From IMG/VR virus record IMGVR_UViG_3300036546_000248: DNA of 64,000 nucleotides; one strand, written 5' to 3'. How positions within the stretch are numbered: the first letter of the stretch is position 1; each line of letters starts with the position of its first letter. The notes under the pieces are model-generated. The model saw only the letters and a program-made list of their open reading frames with translations. It searched no databases and was not told the origin of the DNA. Source of the stretch: a virus (lineage: Duplodnaviria; Caudoviricetes). Shown piece by piece: positions 1-64,000 of the stretch. The translations under genes and the position numbers were made by a program.

Positions 1-1034
1 GACATCAACGCGGGAACTTGCGAACTGATCACCTGTGCAATGATGCCTTCGGTGTTCGACGCATTCCAGTTGGCCGAGGCACCTGCTTGGTGAAGCGGCA
101 TTTGGAAGTTCTCGTTAGTGGACGGTTCGATCAAACTGACGCGATCGTCGAGGTTGCCATGATTCGACCCGATTTCCATAAGACACTTGTAGGTGAATGA
201 ACACCCTTCTTGGAAACCACCGTTCTGGATGATCTGGTGCAAGATCCGGTTTTGGTTAATGCTCATCTCGGCGTAATGACCGATCGCACGATCGAGGGTG
301 TCGCCGTACGGAGTGGCCATGCTATCGGACGCTGAGATGTTGTGGATCGGCAGCGAGCCCTTGAGCACTCGAGAGAGGTACTGGTTGGGCAGGTCGTTGG
401 CAATCGTGGAGAACTTGGGTGTGTTCCCAGCAAAAGCCGTACGACCATCAATCACAGGTTCGGAGTAGTTGCCCGGTCCTGCAATCTGCATGATGCTGAA
501 CACGTCCTCTGGACGCAGACCCAGCGTAACCGTTTCACCACCACCCATACCGAAGGTTGGGTTGTACTCACCCGAGAGGACTCGGTCAGAACCAGCCAGG
601 CGGATGCCACCCTGTGTACCGAGGTTCAAGCTGAGCACGCGGTTGACGACCAACTGCATGTCCGGGTCAAAAGTCACTTGGCTCAGATTGCGGTGGTAGC
701 CTTGGTAGTTGGTGTACCCCGACATGTACTGCTTGACCAGGCCGGTTTGATTCTGGATCTCCACCTCCATCATGAAACGCAGGCGTGGGGTATCCCAACC
801 ACTGATGATGTTGCTATCCCAGTAAACGTCGGCCGAAGGACGCAGGATGCTGCCTGCGTAAGGGGCCAGTGCACCGGGGGTGATATGTTGACCCTCCTGA
901 GTGACCTGACGCAGCGTGTCAACCATGTTGTTGTCCACGTTGTTGGTCAGGTGATAAGGACGTTGGAACTGCGGGTTGTGAGATCCGGTCGGGGTGAACA
1001 GAACTCGAACGATCTTTACATAACTGGGCAACAT
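1..1034 (-). CDS. picA: PicA/Imp1-like phage-nucleus import factor (phiKZ gp69-like), 3'-partial
   Basis: Hand translation from ATG at 1034: MLPSYVKIVRVLFTPTGSHNPQFQRPY...ISGWDTPRLRFMMEV...GYTNY...FDPDMQLVVN, open to the window edge. Lies directly downstream of the gp68-like gene, as gp69 does in phiKZ. Missing from the ORF track. Confidence 0.7.
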   Translation of the reverse strand, partial: MLPSYVKIVRVLFTPTGSHNPQFQRPYHLTNNVDNNMVDTLRQVTQEGQHITPGALAPYAGSILRPSADVYWDSNIISGWDTPRLRFMMEVEIQNQTGLVKQYMSGYTNYQGYHRNLSQVTFDPDMQLVVNRVLSLNLGTQGGIRLAGSDRVLSGEYNPTFGMGGGETVTLGLRPEDVFSIMQIAGPGNYSEPVIDGRTAFAGNTPKFSTIANDLPNQYLSRVLKGSLPIHNISASDSMATPYGDTLDRAIGHYAEMSINQNRILHQIIQNGGFQEGCSFTYKCLMEIGSNHGNLDDRVSLIEPSTNENFQMPLHQAGASANWNASNTEGIIAQVISSQVPALM

Positions 1035-1062
1035 AGGGGAACGTTCCTTACTAACAAGGGGT

Positions 1063-2625
1063 TTAGATTATACGAGCAGCCGCCAACTGATGATCGACGG
1101 GGGTCAGAATGTAATCCATCAAGAGGCGAACCAATTGACTTTTCACATCGGCCGGTACTGTGATCACGTTGTCGAACTCAAAGCGAAACTCACTGACTTT
1201 CTCGACTGGTACATAGACGGCCCAGTAATTGGTCGACATTTCCAGTGCAAGGGCGTCAATGGCCCGACAAGCCGCATTGGTCTGTCGGTCTGAAGTCTTA
1301 CCGCTCTGTCTTGTGCTGTAGGGGTACAGACCCACCAGCTTTTGTACCGCATCTGAACTGATGCGGCTACGGCTTTCCACGGTGAACATCGCCGACTCTT
1401 CTTCCCAGTTATAAGCCGTTGCAGTCAACAACACCGCCAGCTCTTTGAAGCCCCAATGGAACATCAAGGCTTGGGTGGCGCCGATGGTGCGAAGAAGAGA
1501 AGGTTTGTCCAAGTTGGGGATCGCCCGTGGGGACAGGACTTTCGACATGACCCACTGAACCAAAGTCATCTGGTGTGGGGCGATCGGGTCCAGCTCCAGC
1601 TTCCATGCATTGCGGATGCACATCTCCACCAACTCCGGCGGTACCGTCGGATCGATAGCATGCGTCATCTGCATGTAGTTCTCAGTGTAGATCGATTGGG
1701 GGATCAGATCACCATCCGAGATTTCTTGCTTGACCTTGTAGGTTTCAGCGATCGACATGTTGTCTTCATCGCCACCACGATCGGTCGGGTTGTGCTTGGG
1801 GTTCAGCTTGCCGTCACCGGCTGTAAAGCTGCGATCCAAAGACTTGTAGGTATTGCGCAGGTAGTGGTACACGTTGCTGATGATGCTACTGTTGACATCC
1901 ACCACCGTCACTTCCGACAACGCCACTTTCTTGACGATGGCGCGACAGTACAGGTGGTCTGGCAATTCAGTAGAACTCAGACCAAAGCACACCGAAGCCA
2001 CCGAAATCGCTTCTCGTGCAATGTTGGCTTCCACATAAGCCCGCAGACGTTGAGCACCTGGTGTGGTTTCGATCCAAGTGTCTCCAAGAAGACCGTAGGC
2101 GTATTGCTCCTTATGGTTGTTACCCACGTTCTTGTTGATGAAGATGAACTGGTAGAACACCGGAACCATCAGCTCCAACGACACTGCCAAGACGGCCAGC
2201 TCTTTATAGTCGTTGATCAGGTATGTCCGGTCCTCGGGATTACCGTCATACTGGTCGTAGATGTTCTCCGGGATATAGATGCTTCCGTACCCCAAGACCC
2301 AATAACGCAGTTGGTCGTAGGTAAAGAGATCGTACATCCGCTTTACAACTTTCTTCAACTTACCGAACAGCAGTCGAAGCTCCCCCTGTGTCCGCATCAG
2401 CTCGTAAGCTTCAACGTAACACTCCCATAAAGCTTGTTGCTTATCCGCAGGCCATGAGGCGATGAACCCATTGATCGGGTTAAACAGATTGTCGAGATTC
2501 TTGAAGCTGGTGCGATTGAGCATCGACCCACTCCACTCCAACTCCTGTCCCTGATGGCTCGTCAGAAAAGAACCGATCATCTGGGCCGATTGGTTCTCTT
2601 TCGAACGAATGCCGGCAATCTTCAT
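1063..2625 (-). CDS. Non-virion RNA polymerase subunit (phiKZ gp68-like promoter-specificity subunit)
   Basis: 520 aa helical protein with AAGGAG RBS; size and position between ChmC-like and PicA-like genes match gp68. Confidence 0.72.
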   Translation of the reverse strand: MKIAGIRSKENQSAQMIGSFLTSHQGQELEWSGSMLNRTSFKNLDNLFNPINGFIASWPADKQQALWECYVEAYELMRTQGELRLLFGKLKKVVKRMYDLFTYDQLRYWVLGYGSIYIPENIYDQYDGNPEDRTYLINDYKELAVLAVSLELMVPVFYQFIFINKNVGNNHKEQYAYGLLGDTWIETTPGAQRLRAYVEANIAREAISVASVCFGLSSTELPDHLYCRAIVKKVALSEVTVVDVNSSIISNVYHYLRNTYKSLDRSFTAGDGKLNPKHNPTDRGGDEDNMSIAETYKVKQEISDGDLIPQSIYTENYMQMTHAIDPTVPPELVEMCIRNAWKLELDPIAPHQMTLVQWVMSKVLSPRAIPNLDKPSLLRTIGATQALMFHWGFKELAVLLTATAYNWEEESAMFTVESRSRISSDAVQKLVGLYPYSTRQSGKTSDRQTNAACRAIDALALEMSTNYWAVYVPVEKVSEFRFEFDNVITVPADVKSQLVRLLMDYILTPVDHQLAAARII

Positions 2626-2759
2626 AAACAGGTACTCCTTAGTACTGGTTGCCAGAGGATATTATACACTTATAAAAGCTTTCAATCCCGTGGTCGCATG
2701 GAGGGACGTGGGTTGGTGTGCCTGCTGCCGGACAGGCCGACAGCAGGACTCGTGGGGTG

Positions 2760-3521
2760 TTACATGTTGTAATCGTCGTCGCTGCCCCAGTCGTTACCAC
2801 TACTTGCCGGTGCGCCGCCGTTACCGCCGTTGCGATTACCACCGCCGTTGTAGCCACCGCCGTTGCCGCCACCATTACGGTTGCCGCCACCGTTGTAGCC
2901 ACCACCAGAACCACCGTCTTTGTTCTTCGGTTCCGGAGCCACGTACTCAGCAACAGCCACACCGCCGGTCAGGTTGTTGATGGTACGACGCCAGCCACGA
3001 GCGAAGAAGTTCGACGCTTCAGCTTTCGAGAGCGGTTGACCATCCGGACCCATGATCGCATGGTAGTTGGTGCCCAGGAAATCGAACTTCAGGTACGGAC
3101 GATCCTTGGCGACCAGCGCAATGAACATCACGCCTTCTTTGTCGCGACCCAGAATGGTGGTGGACACCACACGAGGTTCTTCAGAACGCTTGCCTTCGAA
3201 GAAGGTATGGTTCTTGTTGACGATCTTGTAAGCCGTGTCGGGACCCGACTTCAGGACCGCATCGAACAGTTCGAGGAATGCCCCGAAAGTCAGATGATCC
3301 ATGGCAGCACGGATGTTGCCATTGTTCTTGTCGTTCGGAACGTTGGTGTAGACGTCCAGGTGGATTTGGTTTTTGACCACGCTAACAGCCAGCGCGCCGG
3401 GGAACTTCGCACCTTGGTCGGTCAGGGTTGGACCCGAAAGGCGAAGTTTGTACTCGTCCAGGGCGTTTTTCTTACGCGGTGCCGGACGGAAATTGTTGTT
3501 GCCAGCCATGATTTTTGTCAC
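2760..3521 (-). CDS. chmC: ChmC-like nucleic-acid-binding protein with G/N-rich tail (phiKZ gp67-like)
   Basis: Folded N-terminal region of about 200 aa, then a GGYNGGGNRNGG low-complexity tail and acidic end DWGSDDDYNM; immediately upstream of the gp68-like gene. Start may be 3509. Confidence 0.62.
   Translation of the reverse strand: MTKIMAGNNNFRPAPRKKNALDEYKLRLSGPTLTDQGAKFPGALAVSVVKNQIHLDVYTNVPNDKNNGNIRAAMDHLTFGAFLELFDAVLKSGPDTAYKIVNKNHTFFEGKRSEEPRVVSTTILGRDKEGVMFIALVAKDRPYLKFDFLGTNYHAIMGPDGQPLSKAEASNFFARGWRRTINNLTGGVAVAEYVAPEPKNKDGGSGGGYNGGGNRNGGGNGGGYNGGGNRNGGNGGAPASSGNDWGSDDDYNM
2815..2915 (-). repeat. Imperfect tandem repeat encoding (GGYNGGGNRNGG)x2
   Basis: Repeated ccgccgttg/ccaccgttg units at the 3' end of the ChmC-like gene. 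Confidence 0.8.
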
Positions 3522-3573
3522 TCCTCGGTTTTACACATTATGGGGCAAAAAGGTAGTTTTTTACCTTTTTGCG

Positions 3574-4428
3574 TTAGAACATCTTCAACAAAATCATTTT
3601 GAATTCAGGGTGAAACGGGTAGCTGTTGATACACTGTTTCATCCGACCCAATGTGGTGGTTGGTGTCCAAAGGTACTTAGACGCCATGTCCACAAACTGA
3701 CGCTTCTCTTTAATAGGGAAGGTTTGAAAGTGAACACCATCACCGAAGAGTTGAAGGGTTACGTGGTTAAAAGGCATCCGGGTCAAATCCAACCCAGCAC
3801 CCCCTGTGAGTTTTGACGACCACTGGGTGTGTGGTTTGATCTTACCGGTGTGAGACTCCAATAGATCCAGTCTTTGGAATTCGTAGCGAGACAGTAGATC
3901 GATTGGCATATGCGTCACAATCAAACTGTCTTGAGGACAACCCTTAAGGGTCAAGTCGCTGTGTTGTAAATCGATCACGCCACTTTTGGTCAATGCCCCT
4001 AGGACAAAATCCTCTTGCGACACCATTGCTTTCTGCAAATCCGTTTTGGGGGTCTTGAGAAAACAATGTTGGTATTTCTTCTCCAACCCTGCGTAGGACT
4101 GAATGTAGAAATACGGGGTACACAAACCTCGCGTGACGGAATCTAGCGACCCCATGATGACCTGAATCTCAGCGGTTAACGCATCAAACAAGTCGTCGTC
4201 CTTTATTGCATCCTTTCGATCGCGCGCTACCGCGCCGATCAGGTTCCGTAGCAGGGTGCGTACGTTGAACCAGATGGCACGATAGTTGTTGATCGGTGGT
4301 TTTGCCTTGTGTTCCGGGTGATCCTCCGACACCCCGAACGCACTCTCCAGTGCTAACGCTGTGGCAATGGAGATCGGGGCGTAATTACCCAGTTCACGTT
4401 CGGCCAGAGGAGAATATCTTCTGGTCAT
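3574..4428 (-). CDS. Conserved chimallivirus protein (phiKZ gp66 position)
   Basis: 284 aa ORF overlapping the SbcD-like gene by 35 nt; synteny only. Confidence 0.6.
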   Translation of the reverse strand: MTRRYSPLAERELGNYAPISIATALALESAFGVSEDHPEHKAKPPINNYRAIWFNVRTLLRNLIGAVARDRKDAIKDDDLFDALTAEIQVIMGSLDSVTRGLCTPYFYIQSYAGLEKKYQHCFLKTPKTDLQKAMVSQEDFVLGALTKSGVIDLQHSDLTLKGCPQDSLIVTHMPIDLLSRYEFQRLDLLESHTGKIKPHTQWSSKLTGGAGLDLTRMPFNHVTLQLFGDGVHFQTFPIKEKRQFVDMASKYLWTPTTTLGRMKQCINSYPFHPEFKMILLKMF

Positions 4429-5533
4429 TTAACAGATTCTCCGCAAGTTGGTGGTAGAGAGGATCGTGAACTTCTTCCTTGAAGCGCGCCATTATCAAAC
4501 CGAAGATGTTGTCGGGGGTAATGGCAGCAGGGGTAAAGGGTGTGATGATGCGGTTAACCGCCTCACGTTTACCTTTCTCTTGGTCCATGACCTTGGTGGT
4601 TAGGAAGTGCTCGGTGTACTTCGTCTTCAGTTCATTCAAACTGAGGATGATGGGGTCCGTCTTATTTGCTAAGATGCGTACATGTGAGCCTGGCGGTAGC
4701 GCCAATACTTGCTGCTCTACCTTATCGGTGGCCAAATCCAGGCTATCGCCACTACAGTCTACCGAGACATACATCTTAGCGTTACGGTTTTCTATAAAGC
4801 GAATTTCATGCCGACCATCGGCTTTGGTTTTAACCCAGAGATGTCCTTTGGCTTCTTCCTCACCGTGACAGAGTCGATCAAAAGAACCTGCTGCCAGAAT
4901 GTTGCCGTTCTGCGAGCGTTTGTGGATGTGTCCCCCGAATACAAAGTACCGGGTGATGTTCTGATAACGGTCACATTGGTGCTTTGGGGCTGGGACGTGT
5001 TCGGGCAGCTGGTGCTCAAAAGCCCCGTGGAGGACAGTGAAGTCCACTTTTTCCAAGCCGTGTTCAGCCAACGCTTTTTGAACATCCAACCACACATCGT
5101 TGGGATCGTGTTTCCACTCATCCGGAACGTACAGGACGTGAATCCCCAATTCGGCAATGTACTCAATCGACAGGGTGTCAACGTATTTAAAGTTGGCCCC
5201 TATCGTGTTGTTGGCGTACACCATGTTCGCACTTTGTTGCCAATCATGCGAAGGTGTTCCGTACAGACACCGAACAATGACATTGCGTCGTTTACACTGA
5301 GCGAGGAAGTCGTTCATCCAACGGTCGATCAACTCCAGATTAGGATCGGAGTAATCCAACAGTCGATCAAACAGGTCCCCTGCAATGATGAACAGATCCA
5401 GTTCACCAAAGGCATCAGTGTCCGGAAACTCCCGACGAAGGTTCTCGATGATGTGGGCTGTTTCGGTGTTGTGGTGACCTAAGTGCACATCACCTATTTC
5501 GGCGATCGTTAGCTCACGCAAGCTCGTAGTCAT
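4394..5533 (-). CDS. sbcD: SbcD/Mre11-like metallophosphoesterase nuclease
   Basis: Motifs GDVHLG, AGDLFD, GTPSHD, LHG, GGHIH, GSFDRLCHGEE. Start placed at the ATG at 5533. Confidence 0.85.
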   Translation of the reverse strand: MTTSLRELTIAEIGDVHLGHHNTETAHIIENLRREFPDTDAFGELDLFIIAGDLFDRLLDYSDPNLELIDRWMNDFLAQCKRRNVIVRCLYGTPSHDWQQSANMVYANNTIGANFKYVDTLSIEYIAELGIHVLYVPDEWKHDPNDVWLDVQKALAEHGLEKVDFTVLHGAFEHQLPEHVPAPKHQCDRYQNITRYFVFGGHIHKRSQNGNILAAGSFDRLCHGEEEAKGHLWVKTKADGRHEIRFIENRNAKMYVSVDCSGDSLDLATDKVEQQVLALPPGSHVRILANKTDPIILSLNELKTKYTEHFLTTKVMDQEKGKREAVNRIITPFTPAAITPDNIFGLIMARFKEEVHDPLYHQLAENLLNDQKIFSSGRT

Positions 5534-6062
5534 CGATGAAGTCCCCATCACTGGATGGTGAGGCAGTGGTTTGTGGTTCGGCAACTTTGGTTGCGTTAGG
5601 GTCTTTGATCACCCCAAAATGTCGCAACACAACACGCCATTCCTCTTTCTCCGCTTCAGACAGGGCCACTACTTGGGTCTTGGCCTTCACCGCATTACCG
5701 ATGTAGCGTTGACCAAGGGTGGGCACCACGTCGTCTTTTTGTAGGGACTTGGCTACGTGTTCGAACATCGTGTCGCCCCGATGGCGAGCCGGCTTGAAGG
5801 TAAACCGACGAGAGATCGGAGGGCAACGGAAAAGCAGTTCGCTACCACGATAGACATCCAACGGCCGTTTGACGTTGTCCGACACTTGAAGCCAAGGCTG
5901 AAGGCTCGGGCGTTCTTCAGTGCTCAGCAACATGGGTAGGATGGCTTCGCGAAAGTACTCTTCGCTGCAACGCGGCACATCACTTTGGAACAATTGGTTA
6001 AGGTCTGAGATGGCTTCTTTAACGCGTTCGGTGTTTTTTACAATCGGTTCTTTCTTCGTCAT
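5514..6062 (-). CDS. Conserved hypothetical protein
   Basis: About 182 aa from MTKKEP with GAGGA RBS; acidic C-terminus. Confidence 0.65.
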   Translation of the reverse strand: MTKKEPIVKNTERVKEAISDLNQLFQSDVPRCSEEYFREAILPMLLSTEERPSLQPWLQVSDNVKRPLDVYRGSELLFRCPPISRRFTFKPARHRGDTMFEHVAKSLQKDDVVPTLGQRYIGNAVKAKTQVVALSEAEKEEWRVVLRHFGVIKDPNATKVAEPQTTASPSSDGDFIDDYELA

Positions 6063-6133
6063 GGTCTGGTCCTCAACACAAACGACTAGGGTCATACCCT
6101 AGTCGTTGTGTATAAAGAGTTACTTAGTGCGCT

Positions 6134-6817
6134 TTACGATTGTGTTTTAACCGGCACCTGGACAGAAGTTTCATCCAGGGGCTTGTCAGTGATCAGGTTA
6201 ACAGTGATGTAAACCAGCTGACCTGGTTTGTACTGTTTGGAGCGGTGTTCTTCGAGCACGGCGGTTCCGAGTTGAGTTGCGTCGGATTCGGCGTCGAAGG
6301 GTTTGTACTGGGGTAGGCCATTCTCATCACGAGTGATATCGTAGAGAAACAACCCGCCGTCACGCAGTACACACATAACCAGAGCATGGTCCGTACATTC
6401 CAGTGAGGAGTCGATAGTAGCCCGACCCTCCTCCACCAGTTGTTGGATCGTTTTAGGTTCCGGGGTGTGGGCGTGGTGGTCGTGACTGTGTTGGGTTTGT
6501 GTCAAGCGTTGACGCAGCTCAACGATCAGGTCATCAAACTTGGTACCGATTTCTTCCACCATTTTGCGACTGGCCTTGTCTGCGCAAATTTCTGCCAGAC
6601 GGATGATCTTGACATTTTGTTCGGTCACCACTTCATCCAGTACCGAGATCAACTGATTCAGTCGGATGAAAACTTGGTCCACTTTCGGACCTTGTTGTGG
6701 GAATGTGGACTGTCTCATACGAGCAGCAACACCGTTCCCCTCCACCGTTACTGGAGCAGCGGTTGTGGTTTCTTGGGAAGTAGGGGTAGTCGTCAAAGAA
6801 TAATCGGGAGTGGTCAC
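6134..6817 (-). CDS. Hypothetical protein with coiled-coil segment
   Basis: GTG start 8 nt after AAGGA; helical heptad region. Confidence 0.6.
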   Translation of the reverse strand: MTTPDYSLTTTPTSQETTTAAPVTVEGNGVAARMRQSTFPQQGPKVDQVFIRLNQLISVLDEVVTEQNVKIIRLAEICADKASRKMVEEIGTKFDDLIVELRQRLTQTQHSHDHHAHTPEPKTIQQLVEEGRATIDSSLECTDHALVMCVLRDGGLFLYDITRDENGLPQYKPFDAESDATQLGTAVLEEHRSKQYKPGQLVYITVNLITDKPLDETSVQVPVKTQS

Positions 6818-6833
6818 AGGGGGTTTCCTTTTT

Positions 6834-7235
6834 TTAACCGTTGTTGATTTCAGCAATTTTCGCCACTTTGGAGTTGATCAAGGACAACTCACGACCGGCG
6901 TAATACTGTTGACCATTTACCAGCACTCGGATATCCAGCGAAAGGTCGATCAGGTCGGGTCTGTCAGGGTCAGGGGTGGTAGCTTCAGCATCCACCTCAG
7001 CACCGTCAAAGTACCGGGAGAGCAACGTCACCAACGTACTGCGAGTTTCGTCGGCCAAACGCATGGGTTGTTCGGTGTTGTTCTGGATAATGGCGGGGAA
7101 GGATGCCACTGATCCGTCGAAGATGAAGGATTGAGATTTCTCGCTCACCAAGAAATACCCCAACAACTTATCGAGCTTCTCGGGAACATCACCAACCCAA
7201 CCAGAGGCACTGAGGGAGGGGATCTCAACATTCAT
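6834..7235 (-). CDS. Conserved hypothetical protein
   Basis: MNVEIP start with GAGGTG RBS; in the conserved block between beta' and SbcD. Confidence 0.6.
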   Translation of the reverse strand: MNVEIPSLSASGWVGDVPEKLDKLLGYFLVSEKSQSFIFDGSVASFPAIIQNNTEQPMRLADETRSTLVTLLSRYFDGAEVDAEATTPDPDRPDLIDLSLDIRVLVNGQQYYAGRELSLINSKVAKIAEINNG

Positions 7236-7313
7236 ATACACCTCAACGAGACAGGGCAAAAAATAAGGCTTCATATAAAGGGGATGAGTGAGGGGACAAA
7301 GTCCCCTCACCAA

Positions 7314-7937
7314 TCACCAAAGTGAGGAATTGAATTTACTGGTCGGATCGTCCCGACCAGTACGGTAGCGCATCAGCAGTTCACTCCAAGTACAGAGCAC
7401 GTCAACCTTCTGATCGAAGTTCAGTTGGTCTTCCGATTTCTCATGTTCCAAGAAGTAGGTGACTGCACGCCATTCCTCGCCTTCTTCAGTGTCCTCTACA
7501 ATCCCGGACATGACGCACTGGTAGTGATAATGTTCCTCACCCACTGCATCGCCATGTTCGTTCACATAGGTTTCACTATAACCGTCGATCTTCTGGTCCA
7601 GATACGCTTGGCGTATCTCGGGCTGGGCCATCAGGAACGGCTGCATCACCACCGGGGCATGTTGCAAGGCTGCAATACCCACCAGTTGACGAATGCTGTC
7701 ATCATCCCACAGACTGACAACCCGTCGCGCGCCGGCTCGGGCCAGGCGGGCTGCGTCCTCACCGAAGAACCGACTCCACTCGTTCCGGGTATTCTGAACG
7801 AAGTTAAGTCCTTCTTGAGTTAGCATGGGGGTAATCTGCTGATGCAGGGTGTTGACAAACTGCTGCACTTCGGGGTGGGGTGCACCATACAACAATTGGT
7901 CAAACGTATTGGTACCGCCAATTACCATTTGGGCCAT
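7314..7937 (-). CDS. Conserved chimallivirus protein (phiKZ gp59 region)
   Basis: 207 aa with AAGGAG RBS; ends DPTSKFNSSLW; synteny. Confidence 0.6.
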   Translation of the reverse strand: MAQMVIGGTNTFDQLLYGAPHPEVQQFVNTLHQQITPMLTQEGLNFVQNTRNEWSRFFGEDAARLARAGARRVVSLWDDDSIRQLVGIAALQHAPVVMQPFLMAQPEIRQAYLDQKIDGYSETYVNEHGDAVGEEHYHYQCVMSGIVEDTEEGEEWRAVTYFLEHEKSEDQLNFDQKVDVLCTWSELLMRYRTGRDDPTSKFNSSLW

Positions 7938-7977
7938 GAATTACTCCTTCTACATAAAGTAGTGGCTAATGGTAATT

Positions 7978-8289
7978 TTAGATCGCGTAGATGCCACGCT
8001 CCGCGAACCACTTCTCGGTACCGCGCTTTGCCACCAGGTAGAGGCCTTGTGGGTTGGTGAGGTAGAGCGAGTAGGTGGTGGCGGGTGCAGGGACACTACC
8101 CCCGTTGGCCACTTTCTTCGTTTCGGTTTGTTCATCAGGAACCAGCGAGAAGGTATAGCCGTGCTTGGCCAGCTCCTCACGCATCTCCTTGAACTCCTGT
8201 GGGGTGGACTTAACCACCAGCAGGTAGGTCCGCGACGTATTCAGTTGGTTGTTCTGCGCCAGTTGGAGCAGCTCTTGTGCCTTGTTCAT
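7978..8289 (-). CDS. Hypothetical protein
   Basis: 103 aa with GAGGA RBS inside a small hairpin. Confidence 0.6.
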   Translation of the reverse strand: MNKAQELLQLAQNNQLNTSRTYLLVVKSTPQEFKEMREELAKHGYTFSLVPDEQTETKKVANGGSVPAPATTYSLYLTNPQGLYLVAKRGTEKWFAERGIYAI

Positions 8290-8336
8290 TCGAGGTGTCC
8301 TCGGTGAGAGGGGACTGAAAGCCCCCTCAAGTTTAT

Positions 8337-8510
8337 TTAGCGACCCCGGTGGATGTAGTTCGAGATCGTAGTCACCACAGGCGCAGGGATTGCGATGTGG
8401 CTAGAGATACTGCGGGGTTTGCGGGTGTCGTAAACACCGTTGCGGGGTGCCAGTTCATCCAGAGCCTCCAACATCTGGTGGTCCAGAATAATGATGCCAT
8501 TGAGAGCATC
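8337..8510 (-). CDS. nvRNAP beta' N-terminal subunit, exon 2
   Basis: Begins GAT GCT CTC AAT (DALN) right after a terminal intron G at 8511; supplies the last Asp of NADFDGD; 57 aa. Confidence 0.88.
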   Translation of the reverse strand, partial: DALNGIIILDHQMLEALDELAPRNGVYDTRKPRSISSHIAIPAPVVTTISNYIHRGR

Positions 8511-9900
8511 CTTTGATGTTTCTGCTATGTGAACCAACTTACACAACTGGACTTGTTGTAAACTGATTTAATCTACCTAAAGCCCATGGGGTGTTATAAA
8601 CGAATGCCCACGGACCTACTTGTCGAATGACATCCTTCTTAAGGGTTGTCGTTACAGCTTTCTTACTCAGACCTTGAGTGGTGTGGAACAGACTGGCGCT
8701 CTTAAACACCGAGACTTCGCCCGTCACCACATTCTTGGCCAACACTTCTTTAGGACCTCTACCCAAAGCTCGATCCAAAGACTCTTGGTCGATTTCGGGC
8801 AAACCTTCTTCCTTATACGCACAGACATAACGTTTGTTAACCAAACGCAAGACATCGCCTCTGGACATACATTGGAAGATGTGGCTGGGAAGTGCATCGA
8901 TAGCACGCCCTAAAAGACCCATCGAAGGGTATTCCTGAACTTCGTTGGTCTGGATATCTAAACACAACACTGGTCGTGAAGGCTGTTGACCCAGACTATC
9001 CCTTTCACGGATACGAGCTTTGTGAAGCTGTTCGGGGATTCTATCCTTTGTTCCATGGTGGGTGAGTACCCACCCATCGATAGGGATTCCTTCCTTAATG
9101 TGCTTCCAAATCACCTCAGGTTGATACCCGAAGTGCTCTCCCGCATGGAACAGGTCTCGGAGGAACATACACACACCGTCCTTATCAGCCAAAATCCGCG
9201 GACGTGATTCTGACTTAAAGAGTGCAGCGTGTATATTGTTAACCTTAACCGTTGCCCATTCGAGGTTTTCTACGTCGTTATTGGTACAGTCTCCATCGAT
9301 GTGGTTCACTGTTAACTGACTAACGTCCCTATCCCACGGTAAGTGTGCCAAGGCCACCATCCGATGAACGCCGAACGTTGGCATACTGCCATCCAACATT
9401 CTAACGTTAACCGTGATGTAGCCGTCAAGGTTGACGTAGTAATTCTTCTCAACGCCTTCGGAGTCAAAGATCCTACCGCACCGAGAAGCCATATACCCGT
9501 CAGTGCCCGGTATGATCTTCAAATCCATAACGTATCCTTTTCTTTATTTACACATAGCAGAAACGCACGAGTCGTTAATTCGTGGTTACCTGTGGTCCAG
9601 ACAGATAACTTCCTCACTTTCATGAGGCGGTAGACTATATCTTCTTCCAGTTTCCCAGAAGCTCCCTGTTTCGAATGTCACTTGACACCCTACTCTACTC
9701 GGTTCGTCTCTCGACGCCTTTCGATAGTCGTTGAACCTTGTCCGTAACTTGTCTCCCGACAATTTGTAGGACCTTGGCTGCTGATTGTCCAATCTCGATT
9801 CTTTTCAAACCATGACGTTTATCGTTTCCGATTCCGCTTTGGTGAACCAAGCTCTAAGGAGTTTCCAGCAATTTAAGGAGTTTAATGACGGCAATACTCT
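8511..9900 (-). mobile_element. Group I self-splicing intron (1390 nt) with homing endonuclease
   Basis: P AAUUGCUGGAAA (9862-9874), Q AAUCAGCAG (about 9778-9786), R GUUCAACGACUA (9725-9736), S AAGAUAUAGUCU (9632-9643), P9 CCUCAU-GAAA-GUGAGG. P1 GACGGU/GCCGUC with U-G at the splice site, P10 AGAGUAUU/GAUGCUCU, omega-G at 8511. Confidence 0.92.
8539..9528 (-). CDS. Intron-encoded NUMOD4-HNH homing endonuclease
   Basis: NUMOD4-like N-terminus (IPGTDGYMASRCGRI), HNH core VHRMVA...VNHIDGDCTNNDVENLEW, three C-terminal NUMOD1-like repeats. Confidence 0.88.
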   Translation of the reverse strand: MDLKIIPGTDGYMASRCGRIFDSEGVEKNYYVNLDGYITVNVRMLDGSMPTFGVHRMVALAHLPWDRDVSQLTVNHIDGDCTNNDVENLEWATVKVNNIHAALFKSESRPRILADKDGVCMFLRDLFHAGEHFGYQPEVIWKHIKEGIPIDGWVLTHHGTKDRIPEQLHKARIRERDSLGQQPSRPVLCLDIQTNEVQEYPSMGLLGRAIDALPSHIFQCMSRGDVLRLVNKRYVCAYKEEGLPEIDQESLDRALGRGPKEVLAKNVVTGEVSVFKSASLFHTTQGLSKKAVTTTLKKDVIRQVGPWAFVYNTPWALGRLNQFTTSPVV

Positions 9901-11157
9901 ACCGTCAAAATCAGCATTCATACCCCCTAGTACTAGGACTGATAAGCTCACTGTATTGACGTTGATGTCTTCACTCTTGATGCGGGTGACGTACAGGCGT
10001 TGCGCCGACAAACGGGTCAACGTAGGGTTACGTTGGAAGATTACCGGGATGCCCTTACGAGGCGATTCGGCGATCATTTCCTTGAAGATCTCATCGATCA
10101 GAGGATGGTACCGCAAGGTGTGTTCGAACAACAGCTTGTTGATTTGCTTGGGCGAATACCCACGATGGAGCAGTTTGGCCGTCAGGTGAGTTTTGAACAC
10201 CATGATGGACAGGGACCACGGGAGTTCCAGTTCCTCATGATGGTGTTGGTCTGAACGCGAGGTGATTACAGCCCGGAAGCTGAAATGGTCACGAGAACCA
10301 AACACGTGTTTACGCCACCAACCTGTTTTACTACCCAACTGCGCACCGATGAACGGGGCATAGTACTCAGATAGCATCACGATGGCCGTGACGGTACGTT
10401 TCTCGATTTCCTCTTGGCTCAGTTTGGTTTGACTGTGCACAATGCCGCTGATGGTGTAAATCGCATCAATGGCAGGGCGCATGGTCAGGTCACCGTACAG
10501 GCCTGTAGCTGCCTTCTCGATGATGAACGCCGCTTTCGACGGGATGGGCACCTTATGGCTGAAGATCAGATCGCGGTACAAAGCAATGAAAGTGCGTAGG
10601 TATTCCACCTTACGCTTCTTCTTATTGTCGTACAGCGGCCCTTCCTCCGAGCACATCAGTTGCATGATACTGTCGAAGTTGTGGTAGAAAGAATTCAACC
10701 CCCGCTTATACCCTTGTGCCGAAAGGCTTTGGGTGAAGAACTCCATCTTCTTATTCGGTGGGCGATATCCCGGATTGATCAACCAGTCCAGTAGACTGAC
10801 GCTCTTGATCGTCATCTCGGACTTCAAGATCACGTAGACCCAGGGGTTGATCAGACGTTCTACCCCTTGAGGGGCAGCAATCCACAACAACGCCTCCAGC
10901 GGCCGTTCCGTAGAAGGCAGGCAGAAGTGGTTACAGATTGGACAACGTACGCCAACGTTGTACTGATACTTCAGGTAGCCGCAATCGCATGAAGGTACGA
11001 TATCAAGCGACTCACCAGTGTACTTGGTGATTGCGAGGTTGTGGAGAGCGTCTCGGTCCTCTTTGCTGTCGATTTGATAATCGTTAATGATGAGCGGTAC
11101 GCTGGTCAGTGAATCAAATAGCTGATCGTGGTTCACGATCTCTGCACAGACACCCAT
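9901..11157 (-). CDS. nvRNAP beta' N-terminal subunit (phiKZ gp55-like), exon 1
   Basis: Zn-ribbon CDCG...CPIC, RAVIT, FQRNPTL and MNADFDG at the exon end; spliced product is 476 aa. Confidence 0.9.
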
Positions 11158-11177
11158 CTGTCGAGACTCCCATAGCT

Positions 11178-11217
11178 GACATAAAAAATAAAAAGGGGAG
11201 GCAATGCCTCCCCTTTT
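11178..11217 (-). terminator. Terminator downstream of chmA (hairpin, U-tract, TTATGTC)
   Basis: AAAAGGGGAGGC-AAT-GCCTCCCCTTTT preceded on the plus strand by GACATAAAAAAT. Confidence 0.8.
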
Positions 11218-11232
11218 CGCTAGGCCGCTAAA

Positions 11233-13230
11233 TTAGCGACCCCAAACACCGCTGAACGCCTGGTTCCCGAAACGGGTACCGTAGTTCGGCTGGATCGCGC
11301 CCGAGGACATCCAGTTACCCAGGTTCGGGTTGACCAGCTGGCCTTGGAAGGTGTAGCCACCGCGAGTTGCACCCTGATTGAACGAATCAACCATGTTGCC
11401 CGGACGTACGGACAGACCGGCTTCTTCGATCGAATCGCTCAGAGCCTTGATGAACTGCTCGGAGAAGGTCACGCGACGCGCGAAGCCCTTGACCACGACG
11501 CTGCCGGAGAGCAGGCGATCGATGATGGTCTTGCGCTCGTGCAGACGCACAGCCAGCGGGATGTTGCGATCGAGGTGAGTACGCTCCCACTTCTCCACCA
11601 GAGTCGGATCGTCCTTGCCAGCCAGGTTCAGGATGGCGAGGTAGTCCAGCTCACGCAGATCACGCAGGTGACCGTCGCTGTTGGTGTAGTAGCCCAGGTG
11701 GATGCGGTCAGCATCGTCGAAGCACACCGGCGCATCGAACGGGAAGTGCTTCTCGAAGCGACCCAGGGTCAGGCGGTTGGCCGCCATCAGGATGCTCTTA
11801 CGCGCGTCTTCGTTCTTGTTCGCCGCAGCGATGAAGGTCTGCTGCAGCCAGCTCAGTTCACCAGCTTCTTCGATGTCCAGCGTGTACAGTAGCTGCTGGT
11901 TGAAGAACATGCTCATCATCTGAGCAAACTGCTGGTCACCGAAGTTGGTGGCCGAAGTGTCGATCTTGTTGCCCGGTTGACCAGGGTTGGCCGGGTCCTT
12001 GATCTCGTAGCCGATGGCGCCGATATCGCGGAGGTTGATGCCCTTGCGAGCGTTGGCACCTTCCGAGTACGCCTTGAGCGGACGACGGAAAGCGTTCCAC
12101 CAGTTGCCACCACGACCCAGCTGTACTGCAGTCGACAGCGCCAGGAGTTGGAGTTCCATGGACACGACATCGGTCAGTGATTCGACGGAGGTCAGTACGA
12201 GGCGAGGCTGGTACATCACACCCGGCATCATCTGCTGCGGCTGCATCATCGGGAACATGCCGAATTGCTGCTGAGCAGGTTGTTGCGGGTTGTACATCAG
12301 ATCGACGTAGCCGGTCACACGGGTCAGTTCACGCGGAGGACGCATGTCCAGACCTTGGGTGTCGGCGTTGTTGCTGGCGCTGACGGTCAGCTCGATGTCT
12401 TCGCGAACCGGCAGGCCCACGATGTTGGTACCATGAACCGAACCGTACTCGGAGCGAGCGGTCAGGATGTCCTTCTCGCCGAACTCGGCCAGGGTGAAGG
12501 GCGGAGCCTCGGCACCCAGCTTCAGATCCAGCACAGCCCAGACGGCCTGAACGCTGTTGTGCAGCCAGTCTTGGAAACGCTCGACCGGAATTTCCTTGTC
12601 GATCTCGGTCGGGATCACGGTGCAACCGGCATCATGCACTTGGGCATTCACGCCGAAGGTGTCGATCACGAACTTCTTCACGGTGTCCCAGTGGGACTTG
12701 TGGTTGTAGATGTCGCTCGGTGCGAAGATCGTTTCGATGGTGTGGCCATCGATGGTGGTGATGTTCGGCTGCAGCGGACGGCCAGAACCTTCGATCATCA
12801 GGTCGTAGACGCCGATGTGGGTTTGACCCTGATGAACTTCCTTCATGCACACGAGGATGCTGGAGTAGTTCACTTGCAGCTGGTTGCTGTCCAGCACCAG
12901 GAAGCGGAAGGCTTCGAGGGTCTTGGTGTCCATGACACGCTTGGCGCGTTCCAGGAGACCGTCGTGGATCTTCTGAACGGTTTCACCGCTCATGTTACGG
13001 CTGACGAGGCCGCGGTGCTGGCTGTTCACGTTCATGATCGAACGGCCGGCCTGGCCCACACGGGCGGAGGTATTGGTGTTCATGGTGGTCCCTCCCGATT
13101 CCGGGATCTGCTGCTGTTGGGGTTGGGGAGCAGGTTGAGCCTGCTGGGTTTCGTTAGCGCCCAGGCCAGCTTGACGCATGGCATCGGCCAGGCTGCCGTT
13201 GGATTTCCCGCTATCGCGATTGACACTCAT
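11233..13230 (-). CDS. chmA: Chimallin, phage nuclear shell protein (phiKZ gp54-like)
   Basis: About 665 aa from MSVNRD with GAAGGA RBS; strong C-ending codon bias; directly upstream of the beta' gene; TATATTAC promoter upstream; aromatic/Gly C-terminal tail. Confidence 0.8.
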   Translation of the reverse strand: MSVNRDSGKSNGSLADAMRQAGLGANETQQAQPAPQPQQQQIPESGGTTMNTNTSARVGQAGRSIMNVNSQHRGLVSRNMSGETVQKIHDGLLERAKRVMDTKTLEAFRFLVLDSNQLQVNYSSILVCMKEVHQGQTHIGVYDLMIEGSGRPLQPNITTIDGHTIETIFAPSDIYNHKSHWDTVKKFVIDTFGVNAQVHDAGCTVIPTEIDKEIPVERFQDWLHNSVQAVWAVLDLKLGAEAPPFTLAEFGEKDILTARSEYGSVHGTNIVGLPVREDIELTVSASNNADTQGLDMRPPRELTRVTGYVDLMYNPQQPAQQQFGMFPMMQPQQMMPGVMYQPRLVLTSVESLTDVVSMELQLLALSTAVQLGRGGNWWNAFRRPLKAYSEGANARKGINLRDIGAIGYEIKDPANPGQPGNKIDTSATNFGDQQFAQMMSMFFNQQLLYTLDIEEAGELSWLQQTFIAAANKNEDARKSILMAANRLTLGRFEKHFPFDAPVCFDDADRIHLGYYTNSDGHLRDLRELDYLAILNLAGKDDPTLVEKWERTHLDRNIPLAVRLHERKTIIDRLLSGSVVVKGFARRVTFSEQFIKALSDSIEEAGLSVRPGNMVDSFNQGATRGGYTFQGQLVNPNLGNWMSSGAIQPNYGTRFGNQAFSGVWGR

Positions 13231-13292
13231 CAGTTTATTTCCTTCAGGTTTGTTTGCGCAAACAACCCACACATCGGTGAGTATTCCAATGG

Positions 13293-13300
13293 GTAATATA
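13293..13300 (-). promoter_or_regulatory. Early (virion RNAP) promoter TATATTAC for chmA
   Basis: Exact match to the phiKZ early consensus, about 60 nt upstream of the 13230 start. Confidence 0.75.
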
Positions 13301-13439
13301 TACCCGATTTCTTTTCGAATACGATTCAGGTGACCGATAGCGATCATGCATCCTAAATCCCTTGGCGGAAAACCCACCAAGTTGTATTCGTCTATACCAT
13401 AGGTGAGAATGTAATTAAATATCTAATCCACATTCTTCC

Positions 13440-13745
13440 TCAAAGCTCAACACGACGATTCTCAGCCGTAACCCAATGACAGTAGCCCTCTTTGCGGGCT
13501 GCTTTCTTAGCTTCACATTCGGCACCCAGTTCAGAGATCTCTTTACTGTAGTACTCGAAGTCAAACGGGTTACCATAGGGAACGCCTCCACTATCTAGGT
13601 GGCGAACCTTGAGTCGTACATACTGCCGCTCTTTCACATACCCTTTGCTATGGGTGTTTTTATTTACCAGGCCGGTAGGGTTACCAAAGCGCTTAACAGC
13701 AAGGGACAGAGCACGTTCCAGATCCTGCATCGCTTGAGATGTCAT
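13440..13745 (-). CDS. Hypothetical protein
   Basis: 101 aa with AAGGA RBS. Confidence 0.6.
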   Translation of the reverse strand: MTSQAMQDLERALSLAVKRFGNPTGLVNKNTHSKGYVKERQYVRLKVRHLDSGGVPYGNPFDFEYYSKEISELGAECEAKKAARKEGYCHWVTAENRRVEL

Positions 13746-13837
13746 GATTCTTCCTTATAGAGAAGTGTTAGCGGTACCAATTCACGTGGATAGTATGTAG
13801 GCCAAATTCTTTTAAATCGCATTTTTCTGGGGGCTTT

Positions 13838-14929
13838 ATGTATTCCCTATTCAGCAAGGGGGAGTGGGGTAACCGGGGTGGTGCTCCTACCTACCTCAAC
13901 TATCGCTACTCCTTAAAGGGTTTGCGGAGCAACCTGGAGCGCGTGGTTCACTATAACCGAATCTACCCACGGGCTGTCAAACCTAATCATTTCCTCGTAC
14001 GTCTCATTCACTCCTTAAATGTACCCATGACCATGGACCCCCAACGCATGGTGGACGTGGTCTCTGAACGGACAGAAGGTGTGGGGATGGCGATGAACAT
14101 CACCTCACCATTGAACAAAGGGCGGATCTTCCACCCAGGGGTTCTTTACGGCGAAGGGTCTCAGGAAATCCTGATTGCCGACTCTGCGTACTTTGATGTC
14201 AGGGAACACCAAGATTCGTGGGAAGAACTGCGGCCCCTTGAGTTCCTGTACCACCCCAAAACAGATTTGGGTATGGATCTGCCTTGGGGTCTTCAGAACA
14301 ACGAAGAGTCAGGGCTATCGGTGATTCGCATCAACGTACCCATGTTGGCGTTTCAATACCAGCAATGGCGTCAACGGGAATGGTCGTTCAATCCTGAGAA
14401 TCAACGCACCGTGATGCAGTTCATTGCCTCCTACCCACTGAACAATCTACTGTACTCCCAAGTGGATTGGGCGATCCTGAACCGCATCATACACACCTAT
14501 CGGGGTTTGCCTTGCGCAGACAGTCAGGTGCGTAAACCATTTCAGTTAACCGATTACACCGATCGACTACAGGTAGCCATCGATCAGATGGTCCATGACT
14601 ATCGGACTCGTGCCTTTACCATGGAGCAGTTGTTGGACAGTATCCAGCTGCTGGGCGCCCCGACTGCGTTGGAACGCGTGGCGCTACCTAAACTGTTGGC
14701 TACCCGGCAAGTGAAATGGGCGCTGATGATGGCTCGAGAACCCTTGGTGCGTTTTCTGGTGGATTGGAACAATGAAACCGGCAACAAGAAAAATCGAGCA
14801 CAACTGATCAAGGTTCGACAAGAACTGATCAGGTTTCACAACGACAATGTCCTTCGAGGTTCTGTACCTAAAAAGGCAGTGCCCTATTGGGAACAACGTT
14901 TCAAAGAACTGATCGACTTGACGTCATAG
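13838..14929 (+). CDS. Conserved chimallivirus protein (phiKZ gp52 position), possibly virion
   Basis: 363 aa on the opposite strand between ChmA and the DNA polymerase; own terminator. Confidence 0.6.
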   Translation: MYSLFSKGEWGNRGGAPTYLNYRYSLKGLRSNLERVVHYNRIYPRAVKPNHFLVRLIHSLNVPMTMDPQRMVDVVSERTEGVGMAMNITSPLNKGRIFHPGVLYGEGSQEILIADSAYFDVREHQDSWEELRPLEFLYHPKTDLGMDLPWGLQNNEESGLSVIRINVPMLAFQYQQWRQREWSFNPENQRTVMQFIASYPLNNLLYSQVDWAILNRIIHTYRGLPCADSQVRKPFQLTDYTDRLQVAIDQMVHDYRTRAFTMEQLLDSIQLLGAPTALERVALPKLLATRQVKWALMMAREPLVRFLVDWNNETGNKKNRAQLIKVRQELIRFHNDNVLRGSVPKKAVPYWEQRFKELIDLTS

Positions 14930-14932
14930 GTG

Positions 14933-14967
14933 GCTAGGGAGGGGCGACCCTCCCTAGCTTTTATGTC
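14933..14967 (+). terminator. Hairpin plus TTTTATGTC terminator between convergent genes
   Basis: GCTAGGGAGGG...CCCTCCCTAGC then TTTTATGTC, which overlaps the DNA polymerase stop codon. Confidence 0.8.
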
Positions 14968-17132
14968 GCCGTTTCCCACTCTTGAACGAAATCACTCACC
15001 AGCTTGGTGTTGTTTCCATTCACCAAGAAGATCCCAAGGGCTTCAAGGATGAGGTAGAACGGCCGAACGGTTGAGTAGACAAGTTTACGGATGTTCATTG
15101 CTTGCACCACTTCTTTAGGCAATCCTCGACGCTCCACATTGTCCTTGGGGAGGAGTAGTGTAGTCATTCCAGGTTTGTTGGCGAAGTGCTTGGCAATTTT
15201 AGCAGCAACCTCCGGGTTTTCAATAGAAGCGATCCATTCCTGAATGGCTGTCTTGTTGGAAAGATCTAGCGATACCTTAATGGCTGGGTAGGGTAGCTCA
15301 GGAGCGTCCCCATAGTGCGGGGCAAAGATATCCTGCCAATACACGTAATGTTGATACGGGGACTGGCTCGGGTTGGTGTAGGAGTTGGCCGTCTTAACCG
15401 ATGAACGGGCCAAGTATTCAGACTTACCTTTAACCACAGAGTCGATAATACCGAGTTCGATATTGGCAATTTTGCGGTAAAGGTCAATCATCGAGATTTG
15501 TTGGTCTGCGATGACCGTGTCCATGATCTCCTTGATGGTCTCCGTCACCACCGCCATAATCTGTGGCGGACAGTTCGAGTCCTTCAGGTAAACCCCTTTG
15601 ATCTCCTCCTCGAGGTGTTTGAAGACGTTGCCTTCTCGTGCTGCCTTGTAGGCGAAGTAGTGTTTAGCCATAGAAGTCAGACCGAACACCGAGAATGCAA
15701 ACTCATTCTTCATGGCCAGAACGTTCAGCTTTTCGGGAATAACACCCAAGATGGTCGACAGTTTAGCCAAGACATGGATAATTGACTGAGATGCCAAGTA
15801 CACCATGGTGTAGTTGATGCTAAAGGCTTCTTCGCTGAAGTCCACCTTGCCCAAGTACCACTCCACCCAGTTCTCTACCGCAAAGATCGTGGAGTCCGTA
15901 TCAGAGGTGATTGCCACATGACGCATGGAGTTACGAATCCGTGCGACGGATGCAGGGACGTTGTCCGTTACCCAAAACGCCTCGATCAACAACGCGTATT
16001 GCTCAAGGGTTTCGATAACCTTCTTCGCAAATTCACCCATGACGCAGATGCCATGAATGTCGTTAGCATTCCCTTGTTCAGCCGACTCCTGTAGTTTCTT
16101 CAGGGTGCGTCCGTCCAACTCTTTGGCACAGATCAAACTGACGTAGGCTTTAAGGTCATTGTCCATCCCCTTCACATAAACCTTGGCATCTGTGTATGAC
16201 AGGGTGGTGCCGGTAGGTTTGCTGGACATGATTTGGAGGAAGGTGTGTACGAAGGTTGGGTTGTACTTTGCCAGATGCCACATGTCGCCTACGTAAACAA
16301 AGGCTGCACGTTCTAAGGGTTGGAGACCCTCTACCAACTTACGGACTTCCAACTCCTGCTTATTGTTACGCCAGTAATGGCGGGTACTGTAGAGGATGAC
16401 ATCCATAACCTGATCGACACTGGGGATTGTCAACCCGTAGGTCTCTACTGCTTTGCCCACCAGGTTGTAGTCGACATGACCGATGATGGAGGTGATGTTA
16501 GCCAAGACCACATCAGGGGCCCAGTAGTGACGATTACCCGCCAAGAACTTCTCGTTGTTGGCATTACCGTAACTTGTAGCTACACGGCAGGTAGACGTCA
16601 AGCTGGAGTGGGCCGACTTATTGTAGAATATTGTTGAAGCCGAAGCTTGACCACCAGAGATCGAGTTGTTGGCGATCTTGTACGTGGACTGTTCGTTCTC
16701 CTTAATGTCCGCCACCACCATATTACCCGCCATTTTAGCATCGAAGGCCTCGTCTTTAACCTTAGCGCGACCCTCAATGTTACCGGTAACGTAGATAGAG
16801 AGGAGCGACTCTCGGCGATTGGGGTTCTCGTATACGGTCATGGCAGGCGAGAACAACAACCTACGGTCTTTGATGTTGTTAAGGTATTCGGTGTACGTTA
16901 GGACCTTTTGTTCACGGTCACCGTTTTTATTACGGGCCAGGTGCAGAACTTCTGGATCTTTGATCTCCAAACGACCGCCACGTGCCGTCACTTGGTTAAC
17001 CCAGGCCTGACAAACCTCAAGAGGTTTACCGGTGCGCTTGGACAGATAAAGAGCCATGTCACTGCGATAGTTTCCCAGCACATCCAAGTCACGGTTGTAA
17101 TGGCTGGCGGGCTTAATGAATGCATTGTTCAT
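14961..17132 (-). CDS. Family B DNA polymerase, polymerase-domain subunit (phiKZ gp50-like)
   Basis: KIANNSISG (region III-like), SDTDS catalytic motif, KHY and KGVYLK; 723 aa. Confidence 0.85.
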   Translation of the reverse strand: MNNAFIKPASHYNRDLDVLGNYRSDMALYLSKRTGKPLEVCQAWVNQVTARGGRLEIKDPEVLHLARNKNGDREQKVLTYTEYLNNIKDRRLLFSPAMTVYENPNRRESLLSIYVTGNIEGRAKVKDEAFDAKMAGNMVVADIKENEQSTYKIANNSISGGQASASTIFYNKSAHSSLTSTCRVATSYGNANNEKFLAGNRHYWAPDVVLANITSIIGHVDYNLVGKAVETYGLTIPSVDQVMDVILYSTRHYWRNNKQELEVRKLVEGLQPLERAAFVYVGDMWHLAKYNPTFVHTFLQIMSSKPTGTTLSYTDAKVYVKGMDNDLKAYVSLICAKELDGRTLKKLQESAEQGNANDIHGICVMGEFAKKVIETLEQYALLIEAFWVTDNVPASVARIRNSMRHVAITSDTDSTIFAVENWVEWYLGKVDFSEEAFSINYTMVYLASQSIIHVLAKLSTILGVIPEKLNVLAMKNEFAFSVFGLTSMAKHYFAYKAAREGNVFKHLEEEIKGVYLKDSNCPPQIMAVVTETIKEIMDTVIADQQISMIDLYRKIANIELGIIDSVVKGKSEYLARSSVKTANSYTNPSQSPYQHYVYWQDIFAPHYGDAPELPYPAIKVSLDLSNKTAIQEWIASIENPEVAAKIAKHFANKPGMTTLLLPKDNVERRGLPKEVVQAMNIRKLVYSTVRPFYLILEALGIFLVNGNNTKLVSDFVQEWETAT

Positions 17133-17193
17133 GACAGATACCTGTTTGAGACCACTCTTATCAGATAGGTCAAACTAAGATTTATTTACAGCG

Positions 17194-17218
17194 GGCATAC
17201 ACCCGCCCGAAGGCGGGT
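17194..17218 (-). terminator. Hairpin plus TATGCC element
   Basis: GGCATAC-ACCCGCC-CGAA-GGCGGGT on the plus strand. Confidence 0.75.
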
Positions 17219-17226
17219 ACACACCT

Positions 17227-17814
17227 TTAGCGTTTAATCGCCCAAGTTTCAAACAACTCGCCCACCTTTTTGTACTCTTCCGGAGTACGTTGAGAGGACT
17301 GACTCATGATGGTCTCGACGGTTGGAATCGGCAAGGGTGGAATTTCCATGTCCTTGTCTTTGAGCAACACCTCAAGATCAATTTTCACCCAGTCGTAGGG
17401 TTCGCCGTCAATGTTTTCAAAGACGTCCACCTCATACTGGTAGTCAGAACCTTCAATGGGGTAGCAGTAACGCTTCTTGCGCAGCGAATGGGGTGCCATC
17501 AACAGCATGAGTTCGAACATGTCTTGAGTGACAGGCTTCTCAGCTTCTTTCTTACCCAACTCGCCGGGGGTCTTGAACTTCAGACACAGTTCGTAGTCGC
17601 GGTCATTGACTGCCCGTACCCGAATTTGACCAAAGCCTTTCTCGCCCTTGTCCACATGGATCTCAGCCTGCTCCTGCTGCTCCTTGAGGAGTTCAGGATT
17701 GATCCAGTCAAAGTTCTCTACACGAGCAAAGAACGTGTACTCGATTTCTTGCTTGGCTTTACCTTCGCTTTCTGCGAGTTCCTCCAAGCTGATCATTAGT
17801 CGCCGTAGTCGCAC
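17227..17814 (-). CDS. CYTH (triphosphate tunnel metalloenzyme) domain protein
   Basis: EIEYTF, IRVR, LCLK, KKEAE, KKRY, YEVDVF, IDLEV match the CYTH pattern. GTG start after AGGTG; N-terminal ISLE. Confidence 0.78.
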   Translation of the reverse strand: MRLRRLMISLEELAESEGKAKQEIEYTFFARVENFDWINPELLKEQQEQAEIHVDKGEKGFGQIRVRAVNDRDYELCLKFKTPGELGKKEAEKPVTQDMFELMLLMAPHSLRKKRYCYPIEGSDYQYEVDVFENIDGEPYDWVKIDLEVLLKDKDMEIPPLPIPTVETIMSQSSQRTPEEYKKVGELFETWAIKR

Positions 17815-17901
17815 AGGATCACCTTTTGAAAAAACGGAAAAAATAAAAGGCGGTGCACCCAAGCCGAAGCTTGAGCGCGACCACCCATCAGTCGAACGTC
17901 A

Positions 17902-18321
17902 TTAGATAGCGGACGACTGTTTCACGATTTCTACTTGGTTAAATCCGTTAGCAGCCAAAGCCTCGAGGATCTTTTCAGCCTCGCCTGGATTGACATTGCC
18001 TACACGAACCATGACGTTGGTGTAGTCCAGCACTTGTACAGACGAGGCCTTGATCCAAGGCAAACCCAGAATGGATTGTTGTCCGTTACTGTGTTTGACT
18101 CGGACGTAGAGGTACTCATCGTACGCATCTACCGAGCCTGGTGGCAGTGTGGGATAGACGTTGGCATGCATGGCCGGTGCATCCAGACCCAACATACGTG
18201 CGGTGTCGGCATCAACGATACCCATCACCTTAACGTTTTTGAAGTTGTTACCCAGGATCAGACTGGGGTAGACTTCAAAAGAGACTTGCTTTGAGAGTGG
18301 GAATTGGTCTTGCGTGGCCAT
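17902..18321 (-). CDS. Conserved chimallivirus beta-rich protein
   Basis: 139 aa, last gene of the overlapping chain upstream of the DNA polymerase. Confidence 0.65.
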   Translation of the reverse strand: MATQDQFPLSKQVSFEVYPSLILGNNFKNVKVMGIVDADTARMLGLDAPAMHANVYPTLPPGSVDAYDEYLYVRVKHSNGQQSILGLPWIKASSVQVLDYTNVMVRVGNVNPGEAEKILEALAANGFNQVEIVKQSSAI

Positions 18322-18679
18322 TGTGTTTGGACTCCAGTTCGAGAAGGATCAAACCCTCATCGTTAAGAAAAGTGATGTCGCGAATCTTACCTTGCTTAAG
18401 CAAGGGTTTAAGTAGCGGATCTTCGGCCAACTGTTGGACATGGTGAATTACTTTATCCAACAGTTGACTATCGAATTGTTCGATCTCCCCCGACAGGCTC
18501 GGTTCGTCGTAGGGATCAATGGCTTCGTAGATCGATTGGACGATGTAGGCCAACAGATGCTTAACCGCCTGACTCAACCCTGGGATGTCATTAAGCGCAT
18601 CTTGGTTCAGGTGTCGACTCACTAGCTGAAGGGCTTCTTCAATATCCTCAGAGGTGGTTGAGACGTTTATGAGCTTCAT
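18275..18679 (-). CDS. Hypothetical protein (overlap chain)
   Basis: 134 aa acidic and helical. Confidence 0.6.
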   Translation of the reverse strand: MKLINVSTTSEDIEEALQLVSRHLNQDALNDIPGLSQAVKHLLAYIVQSIYEAIDPYDEPSLSGEIEQFDSQLLDKVIHHVQQLAEDPLLKPLLKQGKIRDITFLNDEGLILLELESKHNGHARPIPTLKASLF

Positions 18680-19148
18680 AATGCAGATTAACCTCGAGTT
18701 TAGAAGTAATCAGCAATTTAGGTTTTAACACCAACAGTTCCCCGACGAAACGATCGAGTTGGAAAAGGCTCTCGCCTTGGGGTGTGTAGACCTGCATGGC
18801 CGACAGACGATGTTGTAAGGTATTGGCAAGAACGGAGATAGCCGTTGAAAGGATCATCCCGTCGTTATTGGGGTGTTGGGTAGAATGTCCATACACCTGA
18901 TAGGAGAACACGTAACCATTTACCGCCATAGGATCATAGCGGCGTAACATGATGTCGGTCAAACTGACTACGATCTCAGCAATGTCGTAGTCCATGTTAG
19001 TCATGGCTCGTGTGGCGCCTGTGAAATCCGATACTGCATCGCGCAAGTCAATGACTAAATTCATTCTATAAAATCTCCGGCATACTAGAGGGCCTAAGCC
19101 CTCTAGGATCTGCGGCAGACTTTGACTAGCATATTCTGACCTCGCCAA
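18648..19148 (-). CDS. Hypothetical protein (overlap chain)
   Basis: 166 aa; start uncertain. Confidence 0.55.
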   Translation of the reverse strand: MARSEYASQSLPQILEGLGPLVCRRFYRMNLVIDLRDAVSDFTGATRAMTNMDYDIAEIVVSLTDIMLRRYDPMAVNGYVFSYQVYGHSTQHPNNDGMILSTAISVLANTLQHRLSAMQVYTPQGESLFQLDRFVGELLVLKPKLLITSKLEVNLHYEAHKRLNHL

Positions 19149-19558
19149 CCGACCACACTGCGATACAGCATCGGGTGGTTTGCGATTTTGTAAACCTCCA
19201 TGAAGTTCACGAGTTCATAATACACTTCTAAAGCCAACGCAGTAAGTTGATGGTGGACGACGGCGTCGTTCACGTCTTCATAACAATTCGTTGGATTCAC
19301 GTGTTGTATTTTTTGCTCGAACTCAGCCAGAATGGTGGTGGATCTCGGGGGAGTACTGGGGAGGGGGAAGGGACTTGAGAAGTCCAAGTAGTATGCAGGG
19401 TGACTGCAGTAACTACGTTGGTCGGCTATCTCAACTTTATCCATGACCGTAACCGATGTTTCCATGAAGTCCTTGAGAGACATCTTATTTTGCTCAAGGT
19501 GTGGCTCCACGTGTTCGTACATCGCTATCAGGTGACTCAAGGGGATCGATAGGATCAT
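19103..19558 (-). CDS. Hypothetical protein (overlap chain)
   Basis: 151 aa. Confidence 0.55.
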   Translation of the reverse strand: MILSIPLSHLIAMYEHVEPHLEQNKMSLKDFMETSVTVMDKVEIADQRSYCSHPAYYLDFSSPFPLPSTPPRSTTILAEFEQKIQHVNPTNCYEDVNDAVVHHQLTALALEVYYELVNFMEVYKIANHPMLYRSVVGWRGQNMLVKVCRRS

Positions 19559-19904
19559 AGTGACATTCCACGACTAGCACAGCTTGGGTTTGTTTACTGA
19601 CTCGAAGGTCACACTGACTCATGTGCTCTCCTAGGTAGTGGAACAGTACGTGCTCCAACGCATTCATGTAATCTAGGTACTGTTGGTGTAGGTGGGTCAC
19701 CGTTTCCGAGTACGCCACCCCTTCATCACCTAAGACCCGATCAAAGAATAAGTCGGCTAACACTTGACCGTCGCCCCTATTACCTAAGAGTTTCACAGCC
19801 AAACAACACAAGCTTTGCGACGACTCATTTAAGTACGTCAAGAGTTTAAGGGAGGGAGGTGGTAGTTCGGAGTTCGGGATTGCCAACACCACCACCGGAC
19901 TCAT
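19494..19904 (-). CDS. Hypothetical protein (overlap chain)
   Basis: 136 aa; ATGA-type overlap with the upstream gene. Confidence 0.6.
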   Translation of the reverse strand: MSPVVVLAIPNSELPPPSLKLLTYLNESSQSLCCLAVKLLGNRGDGQVLADLFFDRVLGDEGVAYSETVTHLHQQYLDYMNALEHVLFHYLGEHMSQCDLRVSKQTQAVLVVECHYDPIDPLESPDSDVRTRGATP

Positions 19905-20401
19905 CGCATTGCTTCCAGAGCACGGCGCACGCGTTCGGGTACGTAGTCACCGTTGTCTTCTGCTTCTTCCAACCACTCCTGTGCTTGTTCCTCAATATTG
20001 AAGGTGACAGGCGCAGCTCGCTCACGAAGGATTTCCACTAAGGTATCTCCCCGTCGAATCAGACGAAAGTTACAGACGTACTCGCTGATGTCGTACTCGA
20101 AGCTGAGGTTGAAGATTTGGTTCATCTGGTCACGCACCGCATCGAAGATCTCTTCGAGTTGGGTCGTCTCCAGTCCGTAATCAGCGATTTGTTTCTTGAT
20201 GACTTCACAACACGCCATCACATTACCGCTTATACGGTTCTCTACCAGTTGGTAGAGGATCGACTCCAGGTTCAGGTACTGAGCAGCGGCACCGAAGTGA
20301 TCGCATAGCGCAGTCTCCATAAACCCCAAGACCCGAGAGGTCTCAACCACCACCCGTCTAGGGTTTGATGGTGCTTCGGTATTTGTCCCAGAATAGTGCA
20401 C
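19901..20401 (-). CDS. Hypothetical protein (overlap chain)
   Basis: 166 aa acidic. Confidence 0.6.
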   Translation of the reverse strand: MHYSGTNTEAPSNPRRVVVETSRVLGFMETALCDHFGAAAQYLNLESILYQLVENRISGNVMACCEVIKKQIADYGLETTQLEEIFDAVRDQMNQIFNLSFEYDISEYVCNFRLIRRGDTLVEILRERAAPVTFNIEEQAQEWLEEAEDNGDYVPERVRRALEAMR

Positions 20402-20879
20402 GGTAATCTTCCCCGCGATTCAAAATGTAACTGTTACCCATCTGCTTGAGTGTGGCGTGATGCCAACTGGGTTCAATTGAGAAGGAGCTGGCAAGGTGGT
20501 CTTGGAGGAAACTGTCCAGAGGTTCGATCACCTCAAGCTCAATGATTTCACCCCATTTGAGCAAAGACGGGTTGGGATTTTTGGTTACGCCGACCACATT
20601 GGCAAAACCAGGAAAGATCCGTGCGATCAGACTCTCCATAACCTCGACTTCAAAGGATACTAACATATCCTTACGGTCCACCAGATTCAGCTCCTGCTCA
20701 TCTTCATACCACAACATTAGATCACGCAAACGCATGATAAAGAGGTGCCGCACCACGTGGGTACACACCGAGTTGCTAAAACGCAATTCTTCTTTCGGGA
20801 TCATCCCTTCTTCGATGATGTCGTGAAGTCTTGCCTTTAGGAACTCAACCCAATCACGGGTGGGGATAACGTATTTCAC
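20358..20879 (-). CDS. Hypothetical protein (first gene of overlap chain)
   Basis: 173 aa; GTG start with AAGGA RBS. Confidence 0.65.
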   Translation of the reverse strand: MKYVIPTRDWVEFLKARLHDIIEEGMIPKEELRFSNSVCTHVVRHLFIMRLRDLMLWYEDEQELNLVDRKDMLVSFEVEVMESLIARIFPGFANVVGVTKNPNPSLLKWGEIIELEVIEPLDSFLQDHLASSFSIEPSWHHATLKQMGNSYILNRGEDYRALFWDKYRSTIKP

Positions 20880-21054
20880 AGGTTAATCCTTTCTTTAAAG
20901 GGGTCGGCCACTTCACTAAGATGTTATAGGTTTGAAACTTCTTAGGATGCGTTACAAGGGGTTCTCTATAAAATACGTGGTCAGGTATTGTTTAACAGAC
21001 GAAAACGTTATCTGGCGCTTCCTAGAGGGCTTATAAAGGATTTAAGGAAAAGGC

Positions 21055-21083
21055 GGCATAAAGGGAGGGGCGAACCCCTCCCT
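21055..21083 (-). terminator. Hairpin plus TTATGCC element
   Basis: GGCATAA-AGGGAGGGG-CGAA-CCCCTCCCT on the plus strand. Confidence 0.75.
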
Positions 21084-21268
21084 CTACACCCCACCTTCTG
21101 GGTGGAAAGGAGTAAACTGACCGGCCTGGTAACGTACGAAGACTTCCCCTTAAGCAGCCCTGTACCTACCAGCGATGTTCTCTGTACGACACAACACCGT
21201 TCCCGAGTCGTTGTTGCATCAGAACATACACCAGCCTCGTTCACCCACTGAAAAACCGCTACCCCGCC

Positions 21269-21466
21269 CTACGGATTGTAATAACTTTGCTCGCTCCACC
21301 GTGCGCAAACAAACAAATGAACGGTGGCAAAGTCCGGGTCACTTCTGTATTCATCCACACAGCTTTCACCGAGACCCATAACTCGGTTATCCGTACACAC
21401 GGAGCAGCGCCATAGACGTTGCCAGCGGAGAACACTCGGTGTTAATCCATTGTCCGTGAAAGCCAA
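21269..21466 (-). CDS. Possible small Cys-containing protein
   Basis: 65 aa ORF in an otherwise empty gap; no clear RBS. Confidence 0.25.
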   Translation of the reverse strand: MAFTDNGLTPSVLRWQRLWRCSVCTDNRVMGLGESCVDEYRSDPDFATVHLFVCARWSEQSYYNP

Positions 21467-21520
21467 CGGATTTTTTTTTTCAGTACCGATTAGATCGCAT
21501 ACTATAGGGCAAAGCCCCGA

Positions 21521-21548
21521 GAAAAAAAAAAGGAGGCCGAAGCCTCCT
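21521..21548 (-). terminator. Intrinsic terminator
   Basis: AGGAGGC-CGAA-GCCTCCT with an 11-nt U-tract on the minus strand. Confidence 0.8.
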
Positions 21549-21565
21549 GAGGTTTTTGTGCCACC

Positions 21566-21988
21566 TCAGGGAATCTGAGGCAGTCCAACGAGCTGAGAAA
21601 CAAGGTTGCGGCGGTACTTATACCATCCATCTGGGTGGGTGTGTAATCCGGCTTCTTGGCTAGCACGACGGATGCTGTCATCGTCCTCAAAAAGCAGGGG
21701 TACCGGAAAATAGCGATAGCAACCAGGTTGACCTGAACGTACCAGTGTGTGTTTGGAACGTCCCTCCCAATTACCAGTTTCAATACCTCGCTTGATCAGT
21801 TCGATCATGGAGGTGCCTTCATTAGACAGGCTCTGAATGTTGGTGTAGTGGGTGTGAGTCCGCGCAGGGTCATCCAGTTGCGGGGTGATGTTACGGATGA
21901 AGACAGTCCCTTCTTCATCATGTTCAATCGTATTGCCGTTATTAAGCCGCACGTAAGACTTATCGGCATTAATGGTAATATCTACCAT
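21566..21988 (-). CDS. Hypothetical protein
   Basis: 140 aa from MVDITIN with GGAG RBS. Confidence 0.6.
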   Translation of the reverse strand: MVDITINADKSYVRLNNGNTIEHDEEGTVFIRNITPQLDDPARTHTHYTNIQSLSNEGTSMIELIKRGIETGNWEGRSKHTLVRSGQPGCYRYFPVPLLFEDDDSIRRASQEAGLHTHPDGWYKYRRNLVSQLVGLPQIP

Positions 21989-22340
21989 GAGTTTTACTCC
22001 ACGTGTATTTCCGTACGAGTTGATAGGACTGGTATTCGAATGCAAACGACACGCACCCGAAGGCCAAAGGTCCCCACCACCCTAGGAAAATGAAAGGGAT
22101 GATACCGACCACAACAGTCATAAACGTCAAGCTGGCTTGGTCAGTTGCTGACTTCAACCAAATCTCAACGGCCTTCCCCCCCAACACTGCTAGGCAGAGT
22201 GCTCTAGCGCCCGCATAGAAAGTCCACACCATTGCGATACGATGAGTTAACGCAAGGCCTGCCCATTTATATATCCCCAGCATCCCTACTGCTATGATGA
22301 GGTAGATCACAAAAGGTATTACACCCTTGCTAGTTTTCAT
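21969..22340 (-). CDS. Membrane protein with 3-4 predicted TM helices
   Basis: Long hydrophobic stretches separated by short basic loops. Confidence 0.65.
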   Translation of the reverse strand: MKTSKGVIPFVIYLIIAVGMLGIYKWAGLALTHRIAMVWTFYAGARALCLAVLGGKAVEIWLKSATDQASLTFMTVVVGIIPFIFLGWWGPLAFGCVSFAFEYQSYQLVRKYTWSKTHGRYYH

Positions 22341-22396
22341 GTTGGCTACTTCTTATTTCCGTTTTAGTTTTAGTCTCACCGTTAGGAGCACGTCCC

Positions 22397-23008
22397 ATGA
22401 CGGCTAAACTTACTTCCCTCTTCGACACAAATCTCAGTTTGGTTTATAGTGCCGAAGGGATCGAGTTGGTTGATGCGGCTAAACGCCGTGACGCACCCTC
22501 GATTTACATTCTGTTGACGGACACCAAGACCCAGTTTAGCAAAGTCAGTAAACTGATTACGGGTGATCCCTACAACCATGTGTCCTTGATGTTAACCGAC
22601 AGTTTCGACGATCCTATCTACACCTACGCCTTGAACAACGGCATCAGTTCACTTAAGGGCGGTTTCATGGTGGAAGATCGTTCTAACTTGTACGGTTCAT
22701 TTTATTCGCTTTACGAGTTAAAAGTAACAGGCGCAGCGTACCGTCAGATCAAGGAACGGGTAGAGTACCTTGCGGCAAATCCCAATCAGACTCGGTATAA
22801 CCATCTGGGTTTGTTCAACGCCATCTTCCGCAAGAATATCTTTTCCTCTGAGGACGGGCAGATCTCCATCTGTTCTGAATTCGTGGTTGAGGTCTTACGC
22901 TTTGGCGGCATAGAACTCTTAAAGGGTAGACTCGGTAGCACCATCCGGCCTTACGACCTGGTGCGCTCCAAGCTACTGAAATTTGTACGCCGAGGCAAAA
23001 TCAACTAG
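22397..23008 (+). CDS. Permuted papain-like (YiiX/NlpC-P60 permuted) amidase
   Basis: His motif YNHVSL precedes the Cys motif ICSEFV, plus YNHLGL and IRPYDL; AGGAG RBS. Confidence 0.72.
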   Translation: MTAKLTSLFDTNLSLVYSAEGIELVDAAKRRDAPSIYILLTDTKTQFSKVSKLITGDPYNHVSLMLTDSFDDPIYTYALNNGISSLKGGFMVEDRSNLYGSFYSLYELKVTGAAYRQIKERVEYLAANPNQTRYNHLGLFNAIFRKNIFSSEDGQISICSEFVVEVLRFGGIELLKGRLGSTIRPYDLVRSKLLKFVRRGKIN

Positions 23009-23383
23009 ACGGCATAATTAGGAAACGCCCCCGTCTCGACTCGAGTCAGGTCTGAGTGTCTTTTGCTTCGCTGCTGCCTCAAAGGGCTGCTGCTAGCTTG
23101 GACTACTGCCTGGGCTGCGGCCGAGGGGGGGTGTTCTTTACTGCTTTTGAAGCTATCAAGCAAACCCTAGGGGGGTGGACAGCTGATAGAGGCCGTTCGT
23201 CCTAGGTGTGTTACTATTAACGACTGCTGGGTTGGTAAACCCTTTACTGCCGAACTTAATCGGTTCATATATATAGCGCATCAATAGACGCTTCTATCTT
23301 AAACCATGGCCCTGAACCCTGTGAACTGGCGGGGGGTTTTATGCCGCGCGTTAAAAGGCCGCGGACTCACCTCAGATATATGT

Positions 23384-23824
23384 TCAAAGATAGACGCTCC
23401 GTTGACCGCCAGCACTGACCGAACCACCCAAATGACTTGGCGCCATTGGTAGCATAAGGTCAGCATGATGAGTAGCAGAAAGAAAAAGATTCCTTGTATG
23501 CTCGCATGGACGGTTGATGGGAAATAGGAGACGTCTGCGCCTTACAGGCACCTTAAGCCTGGGGTGCGAATCTCCCACCAATGTGCGTCGCCTAGGCCAA
23601 CTCTCATCCACTACAAACCCGTAAGCTGTTTTAACACGGGGAATATCGATTCCTTCTCGTGTTACTGCCTCGTGTTGAAAGGACCGTAAAGTGTAAGCCT
23701 TCTGCGACCAGCCGTTGGAGGTGGTATAGTAGCCGACATCCACACCCTGAACTTCAACCCCCGCTGGGATTCCCTGATTCAGCAAGTGCGCCAACGCCAA
23801 TGCACCCATACCACCGATGATCAA
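23384..23824 (-). CDS. Doubtful hypothetical protein
   Basis: 146 aa ORF with TTG start and weak RBS, downstream of a strong hairpin; C-terminal half looks non-coding. Confidence 0.25.
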   Translation of the reverse strand: MIIGGMGALALAHLLNQGIPAGVEVQGVDVGYYTTSNGWSQKAYTLRSFQHEAVTREGIDIPRVKTAYGFVVDESWPRRRTLVGDSHPRLKVPVRRRRLLFPINRPCEHTRNLFLSATHHADLMLPMAPSHLGGSVSAGGQRSVYL

Positions 23825-23854
23825 GACTCTTATACAAAGCCCCTTATTAAAAAT

Positions 23855-23908
23855 GGTGGGTTGGTAGAGCGACCAGGAAAAGGTATCGCTCTAGGCTCCA
23901 ACCCCACC
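23855..23908 (-). terminator. Long interrupted hairpin followed by U-tract
   Basis: GGTGGG TTGG TAGAGCGA ... TCGCTCTA ... CCAA CCCCACC; ATTTTT follows on the minus strand. Confidence 0.65.
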
Positions 23909-23914
23909 AAAACC

Positions 23915-24076
23915 TTAACAGACCATCTCGGGAACCGGGATGCCCAACTCTTCGCACCGTTTCTCCAAATCAGCTTGGGCTTGTTGAAACTGCTCAATCC
24001 GCTTCAAAGTCTCTTCTCGAGCCTTCGGATTCGGTGTGGGTAGCTTCAAGTCGCTTAACTTGATTGGACGGAGCAT
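23915..24076 (-). CDS. Small helical protein of 53 aa, not in the ORF track
   Basis: MLRPIKLSDLKLPTPNPKAREETLKRIEQFQQAQADLEKRCEELGIPVPEMVC with GAGGA RBS. Confidence 0.6.
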   Translation of the reverse strand: MLRPIKLSDLKLPTPNPKAREETLKRIEQFQQAQADLEKRCEELGIPVPEMVC

Positions 24077-24273
24077 GTGGTGTCCTCATATGGATAACGT
24101 TCGAGCATCGCGATTCGCTTGCGAGTCAAACCCATACACAGTACAAACTGGAACAATCCCAGCCCCACTGCCGCATGCCAGGAAAACAAACTTCCAATGG
24201 CTGCACCTATCACTGCACAGAATACGACGAACAAGGTGCGTAAAACCAAATACTCTTTTTGCTCTTGCGTCAC
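24055..24273 (-). CDS. Small membrane protein
   Basis: 72 aa with two hydrophobic segments. Confidence 0.55.
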   Translation of the reverse strand: MTQEQKEYLVLRTLFVVFCAVIGAAIGSLFSWHAAVGLGLFQFVLCMGLTRKRIAMLERYPYEDTTCSVQSS

Positions 24274-24316
24274 GATGATGAAGTCCTATTTCAATGGTGG
24301 TGTTTAAGACAATGTA

Positions 24317-24796
24317 TTACCAACCAGCGCTGGGCGGTGGATTGTTATTAATCGTAACCTTCTTCGTACGGACCCAACTACGAATGTCTATCCGTGTGGG
24401 TGCTTTGGTCATACGAATGGTCTCCTTTGTTTTGTATTCACTCTGGAAGTTATTGACCGCATTCCCAACTAACTCCCAGTGGTCTGTCGACTTGGGTTTA
24501 AACTCGTGGAGGAATACTGGACACTCCAAAAGTTCCTTAAGTCCCACCTGTCGATGTTTGGACGATAGTTCAATCACGAGTATGTCACCCTCGATCTTAA
24601 AACGATCTAACTCAAAAGACTTCTCGATAGACGACGCCCATCCGAGTCCTATGGCCGATTCTTTATCCGTGGTAGCGTAAAGGTACCGGTTGGATTCAGT
24701 CTCATCCCATTTAATTTCTTTTCCCGTGTGTTCATAACCTGGCTTTAATACAAGGTCATTAAAGCCAGTGCCGTGATATAATTTACTGGGAAGCAT
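24317..24796 (-). CDS. ADP-ribosyltransferase-fold-like protein
   Basis: LYHGT followed by YLYATTDKESA resembles the H-G-[ST] and Y-x-[ST] strands of ART folds. Confidence 0.45.
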   Translation of the reverse strand: MLPSKLYHGTGFNDLVLKPGYEHTGKEIKWDETESNRYLYATTDKESAIGLGWASSIEKSFELDRFKIEGDILVIELSSKHRQVGLKELLECPVFLHEFKPKSTDHWELVGNAVNNFQSEYKTKETIRMTKAPTRIDIRSWVRTKKVTINNNPPPSAGW

Positions 24797-24809
24797 CTGA
24801 CATCCTTAC

Positions 24810-25010
24810 TTATCCCAAACCGATGCCCGAAGGACGATTAACCACCAGATGTTTCTCGGGGTCGTACTTTTCTTGCGGGAACTGGTTGTGCCAGGGTTGG
24901 CTCATGCAGCAGGTACAGAGCCACTTACCTGACGGCCACGGTTGTGATACCGGTGACAGCTCATCAAGGTCAACCGTTCCACAATTGTCGCAAACAAACA
25001 AGTGGCTCAT
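24810..25010 (-). CDS. Small zinc-finger protein
   Basis: CDNC...CTCC; immediately downstream of phuZ. Confidence 0.65.
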   Translation of the reverse strand: MSHLFVCDNCGTVDLDELSPVSQPWPSGKWLCTCCMSQPWHNQFPQEKYDPEKHLVVNRPSGIGLG

Positions 25011-25020
25011 ATAGTACCTC

Positions 25021-26001
25021 TTACAGAACCAAACCGTCGTCTTGTGCTTCGTCCAGATCCACGATCTTGCGGGTCTGTACGCGGCTATCGCGACGAGCGT
25101 TGTAGTCGTTACGGGTTTCCTCGAGCTTCTCGTAAGTCGCGCCGAGGTGTTGGGTCGAGATCACGAAATGGATCTCTTCGATGTCCTGCACCTTGTGCTG
25201 GAAGTAACCAGTTGCCGAGTAGTCCGGCACCGGATCGGTAAGATGCGGTTGGTCACGATCAGCGTAGAGGCTGGCCACCGAGATCGGATCGGTGATGCTC
25301 TTGGCCGACTTCTGGTCGATGAAGATGTCCAGCAGCGAGAGCTGCGGCGCCACTTCGGTCGAGTGGTTGTAACGCAGCCAGTGACTGACGTCTTTGGTAT
25401 CCAGCTCGGCATTCTGACGCGAAGCCAGGTACGACAGGCAGGAGGTAGCGAACGCCAGCTTTTTGTCCACCGCGCTGCGGGTGTTGTCGCCACCGTTGTG
25501 CAGGTAGTAGGTCACGACAGGGGCCGATTCCTTCTTACTGATAGCCGCCAACGATTTCAGGGTGTTGACGGTGTTGTTGGCAGTGATGTTCGATTCCGAA
25601 GAACCGGCAGTCAGTACCACGACCGGCAACCCGCGCGCCAGCAGTTCGGAGACGATCAGCGGACCCAGAACAGAACCCGAGCCACCGGAGGCCGAGAACA
25701 CGACGATGTTGAACTCACCAGGCTGCTGCGATTGCAGGATGTGCTTGATGGAGCTGGAGATCTGAGCGTGGTTCTCACGACGCACCTTACCGGAACCGTC
25801 GGTGTTGTCGAGGATGTAGATCTTTTCCTCGGGGATTTCCGGAGTCAGGTTGGAGCGACTGGTGTCGATGAACGCCGGATCGATCGCAGCGAACCCATCA
25901 CCTCCCTGACTCTTCAGGTAGTTTGCAGCGAAATTGACCCCGAGGCCCCCACACCCAAAAATTCGAACGGTACCGACACCAGAAACGTTTTTATCGCTCA
26001 T
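25021..26001 (-). CDS. phuZ: PhuZ phage tubulin
   Basis: GCGGLG loop, tubulin signature ASGGSGS, IDTS and DGSGKVR; acidic C-terminal DDGLVL; 326 aa. Confidence 0.93.
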   Translation of the reverse strand: MSDKNVSGVGTVRIFGCGGLGVNFAANYLKSQGGDGFAAIDPAFIDTSRSNLTPEIPEEKIYILDNTDGSGKVRRENHAQISSSIKHILQSQQPGEFNIVVFSASGGSGSVLGPLIVSELLARGLPVVVLTAGSSESNITANNTVNTLKSLAAISKKESAPVVTYYLHNGGDNTRSAVDKKLAFATSCLSYLASRQNAELDTKDVSHWLRYNHSTEVAPQLSLLDIFIDQKSAKSITDPISVASLYADRDQPHLTDPVPDYSATGYFQHKVQDIEEIHFVISTQHLGATYEKLEETRNDYNARRDSRVQTRKIVDLDEAQDDGLVL

Positions 26002-26128
26002 ATGAATTCACCTTGTATTCAGGTTAAGTTTAGTACATAGGGATTACCGTTTATAGGTTGGGTAGATCCCTACATGGGTTTATGCTGGCATCTCTTCAAA
26101 GAAATACCAAACACATATCTTTTTTTAC

Positions 26129-26728
26129 TTACAACAAATCCACGAGGTCGCGTTGTTCTTGAAGCTCCTGTTTAAACGCCTGTGTGTACAGGTTTGGATA
26201 GCGGGCATAACCTTGACTACCAAACTTCTCTTTAATGTGTGTCAATGCTCCTTTACGGGCGGCTTCGTGATTATCCCCTCGATGGAGTCGATACTCAATG
26301 GCGCGTTGGAGCATGCCTTTAAGATTCTTATCCGGGAACCCCCGATCTGCTGAGGACATCAATTCAGCAAACTGGTTGGTAAACGGCTGCTGGTTAGACG
26401 CCCGGTGTTCACGACAACCTGAGGCCACCAAAGAACGCTCTTCAGGGTCCAATTGAGCGATCAGTGGGTAATCAGTAGTCATGATCCACTCACCGGACAT
26501 CAGGTGGTGGTTGTAACGACTCCACGAAAACAAGTCGTGGAAATAAGCAACCAACAGAATAAGTTTGGGGTTAAAACCCAAACGTAATTTATTGTTGATG
26601 TGGAGTCCTGTCAACTCTACGTTGCGGAAATGGTCTACTCGATGGGCGGCATCATTCAACGACCACGCATGAGAGAAGTCACTGATGATGGTGAGCCGCA
26701 TGTCATCGAGTTCATCTTTGTTCGACAT
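26129..26728 (-). CDS. HD-domain phosphohydrolase
   Basis: HRVDH...YFHD...EHRAS...SADRG; start MSNKD with AGGAG RBS. Confidence 0.8.
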   Translation of the reverse strand: MSNKDELDDMRLTIISDFSHAWSLNDAAHRVDHFRNVELTGLHINNKLRLGFNPKLILLVAYFHDLFSWSRYNHHLMSGEWIMTTDYPLIAQLDPEERSLVASGCREHRASNQQPFTNQFAELMSSADRGFPDKNLKGMLQRAIEYRLHRGDNHEAARKGALTHIKEKFGSQGYARYPNLYTQAFKQELQEQRDLVDLL

Positions 26729-26759
26729 CTTCATTCTCCTAAGAATTGCTGGGTTGGGT

Positions 26760-26972
26760 TTATTTATCGCTGAGGGCAAAAGCCTTGTTAGCGAACTCGA
26801 GGGCTTTTTTCATACAGGCATCTTTAACCGGACCTTCACGATGACTGTCAGCTTCAATAACCATCAGGTCGGCCTGTTGAAAGAACTGCTCCGCCTTACG
26901 ACGGTTCTCCCAACGTTTGACTGCATGTGCTGCACGCTTTCCCCAATGTACAGGGTTAATCCATTTGAACAT
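26760..26972 (-). CDS. Small hypothetical protein
   Basis: 70 aa from MFKWINP with GGAG RBS. Confidence 0.55.
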   Translation of the reverse strand: MFKWINPVHWGKRAAHAVKRWENRRKAEQFFQQADLMVIEADSHREGPVKDACMKKALEFANKAFALSDK

Positions 26973-27101
26973 GATAGTGCTCCAATCGACTGAAGGCTGG
27001 ACATTACTTCCCACAGATAGTATACACCTGAATTATTTTCCAATAAGAGATTGACTTACCCGCAATTTTATAGAAGGGGAAACTAACGTAGGACCTTAAC
27101 T

Positions 27102-27920
27102 ATGAACGCCATTCAAAAAGCTCTAAAGGACATTCGAACCAGTATCCCCAAAGAGATCCTGGAACGTACGTTCTTAACCCAAAACATGTCTGCCTTCGGT
27201 GGACGTCATAACTTCCAACCTTTGTCGTTGGATCAACGCATTCGTGAGGCTGTGATCGATGGAATTGTTTTGCCGGATTGTCATCTTGTGGGTGGCACTG
27301 AAGTCACTGTCCCGCTTGGCTCAGTACGTCCCGAGTACGTCAACTCGTACAACCTCGTTTATCGGGTGCCGAAGCACCTCACCCAACAGCGCAGTATCGT
27401 CCGTGTTCTCCATATAACCTTCGGTGATGGCGGTATCGCAGGGTCGATGAACCTAGGCCTTCAAGGCCGCTCTGCGGTATTGGACAAAGCCCAAGGGGTT
27501 TTGCAGTCACGCCTGCCGATTCCGATTGTCTCTACCGCCAACATTGAGTTGATCGGTGAAAACACTGTACTGGTGCGAGAGAACATTGCCATGCCAGGCA
27601 ATCCGTACCTGCGGTGTGTGGTCGAGAACGATGCTGAACTCAATGGCTTCTTACCTGCAGCCATTTTGGTGTTTGGTAAGATGTGTGTGTTGGCCTGTAA
27701 GGGCTACATCTACAACAACATCAACATCAGTATGGACCAAGCCCAGCTCTCGGGTGGTATGGCCTTAGGTCGGTTTCGTGAAGTGGTGGACGGGTATTCC
27801 GACGCCATGGAACAATACCAAACCATGTTCGATGAACGCTGGCGAAAGGTGGCGCTCCTCAGTGACCCGAGTCAACATTCAAGACACCTTAAAATGATTA
27901 CTGGTGGTCGTTGGGGCTAA
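27102..27920 (+). CDS. Conserved chimallivirus protein, probably virion structural
   Basis: 272 aa with AGGA RBS, late-type orientation. Confidence 0.6.
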   Translation: MNAIQKALKDIRTSIPKEILERTFLTQNMSAFGGRHNFQPLSLDQRIREAVIDGIVLPDCHLVGGTEVTVPLGSVRPEYVNSYNLVYRVPKHLTQQRSIVRVLHITFGDGGIAGSMNLGLQGRSAVLDKAQGVLQSRLPIPIVSTANIELIGENTVLVRENIAMPGNPYLRCVVENDAELNGFLPAAILVFGKMCVLACKGYIYNNINISMDQAQLSGGMALGRFREVVDGYSDAMEQYQTMFDERWRKVALLSDPSQHSRHLKMITGGRWG

Positions 27921-27965
27921 CACAACCAGAGGAGGGGACGGTCCCCTCCTCGTAAGGATTTCTTT

Positions 27966-28721
27966 ATGACTCTTAAAAAACCCCCGTATCAAGAAGGTCC
28001 CGATAGCACCTTCCGTCATATGGACAAAGATTACCAACTCGACCCCCTACTAGCCGATGCTGCGAAGTTACCTGTCAAACAAGTCCATACCAACCAATTG
28101 GAATGGAACTTACGTTTCGGGGAACCGGACCCCATCCGCTTGAAAGAGGCTGATACCCGGTACCCCATCATCATCACTGAAGAGCCTCGGTTTGGTTGGG
28201 TGATCCTTGATGGCTTTCACCGCTTCTGTAAGCTGATCGAACAAAAACGCACTACCTGTTCGGTACGGATCATTCCCAGAGAGTGGCTCAAACGCTACAG
28301 GGTGTCTCTGGAGAGCGATTCACCCATCACGGTAGGTCGAGCTACCTTAGATCAAGCTAAAGCCTTCCTGGAGCCTCTGGGGATCATTTACAACCTCCCT
28401 CAAATGGGTGCCATCAACTACTCAGACGTCCCGCACCAATACACCTTCGCCTACCAGCAAGAACAACCCGTAGGACTTCTGATCACCACCACCTTACACA
28501 ACGACTTCGTGTCTTTGAACGTCAACCCAGAAGCAGACTACATCCACGTAGGCGGTACGCTGTTAAATTCTGTAAGGATCAATCAGGTATTGGTCAGGAC
28601 AGAGGACGAGGCGTTAAACAGCCTACTCAAGTATGCAGGGTATCGCCTGGCTGAGTCTTTGGTGAAGTATAACCTTTACCGTAAAGTCTTCTCTGCCTCT
28701 GAGTTCCTCTCTATTCAGTGA
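27966..28721 (+). CDS. ParB/Srx-like N-terminal domain protein
   Basis: ADTRYPIII...ILDGFHRFCK; internal VSLES then a second alpha/beta domain. Confidence 0.6.
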   Translation: MTLKKPPYQEGPDSTFRHMDKDYQLDPLLADAAKLPVKQVHTNQLEWNLRFGEPDPIRLKEADTRYPIIITEEPRFGWVILDGFHRFCKLIEQKRTTCSVRIIPREWLKRYRVSLESDSPITVGRATLDQAKAFLEPLGIIYNLPQMGAINYSDVPHQYTFAYQQEQPVGLLITTTLHNDFVSLNVNPEADYIHVGGTLLNSVRINQVLVRTEDEALNSLLKYAGYRLAESLVKYNLYRKVFSASEFLSIQ

Positions 28722-28734
28722 AAAAAAAAAGCAG

Positions 28735-28774
28735 GGCATAAAAGCTACAGGGGAGCTAGGCTCCCCTGTATGCC
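28735..28774. terminator. Bidirectional GGCATAA-hairpin-TATGCC element
   Basis: TACAGGGGAGC-TAG-GCTCCCCTGTA flanked by GGCATAA and TATGCC between convergent genes. Confidence 0.8.
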
Positions 28775-28775
28775 G

Positions 28776-29105
28776 TTACCACACGTAGTTACGAGCAGCA
28801 GTAGCCGCTTGAGAGAAGTCCAAGTCGAACAAGAACGTTCCCACAGGCGTTACCGCCTGATACCGATGTGCACTCGGGGTTGGGTTAGACCGACGAGCAA
28901 AGAACTCAGGGTCTTCCAACTGTACCAAGACTTCATGATGACGTCCTACCACGTCTACCAGAGCACCCAGTACTTTAGGTTCCAGTCGCCCAGTCAGCTC
29001 CAGGTTACGACTAGGGTTTTCGCCGATTTTCTCACGGATGACCCGTAAGGCTTGAGCGTAGCGTGCACAGACGACTTCGTTATCTTTCCAGACGTTGTTT
29101 TTCAT
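28776..29105 (-). CDS. Hypothetical protein
   Basis: 109 aa with a long AAC-rich leader. Confidence 0.55.
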   Translation of the reverse strand: MKNNVWKDNEVVCARYAQALRVIREKIGENPSRNLELTGRLEPKVLGALVDVVGRHHEVLVQLEDPEFFARRSNPTPSAHRYQAVTPVGTFLFDLDFSQAATAARNYVW

Positions 29106-29580
29106 GTTAAGTGTTGGCTCGTTGTTGTTGGTTCACTTACACCCCAACTCCACTGGAGGTTACGTTGGTTAGGTGCTTGTGTTTAATAGGGTTAGTTAAC
29201 AGTAGAGACGTAAAAGGTTTTTCAAAAGCATAGGAAGGGAATCTTCGATTCCCTGCTCTTTAGCCCCCTTTCCCCCGCCAGTTCATGGCCTTTACGCTAC
29301 GCTCCAAGACCATTCACGCGAGTGAAATGGGATTGGTTTAGCTGTCAGTCAGTCCTAGTATCTCCGCTTACGCTTCGCTACTACTCCTTCCTTCCGCTTT
29401 TATGTCAAAGCCATACCGAAGTAATGTAAAAAAATACTGACACAGGAAAACAAGACTAGATAACCCTAAGAGATACCCCAGAGGGGATCTAAAAAAGCAA
29501 ACATTTATCTATGCCCCGCCGCCCCGCGCTGCCCGCCGGCATAACCGGGCGCAACGGCCGAAGCCGCCCGCCCAGCCTAC

Positions 29581-30069
29581 TTAGCACGCTGTGGCTACGT
29601 ACAAGGCAGCATCTTCCAGAGAAGTCACTACCGCGATGCCTTTCTGTCGCAATGCGTCCACCGCCAGCGCCTCAGGACGCTTGGTGACCACCACCGAGTT
29701 CTCAGGGTTGTTCATCGCAGCGTTCAGAAATTCTTCCTGAACAGCCTGACCCAGATCCTCTTCAGGCAGTACATACACCTGAGTGGCTTCACTCAACAAC
29801 TCTTCGGTGAGTTCGGCTGCATGCTCTTGAAGCTGGATGGTTTCCAGCGAAGGGATTTCTACACCCCGCCCAGGTAGATTCCATACCCGGAACTCTTTGT
29901 AAGAGTCCTGGAGGATCTGCTCCCATTCACCCGATTGGATGTTGCCATGGAAGATCACACTGCGTTCAGGCTCGAAGCCCTCGAAGAGAGGATGTTCGAC
30001 GCTGTCGTCGTCCACCACGCTTTCTTCGTGATTTTCCATACTGAGTTGGAAGATGTCACGGACGCTCAT
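29581..30069 (-). CDS. Acidic protein with N-terminal LSME (possible head protein)
   Basis: 162 aa; S-M-E matches the S/A/G-x-E prohead protease motif. Confidence 0.55.
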   Translation of the reverse strand: MSVRDIFQLSMENHEESVVDDDSVEHPLFEGFEPERSVIFHGNIQSGEWEQILQDSYKEFRVWNLPGRGVEIPSLETIQLQEHAAELTEELLSEATQVYVLPEEDLGQAVQEEFLNAAMNNPENSVVVTKRPEALAVDALRQKGIAVVTSLEDAALYVATAC

Positions 30070-30157
30070 TGTCGGTACCTCAGCTAGTGGCTAAGAATGT
30101 GGATAAAAAAAAGAAGAGTCGAGCGCATCCCTTAGGATGCACCCGACTTCATAGGTA

Positions 30158-30664
30158 TTACGTTGTGGTGATGAAATTGCGCAGATAGACTTTACGGCTG
30201 AAACCAACGTTCTGAGCAAAGAGGATCAGGAGGTGTCCGTCACCACTTTCTTCTGGACACAAGGCCACATTGATACCCGCAGCTTCCAAGCGAACCAGGT
30301 TCTTACGGATTAGGCCTACATCAGACACCAACAGTGCTCGAGCCGAAGTCATCATCGCATTGATGTGGCTAGAGAGGTCCAGGCGCAGCTCTGGGGTGTC
30401 TTTACCTTGCAGTGCAGACTTCAGGACATCGAAGCGCAGGATCAGGCTTCCTACGGCATCGGTCTTGAACGTTGGACGAATGGCGTCGGTTACCACACGC
30501 TGTTCTTGTGTCGGTGTCGCCTCATGGTGCGCCATGTCCGCAGCCAAGTCATTACCCTTGTGTTGAGACCCTTCACTTTCCATAAAGGTCTGTAGGTTCT
30601 GGTTCAATGCATCCATGTCCAGATGGAAGTGGGTATCGGTGTTCAGAGTGTCGATGGTATTCAT
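30158..30664 (-). CDS. Hypothetical protein
   Basis: 168 aa; SD in an ACUUUU-AAGG-AAAAGU hairpin. Confidence 0.65.
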   Translation of the reverse strand: MNTIDTLNTDTHFHLDMDALNQNLQTFMESEGSQHKGNDLAADMAHHEATPTQEQRVVTDAIRPTFKTDAVGSLILRFDVLKSALQGKDTPELRLDLSSHINAMMTSARALLVSDVGLIRKNLVRLEAAGINVALCPEESGDGHLLILFAQNVGFSRKVYLRNFITTT

Positions 30665-30692
30665 GGTACTTTTCCTTAAAAGTCAGACAAGT

Positions 30693-30953
30693 TTATTCTT
30701 CGAAGCGTGCTTGGATATTCTTCAAGGTTTCAGCAGCTGCTTCTTCACCGTACTCTTTGCGTACGATATCGAGCATCTCCACAATCTCATCACGCAACAT
30801 GATGGTGGCGTTATAAGCAACGGTGACGTGTACCGCCTCATCGAAGTAGCGTTCAGAATCCTCCACCATCGGGAATCGGCGGAAGAGGTCAAACCACATA
30901 CGGGCAACTGCTACTTCAAACAGATACAGCTGTTCCAACAAACGGACCATCAC
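30693..30953 (-). CDS. Hypothetical protein
   Basis: 86 aa with AAGGAGG RBS. Confidence 0.65.
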   Translation of the reverse strand: MMVRLLEQLYLFEVAVARMWFDLFRRFPMVEDSERYFDEAVHVTVAYNATIMLRDEIVEMLDIVRKEYGEEAAAETLKNIQARFEE

Positions 30954-31001
30954 ACACCCTCCTTAGGGCTATAGACTGGGGTCCGAAGACCCCGACGGTT
31001 T

Positions 31002-31454
31002 TTACTGACCGACGTTCATCTGAGCGTAGGCTTTCTTGTTATAGCGATCGACCATGCTCTTCTGCATCTCAACCAAACGCAGACCGAGATTGGGGTTGCC
31101 GGGAATGCCGAGAATGGTATTGAACTCGTCGGAGGTGAGTTCGTTAGGATACATCCAACGCAGCTCCCGTGGTAGGTTGGTCACCACGATCACAGCATCG
31201 TGTGGTTGAACCTTATCAAGCTTCCGGGCACGGCGCTCGAATATCACCAGATTGCCCAGAGGACTGCCGATGATGATCCCATTACGCATCATGTTGTCCA
31301 CGAAGCGTACCACTTCACCGTCTTCCAACTCAAGGTCATCATGGACCAAGTGATCGAAATACCCGGTTCCGTTATTCCACTTGGGATCGAATGGTACGAA
31401 GCGTTCGATCTTGGCCAACACATTGTCGATCTGACGGATAGTGGGGTGAGTCAT
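31002..31454 (-). CDS. Early hypothetical protein
   Basis: 150 aa; AGGAG RBS and promoter-like CATATTAC upstream. Confidence 0.7.
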   Translation of the reverse strand: MTHPTIRQIDNVLAKIERFVPFDPKWNNGTGYFDHLVHDDLELEDGEVVRFVDNMMRNGIIIGSPLGNLVIFERRARKLDKVQPHDAVIVVTNLPRELRWMYPNELTSDEFNTILGIPGNPNLGLRLVEMQKSMVDRYNKKAYAQMNVGQ

Positions 31455-31513
31455 TGTGAATCTCCTGAGATTACGAGGGTTAATGAATAAGAGTTTGTAA
31501 CTTATTCCCTTGA

Positions 31514-31521
31514 GTAATATG
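31514..31521 (-). promoter_or_regulatory. Early promoter variant CATATTAC
   Basis: One mismatch to TATATTAC, AT-rich upstream region, hairpin downstream as at the other copies. Confidence 0.6.
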
Positions 31522-31577
31522 TATTTGAAAATATTTTATTTGGTATCCTGTGACTCCCAAGCCTTAGGACATAAACC

Positions 31578-32801
31578 ATGGCCTCCACTATCAAGGACAC
31601 CTTCAAGAAGGAATTGTCCTACCTTGAGATTGACAGTAAGTTGGTCAAACGGTTGGCCAATTTCAAACACAGCTTCATTAACCGCAACGACGACCACATC
31701 AAGTTCTTTGGGGGAAACCTCCTCGGGGTTGAAGTCGTCCGTTATCTGCAAGCCGACCGGGACACGTGGTTCGGGGAAGTGTTGGATATTGACGATGACG
31801 CCCTGACAGAATCACTCTACTCCTTGGAAGTGATCAACGAAGAATACAAACGTACCTCGGACGTGGTGAACCTCACCAGTGCGTGGTTGCTCCATGCGCT
31901 GTACACCTCCAGTAAGCTGACGGTGCGTGAGAAAGAACAAGCCATGATCGATGTGGCGTACATGCTTCAGGTCAAGTTCATCACCAGCATCTTCGCCCAC
32001 TACTTCAAATACCCAGCCGACAAAGAGTTGGCCCAAGCGGTCTACGAGTCGTTGAGTAAGAAGTATGCCTTGAAGCAACACGGTAGCTGGCATGCGTTGT
32101 TTACCGCCCGTTCACAAGACATCATAGCTCGCAACGGTATTCATCATAAGACGATCAAAGACTTTACAGACGATGATGCAATTTTGTACCTAATTACAGA
32201 CGTGCAGGGTCGTATCCGTGAAGTCGTCAAAAAGATGTATGCGGTAATGATCGAGCTGAAGGACAATCAGCAACGCATTTCGTCGACCAGCAGTACGGTG
32301 GCCATCGATGGGGAGAATATCCTCAAAGACCGCCAGCGCAGCATCAGCAACTACAAGCGGTATATCCACACGATCATCGTAGACCGCGACACCTTCATTC
32401 GCAATGAGGTTTTGTCGGTGATCAACGATGCCATGCACACCATGCCTCCGAAGCTTCTAGTCGAGGTGTTGGAATACTGTTCGGCGAACTATGGTAAGGC
32501 TCGACATGAGAACATCGGTGAACTCTGTGACGAGACCCTGCTCCATGCGTTTGAGTTCTTGTCACAAAACCGTGCCTTGATCCGCAACCAATCGAACCTC
32601 TCGAGTCTGGTCAGTCGCCTTCGAAACCTGTACATGGCATCGAAGATGAATGACCCAACCCTCCTCAAGATGAAGAGATTGGCTGAAGAGATCGTCTCTA
32701 AGTCAGCTACCACCAAGTCCAGTTCGGTTCAAGCGAGTCTGCGTACAGGCTTGCAACTGTATATCGTCTTGCGCACGTTCACCATGGAGTATTACTCATG
32801 A
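31578..32801 (+). CDS. Conserved chimallivirus core protein
   Basis: 407 aa helical protein with FFGGNLLGV motif; function not recognised. Confidence 0.65.
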   Translation: MASTIKDTFKKELSYLEIDSKLVKRLANFKHSFINRNDDHIKFFGGNLLGVEVVRYLQADRDTWFGEVLDIDDDALTESLYSLEVINEEYKRTSDVVNLTSAWLLHALYTSSKLTVREKEQAMIDVAYMLQVKFITSIFAHYFKYPADKELAQAVYESLSKKYALKQHGSWHALFTARSQDIIARNGIHHKTIKDFTDDDAILYLITDVQGRIREVVKKMYAVMIELKDNQQRISSTSSTVAIDGENILKDRQRSISNYKRYIHTIIVDRDTFIRNEVLSVINDAMHTMPPKLLVEVLEYCSANYGKARHENIGELCDETLLHAFEFLSQNRALIRNQSNLSSLVSRLRNLYMASKMNDPTLLKMKRLAEEIVSKSATTKSSSVQASLRTGLQLYIVLRTFTMEYYS

Positions 32802-33127
32802 TCAAATTAGGTCGTAGTAGTGACACGGTGTTCGAACATTACGCTGCGTACCCGAAGTTACCTTTTGGTCGGGCTCGAGAGTTCCTTGAAGTCAAAGATT
32901 CTCAAGTGGTGATCAAACGACAAACCACGACTGAGTACGTCCATTGGGGTATTTTCTCGTGGCCCAAGCGTAAGAAGGTCAGCTTCATCATCTACGTGAC
33001 ACATTACTTCCGCAACGGCCTAACCGGCGGGGTAGCAATGTACAACGTGGATAAAGGCGTCTTGGAAGAACACGTAGAGAAGTGTTACCAGCATCCACCG
33101 CGTCCTAACTGGATTGTGTTGACATAA
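32798..33127 (+). CDS. Hypothetical protein
   Basis: 109 aa; ATGA overlap with the upstream gene. Confidence 0.6.
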   Translation: MIKLGRSSDTVFEHYAAYPKLPFGRAREFLEVKDSQVVIKRQTTTEYVHWGIFSWPKRKKVSFIIYVTHYFRNGLTGGVAMYNVDKGVLEEHVEKCYQHPPRPNWIVLT

Positions 33128-33164
33128 AAGGCTAGAGAGGAGGCGTTGCCTCCTCTCTTATGCC
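33121..33164. terminator. Bidirectional GACATAA-hairpin-TTATGCC element
   Basis: AGAGAGGAGGC-GTT-GCCTCCTCTCT between convergent genes. Confidence 0.8.
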
Positions 33165-33166
33165 GC

Positions 33167-33880
33167 TTACCAATTGGCGTACAGCTCATCGACCTCTGCT
33201 TGCGACAACAACTTGTTGTAAATCACCAAATCAGACACCAACCCCACGTTCTTCTCCCCCGTCTCCAACTCGTTAATCGAGCCGCACAGGTAATTACCCA
33301 GAGGCGGTCTGTAATTGGAAGCCTGAAGCAACGACAAGACACCATTGATGTAAATGCGATAGTTGCTACCGTCATAGGACAACGTCAACATGTGCCAACC
33401 TGTTGCTCCGATGGCATCAGGTGCTCGGTAACTAATGCCGTTGAAATGAATGTACGGACGCCCAGGGTAGGTCGGACTCAACTTAAAGGTAAAGTTTGCC
33501 TGATTACCTGAGTAGGTAAAGAAGTGTTGATAACCGTCAAGACTTCGTGCGTGATACCACAGGTTTATTGTCCATTGTGCCGGTAGCTGAAGATCAGTCA
33601 TCTTGATCCAGCCGGCGTTGATAAAGTCAACACAATCGCGACCATTCAACTTACGTTCAAACGCATTAAGTCCTAACGTGGTGCTGGGGTCATACAACTG
33701 GGCTACGCTCATCCCTGTGGCATAGTGTCGCAACTTATTCTCTTCTAGGTAGTAATTGACCCCAACCTTCAACCACTTCGCATTGTGCTTCTGCCATGTC
33801 GACCGCGGCTTAAGCCAGGCTCCTTGTCGTTTAAAGCGGGTAAGCCCAATTCCCCACTTACCGTTAGCTTTAACTTTCAT
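33167..33880 (-). CDS. LamG/concanavalin A-like domain protein with Trp-repeat N-terminus (fibre/adhesin-like)
   Basis: WTINLW...WHMLTLSYDG...IYING...GLVSDLVIYNKLLSQAEVDELY is a LamG-like pattern; N-terminus MKVKANGKW. Confidence 0.75.
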   Translation of the reverse strand: MKVKANGKWGIGLTRFKRQGAWLKPRSTWQKHNAKWLKVGVNYYLEENKLRHYATGMSVAQLYDPSTTLGLNAFERKLNGRDCVDFINAGWIKMTDLQLPAQWTINLWYHARSLDGYQHFFTYSGNQANFTFKLSPTYPGRPYIHFNGISYRAPDAIGATGWHMLTLSYDGSNYRIYINGVLSLLQASNYRPPLGNYLCGSINELETGEKNVGLVSDLVIYNKLLSQAEVDELYANW

Positions 33881-33992
33881 GTCGGCTCCACCGTTTTAAA
33901 GCGGGTTAGGTCTACCCATTCATACGATTTCTGGACCAAGGCGGCAAAAAAAAACAAGGGAGCCTAAGCCCCCTTGTTAAAACGAACATCGT

Positions 33993-34322
33993 TCATTTGA
34001 AGAACTCGACGACCTCATAACGGTCATTGACTTGGGTTTGTTGGATGATGCGGCCTTGTGAGTCGACAATCAGACCGATACAGAGTTGCGGGAAGAGGTA
34101 AAAGCGTCGCGAGGAACGACTGTCGGCGAGAGTGATGCGGTGATACATACGGTCATCCCACGTACCGATGGTTCTCGACATCGCGTCGGTTTCCAGACTT
34201 TGCATAGGTTTGAGCGCAGTATCGACCTTCTCTACGATGTAACCGTTGGACACCATTTGGTGACCGTAGCGCAGTTCCATCACAGGAACTAATTGGGAGG
34301 TTTTTGCTTCTTTAACTTTCAT
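33993..34322 (-). CDS. Hypothetical protein
   Basis: 109 aa from MKVKEAK. Confidence 0.55.
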   Translation of the reverse strand: MKVKEAKTSQLVPVMELRYGHQMVSNGYIVEKVDTALKPMQSLETDAMSRTIGTWDDRMYHRITLADSRSSRRFYLFPQLCIGLIVDSQGRIIQQTQVNDRYEVVEFFK

Positions 34323-34326
34323 GGCG

Positions 34327-35334
34327 TTATTCCATAGAGTTTGGGGTGTATTGTGGGTTGAGTACAAAGACATCGTTGTCACGAACTTCGTAGTCCGTAC
34401 AGTAGGTGCCCCTCCCGACGATGTCAAGTTGACCAATCAGGCGACGGATCAGGAAGGGGAGGTTTTGCCAATAACCTTGTTTTACCCTTAGAAAGGCGTA
34501 GGCTACGTCGTTGGTGGTGTAACACAACCGTTCTTCTTCGTCGCGGTAGAACGACAGTTTGAAGGCTAAAGGTTGTTTAATGTTGGGATGTACGGTGAAG
34601 TTCTCAATCTCCACCACAACTTCATCACAAGACAGGTACTGACCCACCACGGTCAGCTCTGCCCAGTCGGGCGTACCTGGGTTGTCGTTCTTCAGCGCTT
34701 CGAAAGCACCACCCTCCATTCGGTCACAGAAGTAGAGATACTCCTCCCCTATTTGAGCATAGTCAACGTAAGCGACCGGCGTAGTGTTCAACAACACATT
34801 CAAGTCGGTGCGCTCAACCTGCTCAAGTTCGTTGGTGTAGTAAACTCGCTCTATGGTGAAATCGGGGTAGATGGTCTCAAACTCGCTAAGGGAGTGACCG
34901 CTAGGGTTAATCACCTTCAACGGACTGTAGAACCAAGTACTTCCGGAGCCGTAAGAGAAGAGTTGGTAAGGACGTGCATAGTCAGCCAACTCCCCTGCAA
35001 TGTATTGTTTGTTGAGTAAGAGGTAGTAGTACCACCCCATCAACCGAACCGGCTCTGGTAGCGTGGTGTTGCTACGCTCGTTCTTCTTGAAGTGAACCTG
35101 CCCGTAATTCTCTGCTGGGTTTTTGTAGATCATGGCGTGGACTTGGCTTTTCGGACCGCGTCCTGCCACCATTTCCCAAAACAAACGCCGTTGTTCTTCC
35201 TGACCCAGTATATCAATCTGGGTGGCCGTAAGTCGCAGGGCTTGTTCGATGCCAGGGATCATACTGGCCATCCCTGAAGATGAGAGGATTGATTGAGCGA
35301 TGTCTTTACAAGCCCGACTGTAATCATTGTTCAT
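34327..35334 (-). CDS. Hypothetical protein
   Basis: 335 aa, Tyr-rich; GAGGA RBS. Confidence 0.65.
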   Translation of the reverse strand: MNNDYSRACKDIAQSILSSSGMASMIPGIEQALRLTATQIDILGQEEQRRLFWEMVAGRGPKSQVHAMIYKNPAENYGQVHFKKNERSNTTLPEPVRLMGWYYYLLLNKQYIAGELADYARPYQLFSYGSGSTWFYSPLKVINPSGHSLSEFETIYPDFTIERVYYTNELEQVERTDLNVLLNTTPVAYVDYAQIGEEYLYFCDRMEGGAFEALKNDNPGTPDWAELTVVGQYLSCDEVVVEIENFTVHPNIKQPLAFKLSFYRDEEERLCYTTNDVAYAFLRVKQGYWQNLPFLIRRLIGQLDIVGRGTYCTDYEVRDNDVFVLNPQYTPNSME

Positions 35335-35360
35335 GGAGGATATCCTCGTTGCGTTTAAGG

Positions 35361-35981
35361 TTAGGCTGAAAGCTCTGCGACACGCAAAGCTTCTTGTGCA
35401 ATTGGGGTGTTAAGGAACTGACTAGCCCAGACTTGACCTTCAGGGGTGTACAGATTGATCCGGTGTTTAACCTCGGCCTTTTTGGCAATCTGTAGGGTGG
35501 TATTGGTACCACCGCGCACTTTCTCGGTTTTACCCACAGGAATGGCCCAATACACCAAGTACTCAACCTTGTCTTGAAGACTAGCCCCATGTATCTGCAT
35601 GACGTTGCGACTGTGAAGATTGATACCCCAGTCATCCAACCCATGAAAGCTTCCGCGCGCTTCGAGTGCCATTTGTTTGGCCTTCTCAAAGGTTGGGAAC
35701 CGTTGAGCATTGTAGAAAAAGTTCTTCGGATCAGCTTTCCTGCCCCGCACCCACTCATCACACAAGTAAATACGTGCACCGATCTTACGGTAAAAAGGAC
35801 TCAACAGAGCACCCTCCCAGAAGGCTCTATCAGCCCCTCTGGCGTCACCTGAAGATAATCCGTACCCTAGGGCATAAAAGACCACAGCAAGCTTCTGCAT
35901 GAGCTTACAGACGTCTTCCGGTGTATCCCGACTCCCAACCCCTGCGAACCAACCTTTGAACTCGGGTGTGGACATGGTCAA
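35361..35981 (-). CDS. SLOG-family (DprA/Smf-like) protein
   Basis: FAGVGSRDTP, LSSGDARGADRAF, GGTNTT. Confidence 0.75.
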   Translation of the reverse strand: MTMSTPEFKGWFAGVGSRDTPEDVCKLMQKLAVVFYALGYGLSSGDARGADRAFWEGALLSPFYRKIGARIYLCDEWVRGRKADPKNFFYNAQRFPTFEKAKQMALEARGSFHGLDDWGINLHSRNVMQIHGASLQDKVEYLVYWAIPVGKTEKVRGGTNTTLQIAKKAEVKHRINLYTPEGQVWASQFLNTPIAQEALRVAELSA

Positions 35982-36421
35982 TCCTTAACAAGCTTGAGTT
36001 CTTTACGAGCATTCATTGCTACCTTGCCCAAGTAGTCCTTCTTATCGAAGGGGATACGGTAAACAATGGCTACGTGGTCTGTTGTGTCGGTGCGATTCAT
36101 GACGTAGTGTTCAATTGAATCGACATCGCCCACGCGAAGGTGCGTAAACACCTCGGTCAAACACCCCTGCATCCAATCCGCATACTGCAACATGTCGTTG
36201 TTATCAGCATCGTACATGATCACATGAAGGTCGTTACAGGTGTGCTCAACATCATTGACGATGAACAAACACCCCTCTCCCCGAGAGAGTTCTATCTCGC
36301 GGTATTTAAAACCCATTTCAAAATGCTTACCACTAAACGTTTCGATACACCCCAAATAGTTCAAAGGGTTGGTGGGTAAGATCTTCTCGTCACGAGCAAA
36401 GACAATAAAGACAACAGACAT
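35978..36421 (-). CDS. Hypothetical protein
   Basis: 147 aa with AAGGA RBS; overlaps the SLOG gene start. Confidence 0.6.
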   Translation of the reverse strand: MSVVFIVFARDEKILPTNPLNYLGCIETFSGKHFEMGFKYREIELSRGEGCLFIVNDVEHTCNDLHVIMYDADNNDMLQYADWMQGCLTEVFTHLRVGDVDSIEHYVMNRTDTTDHVAIVYRIPFDKKDYLGKVAMNARKELKLVKD

Positions 36422-36442
36422 AATTTATTTTCCTTAAAAGAG

Positions 36443-36473
36443 GGCATAAGTAATCGGGACCGAAGTCCCGATT
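36443..36473 (-). terminator. Hairpin plus TTATGCC element
   Basis: GGCATAA-GT-AATCGGGAC-CGAA-GTCCCGATT on the plus strand. Confidence 0.75.
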
Positions 36474-36501
36474 GCCAAGGTTATTTACAGACAGCTTCCC
36501 T

Positions 36502-37326
36502 TTAAACGCGCGGAGTGACGACCCCGGTCTGGAACATATATTTGCCTTCGCGGTCGGCGTAGGACGTTATGCAGTCTTGGTCGCTCTCGAAGAACAAGAA
36601 CTGTGCAATACCCTCATTAGCGTAGATCTTCATCGGTAGGTTAGTGGCATTAGAAATTTCAATGACCACATTACCTTCGAACTCAGCTTCGATCGGCGTC
36701 ACGTTGACGATAGCACCGGCACGCGCCAGGGTTGATTTACCAACAGCGATAACCGTAACGTTACGCGGAATGCGGAAGTATTCCACAGTACGGCCCAAAA
36801 GGTACGAGTTCGGAGGTAGGATCACGTACTCGTCGCCGGTTTCATCAGTGTGGACCACCGCATCTACCAAACACTGGGTGTCAAAGCGCTTAGGGTCGAT
36901 GATCGCTGAGTTGAGGTTGGTAAAGAGTTTGAACTCGGTAGACAACCGCACATCGTAGCCGTAGCTGGAAGTACCGAAAGAAATCAGCCGTTCCCCTTTG
37001 CGATAAAGACCACCGTCCTTTTCCACTACCTCGTCTTCCAACAATCCATTATAGTGATCGAACTTATCAGACTCAGACAACGGACTGTCTTCACGGTAAC
37101 GCACTTGGACACCTACGAAGGGTTCGATCATCGGCTTCCAGTCGATCTTGGCAAGATCCTCAGGACGCAAACGAGTTGCGATGTAACGCTGTTCTTTACT
37201 TTCGAGTTCTTTGGGGGTATGGGTGATACCTTCCCACGCCAGTGTAGTGTCACGACCATGAACGGTGTGAAGGGCATGGCTGGGAGGAGTAGATTGAGTA
37301 GCAATCCATTTGTCGGATTTGATCAT
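36502..37326 (-). CDS. dcd: dCTP deaminase with two N-terminal insertions
   Basis: [67 protein letters not shown]. Confidence 0.9.
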
Positions 37327-37408
37327 GGTAGTGTCCTTAAGGTTAAGGTCAGTTGAAGATTCCTTTATATAGTTTAGGTTTTTAATATTTTTTAATGAGG
37401 GGTGGGGT

Positions 37409-37437
37409 GGCATAAACGGGAGTGTTACCTCCCGTTT
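37409..37437 (-). terminator. Hairpin plus TTATGCC element
   Basis: GGCATAAACGGGAG-TGTTAC-CTCCCGTTT. Confidence 0.75.
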
Positions 37438-37440
37438 AAG

Positions 37441-38070
37441 TCAGTGTCTGAGTGTGAACTCGAAGTCCCGCATACCACGCAGGGATGAGGGGTAGTAACG
37501 ATTCTCTGTATACGCCGGATAGGACAGCACATCTAACCCTGTGACATATACACCTTCAGGAACCGTGTAGGTGTAGCGTTCGCCGAGTACGTTGCGCGTT
37601 ACCTTTTCTTCAAAACCTGCATCCCCTTTGTATATTAGTTGTCCTGACGGACCATGAGCCCACGCATCGATGGTTCCGATGGTTTGAGTCGTCCCGTTAC
37701 TCAAGTGAATCCTGATGTAGTTGAGGTGCAAACCTTCCACTGGGTTGTTGTAATACCCGGTGAATGTTGCACTAACCTTACGGATTTTTGATAAGGTGTC
37801 GACAGAAAACTTGCTAACCATAGGCGGGTAGTTATTTTGAACGGTCGGATAGACATCGCGGTACCATCCGCGCACACTGTCGTATACCCACCCAGAAGGG
37901 TTTGCGATAACGTCAGAGATTTGAGTGAGACTCAGTAACTCAATTCCGTCAATGACTCGCCACTCCCCGCTTTGTTTTAACAAGGTGCTCTGAGGAGTGA
38001 TCCAACCAAGGTTTGTCAATCGGGCCTTAAGGGAACCTTCCGACCACTTCCCTCCTGCTTTAACTTTCAT
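37441..38070 (-). CDS. Trp-repeat-anchored beta-rich protein (fibre accessory-like)
   Basis: N-terminus MKVKAGGKW...GWI...KQSGEW shared with 33167-33880. Confidence 0.6.
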   Translation of the reverse strand: MKVKAGGKWSEGSLKARLTNLGWITPQSTLLKQSGEWRVIDGIELLSLTQISDVIANPSGWVYDSVRGWYRDVYPTVQNNYPPMVSKFSVDTLSKIRKVSATFTGYYNNPVEGLHLNYIRIHLSNGTTQTIGTIDAWAHGPSGQLIYKGDAGFEEKVTRNVLGERYTYTVPEGVYVTGLDVLSYPAYTENRYYPSSLRGMRDFEFTLRH

Positions 38071-38079
38071 GACGACCCC

Positions 38080-38592
38080 TTAAATCAAAATGCGATGTTG
38101 TACTTGTGTGGTCGGTAGATCCCGATAGGTTCTATACCACACCCGAGTAGTCCCGTACTGTGGCTGCCAGTTATTACTAACGAAGTGAAGCGGAATGTCG
38201 TTAAACATACCAATCTGTGGCCACGGAATATGCGTTTGGTTTCCCGCCATGTGGAACGTAAACCATCGTAGCGCACCTACGCCAATCTGTGAGTCCATAC
38301 CCCACTCACAACTCGCCCAGATGATGTTGTTGTCAAACAGGTTAAAACGATCAGTGCTAATGTCCCCAGTGGGTACGTAGGACTGCGCATAACCGAAACG
38401 TTCTCCATAAGACGGAAAGACGTGTGTGGGGATAATCAACAGGTCAATGATGCTAGCCGGTTTGTGCGGTTCACTGACGTCCTTCCACTGACCCCCGACT
38501 TTGGTAAACACGTGTTCGCCTTTGCGCCACACGTTGGCTTGCTTGAAATGGGGCAGTGTCTTTCTCCACGCCCCACCGGTACGTAGTCTCAT
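38080..38592 (-). CDS. Trp-repeat-anchored beta-rich protein (fibre accessory-like)
   Basis: MRLRTGGAW...NVW...KVGGQW. Confidence 0.6.
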   Translation of the reverse strand: MRLRTGGAWRKTLPHFKQANVWRKGEHVFTKVGGQWKDVSEPHKPASIIDLLIIPTHVFPSYGERFGYAQSYVPTGDISTDRFNLFDNNIIWASCEWGMDSQIGVGALRWFTFHMAGNQTHIPWPQIGMFNDIPLHFVSNNWQPQYGTTRVWYRTYRDLPTTQVQHRILI

Positions 38593-38611
38593 GTTGGTAT
38601 CCTAGAAGTTG

Positions 38612-39121
38612 TTAAACAGGGTCGTGGATGAGTTTGATGGTGAGTGTTTTACCGTACTGGCTCTTCAAGTACTGATGAACGTTCTTAACGCCATCTGAAA
38701 AGTATCGACGTGTGATCGTGTCAGAACTTCCCTGGTTCGTACTTTTGAACGGTAGTCGTCCCAAACCCTCGATTTCAACAGCGATGACTTTAGACGAGTC
38801 ACCTTTAGCATACAGACCAAACTGGAAGCCTGTTTGATTGTCATCGGGTGAGTTGAAGTCACGGATCTCGAGACCACGGTAATACGCAGGAGAAACAGTG
38901 CCTGGGTCAGGACTGCCTTGTTTGTAGAAGCCGTACCACACCTGTGGGGCGTTGAATGTTCCTACCCTTATTTGAAACGTTTCAATAATTTCATGTCGTC
39001 GAGCTATTGTCCAAACCCCGTCGATTTTGTAGTAAACAATATTTCCTCTCACCCAACTATTCAGGCGCTTGAGTTTGAGGTCGTTAACGTCTAACCAACC
39101 CTCGTTAATTCGAATCTTCAT
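38612..39121 (-). CDS. Trp-repeat-anchored beta-rich protein (fibre accessory-like)
   Basis: MKIRINEGW...NSW...KIDGVW. Confidence 0.6.
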   Translation of the reverse strand: MKIRINEGWLDVNDLKLKRLNSWVRGNIVYYKIDGVWTIARRHEIIETFQIRVGTFNAPQVWYGFYKQGSPDPGTVSPAYYRGLEIRDFNSPDDNQTGFQFGLYAKGDSSKVIAVEIEGLGRLPFKSTNQGSSDTITRRYFSDGVKNVHQYLKSQYGKTLTIKLIHDPV

Positions 39122-39184
39122 AACAACCTCTGTCGTGTCAGGGGATTAGAAAAAGGTACCTTCATAAAATTTCTGAGGATTGCC

Positions 39185-39226
39185 GGCATAACCGGGAGGT
39201 TACCCTCCCGGCTAGCTCTTTATGCC
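39185..39226. terminator. GGCATAA-hairpin-TTATGCC element after the terminase
   Basis: CCGGGAGG-TTAC-CCTCCCGG; the TTATGCC copy is the terminase GCA-TAA end. Confidence 0.75.
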
Positions 39227-41436
39227 GCCCGACGCCCGGTAAGGCCACCACGCCCCATGATCTTACCCCACGGGTTGAGGCTCTTCTGAACATGCGCCGC
39301 GTTGTGTGCACGCGCAGCTTTGATGTTGCGCAGACTACGTTCTTCCGAGGCCTTCTGGATCAGGCTGGACAAGCTGGTAACGGTGTCCTCATCCACACTG
39401 TCCATAGCGGCCAGTTTACGCGTGAGGTGTTCAAGCTTGGCTTCCAACCGCGCCACCACAAAGGTCTCTTTGGCATTAACCAACAGTTCGTAGACTTCTT
39501 CCATCTCCTTCTTCATCTTGTTAAACTGTGCCCGCTGATACAGCTCTTCAGGCGTCAGTTGTTTGTTGTTGCTAGTCACTGCAGACAACAGCTTACTGGT
39601 ATCGATTCCATAGTGATCCAAATTACGACCCATGGTCACCAACCACTGTGCCAACAACCACGCAATGACCGTGTCATCATGACCGGAGGCCGCGTGATCG
39701 ATTCGACCCTTCTTCACCACCAACCCACGAATCTCTTCAGACAACTGCTTGTCGTGTACCAAGTGCCCGCTGTCTTTCGCCGCATTCTGAAGAACCGGTC
39801 CGTAGAGTAGCGCACGGGTTTCGGCATTCGTGTTAAAGCCAAAGTAGCCTTTAGTCTCGTCGTAGAATTGTTCCGTCCGAGTACCCATGGGTTTACAGAT
39901 GGTCTTGTAAAGGTCTGCTTTCTCATTGGAGTTCTCCACAATACGGTTGAAGATACGACGGAACGGATCTTCGCCCATGGCTGGCAACTTCAGGATCAAG
40001 GCATCAACGATCATCTGACCAGTCGACTTCTTCTCAGGAATCAAGGTGATGTTCTTAAACCGCACCAAGAACTCTGCCAAGAAGTTAGAGAACCGAATCA
40101 GGTTAGTCTCATTGACATTGAACGCACCCACCACCGACAAGTCCTTGGTGTTAATGATCGTCCCTGCAATCCCGTCTCGACCCACCGCTTCAGAGGTATC
40201 CAACCCCAAGATGAACTGGTCGGTCTGCGTCAAGCGCTGAAGGCTGACTTCATCGACATACCAACGCACCACGTACAACTCTTTGGACACGAAGTTGTAC
40301 ATCACATCCCGTACCGAGTTTTTGATCATCTCGTTGAGCTGTGGGGTCAACGGCGAGCTTTGTGTACCAGACGTCCAGACGTTGAAGAAGTCGCGGTTTG
40401 CTCCATCACCATAGGAGTTTGCCTCCGCCATGGTCTTGTACAACCACTCGTCGGTGTAACCCAATTGGCGGTGCGAGAAGGTTGCGTTGATCAGGATCTT
40501 ACGACCAGGGTTGTTCTTCGCCACCATCTCATGGAAGGCTGCTTTGTCTACACAGTCAAAGTACAGTTCAGTCCACTTAGCACCGCCGTGGATCATGTCG
40601 TACATGTACTTGCCGTCGCGGTCATCCTTCTTACCAGCGGTTGTGGTGAAGATGTTACCGTGTGGACGGTTGTGTTTACGGGCTTCTTCACGCGCTGCGT
40701 TACCGGCCGCCAGCGCAGCAGGCAAAGTGATGCCAATGAAGTTAATGAACGGACCTTCGTCGATGTGGCTGATTGGTGAGGTCTGTCCACGACCCAGGTT
40801 GTTAGCACTGGATTCGGAGTTTTGAGCAACACCTGTGGAGTAGGTGTTCTCCCACTTCTTACAGGTGACTTCGAATTGGTTATCAGAGTCTGTACGACCC
40901 TTAGCGACCAAATAAGGTGGTAATAGATCCCGGATTTTCTTCAGACGTTCAACGTTAGCCTTACGCAGAGCATCGTCCTTTGTGATCATGTTGATACGAG
41001 AGTTACTCGTACCCAAGAACAGTAACCAGATCATCAAACAGTCAGTAGATACCGATTTACCTGTCTGACGAGGTTGGATCAAGGCGATGTCCATGTTGTT
41101 GATAAAGGTCCATGTGGTCGCCATGTTCCCCCGGTTGGCTTTGTAGGGAACCGGGTTAGGGCCTGCCACAGGTGGAATGCGCACTACTTCACGTAAGTAG
41201 TACCAAATGTTGTACCGGCACTCCAAACCAATCTTCATCTTGTAGGCATCGGACAACACTTCAGAATGTGGGTCAACCCCAATCAATTCCGGTTGCATAA
41301 TCGCCAAGGGCCACAGGCAGTTTTTAATCCCCATCTCTTTTAGCAGGGAGCTGTAGCGTAGGAAAGATTCGTTCTTTGTGGAATAATCCACTCTGGCCAT
41401 CGGGTAACGATGCCAATCGTTTCCAAACAAAATCAT
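39220..41436 (-). CDS. terL: Terminase large subunit (phiKZ gp25-like)
   Basis: Walker A QPRQTGKS, Walker B HIDE, nuclease LGLDTSE, IDH...HDDTVIAW. Confidence 0.92.
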   Translation of the reverse strand: MILFGNDWHRYPMARVDYSTKNESFLRYSSLLKEMGIKNCLWPLAIMQPELIGVDPHSEVLSDAYKMKIGLECRYNIWYYLREVVRIPPVAGPNPVPYKANRGNMATTWTFINNMDIALIQPRQTGKSVSTDCLMIWLLFLGTSNSRINMITKDDALRKANVERLKKIRDLLPPYLVAKGRTDSDNQFEVTCKKWENTYSTGVAQNSESSANNLGRGQTSPISHIDEGPFINFIGITLPAALAAGNAAREEARKHNRPHGNIFTTTAGKKDDRDGKYMYDMIHGGAKWTELYFDCVDKAAFHEMVAKNNPGRKILINATFSHRQLGYTDEWLYKTMAEANSYGDGANRDFFNVWTSGTQSSPLTPQLNEMIKNSVRDVMYNFVSKELYVVRWYVDEVSLQRLTQTDQFILGLDTSEAVGRDGIAGTIINTKDLSVVGAFNVNETNLIRFSNFLAEFLVRFKNITLIPEKKSTGQMIVDALILKLPAMGEDPFRRIFNRIVENSNEKADLYKTICKPMGTRTEQFYDETKGYFGFNTNAETRALLYGPVLQNAAKDSGHLVHDKQLSEEIRGLVVKKGRIDHAASGHDDTVIAWLLAQWLVTMGRNLDHYGIDTSKLLSAVTSNNKQLTPEELYQRAQFNKMKKEMEEVYELLVNAKETFVVARLEAKLEHLTRKLAAMDSVDEDTVTSLSSLIQKASEERSLRNIKAARAHNAAHVQKSLNPWGKIMGRGGLTGRRAA

Positions 41437-41526
41437 AGTCGTTACCTATTGACAGGGAAGCTGTATAGTCTATAGGATTGGGGAGCCCCTACAAAAGGCA
41501 AAAAAAAAGAGGCCAGAAGGCCTCTC

Positions 41527-41814
41527 TCAGAGTTGCTCCACCACGTATGTGGCGATGCCGTGATCCCGGAACTCCCGAAACAAGATCTCTGAGTACTCGG
41601 TGGCCGATTCCAACAAAACTTCTTCGACCTTGTAGTTGGTTGCTTCTAGTACCAGCAAAACTAACTCTTCAGACAAATCCAGGCGCTGTACATCATCAGT
41701 CGCCTTTTCAAGTTGGGTCAGTAAGTTCACGACTTGAGTGTGCTCTTTCAACTCATAAACCCGACTTTTCATTTCGGATGTCAGACTTCGCAACGTAACA
41801 TTTACCATATCCAT
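41527..41814 (-). CDS. Small early hypothetical protein
   Basis: 95 aa followed by a hairpin and U-tract. Confidence 0.6.
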   Translation of the reverse strand: MDMVNVTLRSLTSEMKSRVYELKEHTQVVNLLTQLEKATDDVQRLDLSEELVLLVLEATNYKVEEVLLESATEYSEILFREFRDHGIATYVVEQL

Positions 41815-41853
41815 GTTCTCTTCCCCACTTTACGAATAAGAACTGTATAAAGT

Positions 41854-42168
41854 TTAAGCTGGAACGCCCAGAAACGCCAGACGATCTTCAATCAGATTCA
41901 GGCGCATTTCCAGAGCGACGATATTATCGCCGCTCAGTTGGGCATGTAGACCGTGATCGAAATATTCATCGATCACCGATTGGATCATTGCGACTTCATG
42001 ACGAAGCTCAGCAGCCTGTTGTTTACGGCTTTCCAAACGCTGTGTGCGTTCAGCAGCCGCCATTGCTTTAACCTCAACCGGATCTACTTTTTCGATGGTG
42101 CGATGGATCTGCTTCATCTGGCGATCAAACAGCTTATCCAGGGCAGCTTCAAAGCTCATGGTGTTCAT
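41854..42168 (-). CDS. Small early coiled-coil protein
   Basis: 104 aa; AGGAG RBS and TATATTAC promoter. Confidence 0.7.
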   Translation of the reverse strand: MNTMSFEAALDKLFDRQMKQIHRTIEKVDPVEVKAMAAAERTQRLESRKQQAAELRHEVAMIQSVIDEYFDHGLHAQLSGDNIVALEMRLNLIEDRLAFLGVPA

Positions 42169-42226
42169 GATGGTTCTCCTAAGAACTCAAGGGTTAGATA
42201 CAGGTTGTTGTATCCTATTCCTTTAA

Positions 42227-42234
42227 GTAATATA
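42227..42234 (-). promoter_or_regulatory. Early promoter TATATTAC
   Basis: Exact consensus with an upstream A-tract. Confidence 0.8.
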
Positions 42235-42262
42235 GATCTGAAATTTTTTTATTTGACCAAAC

Positions 42263-42291
42263 GGCATAAACGGGAGGTTGCCCTCCCGTTT
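42263..42291 (-). terminator. Hairpin plus TTATGCC element
   Basis: GGCATAAACGGGAGG-TTGC-CCTCCCGTTT; near-identical to the 37409 copy. Confidence 0.78.
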
Positions 42292-42304
42292 AGTCCAATC
42301 AGGG

Positions 42305-43984
42305 TTAACTGATCTGTTTGGTGTACATGACACCCATACCCAACTGTACGTCGGTCACTGCGGTGCGTCGGAAGAAACGGATGATAACCGGCTCTCCTGA
42401 CTTAATGGCGTGTGGCGACACCAGTTCGTGGTTCCACATCTCAAGTGGGTACTCGAAGTTCTCACCGTTGATGTAGAGTGCGAAGTGGGTCGGTTCCGGC
42501 GCACGTTGCTCCACAGCAGGATTGAACAATGGTTCGGCGCGGTAGAACACCTGGTCCAACCACACCGCGTAGTTGCTCAAACCGTTACTGAGGTCCAGCT
42601 TCCAGTTGTTGACGTTCTCCATGCGGGAGGTGGCTTTAACACCCGAACCGTACATCGGGTTTTGACCCGGCGTGTAGCGGATAGCCCAACGGTCTTCGCT
42701 GACCAAGCTGTCCGGTTGACGCAGTACGATACCGATGGTTTGGCTGTGACGGTAGTTTTTGAACTGACCATCCACTTCCTGCATGTTGATACCAACCGTG
42801 AGGTTTTGCAGCACCCCATAGTCCGTTGGACGGAACTCGGCAGACCCTACAGCGAAGGACACCAAGTGACTCACTTCGAACCATTCTTCTCGGTCCAAGT
42901 TCATCAAGAACCAGCGCAGCCGGTAACCGTAGATGTTATCCACCCACACCGGTGCACAGAACAGCTTCACACTGTACGCCCCGTCCATCCGCAACGTAGT
43001 GGCCTTGTAGGCCGTCGAGATGTGCTTGCCCTGGTTAGCAGTCGCCCCGTAGCAATACTCATCATCACCCAGACGGTACGTCAACACCAAGTCCAACCGC
43101 TGACCTTGTTGGGTGGCCATGTAGTTATTCAACCCATACAGGTTAAACTTACTACCGTCCACAGCCATGCGAGTTTGACTGTTGTCACTGTACGTCACCA
43201 CGCCAATTGCATTGAGTGCCGACACCGGAAGGTTAATCGGGAACTGAAGTAACGACTGGTCCACTTCCGAAAGGAAGGGAGATTCCAGATGAATCGCGGT
43301 GATGTACTTGCGGTACGCATCGGTGGTGCGAGCAAAGGCACTGTTACACACCAGTACCCGCGCCATCGAACGTACGTTACCGACTTGGTCATACGCCACG
43401 ACCGTCAGCACTTCGTTGTCTGGGAGTTGACGCATGGTGTAAGCAGCCATCGGTACCTTTACCGCCTTGTTGTAGGCAGCCGGTTGTCCATCCGGGTTGT
43501 TCGGTACCTGCGCCAGCTCAAGCGGAATGTTTTCACCCAACATCTGACCGTTTTGGTCATACATGGCCGAGATGACATTCGCGCTGTCACCGATATCTGA
43601 TCCCAAGAACACCTTGACGTATTCAACCGTCGTACCTTTGAACGACAGACGAGAATCCAACGCCAACGTGAAAGGCACCACCGAGGTGTCAATGAACGCC
43701 CGGAACGACTCGCTTTGATAGCCAGGTCCCACACCCAACAGGATGTCCTCATCGTTCAACGAATCGCTTTCCAGCGGTTCTTCATAACGCCGAAGACGCG
43801 ACAGCCCCGTGGTGTAATCCACACTCACCACACGCCACAGGCCCGTGGCCCAATCCCAAACTTCATCGTCCAGGTTCGGGCAATATCGACCGGTCCCATC
43901 CGGTCCGGTGTACAGCTCAGATTTGCGCCAGCGACGATGTCCCCGATCGGGGTTAATCACTGGCACCATTGGGGTAGTTGACAT
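42305..43984 (-). CDS. Virion tail/baseplate structural protein (phiKZ gp26-like)
   Basis: 559 aa beta-rich; synteny between terminase and sheath. Confidence 0.7.
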   Translation of the reverse strand: MSTTPMVPVINPDRGHRRWRKSELYTGPDGTGRYCPNLDDEVWDWATGLWRVVSVDYTTGLSRLRRYEEPLESDSLNDEDILLGVGPGYQSESFRAFIDTSVVPFTLALDSRLSFKGTTVEYVKVFLGSDIGDSANVISAMYDQNGQMLGENIPLELAQVPNNPDGQPAAYNKAVKVPMAAYTMRQLPDNEVLTVVAYDQVGNVRSMARVLVCNSAFARTTDAYRKYITAIHLESPFLSEVDQSLLQFPINLPVSALNAIGVVTYSDNSQTRMAVDGSKFNLYGLNNYMATQQGQRLDLVLTYRLGDDEYCYGATANQGKHISTAYKATTLRMDGAYSVKLFCAPVWVDNIYGYRLRWFLMNLDREEWFEVSHLVSFAVGSAEFRPTDYGVLQNLTVGINMQEVDGQFKNYRHSQTIGIVLRQPDSLVSEDRWAIRYTPGQNPMYGSGVKATSRMENVNNWKLDLSNGLSNYAVWLDQVFYRAEPLFNPAVEQRAPEPTHFALYINGENFEYPLEMWNHELVSPHAIKSGEPVIIRFFRRTAVTDVQLGMGVMYTKQIS

Positions 43985-43991
43985 AACTCAC

Positions 43992-46556
43992 CTAATCGTC
44001 AGAAATGGAAACAAAGTGGTTGACGTTGACCTTATCCTCGAGATAATACTTGATAGCCCGTTTCAAGAACGTCAGCTTGTAGATACTCAACTCAAAGACC
44101 GAGTTGTACGTGTGGGGATGAACCACCACGTAACGGTCGTCCACAGCCTTACGAGTGGGTTCGAAGTCCAACAACCATTCGTAGCTTTTGAGCAGACTGC
44201 GCATGAACGGGATGTCATATCGACCAATCATCCGATTGTCCCACAACACCCCACGGTCCAAATCGGATATCAACCGAGCCACAAACGGACTGTAAACTCG
44301 GTAACGGTCTGGGATAGGTGTGATGCCGGGTAGTTTAGGTTCACGACGTTTCCCGTTGACATACGTCTCCACAATCACATCCACCGCTTGCGATTGTTCT
44401 CGCAAAACGTAGGTGTCTGTGGGTGTGTACACACCTAACGGGTTAACGATTTCATCCACCTGATAAGGACGCCCATTTTGCAGCAGCTTGGTGGCATCAA
44501 CGTTTGGATAGTCCTCAACGAAAGCGACCTCCGAACGGTGTTTGGCACACCCACCCACCACGATCCGCACGTTCTTGTCATCGCGCAGGTTGATGGTTTG
44601 GTTCATACTGAGCAAACCGTACTCCACAAACCCAACGTCCGGCTGAGCTTCCGGCGTCATGTCGTCTTGACAGAACCCTTCGGCCATCACCACCACATCT
44701 TGAGTCCCGTCGACCAAATACTCTTTGTTAGTCAACACCACTTTGGGCCAACTTACAAAATAGTCGAGGTTCTCAATCAGACCGTACCCGTTCAACCACA
44801 CACTTACCCGCCGTGGTGGCAGCGTCAGGTCACCGTCGGTATAACCATTCCCCGAACGTTCTTCTTTGCTGCGCAGAGTCAGGTGGTAGATACCAGCATC
44901 CATCGCCAATTGTTGACGATATAGCAGGAAAGCTTCGTCAGACTTCACCAGTCCTTGCCAGTTGACCGCATTGAGGGTCCAAGCCAGTTGACCGTTTTGG
45001 AAACTGAAATCCACTCCTTCTTTCGCAGGAACCCAATTACCAGTTACCACACCCGCCACTTTAGGCGACTTATAGAACCGATAATTGTGTCGCGTGTCTA
45101 GGGTTCTCGCCGTCAAGCCATGGATAGCGCTTACTTGTCGACTACCAATCCCACGGTGGGCTTCAATCATCCGAGTCCTACGTTCGATGGGGTTGTAGTA
45201 CTCACCCCCGTTGTGAACATGAAAACCCAGCAGCTTACCCTGTGCATCAAACTCCAGCATTGTGGAGGGGTCATAGAAGCCGACAGGTAGCTTGACGAAA
45301 CGAGTCCCGGCCATCAAGTCCACCTTTTGCGGTGTCGGCACCACTAACTGCGTGATGGCGTTATAACCGTAGGCCTTCTCCACCATGGCGTTGGTGATTT
45401 GACCGTCCTGCGCCCGCATCATTGCCGTATACCACGACTGCTCCAGATGGTCAGCCCGCCAGTTAGGTACTGTCGATTCCAACCCCAACATCGCCTCTTG
45501 GATCTGTTGGTCGGTGAGCTTATACAGCTCATGAAGACGGTTGTGTTCAAACACCAACGGGCGCTTGTAACCAGACTCTCGAATAAACAGGTGCAGTTCC
45601 AAGTCGTTGATGTCGGACCACTCAGGGTGGTCATTGACATAACCCTGAACATAGGTCACAGGAATCGAGTACGTGTTGTGCGTTACCATCCGCACCGCGT
45701 CTTCTTTGTTACGGTGATAGAACACACCTGAGAAACGCCCATTGACCCCCGGTTTTACCAGATAGATGTCAATGTCGTCGCGGTAATCAATCCACGCATC
45801 AGCGTTAGCTTTGTCGCGGTAAATCAAAAACTTACGCTTCTGATCCAGTACGCTGTCAAAGGTTGGAAGATCCTTGACCTTCAACACCACTCGCCGCCGC
45901 ATTGAGGCATCATAAAAGAATTCCGCCTCATCACCCAACCCCATTCGCCCAGGCTGTACATCATCGACGTAACGACCGTTGTGAAAGGTTAGGGTTTGTC
46001 CGACTTTGGCTTTGAAGCTATTGCGCAGGTTTTGGAACGACACCAGATCTTGCGTGCTACCCCAGTGGGTATAACCCGTACAGGTCAGGGTTTCAGACTG
46101 TCCATCCGAACGCCGCGAACTGTAGTACGCATTCGAGTAGAAGCGCACAAACAAAGGTTTCACGTAACGACCGCTCAACACATCCACTTGCCGCAGTGCG
46201 ATCACCACATTGCGATCACCCATCACCATCACGTAGGCCAGCTTCCGAGGGAACTGAAAACCGTCTTTGTGATACAGGTTGATGGTCACCCCTTCGTTCT
46301 TTGCCAGCTGGTCCACCGATTGCCAAACCTTTTGTTTAGCACCAATCCCCAAATGACGGGGATGAACCTGACCAACAGAGAACACGTGATAGATGTCACC
46401 ACTGGTGGGGAGTGGAATAGTTTGCCATTCCACCGCACACACCTTAGAAACCCCGAGGTCTCGAGTGATGCGTGCGACTTGGAAGACGTGTTGATAGTCC
46501 TGATCTGGAGTGCACCAAACGTTTTTGGTTCCGTGCAGCGCCAGAAAATTAGACAT
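43992..46556 (-). CDS. Virion structural protein (phiKZ gp27-like)
   Basis: 854 aa; synteny. Confidence 0.7.
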   Translation of the reverse strand: MSNFLALHGTKNVWCTPDQDYQHVFQVARITRDLGVSKVCAVEWQTIPLPTSGDIYHVFSVGQVHPRHLGIGAKQKVWQSVDQLAKNEGVTINLYHKDGFQFPRKLAYVMVMGDRNVVIALRQVDVLSGRYVKPLFVRFYSNAYYSSRRSDGQSETLTCTGYTHWGSTQDLVSFQNLRNSFKAKVGQTLTFHNGRYVDDVQPGRMGLGDEAEFFYDASMRRRVVLKVKDLPTFDSVLDQKRKFLIYRDKANADAWIDYRDDIDIYLVKPGVNGRFSGVFYHRNKEDAVRMVTHNTYSIPVTYVQGYVNDHPEWSDINDLELHLFIRESGYKRPLVFEHNRLHELYKLTDQQIQEAMLGLESTVPNWRADHLEQSWYTAMMRAQDGQITNAMVEKAYGYNAITQLVVPTPQKVDLMAGTRFVKLPVGFYDPSTMLEFDAQGKLLGFHVHNGGEYYNPIERRTRMIEAHRGIGSRQVSAIHGLTARTLDTRHNYRFYKSPKVAGVVTGNWVPAKEGVDFSFQNGQLAWTLNAVNWQGLVKSDEAFLLYRQQLAMDAGIYHLTLRSKEERSGNGYTDGDLTLPPRRVSVWLNGYGLIENLDYFVSWPKVVLTNKEYLVDGTQDVVVMAEGFCQDDMTPEAQPDVGFVEYGLLSMNQTINLRDDKNVRIVVGGCAKHRSEVAFVEDYPNVDATKLLQNGRPYQVDEIVNPLGVYTPTDTYVLREQSQAVDVIVETYVNGKRREPKLPGITPIPDRYRVYSPFVARLISDLDRGVLWDNRMIGRYDIPFMRSLLKSYEWLLDFEPTRKAVDDRYVVVHPHTYNSVFELSIYKLTFLKRAIKYYLEDKVNVNHFVSISDD

Positions 46557-47449
46557 TAGAGCACCTCGAGCATGCGTGCCAAGTTGATGGTGAATTGCTT
46601 ACCGGCACCGTTGCGATCATTGATCTGAACAACGTTGGCGATCGGTGCCTTACGGAAGCTCCGATCAATCAGGGCCGTATAGATGATGGCGTACCACGTC
46701 GGAATGTGTTCCAGCGCCACAGCCACCACTTCCCGTGCGTTGAAACCAAACCATCCACCACCCAACATGGCGTATAGCAGCGCCACATCAAGTTGTTCCA
46801 GACGACGGTTGGGAATCACTTCTTTGACCACCGCAACGAAATCAGTCACCCCATCCATATAACGAATAGGACCGATGTTGTCGAAGATCCACTGGGCGTT
46901 GAGCTTGGTGCAGCGCGCCACACGGGGGACCATACGCTGAAGATCGCTTTCCGTCAGTTCTGTCAGCTCCCGCATACCACAGAGGTGCCAGAAGGAGGCT
47001 ACCATCGCCAGCTTCATTTGCTCTTCGGGGTTGAGATTCAGACGACGAGTGATGTTCTCGGAAACGTAACGGGCAAAGGTGGTCAGTGCCAAATCACCCA
47101 AATTGCCGATGTCTTCCATGCTGTGACGATGGGCATACAACGTCAAGGCTGCACGCGTCACATTGAATTGAAACTCGGTGTGGTTGGCCACTTTATAAGT
47201 GGAGCCATCTTCACGGATGAGTGCGCGGGCATCGATAACGACAACCGTTTGCCCGGCATGTTCGATCAATACTGGATGGGTAAACGGTTTGATCTCGCGA
47301 TTGCGTGGCGAGACCAAGTAGATACCGTTGAGCGACGTGCCTTCAAGGCTGTAGAGAGTACCCTCCACAAACGCCAAACGAAGGTGTTTGAGCGTGTCGG
47401 CCATGTTATACGACGCGCAGGGCTTGGTATCGTATGGAGAGACTTTCAT
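46556..47449 (-). CDS. Virion structural protein (phiKZ gp28-like)
   Basis: 297 aa, divergent from the sheath gene. Confidence 0.68.
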   Translation of the reverse strand: MKVSPYDTKPCASYNMADTLKHLRLAFVEGTLYSLEGTSLNGIYLVSPRNREIKPFTHPVLIEHAGQTVVVIDARALIREDGSTYKVANHTEFQFNVTRAALTLYAHRHSMEDIGNLGDLALTTFARYVSENITRRLNLNPEEQMKLAMVASFWHLCGMRELTELTESDLQRMVPRVARCTKLNAQWIFDNIGPIRYMDGVTDFVAVVKEVIPNRRLEQLDVALLYAMLGGGWFGFNAREVVAVALEHIPTWYAIIYTALIDRSFRKAPIANVVQINDRNGAGKQFTINLARMLEVL

Positions 47450-47661
47450 CTATTCAATCTCCTGGTTTACTGGGACGTAAAAGTTTACTAAACTTAGGTA
47501 TGTAGTTCGTCGCTGGAATAGTATGATGTACTACATCAGTGTACGGCAACTATACCATTCAAGTTATTTCTCCTCCGATAAGACCATGGCTTGGACGAAG
47601 AGTAGATTTGTTTGGTCCTTTAATCGCGATTAATGATCAACGTTTGATCACGGGAGCTGTT

Positions 47662-49719
47662 ATGATCACAATCAAAAACGCTGCCCCTCGCGCCATCCTG
47701 AACGGTATCAAGGATGAGTCTGGTCGCGCTCCGGTCTACCAACCGGAAGCACGTCCCACTCACATGCCGCATGTGTTTCTGTTTGCACAGCGCGGTCCTC
47801 TGGTTCCTCAGGTTGTCGTGGGTGACAGTCTTGTCTCCACCTACGGCGCGGAGTCTTTCGACTACCGCTCCAAGTACGCTACTCACCAGACGGTGCTGAT
47901 CAACACCGTTAACGGTCGCGGCAACATGATGGTTGCTCAGCGTGTAGTAGCCGAAGACGCAGCCATCGCTGCACTGGTTCTGTGGGCTGACTACGTGGCC
48001 GATGACGTTCCGGACTTCCAGCGTACTGAAAACGGCCGCTTCCTCCTGGACGCCGAGGGCAAGCGCATTCCGACCGGCCAAACCGTTCCGGGTATCCGCG
48101 TTCGCTACGAGATCAGCGGTCTGGAAGCAGAACAGGATCTGCACACCCTGGAGCCTCGCGTAGGTACCCTGGTGGCTGAATCCGACGGTACTCAATCGAC
48201 CATGGTTCCGCTGCACGCTTGGCGTGTCTCGTCCCACGGTTCGTTCGGTGACCTCGTCGGTATCCGTCTGTCGTCCCCGACCATCGACTCTTCGTCGCCG
48301 GTTAACGACGAACTGATCGAAACGGCTCGTGCCTACATGTACCGCCTCGCGATGGTTGAGCGCCCCTCGATCAACAGCCTGCCGGTTGTGAAGGAAACCC
48401 TGTATGGTGACCAGTTCATCGACTTCACCTACAAGCCGGGCGTGATCAACGCCAAAACCGATACCGAAGTGTCGGTTGATGACATCCTGCTCCAGAGCTG
48501 GAACCAAGAGGCCTCCAACGGTCTGCCACCGACCATCGGTCTGATCAACGATCAGCACGTCTACTTCGACAACATCGAAGCCCTGCTGACCAAGATCCAG
48601 GAAAACGAAAGCCTGCACGGCCTGGTCTCCGAGTCCGAAGACGACCTGCACATGGTCAACTTCATCGGCGGTCACGACTACAACGGTACGCCGTACTACA
48701 GTCTGGTCATCGAAGGGCCTTCGGCGGGTGGTATCCTGCTGAACGAGAACTCGACCCATTATGCCCGTGGCGGTGCTGACGGCACGATGGATTTCGAAAC
48801 CTTCGATCGTCTGGTCGGCGACATCTGCGCCAACTACGGTGAAGGTGAATACCACTTCCTCGACAGCGCGGTCTACCCGCAGTCGATCATCTGGGATTCG
48901 GGCTTCAGCCTGGAAACCAAGAAGAAGTTGCTCACCGTTCTCGGCCGTCGTAAAGACATCGCTGTGATCCTGTCCACCCAGGACGTGTCGCAGCCGCAGA
49001 ACAGCAACTCGGAAGAATCCTCGATCGCCGTTTCGCTGCGTACGGCTGCCCGCATGTTCCCGGAATCGGAAGTCTACGGTACCTCCGTTTGCCGCGCCAT
49101 GGTTGTCGGTCATTCCGGTTATCTGGTCAACTCCAAGTGGAAGCAGCTGACGCCGCTGACCATCGAGCTGGCGGATAAGTGTGCGGCTTACATGGGTGCC
49201 GGCGACGGCGTCTGGAAGTCCCGCGCCAAGTTCGACATCTCTCCGGCCAACCAAGTCACCATGTTCCGCGGTGTGAACTCGACCTATAAAAAGGCCAACG
49301 TTCGCTCCAACGATTGGGACGCAGGTCTGGTCTGGGTACAGAACTTCGACCGCCGCAGCCAGTTCTTCCCTGGTCTGCAAACCGTGTACGACGACGACAC
49401 CAGCATCCTGAACTCCATGTTCAACATGCTGATCGCCGTTGAACTCGAGAAGGTTGCTGAAATCACCTGGCGTCAGCTGACTGGTATTTCCGGTCTCACT
49501 GAAAACCAGTTCATCACCCGTTCGAACCGTCTGATCGAAGAAGCCGTCAAAGGTCGCTTCGATAACCGCGTTGTGATCGTCCCGGATACCTTCGTATCCG
49601 AAGCCGACCAGCAGCGTGGCTTCAGCTGGGGTTGCAACATCGTGATGTACGGCAACAACATGAAAACCGTGGGCTCGTTCACCATCGTAGCCCGCCGTCG
49701 TGAGGACCTCGAACAATGA
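47662..49719 (+). CDS. Contractile tail sheath protein (phiKZ gp29-like)
   Basis: 685 aa from MITIKNAAP with GGAG RBS; HMPHVFLFAQRGP; high-expression codon bias; followed by the tube gene. Confidence 0.82.
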   Translation: MITIKNAAPRAILNGIKDESGRAPVYQPEARPTHMPHVFLFAQRGPLVPQVVVGDSLVSTYGAESFDYRSKYATHQTVLINTVNGRGNMMVAQRVVAEDAAIAALVLWADYVADDVPDFQRTENGRFLLDAEGKRIPTGQTVPGIRVRYEISGLEAEQDLHTLEPRVGTLVAESDGTQSTMVPLHAWRVSSHGSFGDLVGIRLSSPTIDSSSPVNDELIETARAYMYRLAMVERPSINSLPVVKETLYGDQFIDFTYKPGVINAKTDTEVSVDDILLQSWNQEASNGLPPTIGLINDQHVYFDNIEALLTKIQENESLHGLVSESEDDLHMVNFIGGHDYNGTPYYSLVIEGPSAGGILLNENSTHYARGGADGTMDFETFDRLVGDICANYGEGEYHFLDSAVYPQSIIWDSGFSLETKKKLLTVLGRRKDIAVILSTQDVSQPQNSNSEESSIAVSLRTAARMFPESEVYGTSVCRAMVVGHSGYLVNSKWKQLTPLTIELADKCAAYMGAGDGVWKSRAKFDISPANQVTMFRGVNSTYKKANVRSNDWDAGLVWVQNFDRRSQFFPGLQTVYDDDTSILNSMFNMLIAVELEKVAEITWRQLTGISGLTENQFITRSNRLIEEAVKGRFDNRVVIVPDTFVSEADQQRGFSWGCNIVMYGNNMKTVGSFTIVARRREDLEQ

Positions 49720-50585
49720 GCCGCCTAGCAGATACGCTCCTTGACAACAAGGGGTTCAACCAGTACGGTCAGGCGCCTGCCGTAGACATCCGTAAGGGTG
49801 GTCAAATGGGCCATGCTCCGGTATTCGACTCCTACGTGTCGAACGCTTCGTACATCCGCCGCAACCTGATCGCGATCCTCATCGAGGCACCGCGTGGGTT
49901 CCAGGACCTCGAAGACCCGGAGTACTGGGTAGCTACGCTGAAGAACCTGGTCGAGCTGGCTCCGCTGACCATCGAAGGGCTGAATCAAACCCTCTCGGTG
50001 GAACACAGCGAGAACCCGTTCGGTGGTGCTGGTGAGATGCAACAAGACATCACCAACGTCACTCGTCAGCGTTCGACGCCGTCGTTCACTTGGAACGAGA
50101 AGTACGGTCGCTCGGTCGCCAACTTCCTGAACGGTTGGACTCTCAACCTGATCATGGACCCGGAAACCAAGTACCCGCGTGTGGTCAAGCTCGCCAGCCG
50201 TCCGGTTGACCTGCTGCCCGACTACACCGGCATGACCGTACTGTTCATCGAACCCGATCCGACCCACTCCAAAGTGGTAACGTCGTGGCTCTCGACGAAC
50301 ATGCGTCCGAACGGCACCGTGGCTGAAATCCAAGGTCGTCGTGAACTGACCGCCGCCGGTGACAAGACCGACTACACGGTTGAGTTCACTGCGCTGACTC
50401 AGGTCGGTGAAGGTGTGGACCTGCTGGCTCAGGAATTCCTGGACCGCATGACCCTCACTGGCGCCAACCAGAACCTGCGTCAAGCCTTCATCACCGAAAT
50501 CGACGCCGACGTCGAGGCCGCTGGTGCAGACGGCAACGGTTACAGCGAGCAGATGGAAGAGATCGCAGCTGCGGCTGTCCTCTAA
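49716..50585 (+). CDS. Tail tube protein (phiKZ gp30-like)
   Basis: 289 aa, ATGA-coupled to the sheath; high-expression codon bias. Confidence 0.78.
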   Translation: MSRLADTLLDNKGFNQYGQAPAVDIRKGGQMGHAPVFDSYVSNASYIRRNLIAILIEAPRGFQDLEDPEYWVATLKNLVELAPLTIEGLNQTLSVEHSENPFGGAGEMQQDITNVTRQRSTPSFTWNEKYGRSVANFLNGWTLNLIMDPETKYPRVVKLASRPVDLLPDYTGMTVLFIEPDPTHSKVVTSWLSTNMRPNGTVAEIQGRRELTAAGDKTDYTVEFTALTQVGEGVDLLAQEFLDRMTLTGANQNLRQAFITEIDADVEAAGADGNGYSEQMEEIAAAAVL

Positions 50586-50596
50586 CCCCTGGGCTG

Positions 50597-50626
50597 AGTG
50601 GCGGGCTTCGGCCTGCCACTTATGCT
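50597..50626 (+). terminator. cUUCGg hairpin plus TTATGCT after the tail tube
   Basis: AGTGGCGGGC-TTCG-GCCTGCCACT-TATGCT. Confidence 0.8.
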
Positions 50627-50691
50627 GTTATGTACCAACGCTATTTAATGAGCTTGTCTCTTAACTACAACCAATTTTAGATAGGTGTACC

Positions 50692-50775
50692 ATGCTTGCC
50701 GATCTATTCAAGGACGCACAAAAAGTTCCGGGTATTCGGATTTTGGCCAGCCGCACCATCGCTACAGCCAAGTAA
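50692..50775 (+). CDS. Possible 27-aa micro-ORF
   Basis: MLADLFKDAQKVPGIRILASRTIATAK with AGGTG RBS. Confidence 0.3.
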   Translation: MLADLFKDAQKVPGIRILASRTIATAK

Positions 50776-50825
50776 TTTCCACAAAGGGGTAGAACCATCT
50801 ACCCCGTTACAGTTAGGTGATCCCC

Positions 50826-52070
50826 ATGCTACAGAAACTGGCGCGTCCCAACCCACGCCCCACCAACCTCTCCATTGATCAGTTGCACATGATCGTACAC
50901 ACCAACCAAAACTGGCTGGTAAGTATGGAAGAGTTGGCCGATACGGTTGATGAATTGGATCATTTGGAAGTCACGCTGGAGAACCTCGATCAAGCCGGTG
51001 CGTTGAACCACGGTGTGGGTATCTTGGCCATGGAGCGCATTCAATCGCTGGAGAGCATTACCGGACGCATTCTGGGTACGCTCCCCTCGCTTGAAAGCGA
51101 TACCTATAGCAGCGAAGACTTCAAAGACAGTGTCCTGCCTGCACTACAGAGTGTTGCGCAAATGACCAGCAAGGCCTACCACGACAACTTCGCCAGTGTC
51201 CTCACGGCGTTGTCCAACGTCTCACTCGGTAGTATTCATACTGCCAAGTCGGGCCTTAAGCGCACCGATGTACTTAAGCAAAAGCTTAAAGCTGCAGACA
51301 TCAAAGGCAGTCTTGAAGTTGCTCTCTCGGGGAAGAACGTGGGAAATGCGTTTACCCGTGATGGCAAGGCTGTTCGTGAGTTGCTCCCTGCGCTGAAGAA
51401 AGATTTGGCACAAGCCAAGATCCTGATGGAAGTGATACCGGCTCAAGTGCTGGCGTTTGCCAATGAGTTCCACAAGCTGGTTGAGGGAATTGACTTGGAT
51501 TCGGACGAAGGCTTCAAACGTACGGTCCTGGACAAAATCCAAAACCTAACCCACCCCATCGAGGCTTTCTCCAAGAAGATCTCTCCAACCGAGGAGTTGC
51601 TTTTCAACACGTCGTTGTACGTGGTTAAGAAGAACGCTCCGAAGGCTCGGGGTATCAGCAACGACTACGTCCATCTAGCAGACCTTGCAACGAAGCAGGT
51701 GGTGCGCGAGCGCGGCGGTAAGCCCCTACAACGGTCTGACTCAGCAAAGCTCACCAAGAGCGATTTAGAGGCCTTGCTGGAGTGCTCGGCGGCCTACTGT
51801 GAACTGGTGATCTCTGGTTGGGGAACTTATCGGAAAATGTCCAGTGCTTTGCAACGAGTCATGCGCTCGATTCAAAAGCTGGACTACAGTGCCGGTGAGT
51901 TGAAATCGTCGGATAACATCCACGCCCTCAAGCAGTTGGTCAAGATCTCCAAACACATCCCCCAGTACTACCGCAGTCCACTGGCGGATGAGACCGATCG
52001 CTGCATCAAGATGGCGCTGGCCACTCGTGTTGTGGTATCACGAGCAATCAAAAGCGACACGCCGGCATAA
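50826..52070 (+). CDS. Internal head (inner-body/ejection family-like) protein with propeptide
   Basis: Acidic N-terminal region with VSMEE, QSLES and PSLES protease motifs, then a helical mature domain. Confidence 0.7.
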   Translation: MLQKLARPNPRPTNLSIDQLHMIVHTNQNWLVSMEELADTVDELDHLEVTLENLDQAGALNHGVGILAMERIQSLESITGRILGTLPSLESDTYSSEDFKDSVLPALQSVAQMTSKAYHDNFASVLTALSNVSLGSIHTAKSGLKRTDVLKQKLKAADIKGSLEVALSGKNVGNAFTRDGKAVRELLPALKKDLAQAKILMEVIPAQVLAFANEFHKLVEGIDLDSDEGFKRTVLDKIQNLTHPIEAFSKKISPTEELLFNTSLYVVKKNAPKARGISNDYVHLADLATKQVVRERGGKPLQRSDSAKLTKSDLEALLECSAAYCELVISGWGTYRKMSSALQRVMRSIQKLDYSAGELKSSDNIHALKQLVKISKHIPQYYRSPLADETDRCIKMALATRVVVSRAIKSDTPA

Positions 52071-52114
52071 AAGCAAAAAAAAGAAAGGGGCGAGAGTCCC
52101 TTTCTTTTTATGCC
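52064..52114. terminator. Bidirectional GGCATAA-hairpin-TTATGCC element
   Basis: AAAGAAAGGG...CCCTTTCTTT between convergent genes; both stop codons lie inside the motif. Confidence 0.78.
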
Positions 52115-52332
52115 ACGAAGCGAAAGACAACAGTCTTTTCCTCACGGCGATCTACTTCGTACAGCTCTACGTGAACACCCAAATCCGACACAGCGACTGT
52201 AAGGATCACAGCAACCGAGACTTTCAAGGCGATGGTGCGAGCCACCACTTTATCCAAGCCGGCTTTGATAAGCTCTTTGTAGTTTTCGATTATACGCATT
52301 TGTTTCAAAGTTAACATTTTTTCCATTTTCAT
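52108..52332 (-). CDS. Small hypothetical protein
   Basis: 74 aa with AGGA RBS. Confidence 0.55.
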   Translation of the reverse strand: MKMEKMLTLKQMRIIENYKELIKAGLDKVVARTIALKVSVAVILTVAVSDLGVHVELYEVDRREEKTVVFRFVA

Positions 52333-52397
52333 TTTCTTTTTCCTATTTAAGGTTAAATTGGGCGTAGACGTCTAAGACGCCTACGCCACTGTTTTCG

Positions 52398-52775
52398 TTA
52401 TGCCGCTTTAGCAGCAGAGTCTTTAACGGGGATGATCTCGAGGAATTTCCCCAGCCGACCTTCGTCGTCATTGTAGCGCTGGCAGCGCTCATCCATACTC
52501 AGACTGACGAACTCCACAGTACCCCCTACCGAATTGCGGCTAAGGGTGATCTCGTCATCGGTGATGTCGATGTGGTTGATGCAGAACAGCACCCCGTCAA
52601 GCAGGGCAACCAGAACCGGGTTCTTTGCCTGCGGTCCCTGTTGAAAAACACCCACATGGGTGATCTGAATCTTGCCATTAGGACGATGCTCATCCCCGAT
52701 CAAGCCATTGCAGGCTTTGATCTTAGCGATGGCGGCTTCATGATGACGCTTGATGTTTTCGCTGGTGTAGGACAT
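52398..52775 (-). CDS. Small early hypothetical protein
   Basis: 125 aa from MSYTSEN with AGGAGAAC leader. Confidence 0.7.
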   Translation of the reverse strand: MSYTSENIKRHHEAAIAKIKACNGLIGDEHRPNGKIQITHVGVFQQGPQAKNPVLVALLDGVLFCINHIDITDDEITLSRNSVGGTVEFVSLSMDERCQRYNDDEGRLGKFLEIIPVKDSAAKAA

Positions 52776-52837
52776 TGTTTGTTCTCCTAAGAACTTGAGG
52801 TTAGTGGGTAGGTGCTTCTGCACCTACCTAAGGGGTC

Positions 52838-53194
52838 TTACTTCAGGAAGAACTCTTTCAGTTCATCCATTGGCAATACAAGGACCAGGTTCTGCAGCTC
52901 GTCGACCGAGTTAATCTCGATCTCACCGAGCGACCAGTTGCCTTTGTGGTGGGTCAGGGTGATGCCCTTGGCGGTCAGCTTGAAGACGGTGGTGCCCGAG
53001 GTTTTGAATTCACCTTGGGCCTTGGAGTAGGCAACGTCTTTGAAATCCCAAACCAACTGAATTTCTTCAACCTTGAATTCACCCTCACCTTTGACGGCGA
53101 AGGCGAAGTTTTTCAGTTTGATACTGCCATTACCACTGCCTTTGTAGTCAGCGACGATTTTGGCTACGATGTTCATTGCGATTTGCTTGTTCAT
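52838..53194 (-). CDS. Small early Lys-rich protein
   Basis: 118 aa with AAGGAGAAC leader. Confidence 0.7.
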   Translation of the reverse strand: MNKQIAMNIVAKIVADYKGSGNGSIKLKNFAFAVKGEGEFKVEEIQLVWDFKDVAYSKAQGEFKTSGTTVFKLTAKGITLTHHKGNWSLGEIEINSVDELQNLVLVLPMDELKEFFLK

Positions 53195-53221
53195 GGTTGT
53201 TCTCCTTAGAACTGGGGTTGG

Positions 53222-53470
53222 TTAGAAGCCGAGGGTTTGTTTAGCGTTGCGTTCTGTCACTTTGTCACCTACCCAGACTTTAGCAGTGGTCTGGATGAAG
53301 TAACCATTCTCATCAATGCTGGTCTGAGTCATGTCACAAAAGCCTTCGGAGCAATTGCTCAGAGGCGACTTGTAGGTCAGGTCTTTGGTAACGTTGTAGG
53401 TGGCGACTAGAGAGATCAGAGTACCGATCACAGCGATGATGGAGATAGCGCGGATGATGTTGAAAGTCAT
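53222..53470 (-). CDS. Small early membrane-anchored or exported protein
   Basis: N-terminal hydrophobic helix, CSEGFC pair. Confidence 0.7.
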   Translation of the reverse strand: MTFNIIRAISIIAVIGTLISLVATYNVTKDLTYKSPLSNCSEGFCDMTQTSIDENGYFIQTTAKVWVGDKVTERNAKQTLGF

Positions 53471-53528
53471 GGTTAGTTCTCCTTAGAACTGATGGGTAGA
53501 TACAGTTTATTGTATCCTATTCACCTGA

Positions 53529-53536
53529 GTAATATA
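53529..53536 (-). promoter_or_regulatory. Early promoter TATATTAC
   Basis: Exact consensus in the same TCAGATCTATATTAC context as the 42227 copy. Confidence 0.8.
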
Positions 53537-53610
53537 GATCTGAAAAAATTTTAATTGGCATTTTGGCCATAACGCACTCCTAGGGGCAAAAGCCCCTAGG
53601 AGTGCAGGTA

Positions 53611-54135
53611 CTACTTACAGAAGTCAGCGTAGTTGAAGACCGCCGTCTTTTTGCCCATGGTGATTACGTAGAGTTCGGCTGGCATCAGGATTTGTATCCC
53701 ACGTTCCCCTTCACCCACGTACACCGATTTCCACGCACCTTCGCTCAACCCCACGATGTTCATAGCTGTGCCTCGCACATCCACCTCAGTACTTTCAGTG
53801 ACCTTCTTACTCTCACGGTATTGGATACCGAAGAACTCTTTTTGCATGTAGGAGTATTCGCGTTTACCCGTCAGTTCGAGGTTCTGTTCTTCACTGACGT
53901 ACTTACAGGTGCGGTAGTCAGTAACTCGTACGCCCGGCTTTTTGTACTCAAGGTACACCCGGTACCCTGCCGCCGAGACCGCAGCAATGAGGAAGAGAGT
54001 AAGGACAGTCAGTACTATCCAAAGTACTTTGCGGGACTTACGCTTGGATTCCAAACGCTTTCGAGCCTCAGCCCCTGCGTCGCGATTCAGTTCGGAAGTC
54101 TCAACCAGCTTTTCAATGTCGCCCATATGAGTCAT
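53611..54135 (-). CDS. Single-pass membrane protein
   Basis: KSRK followed by a 22-aa TM helix and a beta-rich C-terminal domain. Confidence 0.68.
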   Translation of the reverse strand: MTHMGDIEKLVETSELNRDAGAEARKRLESKRKSRKVLWIVLTVLTLFLIAAVSAAGYRVYLEYKKPGVRVTDYRTCKYVSEEQNLELTGKREYSYMQKEFFGIQYRESKKVTESTEVDVRGTAMNIVGLSEGAWKSVYVGEGERGIQILMPAELYVITMGKKTAVFNYADFCK

Positions 54136-54208
54136 GTCACAATGCTCCAGTTTAAGGTTAGGTATTACACGGCATAAAGGGCTAGGTTAACCTAGCCCTC
54201 GATGTTTG

Positions 54209-54616
54209 TTATCGACGATAGCCCAAGGCCAGATATGGATCTTCACGATCCTCGTCATTAGAAACCACCAGCACCGGTTTAGGGAGCTTAGGCGGTTCCG
54301 GCTGGGTATCCTTGATGGCACGATCCAAGTCGCTTGCCGCCAAGATCTTACCCATCCAGTCGACATTAAAGCCCGCGAAGGAGCGCTTGCCTTTGATGCT
54401 GATTACCCCACGCCGAACATGGAGATATTGAAGCAGTTGGTGAATACGAGCTTCTTCAGCCATCACTTCGTAATAGACAGCTTCCGGATACCGTAGACAC
54501 AACTCTGACAATTGGCTCAGAGGAAATGCTTCGTTAACCTGTAGGATATCGAGCACCCGCTTAACTTCATCGTCATTGTCCGCCAAGACGATATTGAGAC
54601 CTTGCTCATTACGCAT
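54209..54616 (-). CDS. Hypothetical protein
   Basis: 135 aa with GGGAG RBS. Confidence 0.6.
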   Translation of the reverse strand: MRNEQGLNIVLADNDDEVKRVLDILQVNEAFPLSQLSELCLRYPEAVYYEVMAEEARIHQLLQYLHVRRGVISIKGKRSFAGFNVDWMGKILAASDLDRAIKDTQPEPPKLPKPVLVVSNDEDREDPYLALGYRR

Positions 54617-54652
54617 AGCACAACTCCCCCAACGATGCCCAATGGGCGATAG

Positions 54653-55549
54653 TTAATTGATCAACACAACATCCAGGTCCAGTTGGCGCTGACCTAGAAA
54701 GGCATAGAAGGCTGAACGTCGAACTTTGGTGAACACCAAGGTCGCGTCATCGACGTATACTCGGTCAAACCGTTCACGCAGTTCATCACGACCGTAAGGC
54801 TTGCGCATTTGGTCGATGGCTTCTTGGAGTTCTTCTTCGGTATAGACCCGATCACGAACCGTTCTATCATAGTGTTGATTGAACGCTGCGCTCAAAGGCT
54901 CGCGCACAATGGCAATGGCCTCAGGGTTGTCTACCAACTCTTCTAGCACCCAACGGGTTTTCCCCGATTGTCTTGGTGCAGTAAAGCCTACGGTACAAAA
55001 GTCGCTTAAGTATTGCCCCCGACTAACGCCTTCAGGAATGCTTCCAGAGCGATTCCGTCGAGCCGTCGTGAGCATGGTTTGTACGATGCTACTAAAGATG
55101 TTGTCCGGTTGTTTTGGTGAGTTCACTTCATTAATCCTTCCCCGTGCATGATTCTGCCGTTCGCCGGGACCCATGGTCAATTCTCCCATCAGTCTCAGCT
55201 CAACGCCCTCTTCCTTCGCATAGGATTGGAAGTAGCTGGCGAGCAAGTGACGGTGACAGAACTTACCGGAGGAGCAGAAGCAGGCAAAAGCAAAACGAGG
55301 CAAAGCTAATAACTCACGCCATTTATCAGCGTTGGCAACAACACTGTAATCCAACATCCGGATGTAGGTATTGGTGTATTCCTCCTCGGTGATCTCTCCG
55401 GACTTGACGCCCATGACGATATCCCACGAAGGAGCAAGAAAACCATAACCTGATTTAGGGGCTGATTTAACTGTGGTGTCCACCACCACGATGTTCTTGG
55501 ATTGGGCCAGTCGCCAGCGTGCCAGTTGGACAGTATAGAGTTCAATCAT
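54653..55549 (-). CDS. DUF488-like domain fused to a small P-loop NTPase-like domain
   Basis: N-terminal LAPSWDI...EEEYTNTY...CFC...CHRHLL; C-terminal APRQSGKT and VYVDD. Confidence 0.65.
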   Translation of the reverse strand: MIELYTVQLARWRLAQSKNIVVVDTTVKSAPKSGYGFLAPSWDIVMGVKSGEITEEEYTNTYIRMLDYSVVANADKWRELLALPRFAFACFCSSGKFCHRHLLASYFQSYAKEEGVELRLMGELTMGPGERQNHARGRINEVNSPKQPDNIFSSIVQTMLTTARRNRSGSIPEGVSRGQYLSDFCTVGFTAPRQSGKTRWVLEELVDNPEAIAIVREPLSAAFNQHYDRTVRDRVYTEEELQEAIDQMRKPYGRDELRERFDRVYVDDATLVFTKVRRSAFYAFLGQRQLDLDVVLIN

Positions 55550-55629
55550 CACACAAACCTTCAAAAAGAAAAGGGCGACCAGCTAGCATAAAACCCAACG
55601 GGGGCGAACCCCCGTTGGATCACGCAGGC

Positions 55630-56109
55630 TTAGTCGGCCAGAGCAGCGGCAGCCAGGGCACCGATGTGGGTGCGCACTTTCTTCAGCTCACCCTTGTTAC
55701 CGTTGCTGGCCACTTCGTAGCTCGCTTCGATAACGCCGTACTTGGTGATCTTCGCGTTCGGGTCACGAACTTCACCTTCCTTCGGAATGCCACCGGCCGG
55801 GTATTCGCGGCTGCGGATGACCGCGGTGGAGATCTTGTCGCCCACTGCCGGGATTTCAGCAGTCACGCGCTGCAGGTCTTTGTCGGCCTTGAAAGCATCG
55901 ATGGCCAGCTCGCCAACCGCCATTGCCGAAGCGGCAACCAGTGCGGTGTTGTGCTGTTGGATTGCCTTGATCTGGTCAGCGGTGATCCCTTCGGGCAGGG
56001 ACTTCTCGTAGAGACCTTCTTCGGCCAGCACCACGCCGTTGTCGGCGAGGGTGAACATCGGCTTGATCTTGGCGGCCAGATCTTGTACAGCTTGCTTGAC
56101 GTCGGACAT
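55630..56109 (-). CDS. Highly expressed early hypothetical protein
   Basis: 159 aa, Ala-rich, C-ending codon bias, own TATATTAC promoter and terminator. Confidence 0.75.
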   Translation of the reverse strand: MSDVKQAVQDLAAKIKPMFTLADNGVVLAEEGLYEKSLPEGITADQIKAIQQHNTALVAASAMAVGELAIDAFKADKDLQRVTAEIPAVGDKISTAVIRSREYPAGGIPKEGEVRDPNAKITKYGVIEASYEVASNGNKGELKKVRTHIGALAAAALAD

Positions 56110-56228
56110 TGCAATGTTTCCTTGTTTGCGTTTAAGGGGTTACGGGTCTTTCATACCCTTGGGTGTGACGATAATCTTTTATCGACAGACAACCCAATAC
56201 GAAGGTTCAGCGCTGAATCTTCATGTAG

Positions 56229-56236
56229 GTAATATA
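56229..56236 (-). promoter_or_regulatory. Early promoter TATATTAC
   Basis: Exact consensus followed by a GAAGATTCAG-CG-CTGAACCTTC hairpin. Confidence 0.75.
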
Positions 56237-56239
56237 GGT

Positions 56240-56527
56240 CTATGTTTCTTTTGAATCTGATTGTGCTTGGGGTCGTATTACCTCCACGGTTCGAAGGATG
56301 CGAGGTCTTTGAAGGATAACCTTTAAGCGACCTTGGGGATCACGGTACAACAAGCTGGCATCGTGTGCCAGTAGGATGCGACCATCGGAGAGGGTATATC
56401 GTACGTTACGAATCGAACGTTTGGACACCCCGTAACGTTGAGGCTCCACTCCTGTCACGATCGCACCCAAGATCGGAAGGTAGTCGTTTACTTGTAGCTT
56501 GAAGAGGTCAACGTTTAGGTTTTGCAT
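56240..56527 (-). CDS. Hypothetical protein
   Basis: 95 aa overlapping the end of the upstream gene. Confidence 0.55.
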   Translation of the reverse strand: MQNLNVDLFKLQVNDYLPILGAIVTGVEPQRYGVSKRSIRNVRYTLSDGRILLAHDASLLYRDPQGRLKVILQRPRILRTVEVIRPQAQSDSKET

Positions 56528-57282
56528 TTAGCCCCCTTCTTGGTAGGGATTTTAACCGGTACCTGTTCGGGCGGATCAATAGGCAGTTTATCATCAGGGA
56601 TTTCTGAAACCTCGCTGACAGTACCTTTGAACATAGCACGAATGTTGGGGTGTAGGCTATTTATCAACACCTCTGGATCAACGGGAGTATCGAAGTGCTT
56701 GATCTCCCGATCCAACACCCACTCTCGTTTCTCCTCGTTATAGACAGCTTCAATGTAGGACCCGTCGCTGGAGCTAGGGTCAACTGTTGAGGCCATCCGA
56801 AAGAGCAGGACAGGGTCGGTTTGAAAGATGTTCTTACTGGCATCGAAATAAAAGCTCCCACTCCCGCAGGCTTTCACTTTCCGGTTGGCAGGGCTCTTGT
56901 GAAAGATTCGTTCGTTAATGAACAGTCTCACACAGTCACCGGTTTCCAGACACAGTAGAAATGTGGAGGGTGTGGGCAAACCAACGATTTTGTAGATCAT
57001 CTCCTCGCTACCCGAGAAGGAGTCCAGAAATTGTTCTAAAGGACACTGTAGTCGCTGCATGAACTCACCAAAGGCTTTCATGCCTGACGTAGTGCCTGCT
57101 GCCCCCATGAGTTGGATTTGTCGACAACTGTCCCAGAAGAAACCTGGACCAAAGGTTTCTAACTTGGTCGTTCGATCGTTTACGAGATCGGTGTCGCCTT
57201 TGACCCCCACGAAGCCCTTTTGTCGAATCGATGCACGGGTGTCGGCAATGATGCGATCACCCAGATAAACTACTGTGGTCAT
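56515..57282 (-). CDS. Ntn-hydrolase / HslV-proteasome-beta-like peptidase
   Basis: N-terminal MTTVV...IIADT, MGAAG and ACGSGS match the Thr-nucleophile family pattern. Confidence 0.6.
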   Translation of the reverse strand: MTTVVYLGDRIIADTRASIRQKGFVGVKGDTDLVNDRTTKLETFGPGFFWDSCRQIQLMGAAGTTSGMKAFGEFMQRLQCPLEQFLDSFSGSEEMIYKIVGLPTPSTFLLCLETGDCVRLFINERIFHKSPANRKVKACGSGSFYFDASKNIFQTDPVLLFRMASTVDPSSSDGSYIEAVYNEEKREWVLDREIKHFDTPVDPEVLINSLHPNIRAMFKGTVSEVSEIPDDKLPIDPPEQVPVKIPTKKGAKCKT

Positions 57283-57339
57283 GGTCTGACTCGCTTAGAG
57301 TTTGATAGTGTAGGAGATGAGCTTCATCTATTCGAATAG

Positions 57340-57347
57340 GTAATATA
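57340..57347 (-). promoter_or_regulatory. Early promoter TATATTAC
   Basis: Exact consensus, AT-rich upstream region, downstream hairpin. Confidence 0.75.
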
Positions 57348-57400
57348 GGTTTAAATATATTTTCGATGACGGCATATACCCGCCCGTAGGCGGGTACAGG

Positions 57401-58117
57401 TTACCAATGGGCACTCGGCGGCTCTTGGTAGGAAAGCATGTCGGCGTGTAGGACCTTGATGCCTTTGTACTCCGAACTGCTGAGCTGTCGGACATTCTGG
57501 GCGTCTTCGGTATCCCACTCTTTCATCGACCGAGTAAAGGTCATGATCCAATAACCTTCCGTCAGGGTCAGTCCTTTGAAAGCACGAACTTCGCAGCCTC
57601 GATTGACTTCGAACACCACCTCCACTTCCCAGATGCTGTTGCCTTTAAGAACGTTCTGGGTACTGACAGTGCGGTAGAAGAACTTACCGATTACCTTGGC
57701 AGGGTAGCTCCACTTCTTAGCCGTGTAGGGCACCAACCAGCGCTCATCGCTGATGCGTACATCGTTAAGAAGCTTCTTCTTAGGCAGAAGGCTGATTTCA
57801 CTTTCAAACCCATAGATGTACCACCCACCCCTCCAACCATCGTCTACATCGTTATCGAGGAACTCGTTGATGTCGTTCTGGTAGCCCAAGATACAACCAA
57901 TGATCGTAGGTGCGGTCGAAATACGCGGAACCGTGCGGTCTTCTTTCTGTGCAGTGCGACGCGTCAGCGAAGGAACGAACTGCTTGATCTTAGGGTCGAG
58001 TGAGATGTGGTAAAGCCACCGCTGACCCAGTTCGCTGGGGGATACGATCGTGACGTTCTCAGCGACTCCGTTGTTAAAGTTGGAGAGGTATTTCTCCATC
58101 AATTCTTTATCATTCAT
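57401..58117 (-). CDS. ART-fold-like hypothetical protein
   Basis: LYHIS...FVP...PRISTAPTIIGCILG pattern. Confidence 0.45.
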   Translation of the reverse strand: MNDKELMEKYLSNFNNGVAENVTIVSPSELGQRWLYHISLDPKIKQFVPSLTRRTAQKEDRTVPRISTAPTIIGCILGYQNDINEFLDNDVDDGWRGGWYIYGFESEISLLPKKKLLNDVRISDERWLVPYTAKKWSYPAKVIGKFFYRTVSTQNVLKGNSIWEVEVVFEVNRGCEVRAFKGLTLTEGYWIMTFTRSMKEWDTEDAQNVRQLSSSEYKGIKVLHADMLSYQEPPSAHW

Positions 58118-58173
58118 TTCAGTTTACCGTAGCAGGCGGGTAAGTGGAATCATAGATATCCCTTGTTCAACGG

Positions 58174-58208
58174 GGCATAACAAAGCTGCTGGCGAACCAG
58201 CAGCTTTG
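58174..58208 (-). terminator. Hairpin plus TTATGCC after the protease
   Basis: GGCATAA-CAAAGCTGCTGG-CGAA-CCAGCAGCTTTG. Confidence 0.8.
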
Positions 58209-58213
58209 CATAC

Positions 58214-58975
58214 TTACCAGCGAGCGCTTGGGGGCAGTACCAGATCGGAACCGACCTTCTTCTTCCAACCGAAGTCGACGAAGATGGTTTTGCAGATCTC
58301 GTTAACCGACTCCATGCCTACACCCTTGGCTTCACCCAGACTCTCCACCATCTGACGACTGAAAACCGCATCGTCAAACGATTCCAGAGAAGGCGAGTGC
58401 CACTTCTTGGCAACCGCGATACCCGGCTCATTCACGTAGTCCCACGTGATGATGGAACGGATGTGCTTAACCAGACGACCCCCTTCAACCCGATCGTCAG
58501 TCAGACTGCGAACCGAGAAGCAGACGTTTTCATCCTTGCTCTCCAAAGAGGCACGAAGGAATTCGCCTTTAGGACCACTGGGTTTAACGCGACCCACAAC
58601 AGCAACCACGCGATTGCCGTCTTTGTCTTTGACCGCGTTCTGTTCCAGACGCACATCTTTGAAGTGACAACAGACGTTGTCTTCGTAGATGGTCGACACC
58701 CGTTGGAGGAAGCTCGACATGTTCTGGTTGGGGTCTTTCTTCGGGTGACCGTATTCACCGCGACAAGCCCCAGTTTCAATCCGACGCATCAGAGTCGAAG
58801 ACGCTTCGAACAATGAACGCGCCGTAGACAGCGGGTAGAAAGCTCCACCGCTGTTGTAGCAGTCCAACCCACCCAGCACCAGTTCGTAGTAGCCATCGCT
58901 GTCAGCCGAAAGCTTACCCGTCTTATTGGTGCCGACTAGGGCGGTACAGCCATAGACTACCCGTTCTGTAGACAT
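58214..58975 (-). CDS. Prohead (head maturation) protease (phiKZ gp175-like)
   Basis: GEYGHP (His), FSVRS (Ser), TWDYVNEPGI, C-terminal autocleavage-like PSLES. Confidence 0.9.
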   Translation of the reverse strand: MSTERVVYGCTALVGTNKTGKLSADSDGYYELVLGGLDCYNSGGAFYPLSTARSLFEASSTLMRRIETGACRGEYGHPKKDPNQNMSSFLQRVSTIYEDNVCCHFKDVRLEQNAVKDKDGNRVVAVVGRVKPSGPKGEFLRASLESKDENVCFSVRSLTDDRVEGGRLVKHIRSIITWDYVNEPGIAVAKKWHSPSLESFDDAVFSRQMVESLGEAKGVGMESVNEICKTIFVDFGWKKKVGSDLVLPPSARW

Positions 58976-58979
58976 ACCC

Positions 58980-59705
58980 TTACCTTCTTAAGAGTCCTTC
59001 GATCGGCTCGACCGTTTCTGTCGGATTCACCAAAGCAGAGGTGAGGCCTTCTTCCCAGTACGCACCGATCAGTTTTGCTGTGGTGTTACTCGCCCCGTAG
59101 GTGACACTACGCAACGGGATAAACGTCGGAACCTGAGTCCCCAGATCCTGCCGATCATTCAGCTGGTGGCGGAAGTACTTGGTACGGTCTTTCTCCGAAC
59201 GACTGATTGCTGCCATGATCATTTCGATCACCGCAAAGTTAGCACCCACCGAAACACCCGCATGGTGAGGCGCACTCTCAAACAGACGACCCATGTCTTC
59301 GTAACCCATAAACCAAGGAACGTTCCCCTTGGCCATGATCTCCGAGTAGATCAAATAGATGAAGGTGTCGGCCTTCACCAGTTCCGTACTGGAGATAACG
59401 GTGCTACCCGGATCGAAAACGAACTCCAGGTACTCGTCTTCTCCAACCTTAACGGTGTTTGTCACCGTGGGTTCGATGCGCATCATGGCCATGGCGGAGG
59501 AGACCCCATAGTACTGGTCATCCACCACAATGGCAAAGAGACCACAGATGTTAGTCTCGTTGCCCAACACAGCCAATTGTTGCTCGGCGAAACGGGCCGG
59601 GATGTAGATTTTCACCCCTTTGATCGCAACGACCGACCCGTCCTCGAGTTCCTTCAATGCAGCATGAACCTTCGAAGCGTCGCGTGTCAGCTTTTTAGGG
59701 TCCAT
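58980..59705 (-). CDS. Conserved virion protein (phiKZ gp176-like)
   Basis: 241 aa; synteny with protease and RNAP beta. Confidence 0.65.
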   Translation of the reverse strand: MDPKKLTRDASKVHAALKELEDGSVVAIKGVKIYIPARFAEQQLAVLGNETNICGLFAIVVDDQYYGVSSAMAMMRIEPTVTNTVKVGEDEYLEFVFDPGSTVISSTELVKADTFIYLIYSEIMAKGNVPWFMGYEDMGRLFESAPHHAGVSVGANFAVIEMIMAAISRSEKDRTKYFRHQLNDRQDLGTQVPTFIPLRSVTYGASNTTAKLIGAYWEEGLTSALVNPTETVEPIEGLLRR

Positions 59706-59717
59706 AACGTTCTCGTG

Positions 59718-61160
59718 TTACGCCGAAGCGTCGACTTTGATCAGTTGTGTCAGCCAGTCGGCCACCACTTCCATTGCGCCGAAGAAGGCTGCTTCACGCA
59801 CCGGAAGATCCGGATGAGCTTCACAGGCACTGTCGATGGCAACCAGGATGTCGAAGGCCATGGTGTGTGGGTAGATCACACTGCACACGGTCTTACGGAC
59901 CGAGTAGTACAGGTTTTCTTTCTGCCACCCATTCGGAAGGTTACGCATGTAGTCGTTCAGGACCGACAGGTACTTCTTGCGATCGACCAGCAGTTCGTCT
60001 TCCGGCAGCTGAAGGATCTCTTGTTCCACAGCCTTGTTCAACCCCACCAGGGTGTGGTTGTCCAGTTGCAGACGGCGCTCGCTTTGCAGCAGGCGCTGTT
60101 GGCGAGCCCACGCATTTACGTACGCTTCTTTGCGCTCAAGCAGCAGGTTGTAGTTGCTCAGGCGATCGGTACAGAATGCACCGAAGAGTACATCCGGCGA
60201 ACCGCCTTCTTGCAGCCACTTGTTGTACACGTCACCGTTGACTTCGATCACCACAGGGGTGATGCCGAGGTCGCTGACTTGATGCTGAGACCAACTGGAG
60301 ACCAGTGTCTTGTTCTTGGCAGCTGCTTCGCGGCGCTCGATCTGACGACACAGAGCACGACCAGCTTGTGCCATGATTGCGGTGATGTATTCCTTGTACT
60401 GCTCAGGGGTGGTCTTCACACCTTCCGGAATGTTGTCCACCAGTTTCTGGGCAATCAGGAATACCAGCAGCGGTTGGTTCGGGCTGACCCGCAGGTAGTT
60501 CAGATACGTCAGAATGGTCGGAACGTAGTCCTCACTCTCCGTTACGAACAGACGGCGATACAGGTCGCTCAGGGTGCCGGGTTCCAGCGTACGAACCAGA
60601 TCCATCAGCTCTTCATCGAAGCGCGTGAGACCGGTACTGATCAGCTCGAACTCGTTCTCCACGGTCGGCATCGGTACCTTGATGGACAGGCGAATGTCGT
60701 TGACAGCCGTTTCGGTGAAACGCTCCACCATCCCGGTCAGGTAGTGGCTCGACCACACCTTGTGGTAGTGAAGTGGGGTAATGCTGATCGCACCAGCATC
60801 AACCGCCTGCTTGTTGGAAACGTACTCTTGAGTCGCCTCCAGAACACGCTTGACCATCGGGTTGACCTTGTTCTGGGTCAGGTCGAGGTTGAAGTTGACA
60901 GTCTTCTCGACCACATCAACAATCTCGTCCATCACGAGGTCGTGTTCACAGATACCCTGTTGGTTCTTGTACAGCGAACCCGAGAGCAGGCGATTCTCGA
61001 AGTCCAGACCAATCAAACCCCCTTGGTCAGGCATCGGGATGCTACCGGCACTGATCAGCGTCGCCAGCGGCGAGCTTTCAACAGGCGCCAAAGCGACATT
61101 GGCATTAGCCAACTTATCAGCCAGCGCAACTACGCTGTTGAGTGTGTTTTGACGAATCAT
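59718..61160 (-). CDS. Conserved protein (phiKZ gp177-like)
   Basis: 480 aa; synteny; high-expression codon bias. Confidence 0.65.
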   Translation of the reverse strand: MIRQNTLNSVVALADKLANANVALAPVESSPLATLISAGSIPMPDQGGLIGLDFENRLLSGSLYKNQQGICEHDLVMDEIVDVVEKTVNFNLDLTQNKVNPMVKRVLEATQEYVSNKQAVDAGAISITPLHYHKVWSSHYLTGMVERFTETAVNDIRLSIKVPMPTVENEFELISTGLTRFDEELMDLVRTLEPGTLSDLYRRLFVTESEDYVPTILTYLNYLRVSPNQPLLVFLIAQKLVDNIPEGVKTTPEQYKEYITAIMAQAGRALCRQIERREAAAKNKTLVSSWSQHQVSDLGITPVVIEVNGDVYNKWLQEGGSPDVLFGAFCTDRLSNYNLLLERKEAYVNAWARQQRLLQSERRLQLDNHTLVGLNKAVEQEILQLPEDELLVDRKKYLSVLNDYMRNLPNGWQKENLYYSVRKTVCSVIYPHTMAFDILVAIDSACEAHPDLPVREAAFFGAMEVVADWLTQLIKVDASA

Positions 61161-61354
61161 TAGACCACCCCGTGTTTCTTGGTCAGTTTGCGTTGAATGA
61201 CAGCGACCAAGGCACCCTTGGTAGCACCGTCGTTTTGCAGCTGACCATCGATGTGGTTGGAGACTGCATTGCCGGCAATGCGACGCATGATGGCTGCACC
61301 CAGCTCGGCGGCATTGGCGAGCACCGTGGCGTTTTGCTCGAATTTCTTACTCAT
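61160..61354 (-). CDS. Small hypothetical protein
   Basis: 64 aa with AAGG RBS; 1-nt overlap with the downstream gene. Confidence 0.55.
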   Translation of the reverse strand: MSKKFEQNATVLANAAELGAAIMRRIAGNAVSNHIDGQLQNDGATKGALVAVIQRKLTKKHGVV

Positions 61355-61388
61355 GGGAAGACCTTCCGTTTACTAAAAGGGAGGGGCT

Positions 61389-64000
61389 TTACGCCCCTCG
61401 ATAAACCTTGACGGCTTGTTTGGCAATCACCTTCAACAGGGTGGTGGTGGTACCGATCAAATCCGGCGACAACACGATACGGTTGCTGATACTGGTGTAT
61501 CCGAAGATGGCATCCAGATCTTCACCGGACTCCGTGCGGTTCTCACCCGACATCACGCGCCCAAAGATGGTTTTCATTTGGTTGGCGAACACGCCCTTGT
61601 CACCGACCCCGGTCCCGATGTTCGAAGTGATATACACCCGTATCGCCATCGAATCCAAGTTCAGGGGATTACCCCCAATACGCAGTGAACTGTCCACTTG
61701 GCCGGTCAGAACGGTTTTGTTCATCCCCTTGGCAAACTTAGCACGTGCTTTGTCTGCAGCCACGGCAACCGTCCGAATGGATTCGGACATGTCCTCCAGA
61801 TCGCCGTTATAGAAGACCTCGACCTTTTCGACTAGCCCTTCGTACTTGGCTCTAGGGGTTTGTGACCCCAACAGACGCAAGGTATCGATAGAGTTTTCAT
61901 CAAACAGTTCGTTGTCCGCCGTCACGGCATCTTCAATCGTACATAAAATATCGTCCGCTTCAAGCTTTTGCCCAACTTTGACCAGAGAATGGAGCTTCTG
62001 ATCAAAGGTGACCACGATATCTCGTACCTTGGTGATCTTGGTACCCAGCTTGTTAGCCAAGCGCTCAGAGATCACAGAGGAGTCTTCCAGCGTGTCAGTC
62101 GATTCCAGCAATGCCGTCTTTGCCAAGATCCCCGTCTTCATCAACAGGAATTTCGGATTCAACGGGTCGATTTGGAAATAGTTGGTGTTGTAGGCAATGG
62201 GTTCACCTACCTTGAACTTATCGCCCGCTTTCAGTGGAGTGACCACATTGTGCGGGAACATGGTTCCGGCCACCGTACCAAACCGACGTCCTAACTGGAT
62301 GCTTTTGGAAGTACCGTTCTTGTACGCGATGGTGATAGCCTCATCAGTCACCTGTACCACGGTCCCATCATCTTTAGCCGTTGTGGCGTAGAGATCATCC
62401 ACTCGGTGAGCAACCATCTGCTCATAACCTGTCCGCACCATCGCAGGCTCGTAACCCTCCGAGAACATCGTCGAGTGATACTGAATCCCAACGAAGTTAA
62501 CCCGCTTCGGATCGTCTCGGTCGGAACCGGGAGAGATCAAGGCGGCTGTACTGAACAGTGTAGCGGGGCTGTCGTTTTTCGGATCGTAACGGTTGCTGGT
62601 ACCCCGTAGCGATTTGAAGTTTGGATCAGCCGACAGGAACGTGTTGATTGCTACGTCCCCGGAGTCTACTGTCGCTTCAGAAATTACCCCCATGTCGTTG
62701 CGGTGATAAATACGGCTTTTCTTAACCATCGAGCGACGGCTACGACCACCCGTACCTCCCATGGTAACGGCTTCTTGTTCACGCAAACATTCAATCGGAT
62801 TGGATTCCTCCACCATCCCTTTTGAGGGGTCTTCTTGAATGGCTTGCCAGATTGCATTAGGTGGCATCTCGATCTTGTTGTTCGAGGCGCCGCGCCGTGC
62901 TTGGTGAGTCCGTATCGAACGCACCATTTCGGTGTAGACCGCTCCAGCAATACGCTCGTAACCCTTGATGCGCATGAACTCCATGTCCGTCTCTGCAGGC
63001 GACCAGTCAGTCGTCAACAGTTCAGTGGCACGAACCACCAACCCAATCCAATCGGTGGGTTCTTGCATTTCCACCAACAGGTCATGGGTGATCGGATCAA
63101 TGAACATGTCTTTCAACAGGTCCAGTTCACGCAGGTAACGAATACCAATGCCATTAGCTTCCAAGACGTTCAGGTACACGTCCTTGCGGTCGAAGTCGTA
63201 AACGTTGTAATTGCGGATGGTCTTGTGGTAGCTGTTAAAACCTGCCATAACCAATGCGACCAAGCGATCATCACGGTGGAAGACCAGGTTCTCATCAGCA
63301 AAGCGCACCACATATTCCCCATCGGTCAATTTCAACCGATCCCCCACCTGAACACGGCGATAGGCCGAAGGCTTTAAGGCCTTGATCAGCTTCTCCAAGC
63401 CCAAGTAGTAACCGAGTACCAGACCGATTGGAATCTCTTTGTTGTACACCTTAAGCTCAGCCACTTCGATAGGAGCTTTGCTAGTGTCCAACCCAATCAA
63501 CTCCTCGATGCTCTCGATCGGTTGAGGTCCGCGGTTCTTCAACACAAACAACATGTTGCTCGGGTCAACATAGACAACATCCGACCCTTGCTTGCCGATA
63601 GGAGTCAATCCCTTGGCTTCAGGGCGGTTGACCGCCTTCTCACCAAAGTTCTCCATCAGTTTGCTGTAGTCGAAGAAGAAGTCAATCCCCTTAACCGTAA
63701 AGCTGCGGAACTTGTGGGCCAACAGACTGTAAAGCTTAGGTGTCTTGTTGAGCGGGTTAAAGACGTTGGTGGGTTTGAGGTTTGTGACGCGATTGTCCTT
63801 ACTATCCAACCCGATCGCCATGATCTGGTTACACAACCAACCTGGGTAGTTGTGTACGGCTTTCTCAGACCGCGAGATAAAGCTCTTGCCGTAGTAGCTG
63901 GTCAGTGCCACCCGATTCGGCAACACTTTACGGATGGGCATGTCGCCACGTTGTTTACGCAGGTGGTAACGCACCCCGTTAGCGAAGTATGTACCATCTT
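61389..64000 (-). CDS. Virion RNA polymerase beta subunit (phiKZ gp178-like), 5'-partial
   Basis: GGTGGRS, MGVISEATVDSGDV, EDSSVISE, GVGDKGVFANQMKT are beta-like motifs; frame is open to the window edge (DGTYFANGVRY). Confidence 0.88.
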   Translation of the reverse strand, partial: DGTYFANGVRYHLRKQRGDMPIRKVLPNRVALTSYYGKSFISRSEKAVHNYPGWLCNQIMAIGLDSKDNRVTNLKPTNVFNPLNKTPKLYSLLAHKFRSFTVKGIDFFFDYSKLMENFGEKAVNRPEAKGLTPIGKQGSDVVYVDPSNMLFVLKNRGPQPIESIEELIGLDTSKAPIEVAELKVYNKEIPIGLVLGYYLGLEKLIKALKPSAYRRVQVGDRLKLTDGEYVVRFADENLVFHRDDRLVALVMAGFNSYHKTIRNYNVYDFDRKDVYLNVLEANGIGIRYLRELDLLKDMFIDPITHDLLVEMQEPTDWIGLVVRATELLTTDWSPAETDMEFMRIKGYERIAGAVYTEMVRSIRTHQARRGASNNKIEMPPNAIWQAIQEDPSKGMVEESNPIECLREQEAVTMGGTGGRSRRSMVKKSRIYHRNDMGVISEATVDSGDVAINTFLSADPNFKSLRGTSNRYDPKNDSPATLFSTAALISPGSDRDDPKRVNFVGIQYHSTMFSEGYEPAMVRTGYEQMVAHRVDDLYATTAKDDGTVVQVTDEAITIAYKNGTSKSIQLGRRFGTVAGTMFPHNVVTPLKAGDKFKVGEPIAYNTNYFQIDPLNPKFLLMKTGILAKTALLESTDTLEDSSVISERLANKLGTKITKVRDIVVTFDQKLHSLVKVGQKLEADDILCTIEDAVTADNELFDENSIDTLRLLGSQTPRAKYEGLVEKVEVFYNGDLEDMSESIRTVAVAADKARAKFAKGMNKTVLTGQVDSSLRIGGNPLNLDSMAIRVYITSNIGTGVGDKGVFANQMKTIFGRVMSGENRTESGEDLDAIFGYTSISNRIVLSPDLIGTTTTLLKVIAKQAVKVYRGA

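Follow-up and report, generated by a model that had tools for sequence, protein, structure and literature searches.

A covarying hairpin over the Shine–Dalgarno sequence marks early operons in a clade of chimalliviruses

A short hairpin that overlaps the Shine–Dalgarno (SD) sequence, with covarying stems and a nearly constant NAGG loop, is a hallmark of early operons in this chimallivirus clade. We describe it in a 64,000-nt stretch of viral DNA (the window), which is, judging from the chimallin and the phiKZ gp68 homologue that it encodes, part of a chimallivirus genome. Megablast matched the window to no named phage, the closest terminases of named phages are just 42–52% identical, and a search through bacterial assemblies found no host. 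This phage and its relatives carry 13–16 copies of the hairpin per ~222-kb genome, all in the sense orientation. An earlier note on this DNA named no prior description, and our literature search likewise found no published account of the element.

That note had listed hairpins before at least nine genes, and all nine are present at their coordinates on the minus (coding) strand, with the mRNA-sense sequences as written and a start codon just downstream of each (Table 1). Their 3′ ends lie 2–5 nt ahead of the start codon in 9/9 cases, and GGAG lies 6–9 nt from it at all nine sites. Eight have 5–6 perfect Watson–Crick (WC) pairs; the ninth (30957–30968, CCCU-AAGG-AGGG) has four plus an outer G·U (30956–30969), which is replaced by G–C in relative L004 (GCCCU-UAGG-AGGGC). 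The variant at 30668–30683 begins its 3′ arm with AA instead of AG. The gp68-like assignment of the gene behind 2632–2645 held by homology (PHIKZ068, a non-virion RNA polymerase subunit), and this hairpin is retained in G001–G003. The 199-aa product of gene 26129–26728 belongs to phrog_3921 and is weakly HD-like; the G001 ortholog of its hairpin has an identical stem and the loop AAGG. Pair probabilities are 0.9–0.99 for the hairpin at 53475–53490, and beyond the window there is a tenth copy (AGACU-AAGG-AGUCU, contig 4954). Over 52300–53600, no curated Rfam family matched at E ≤ 1. The only Rfam match in the window, a group I intron, lies elsewhere.

Table 1. SD hairpins and early leader elements in the window
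Feature	Position	Strand	Context
SD hairpin GUACU-AAGG-AGUAC	2632..2645	-	before 520-aa phiKZ gp68 homologue, gene 1063-2625
SD hairpin AUUCU-UAGG-AGAAU	26733..26746	-	before 199-aa protein, gene 26129-26728
Variant SD hairpin ACUUUU-AAGG-AAAAGU (6 bp; SD AAGGA)	30668..30683	-	before 168-aa ORFan, gene 30158-30664
SD hairpin GCCCU-AAGG-AGGGU (4 WC pairs + outer G·U)	30956..30969	-	before 85-aa ORFan, gene 30693-30950
SD hairpin AAUCU-CAGG-AGAUU	31459..31472	-	first gene after early promoter, gene 31002-31454 (150 aa)
5′ leader hairpin AAUAAG / CUUAUU	31486..31506	-	early leader cassette
Early-type promoter core CATATTAC	31514..31521	-	
SD hairpin GUUCU-UAGG-AGAAC	42173..42186	-	first gene after early promoter, gene 41854-42168 (104 aa)
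5′ leader hairpin	42196..42215	-	early leader cassette
Early-type promoter core TATATTAC	42227..42234	-	
SD hairpin GUUCU-UAGG-AGAAC	52781..52794	-	early operon cistron 3, gene 52398-52775 (125 aa)
SD hairpin GUUCU-AAGG-AGAAC	53199..53212	-	early operon cistron 2, gene 52838-53194 (118 aa)
SD hairpin AGUUCU-AAGG-AGAACU (6 bp)	53475..53490	-	early operon cistron 1, gene 53222-53470 (82 aa)
C-rich, G-poor linker ACCCAUC	53491..53497	-	joins 5′ leader hairpin and SD hairpin
5′ leader hairpin GGAUACA / UGUAUCU	53498..53517	-	early leader cassette
Early-type promoter core TATATTAC, A/T-rich stretch upstream	53529..53536	-	ATG 67 nt downstream

The frequency of the hairpin is far above both dinucleotide-shuffle and flank-swap nulls. 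GTTCTNAGGAGAAC occurs 4 times, compared with 0.00 in 100 dinucleotide shuffles, and 8/30 strong-SD starts carry hairpins, compared with 0.7 in the flank-swap null. On both strands of the contig, NAGG is enclosed by at least five WC pairs at 11/2449 sites (~2.4 expected); nine of these 11 lie on an SD, and the two inside genes correspond to the chance level. Stem lengths at strong-SD gene starts are bimodal, at either 0–1 or 5–6 bp. Across four related genomes, three further WC pairs are present at 50/64 unique CU-NAGG-AG gene starts, where ~1 is expected. Some 55 other genes per genome have an equally strong NAGGAG SD without a hairpin.

Compensatory stem changes, claimed in the earlier note, are borne out by a covariation score of 0.431 versus 0.136 after shuffling (0/500), which drops to 0.155 or less once the pairing partner is slid. 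At least 14 distinct stems all remain complementary; the consensus is (G/A)(U/A)UCU-NAGG-AGA(A/U)(C/U), alongside many other stems, and orthologs differ by compensatory changes (AUCCU/AGGAU to UUCCU/AGGAA, GAUUCU to AGUUCU and G·U to G–C). The NAGG loop and U–A closing pair are invariant, as had been noted, but this is explained by the SD itself rather than by separate conservation: the closing pair, the next C–G pair and the loop are set by the SD, (U)NAGGAG, together with the bases complementary to it, which leaves just three outer pairs able to vary. These do covary, each showing all four WC pair types. The base preceding the invariant A of the loop is A in 24, U in 16, C in 6 and G in 1 of 47 copies. 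Across lineages, 99 loops have four nucleotides (NAGG in 64), compared with 14–38 for each other loop size, and in the few larger-loop variants, too, the loop finishes with GGA and the following G is paired. Stem stabilities are weak (−0.6 to −4.1 kcal/mol), and the register to the SD is strict even across lineages with different stems. The hairpin is an RNA-level element, as indicated by its single orientation, its fixed SD register and its imperfect copies, which contain G·U or U·U but never A·C.

The assignment of the hairpins mostly to early genes also held, with 77–88% of hairpin genes lying no more than 2 kb downstream of a phiKZ-type early promoter (TATATTAC), compared with 12–13% of other genes. 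The same motif precedes phiKZ gp5, gp6 and gp54, and chimalliviruses of Erwinia, Pseudomonas and Serratia have matches to the promoter part. About 40% of hairpin genes come first behind a portable leader of ~60 nt, and more than half of the hairpins sit within operons, distant from promoters. The cassette consists, in order, of the vRNAP-type promoter, a 5′ stem-loop, a C-rich and G-poor linker, the SD hairpin and the ATG; the SD hairpin, its final module, occurs also at internal cistrons of early operons. At the 5′ leader hairpin of 53498–53517, relatives have GAAUACA / UGUAUUC, a compensatory change. A CCC tract lies 4–6 nt upstream of the stem in 60–80% of all hairpin copies, and the sequence upstream is 37% C and 11% G. 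Both this C-rich tract and the promoter–leader cassette had escaped the earlier note. The genes behind the hairpins are mostly fast-evolving ORFans. Three metatranscriptome runs contained relatives as contigs only, with coverage that was low and uniform across early and late genes, and one raw-read run yielded zero reads.

Among relatives, the presence of the hairpin follows that of the leader cassette, and orthologous core genes in other lineages do not retain it. The 82-aa gene has a hairpin where it is promoter-proximal (G000) and none where it is internal (G001–G003), and in G006 and G007 neither the gp68-like gene nor the 754-aa gene carries it. The flanks diverge while the 14-mer is kept, and the cassette borders coincide with mosaic or recombination junctions. 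The hairpin recurs in two other chimallivirus lineages with unrelated stems; no copy occurs in a fourth lineage, in those parts of phiKZ and RAY that were sampled, or at any of the 296 strong-SD starts on unrelated viral contigs. In IMG/VR, GTTCTTAGGAGAAC is found in at least 119 stretches and the stem-broken control TTGCTTAGGAGAAC in 90, with similar gene-start shares among the matches listed (36/96 versus 23/73). We therefore rejected a general viral enrichment of the 14-mer: the hairpin is not widespread among viruses as a whole, and most isolated matches are due to chance.

We tentatively read the hairpin as an early-mRNA operator, a class label read by a trans-acting factor, to which we assign slightly less than even probability; a module that displays the SD purely in cis is nearly equally likely. 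The NAGG loop, read on into the first two nucleotides of the 3′ arm, spells the strong SD AGGAG and, because this SD is split between loop and arm, GG(A) is displayed while the last G is held in a C–G pair. A trans-acting factor may recognize the displayed GGA on its short helix and time early protein synthesis, occluding or cutting the SD after early products are no longer needed; candidates would be a phage-encoded repressor, a T4 RegB-like GGAG endonuclease or a host CsrA-type protein. We infer binding or cutting of the hairpin by such a factor. The narrower proposal, in which an unannotated phage protein (a translational repressor specific for the hairpin, or a GGAG endonuclease that resembles RegB but belongs to a new family) reads the tag and shuts off early synthesis, is possible but on the unlikely side. 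The operator reading is favored by the discreteness and covariation of the element, its specificity for the early class and its strict register across lineages, and stems too weak to mask the SD alone are as expected for a protein-stabilized operator. Against it, the hairpin is not kept at core genes, its sole invariant bases (loop and closing pairs) are explained by the SD alone, and no factor was found. Thus, of the shared RNA operator proposed in the earlier note, the RNA-level, covarying, early-gene element stands, and no reader for it came to light: at the Pfam profile level, RegB (PF10715) had no match at E ≤ 1 and CsrA (PF02599) no homologue in G000–G003. A phylogenetic profile of proteins common to hairpin-bearing lineages and missing from the hairpin-free one returned 63 G002 proteins with a homologue in G006 and none in G005, ten of them also in G007; these ten have no RNA-binding or nuclease domain (Pfam gave thymidylate synthase, DUF1353 or nothing), and the profile carries no information on a partner, as G006 is just the nearer relative. 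As to the suggested ChmC-type binder, published eCLIP placed ChmC peaks near start codons but revealed neither a sequence motif nor much discrimination between phage mRNAs (PMC11077065). In G002, a search for CUCCU-type anti-SD motifs across 40 long intergenic regions gave scattered matches, none convincing. We also rejected a pseudoknot or switch between the C tract and the loop GG, for which the loop is too small and the predicted alternatives are heterogeneous, and translational coupling through an upstream gene's stop codon in the loop, since upstream genes end ~40 nt earlier.

A purely cis-acting display or insulator module, which we regard as a serious possibility, would need no trans factor: the weak hairpin would keep the AGG nucleation core single-stranded until the 30S subunit melts the stem, making initiation independent of whichever ORFan recombined behind the leader. 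Early mRNAs would need such display because ribosomes must be captured while host mRNA is abundant. In silico, opening AGG costs a median of 0.20 kcal/mol in 47 hairpin contexts, compared with 2.37 when the three outer bases of the 5′ arm are complemented and 1.96 at other strong-SD starts; for the complete AGGAG the cost is similar in all three (4.25 for the hairpin, 3.45 when stem-broken and 3.34 at other strong-SD starts), and folding on 100-nt windows is noisy. In such G-poor, C-rich leaders it is chiefly the guanines of the SD that are liable to mispair, and the marginal stems, the movement of the hairpin with the cassette (as at the 82-aa gene), the ORFans downstream and the failure to find a factor all fit a cis role. 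Display, however, should tolerate 5–8-nt loops that expose the whole SD, whereas almost every copy has a NAGG loop with AG in the stem, even in lineages with unrelated stems; four loop nucleotides can pair with the anti-SD only after melting, so that the hairpin is a net cost relative to an open SD, and its absence from equally strong middle and late SDs is left unexplained. Host CsrA/RsmA sites on early mRNAs, used or tolerated by the phage, would be a special case of the operator and are improbable. CsrA binds GGA (typically AAGGA or ANGGA) in SD-overlapping hairpin loops (PMC4894983), about half of the loops read AAGGA and the hairpins are short, as in Rsm targets, but here the invariant A adjoins GG with the base before it free, rather than forming the CsrA core ANGGA, and the A of GGA sits in the closing pair. 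Moreover, a second GGA within 10–60 nt, which CsrA dimers favor, is not enriched (−60..−9 or +10..+50; 0.57 of hairpin sites versus 0.58 of other strong-SD starts), and the unrelated viral contigs have no such hairpin at their strong-SD starts. Less probable still is a DNA-level inverted repeat (5-N4-5) for a dimeric DNA-binding protein or recombination, overlapping the SD incidentally: the dominant GTTCT-N4-AGAAC is a DNA palindrome and the cassette borders are recombination junctions, but a DNA-binding protein reads sequence, whereas these stems differ yet pair, tolerate G·U and U·U, keep one orientation and register to the SD and ATG with no orphan copies, and mostly lie far from promoters. 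The least probable reading, functionless copies of one duplicated leader, draws on the dominance of GTTCT/AGAAC and the clear paralogy of the promoter-proximal leaders; it is disfavored by the covariation test, by the persistent complementarity of the different stems, by flanks that diverge around a kept 14-mer and by lineages that carry the element with unrelated stems.

The mRNAs of nucleus-forming phages are made behind a barrier, a vesicle and then the nucleus, and compete for host ribosomes; to our knowledge, how these jumbo phages time and prioritize translation is largely unknown. A covarying hairpin on early ribosome-binding sites offers a concrete, mutable handle on this timing, defines an early regulon from sequence alone and can serve as bait for a partner, if one exists. 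Should a dedicated reader protein be real, it would constitute a post-transcriptional early-to-middle switch in nucleus-forming phages. The compact portable leader, comprising a promoter, a 5′ stabilizer hairpin and a structured ribosome-binding site, could serve phage engineering.

Class-wide operators at translation initiation regions have phage precedents in T4 RegB and RegA. RegB inactivates the GGAG SDs of early mRNAs after the early period, and its S1-independent cleavage needs an unpaired GGA with the fourth G constrained (Uzan and Miller 2010; PMC3014915). The hairpin geometry matches that S1-independent substrate, and every copy has GGAG in the initiation region of an early-operon gene, 6–9 nt ahead of its start codon. 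GGAGAAC, the dominant 3′ arm, resembles with its A-rich spacer the RegB context GGAGRAYARAA, but this context is not followed overall: the GUUCU/AGAAC class fits only in part (GGAGAACAAAC), and the arms AGUAC, AGGGA, AGUCU and AGAUU lie outside the RegB 3′ consensus. Natural RegB sites, in contrast, lack a hairpin and require ribosomal protein S1, and no RegB homologue is encoded here. CsrA/RsmA/RsmE hairpins, as in the C. jejuni flaA leader, show GGA over the SD (PMC4894983) and share a short SD hairpin, sometimes the second of two leader stem-loops, with compensatory changes. In the present hairpin GG lies in the loop and A in the weak closing U–A pair, and relative to those targets the register and conserved A are shifted by one base.

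PeSL (promoter-early stem-loop) cassettes of T4-type phages are small repeated regulatory units that lie beside non-essential ORFans and mediate modular shuffling (Arbiol et al. 2010; PMC2839356), and the cassette borders here similarly fall at mosaic junctions. The PeSL stem-loops are transcription terminators with strong sigma70-like promoters, whereas the present cassette has a chimallivirus early vRNAP-type promoter and two hairpins within the mRNA leader, without U-tracts, the second of which holds the SD. A parallel in layout is the start-associated sequence (SAS) of Cluster K mycobacteriophages, a 13-bp asymmetric AGGAG repeat with symmetric outer parts (GGG...CCC) that lies 3–7 bp before the start codons of 11–19 genes per genome, in one orientation, confined to the non-structural half and absent from the host, for which the authors proposed that an RNA or protein encoded by host or phage is the partner (Pope et al. 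2011; PMC3203893). The hairpin is likewise present in 13–16 copies, all sense, with its 3′ end 2–5 nt before the start in early operons. SAS is a constant GGGATAGGAGCCC whose symmetric part measures 3 bp and whose center measures 7 nt, without reported covariation, whereas the stem here is 5–6 bp, variable and covarying and the loop 4 nt; the hairpins do not match the SAS consensus, with no sequence similarity, and the SAS phages and their host phylum are unrelated to the present phage. The hairpin is a second, unrelated example beside the unexplained SAS, and the parallel suggests that structured, class-specific ribosome sites may be a recurrent phage strategy.

The 64-kb window lies within an 84.5-kb viral contig (G000). 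We identify it as part of the genome of a chimallivirus, a nucleus-forming jumbo phage, because it encodes chimallin, a piece of RNA polymerase and a divergent DNA polymerase of family B and because the nearest named relatives of its terminase belong to jumbo phages of Xanthomonas, Erwinia and Burkholderia (42-52% identity). Among IMG/VR relatives, G001 (221 kb) has an identical terminase and is otherwise mosaic, G002 and G003 (~223 kb each, with terminal repeats) have terminases 94-95% identical, G004 (128 kb) is a close relative and G005 (195 kb) a distant one (53%). We compared the whole sequences of G001, G002, G003 and G005, as well as G006 (239 kb) and G007 (233 kb), two more contigs that encode chimallin, with gene starts taken from a simple purpose-made gene caller. 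The window also contains a group I intron, located between two ORFs, that probably interrupts a gene for an RNA polymerase subunit.

All nine Shine-Dalgarno (SD) hairpins listed in an earlier note, in which a NAGG loop and the 3' arm spell AGGAG, are present on the minus (coding) strand; eight have perfect 5-6 bp stems, and GGAG lies 6-9 nt from the start codon in every case. A tenth copy is found on the same contig beyond the window. The excess over dinucleotide shuffles is real, with four occurrences of the 14-mer GTTCTNAGGAGAAC against 0.00 in 100 shuffles. At least five flanking Watson-Crick pairs surround 11 of the contig's 2449 NAGG sites (2.4 expected); nine of the 11 coincide with an SD, and the other two, one within the polymerase gene and one within a different gene, are what chance alone would give. 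Stem length at gene starts with a NAGGAG SD is bimodal (0-1 or 5-6 bp). Stems of 5 bp or more occur at 8/30 such starts in G000, 15/72 in G001, 14/68 in G002 and 16/81 in G003, each against a flank-swap null of about 1, and at 0/63 in G005.

Coordinates of the features discussed, in the window unless a relative is named
Feature	Position	Strand	Remarks
SD hairpin, gp68-like gene	2632-2645	-	
Extended -10-like box UGUAUAAUAU	2646-2680	-	
ORF beside intron	8539-9528		
Group I intron	9611-9910	-	RF00028, 79.8 bits, full model
ORF beside intron	9805-11157		match to RNA polymerase Rpb1 domain 2
Chimallin	11233-13380		PF25677, E 6e-59
SD hairpin	30668-30683	-	variant, 3' arm beginning AA
SD hairpin	30957-30968	-	4 pairs and outer G.U
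AAUCU-class leader	31452-31513		
SD hairpin	31459-31472	-	ends ~60-nt leader
SD hairpin	42173-42186	-	ends ~60-nt leader
82-aa gene	53222-53470		
SD hairpin	53475-53490	-	ends ~60-nt leader
Loose ends of relatives' contigs	53507, 53538		
Genes behind second leader motif (examples)	36502-37326, 53611-54135, 55630-56109		
Genes behind second leader motif (examples), G002	48405, 52300, 85833, 166232, 170054		L006-L017
AAUCU-class leaders, relatives	L030:17609-17669, L007:19856-19916, L027:11047-11106		
Leaders with variable C-tract, relatives	L010:4606-4670, L026:13697-13758, L023:1764-1783 region		
Four successive hairpin genes, G006 (L084)	46294-49904		stems GUUCU, GUCCU, UGUUCU, ACCCU

The NAGG loop and the U-A closing pair are invariant, as the note had remarked, but this reflects only the SD sequence (U)NAGGAG and its complement. 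Because the SD fixes the loop, the U-A pair and the C-G pair that follows it, a fair test of covariation is confined to the three outer pairs. All three are formed at 50 of 64 unique CU-NAGG-AG starts (expected 1/64), and the five single mismatches are G.U (three) or U.U (two), with zero A.C. The compensatory stem changes were borne out by a set of 82 unique CUNAGGAG starts, drawn from six genomes with the outer pairs ignored: all four Watson-Crick types are found at every free pair, and the covariation score is 0.431 compared with 0.136 after shuffling (0/500) and at most 0.155 once the 3' partner is slid. Orthologous sites differ by compensatory changes (AUCCU/AGGAU to UUCCU/AGGAA, GAUUCU/AGAAUC to AGUUCU/AGAACU and G.U to G-C), and the loop N varies freely. 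RNAalifold recovered the SD hairpin as the sole consensus helix of 19 whole leaders.

Isolated hairpins are weak (-0.6 to -4.1 kcal/mol), with pair probabilities of 0.07-0.99 in 70-nt contexts. The median cost of opening AGG in 100-nt contexts is 0.20 kcal/mol at native sites, 2.37 with the outer 5'-arm bases complemented and 1.96 at other strong-SD starts (4.25, 3.45 and 3.34, respectively, for AGGAG), single-site folding predictions being noisy. Because AGG is cheap to open at native sites, the hairpin is predicted to leave the GG core free and to tie down the AG without hiding the SD. Among 1225 unique gene starts, 4-nt loops account for 99 hairpins, 64 of them NAGG, and every other loop size for 14-38; most members of the 6-nt class are the 4-nt hairpins again, counted with an open closing pair. 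In the rare variants with a larger loop (UAUGGA, UUUGGA, GAUUUGGA), the loop likewise ends in GGA and the next G is paired.

Leaders ending in the hairpin at three window copies begin with an A/T-rich stretch and TATATTAC. Judged by sequence, the motif is the early promoter that the virion RNA polymerase of chimalliviruses uses; the phiKZ record has it upstream of gp5, gp6, gp10.1 and gp54, and chimalliviruses of Erwinia, Pseudomonas, Serratia, Salmonella and Vibrio match the cassette over its promoter half. Early promoters of such phages have conserved AT-rich motifs ~10 bp upstream of the start site (PMC11512511). The leader comprises a conserved start, N3-GUGAAUAG; a covarying 5' hairpin of 7-8 bp (GGAUACA/UGUAUCC vs GAAUACA/UGUAUUC); a linker rich in C and poor in G (37% C, 11% G), in which a CCC tract lies 4-6 nt 5' of the stem; the SD hairpin; and 2-5 A/C-rich bases before the ATG, which lies 64-76 nt downstream of the promoter motif. 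With the early class assigned by promoter motif, the claimed early-gene bias is clear in G001-G003, where 77-88% of hairpin genes lie within 2 kb downstream of an early promoter versus 12-13% of others, and 38-46% are the first gene behind it. Other copies, every one accompanied by a C-tract of its own, precede cistrons inside these operons. Genes with the hairpin also include a 754-aa core gene and the homologue of gp68, a subunit of the non-virion RNA polymerase; the remaining products are mostly small ORFans without a Pfam or PHROG family. The chimallin gene has the promoter and lacks the hairpin.

In AAUCU-class leaders, the 3' arm and spacer (AGAUUCACC) are complementary also to GGUGAAU, the conserved start of the leader; the predicted 7-bp long-range helix competes with the SD hairpin and may act as a switch. 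The linker C-tract is a homopolymer that ranges from C4 to C11 between orthologous leaders and may be slippage-prone. The perfect extended -10-like box is kept in G000-G003, ~25 nt upstream of the hairpin of the gp68 homologue; it resembles a host-type promoter, in a phage presumed to transcribe without the host's RNA polymerase. A second leader motif, (C)UAACC(U/C)UUAA(AC) / UAAACU, occurs 10-30 nt before ~35/231 starts in G002, with related 6-mers enriched 5-10 fold; it may serve as a leader signal or as a promoter of middle or late genes. Early leaders of phiKZ also contain UUAACCUU.

Only in this contig is the 82-aa gene promoter-proximal with a full cassette; in G001-G003 it is internal with an ordinary SD. 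Metatranscriptome contigs of relatives part from the window exactly at the cassette and there have the same promoter joined to another leader (AAUCU class) and another gene. Because the context of the 82-aa gene differs and relatives diverge at the cassette, we conclude that borders between mosaic segments fall at the early cassettes, as they do at the PeSL cassettes of T4-type phages (PMC2839356).

Hairpins occur at 9/70 strong-SD starts in G006, a chimallivirus of 51% GC (null 0.46), and at 3/58 in G007, which has a phiKZ-like chimallin (null 0.22). Stems are more diverse in G006 (CCUCU, GAUCU, GCUCU, ACCCU, GUCCU, GUGCU, AAGCU), and one homologue there of the 125-aa gene carries GUUCU-AUGG-AGAAC; the hairpin is absent at the gp68-like and 754-aa orthologs of both contigs. 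None was found at strong-SD starts of G005, in the first 50 kb of phiKZ (seven early promoters) or in 40 kb of Erwinia phage RAY, and 0/296 strong-SD starts in unrelated viral contigs have a stem over 3 bp. Among the IMG/VR matches listed, the exact 14-mer is associated with starts no more than a stem-broken control, which argues for lineage restriction. The SD hairpin is thus restricted to lineages within the chimalliviruses and evolutionarily labile. One G006 locus has four successive genes, each with an SD hairpin of distinct stem.

Hairpin copies are all in sense orientation and in a single register to the SD and ATG, with zero orphans; their different stem sequences retain pairing, and wobble pairs are tolerated while the antisense equivalents of wobbles are absent. 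These patterns argue that the constraint acts on the transcript, and readings at the DNA level or without function are very improbable. We lean slightly toward the shared operator proposed in the earlier note, in which the element would be a recognition hairpin for a factor handling early mRNAs as a class; this counts in a host factor, in itself improbable, and stands a little short of an even chance when that share is set aside. An operator would be expected from the restriction to early operons, the register invariant across lineages with different stems and the marginal stability. About 55 equally strong SDs per genome have no hairpin.

T4 treats early mRNAs class-wide through RegB and RegA (PMC3014915). 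The S1-independent T4 RegB substrate has the same geometry as the SD hairpin, with GGA unpaired and the fourth G constrained, and the commonest 3' arm is similar to the RegB 3' consensus. No RegB or CsrA homologue was found in G000-G003, the CsrA pattern misfits in register and in dual-site architecture, and a small phylogenetic profile for a partner protein yielded zero candidates. ChmC, the note's other candidate, does bind near start codons in PhiPA3, but with no motif detected and little specificity among phage mRNAs (PMC11077065). It is possible, at a lower probability than an operator, that the hairpin instead displays the SD in cis, as a self-contained structured ribosome site independent of gene context: the folding results, G-poor leaders, cassette portability and ORFan cargo all fit, whereas the strict tetraloop register and the early-class restriction are left unexplained. 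The operator and this display in cis remain close readings.

The SD hairpin matches no Rfam family, and a literature search found no paper on it. The closest published phenomenon is the start-associated sequence (SAS) of Cluster K mycobacteriophages (GGGATAGGAGCCC), of which 11-19 copies each precede the start of a non-structural gene by 3-7 bp (PMC3203893). The two elements have a common logic and different sequences, and the SD hairpin, unlike SAS, covaries.
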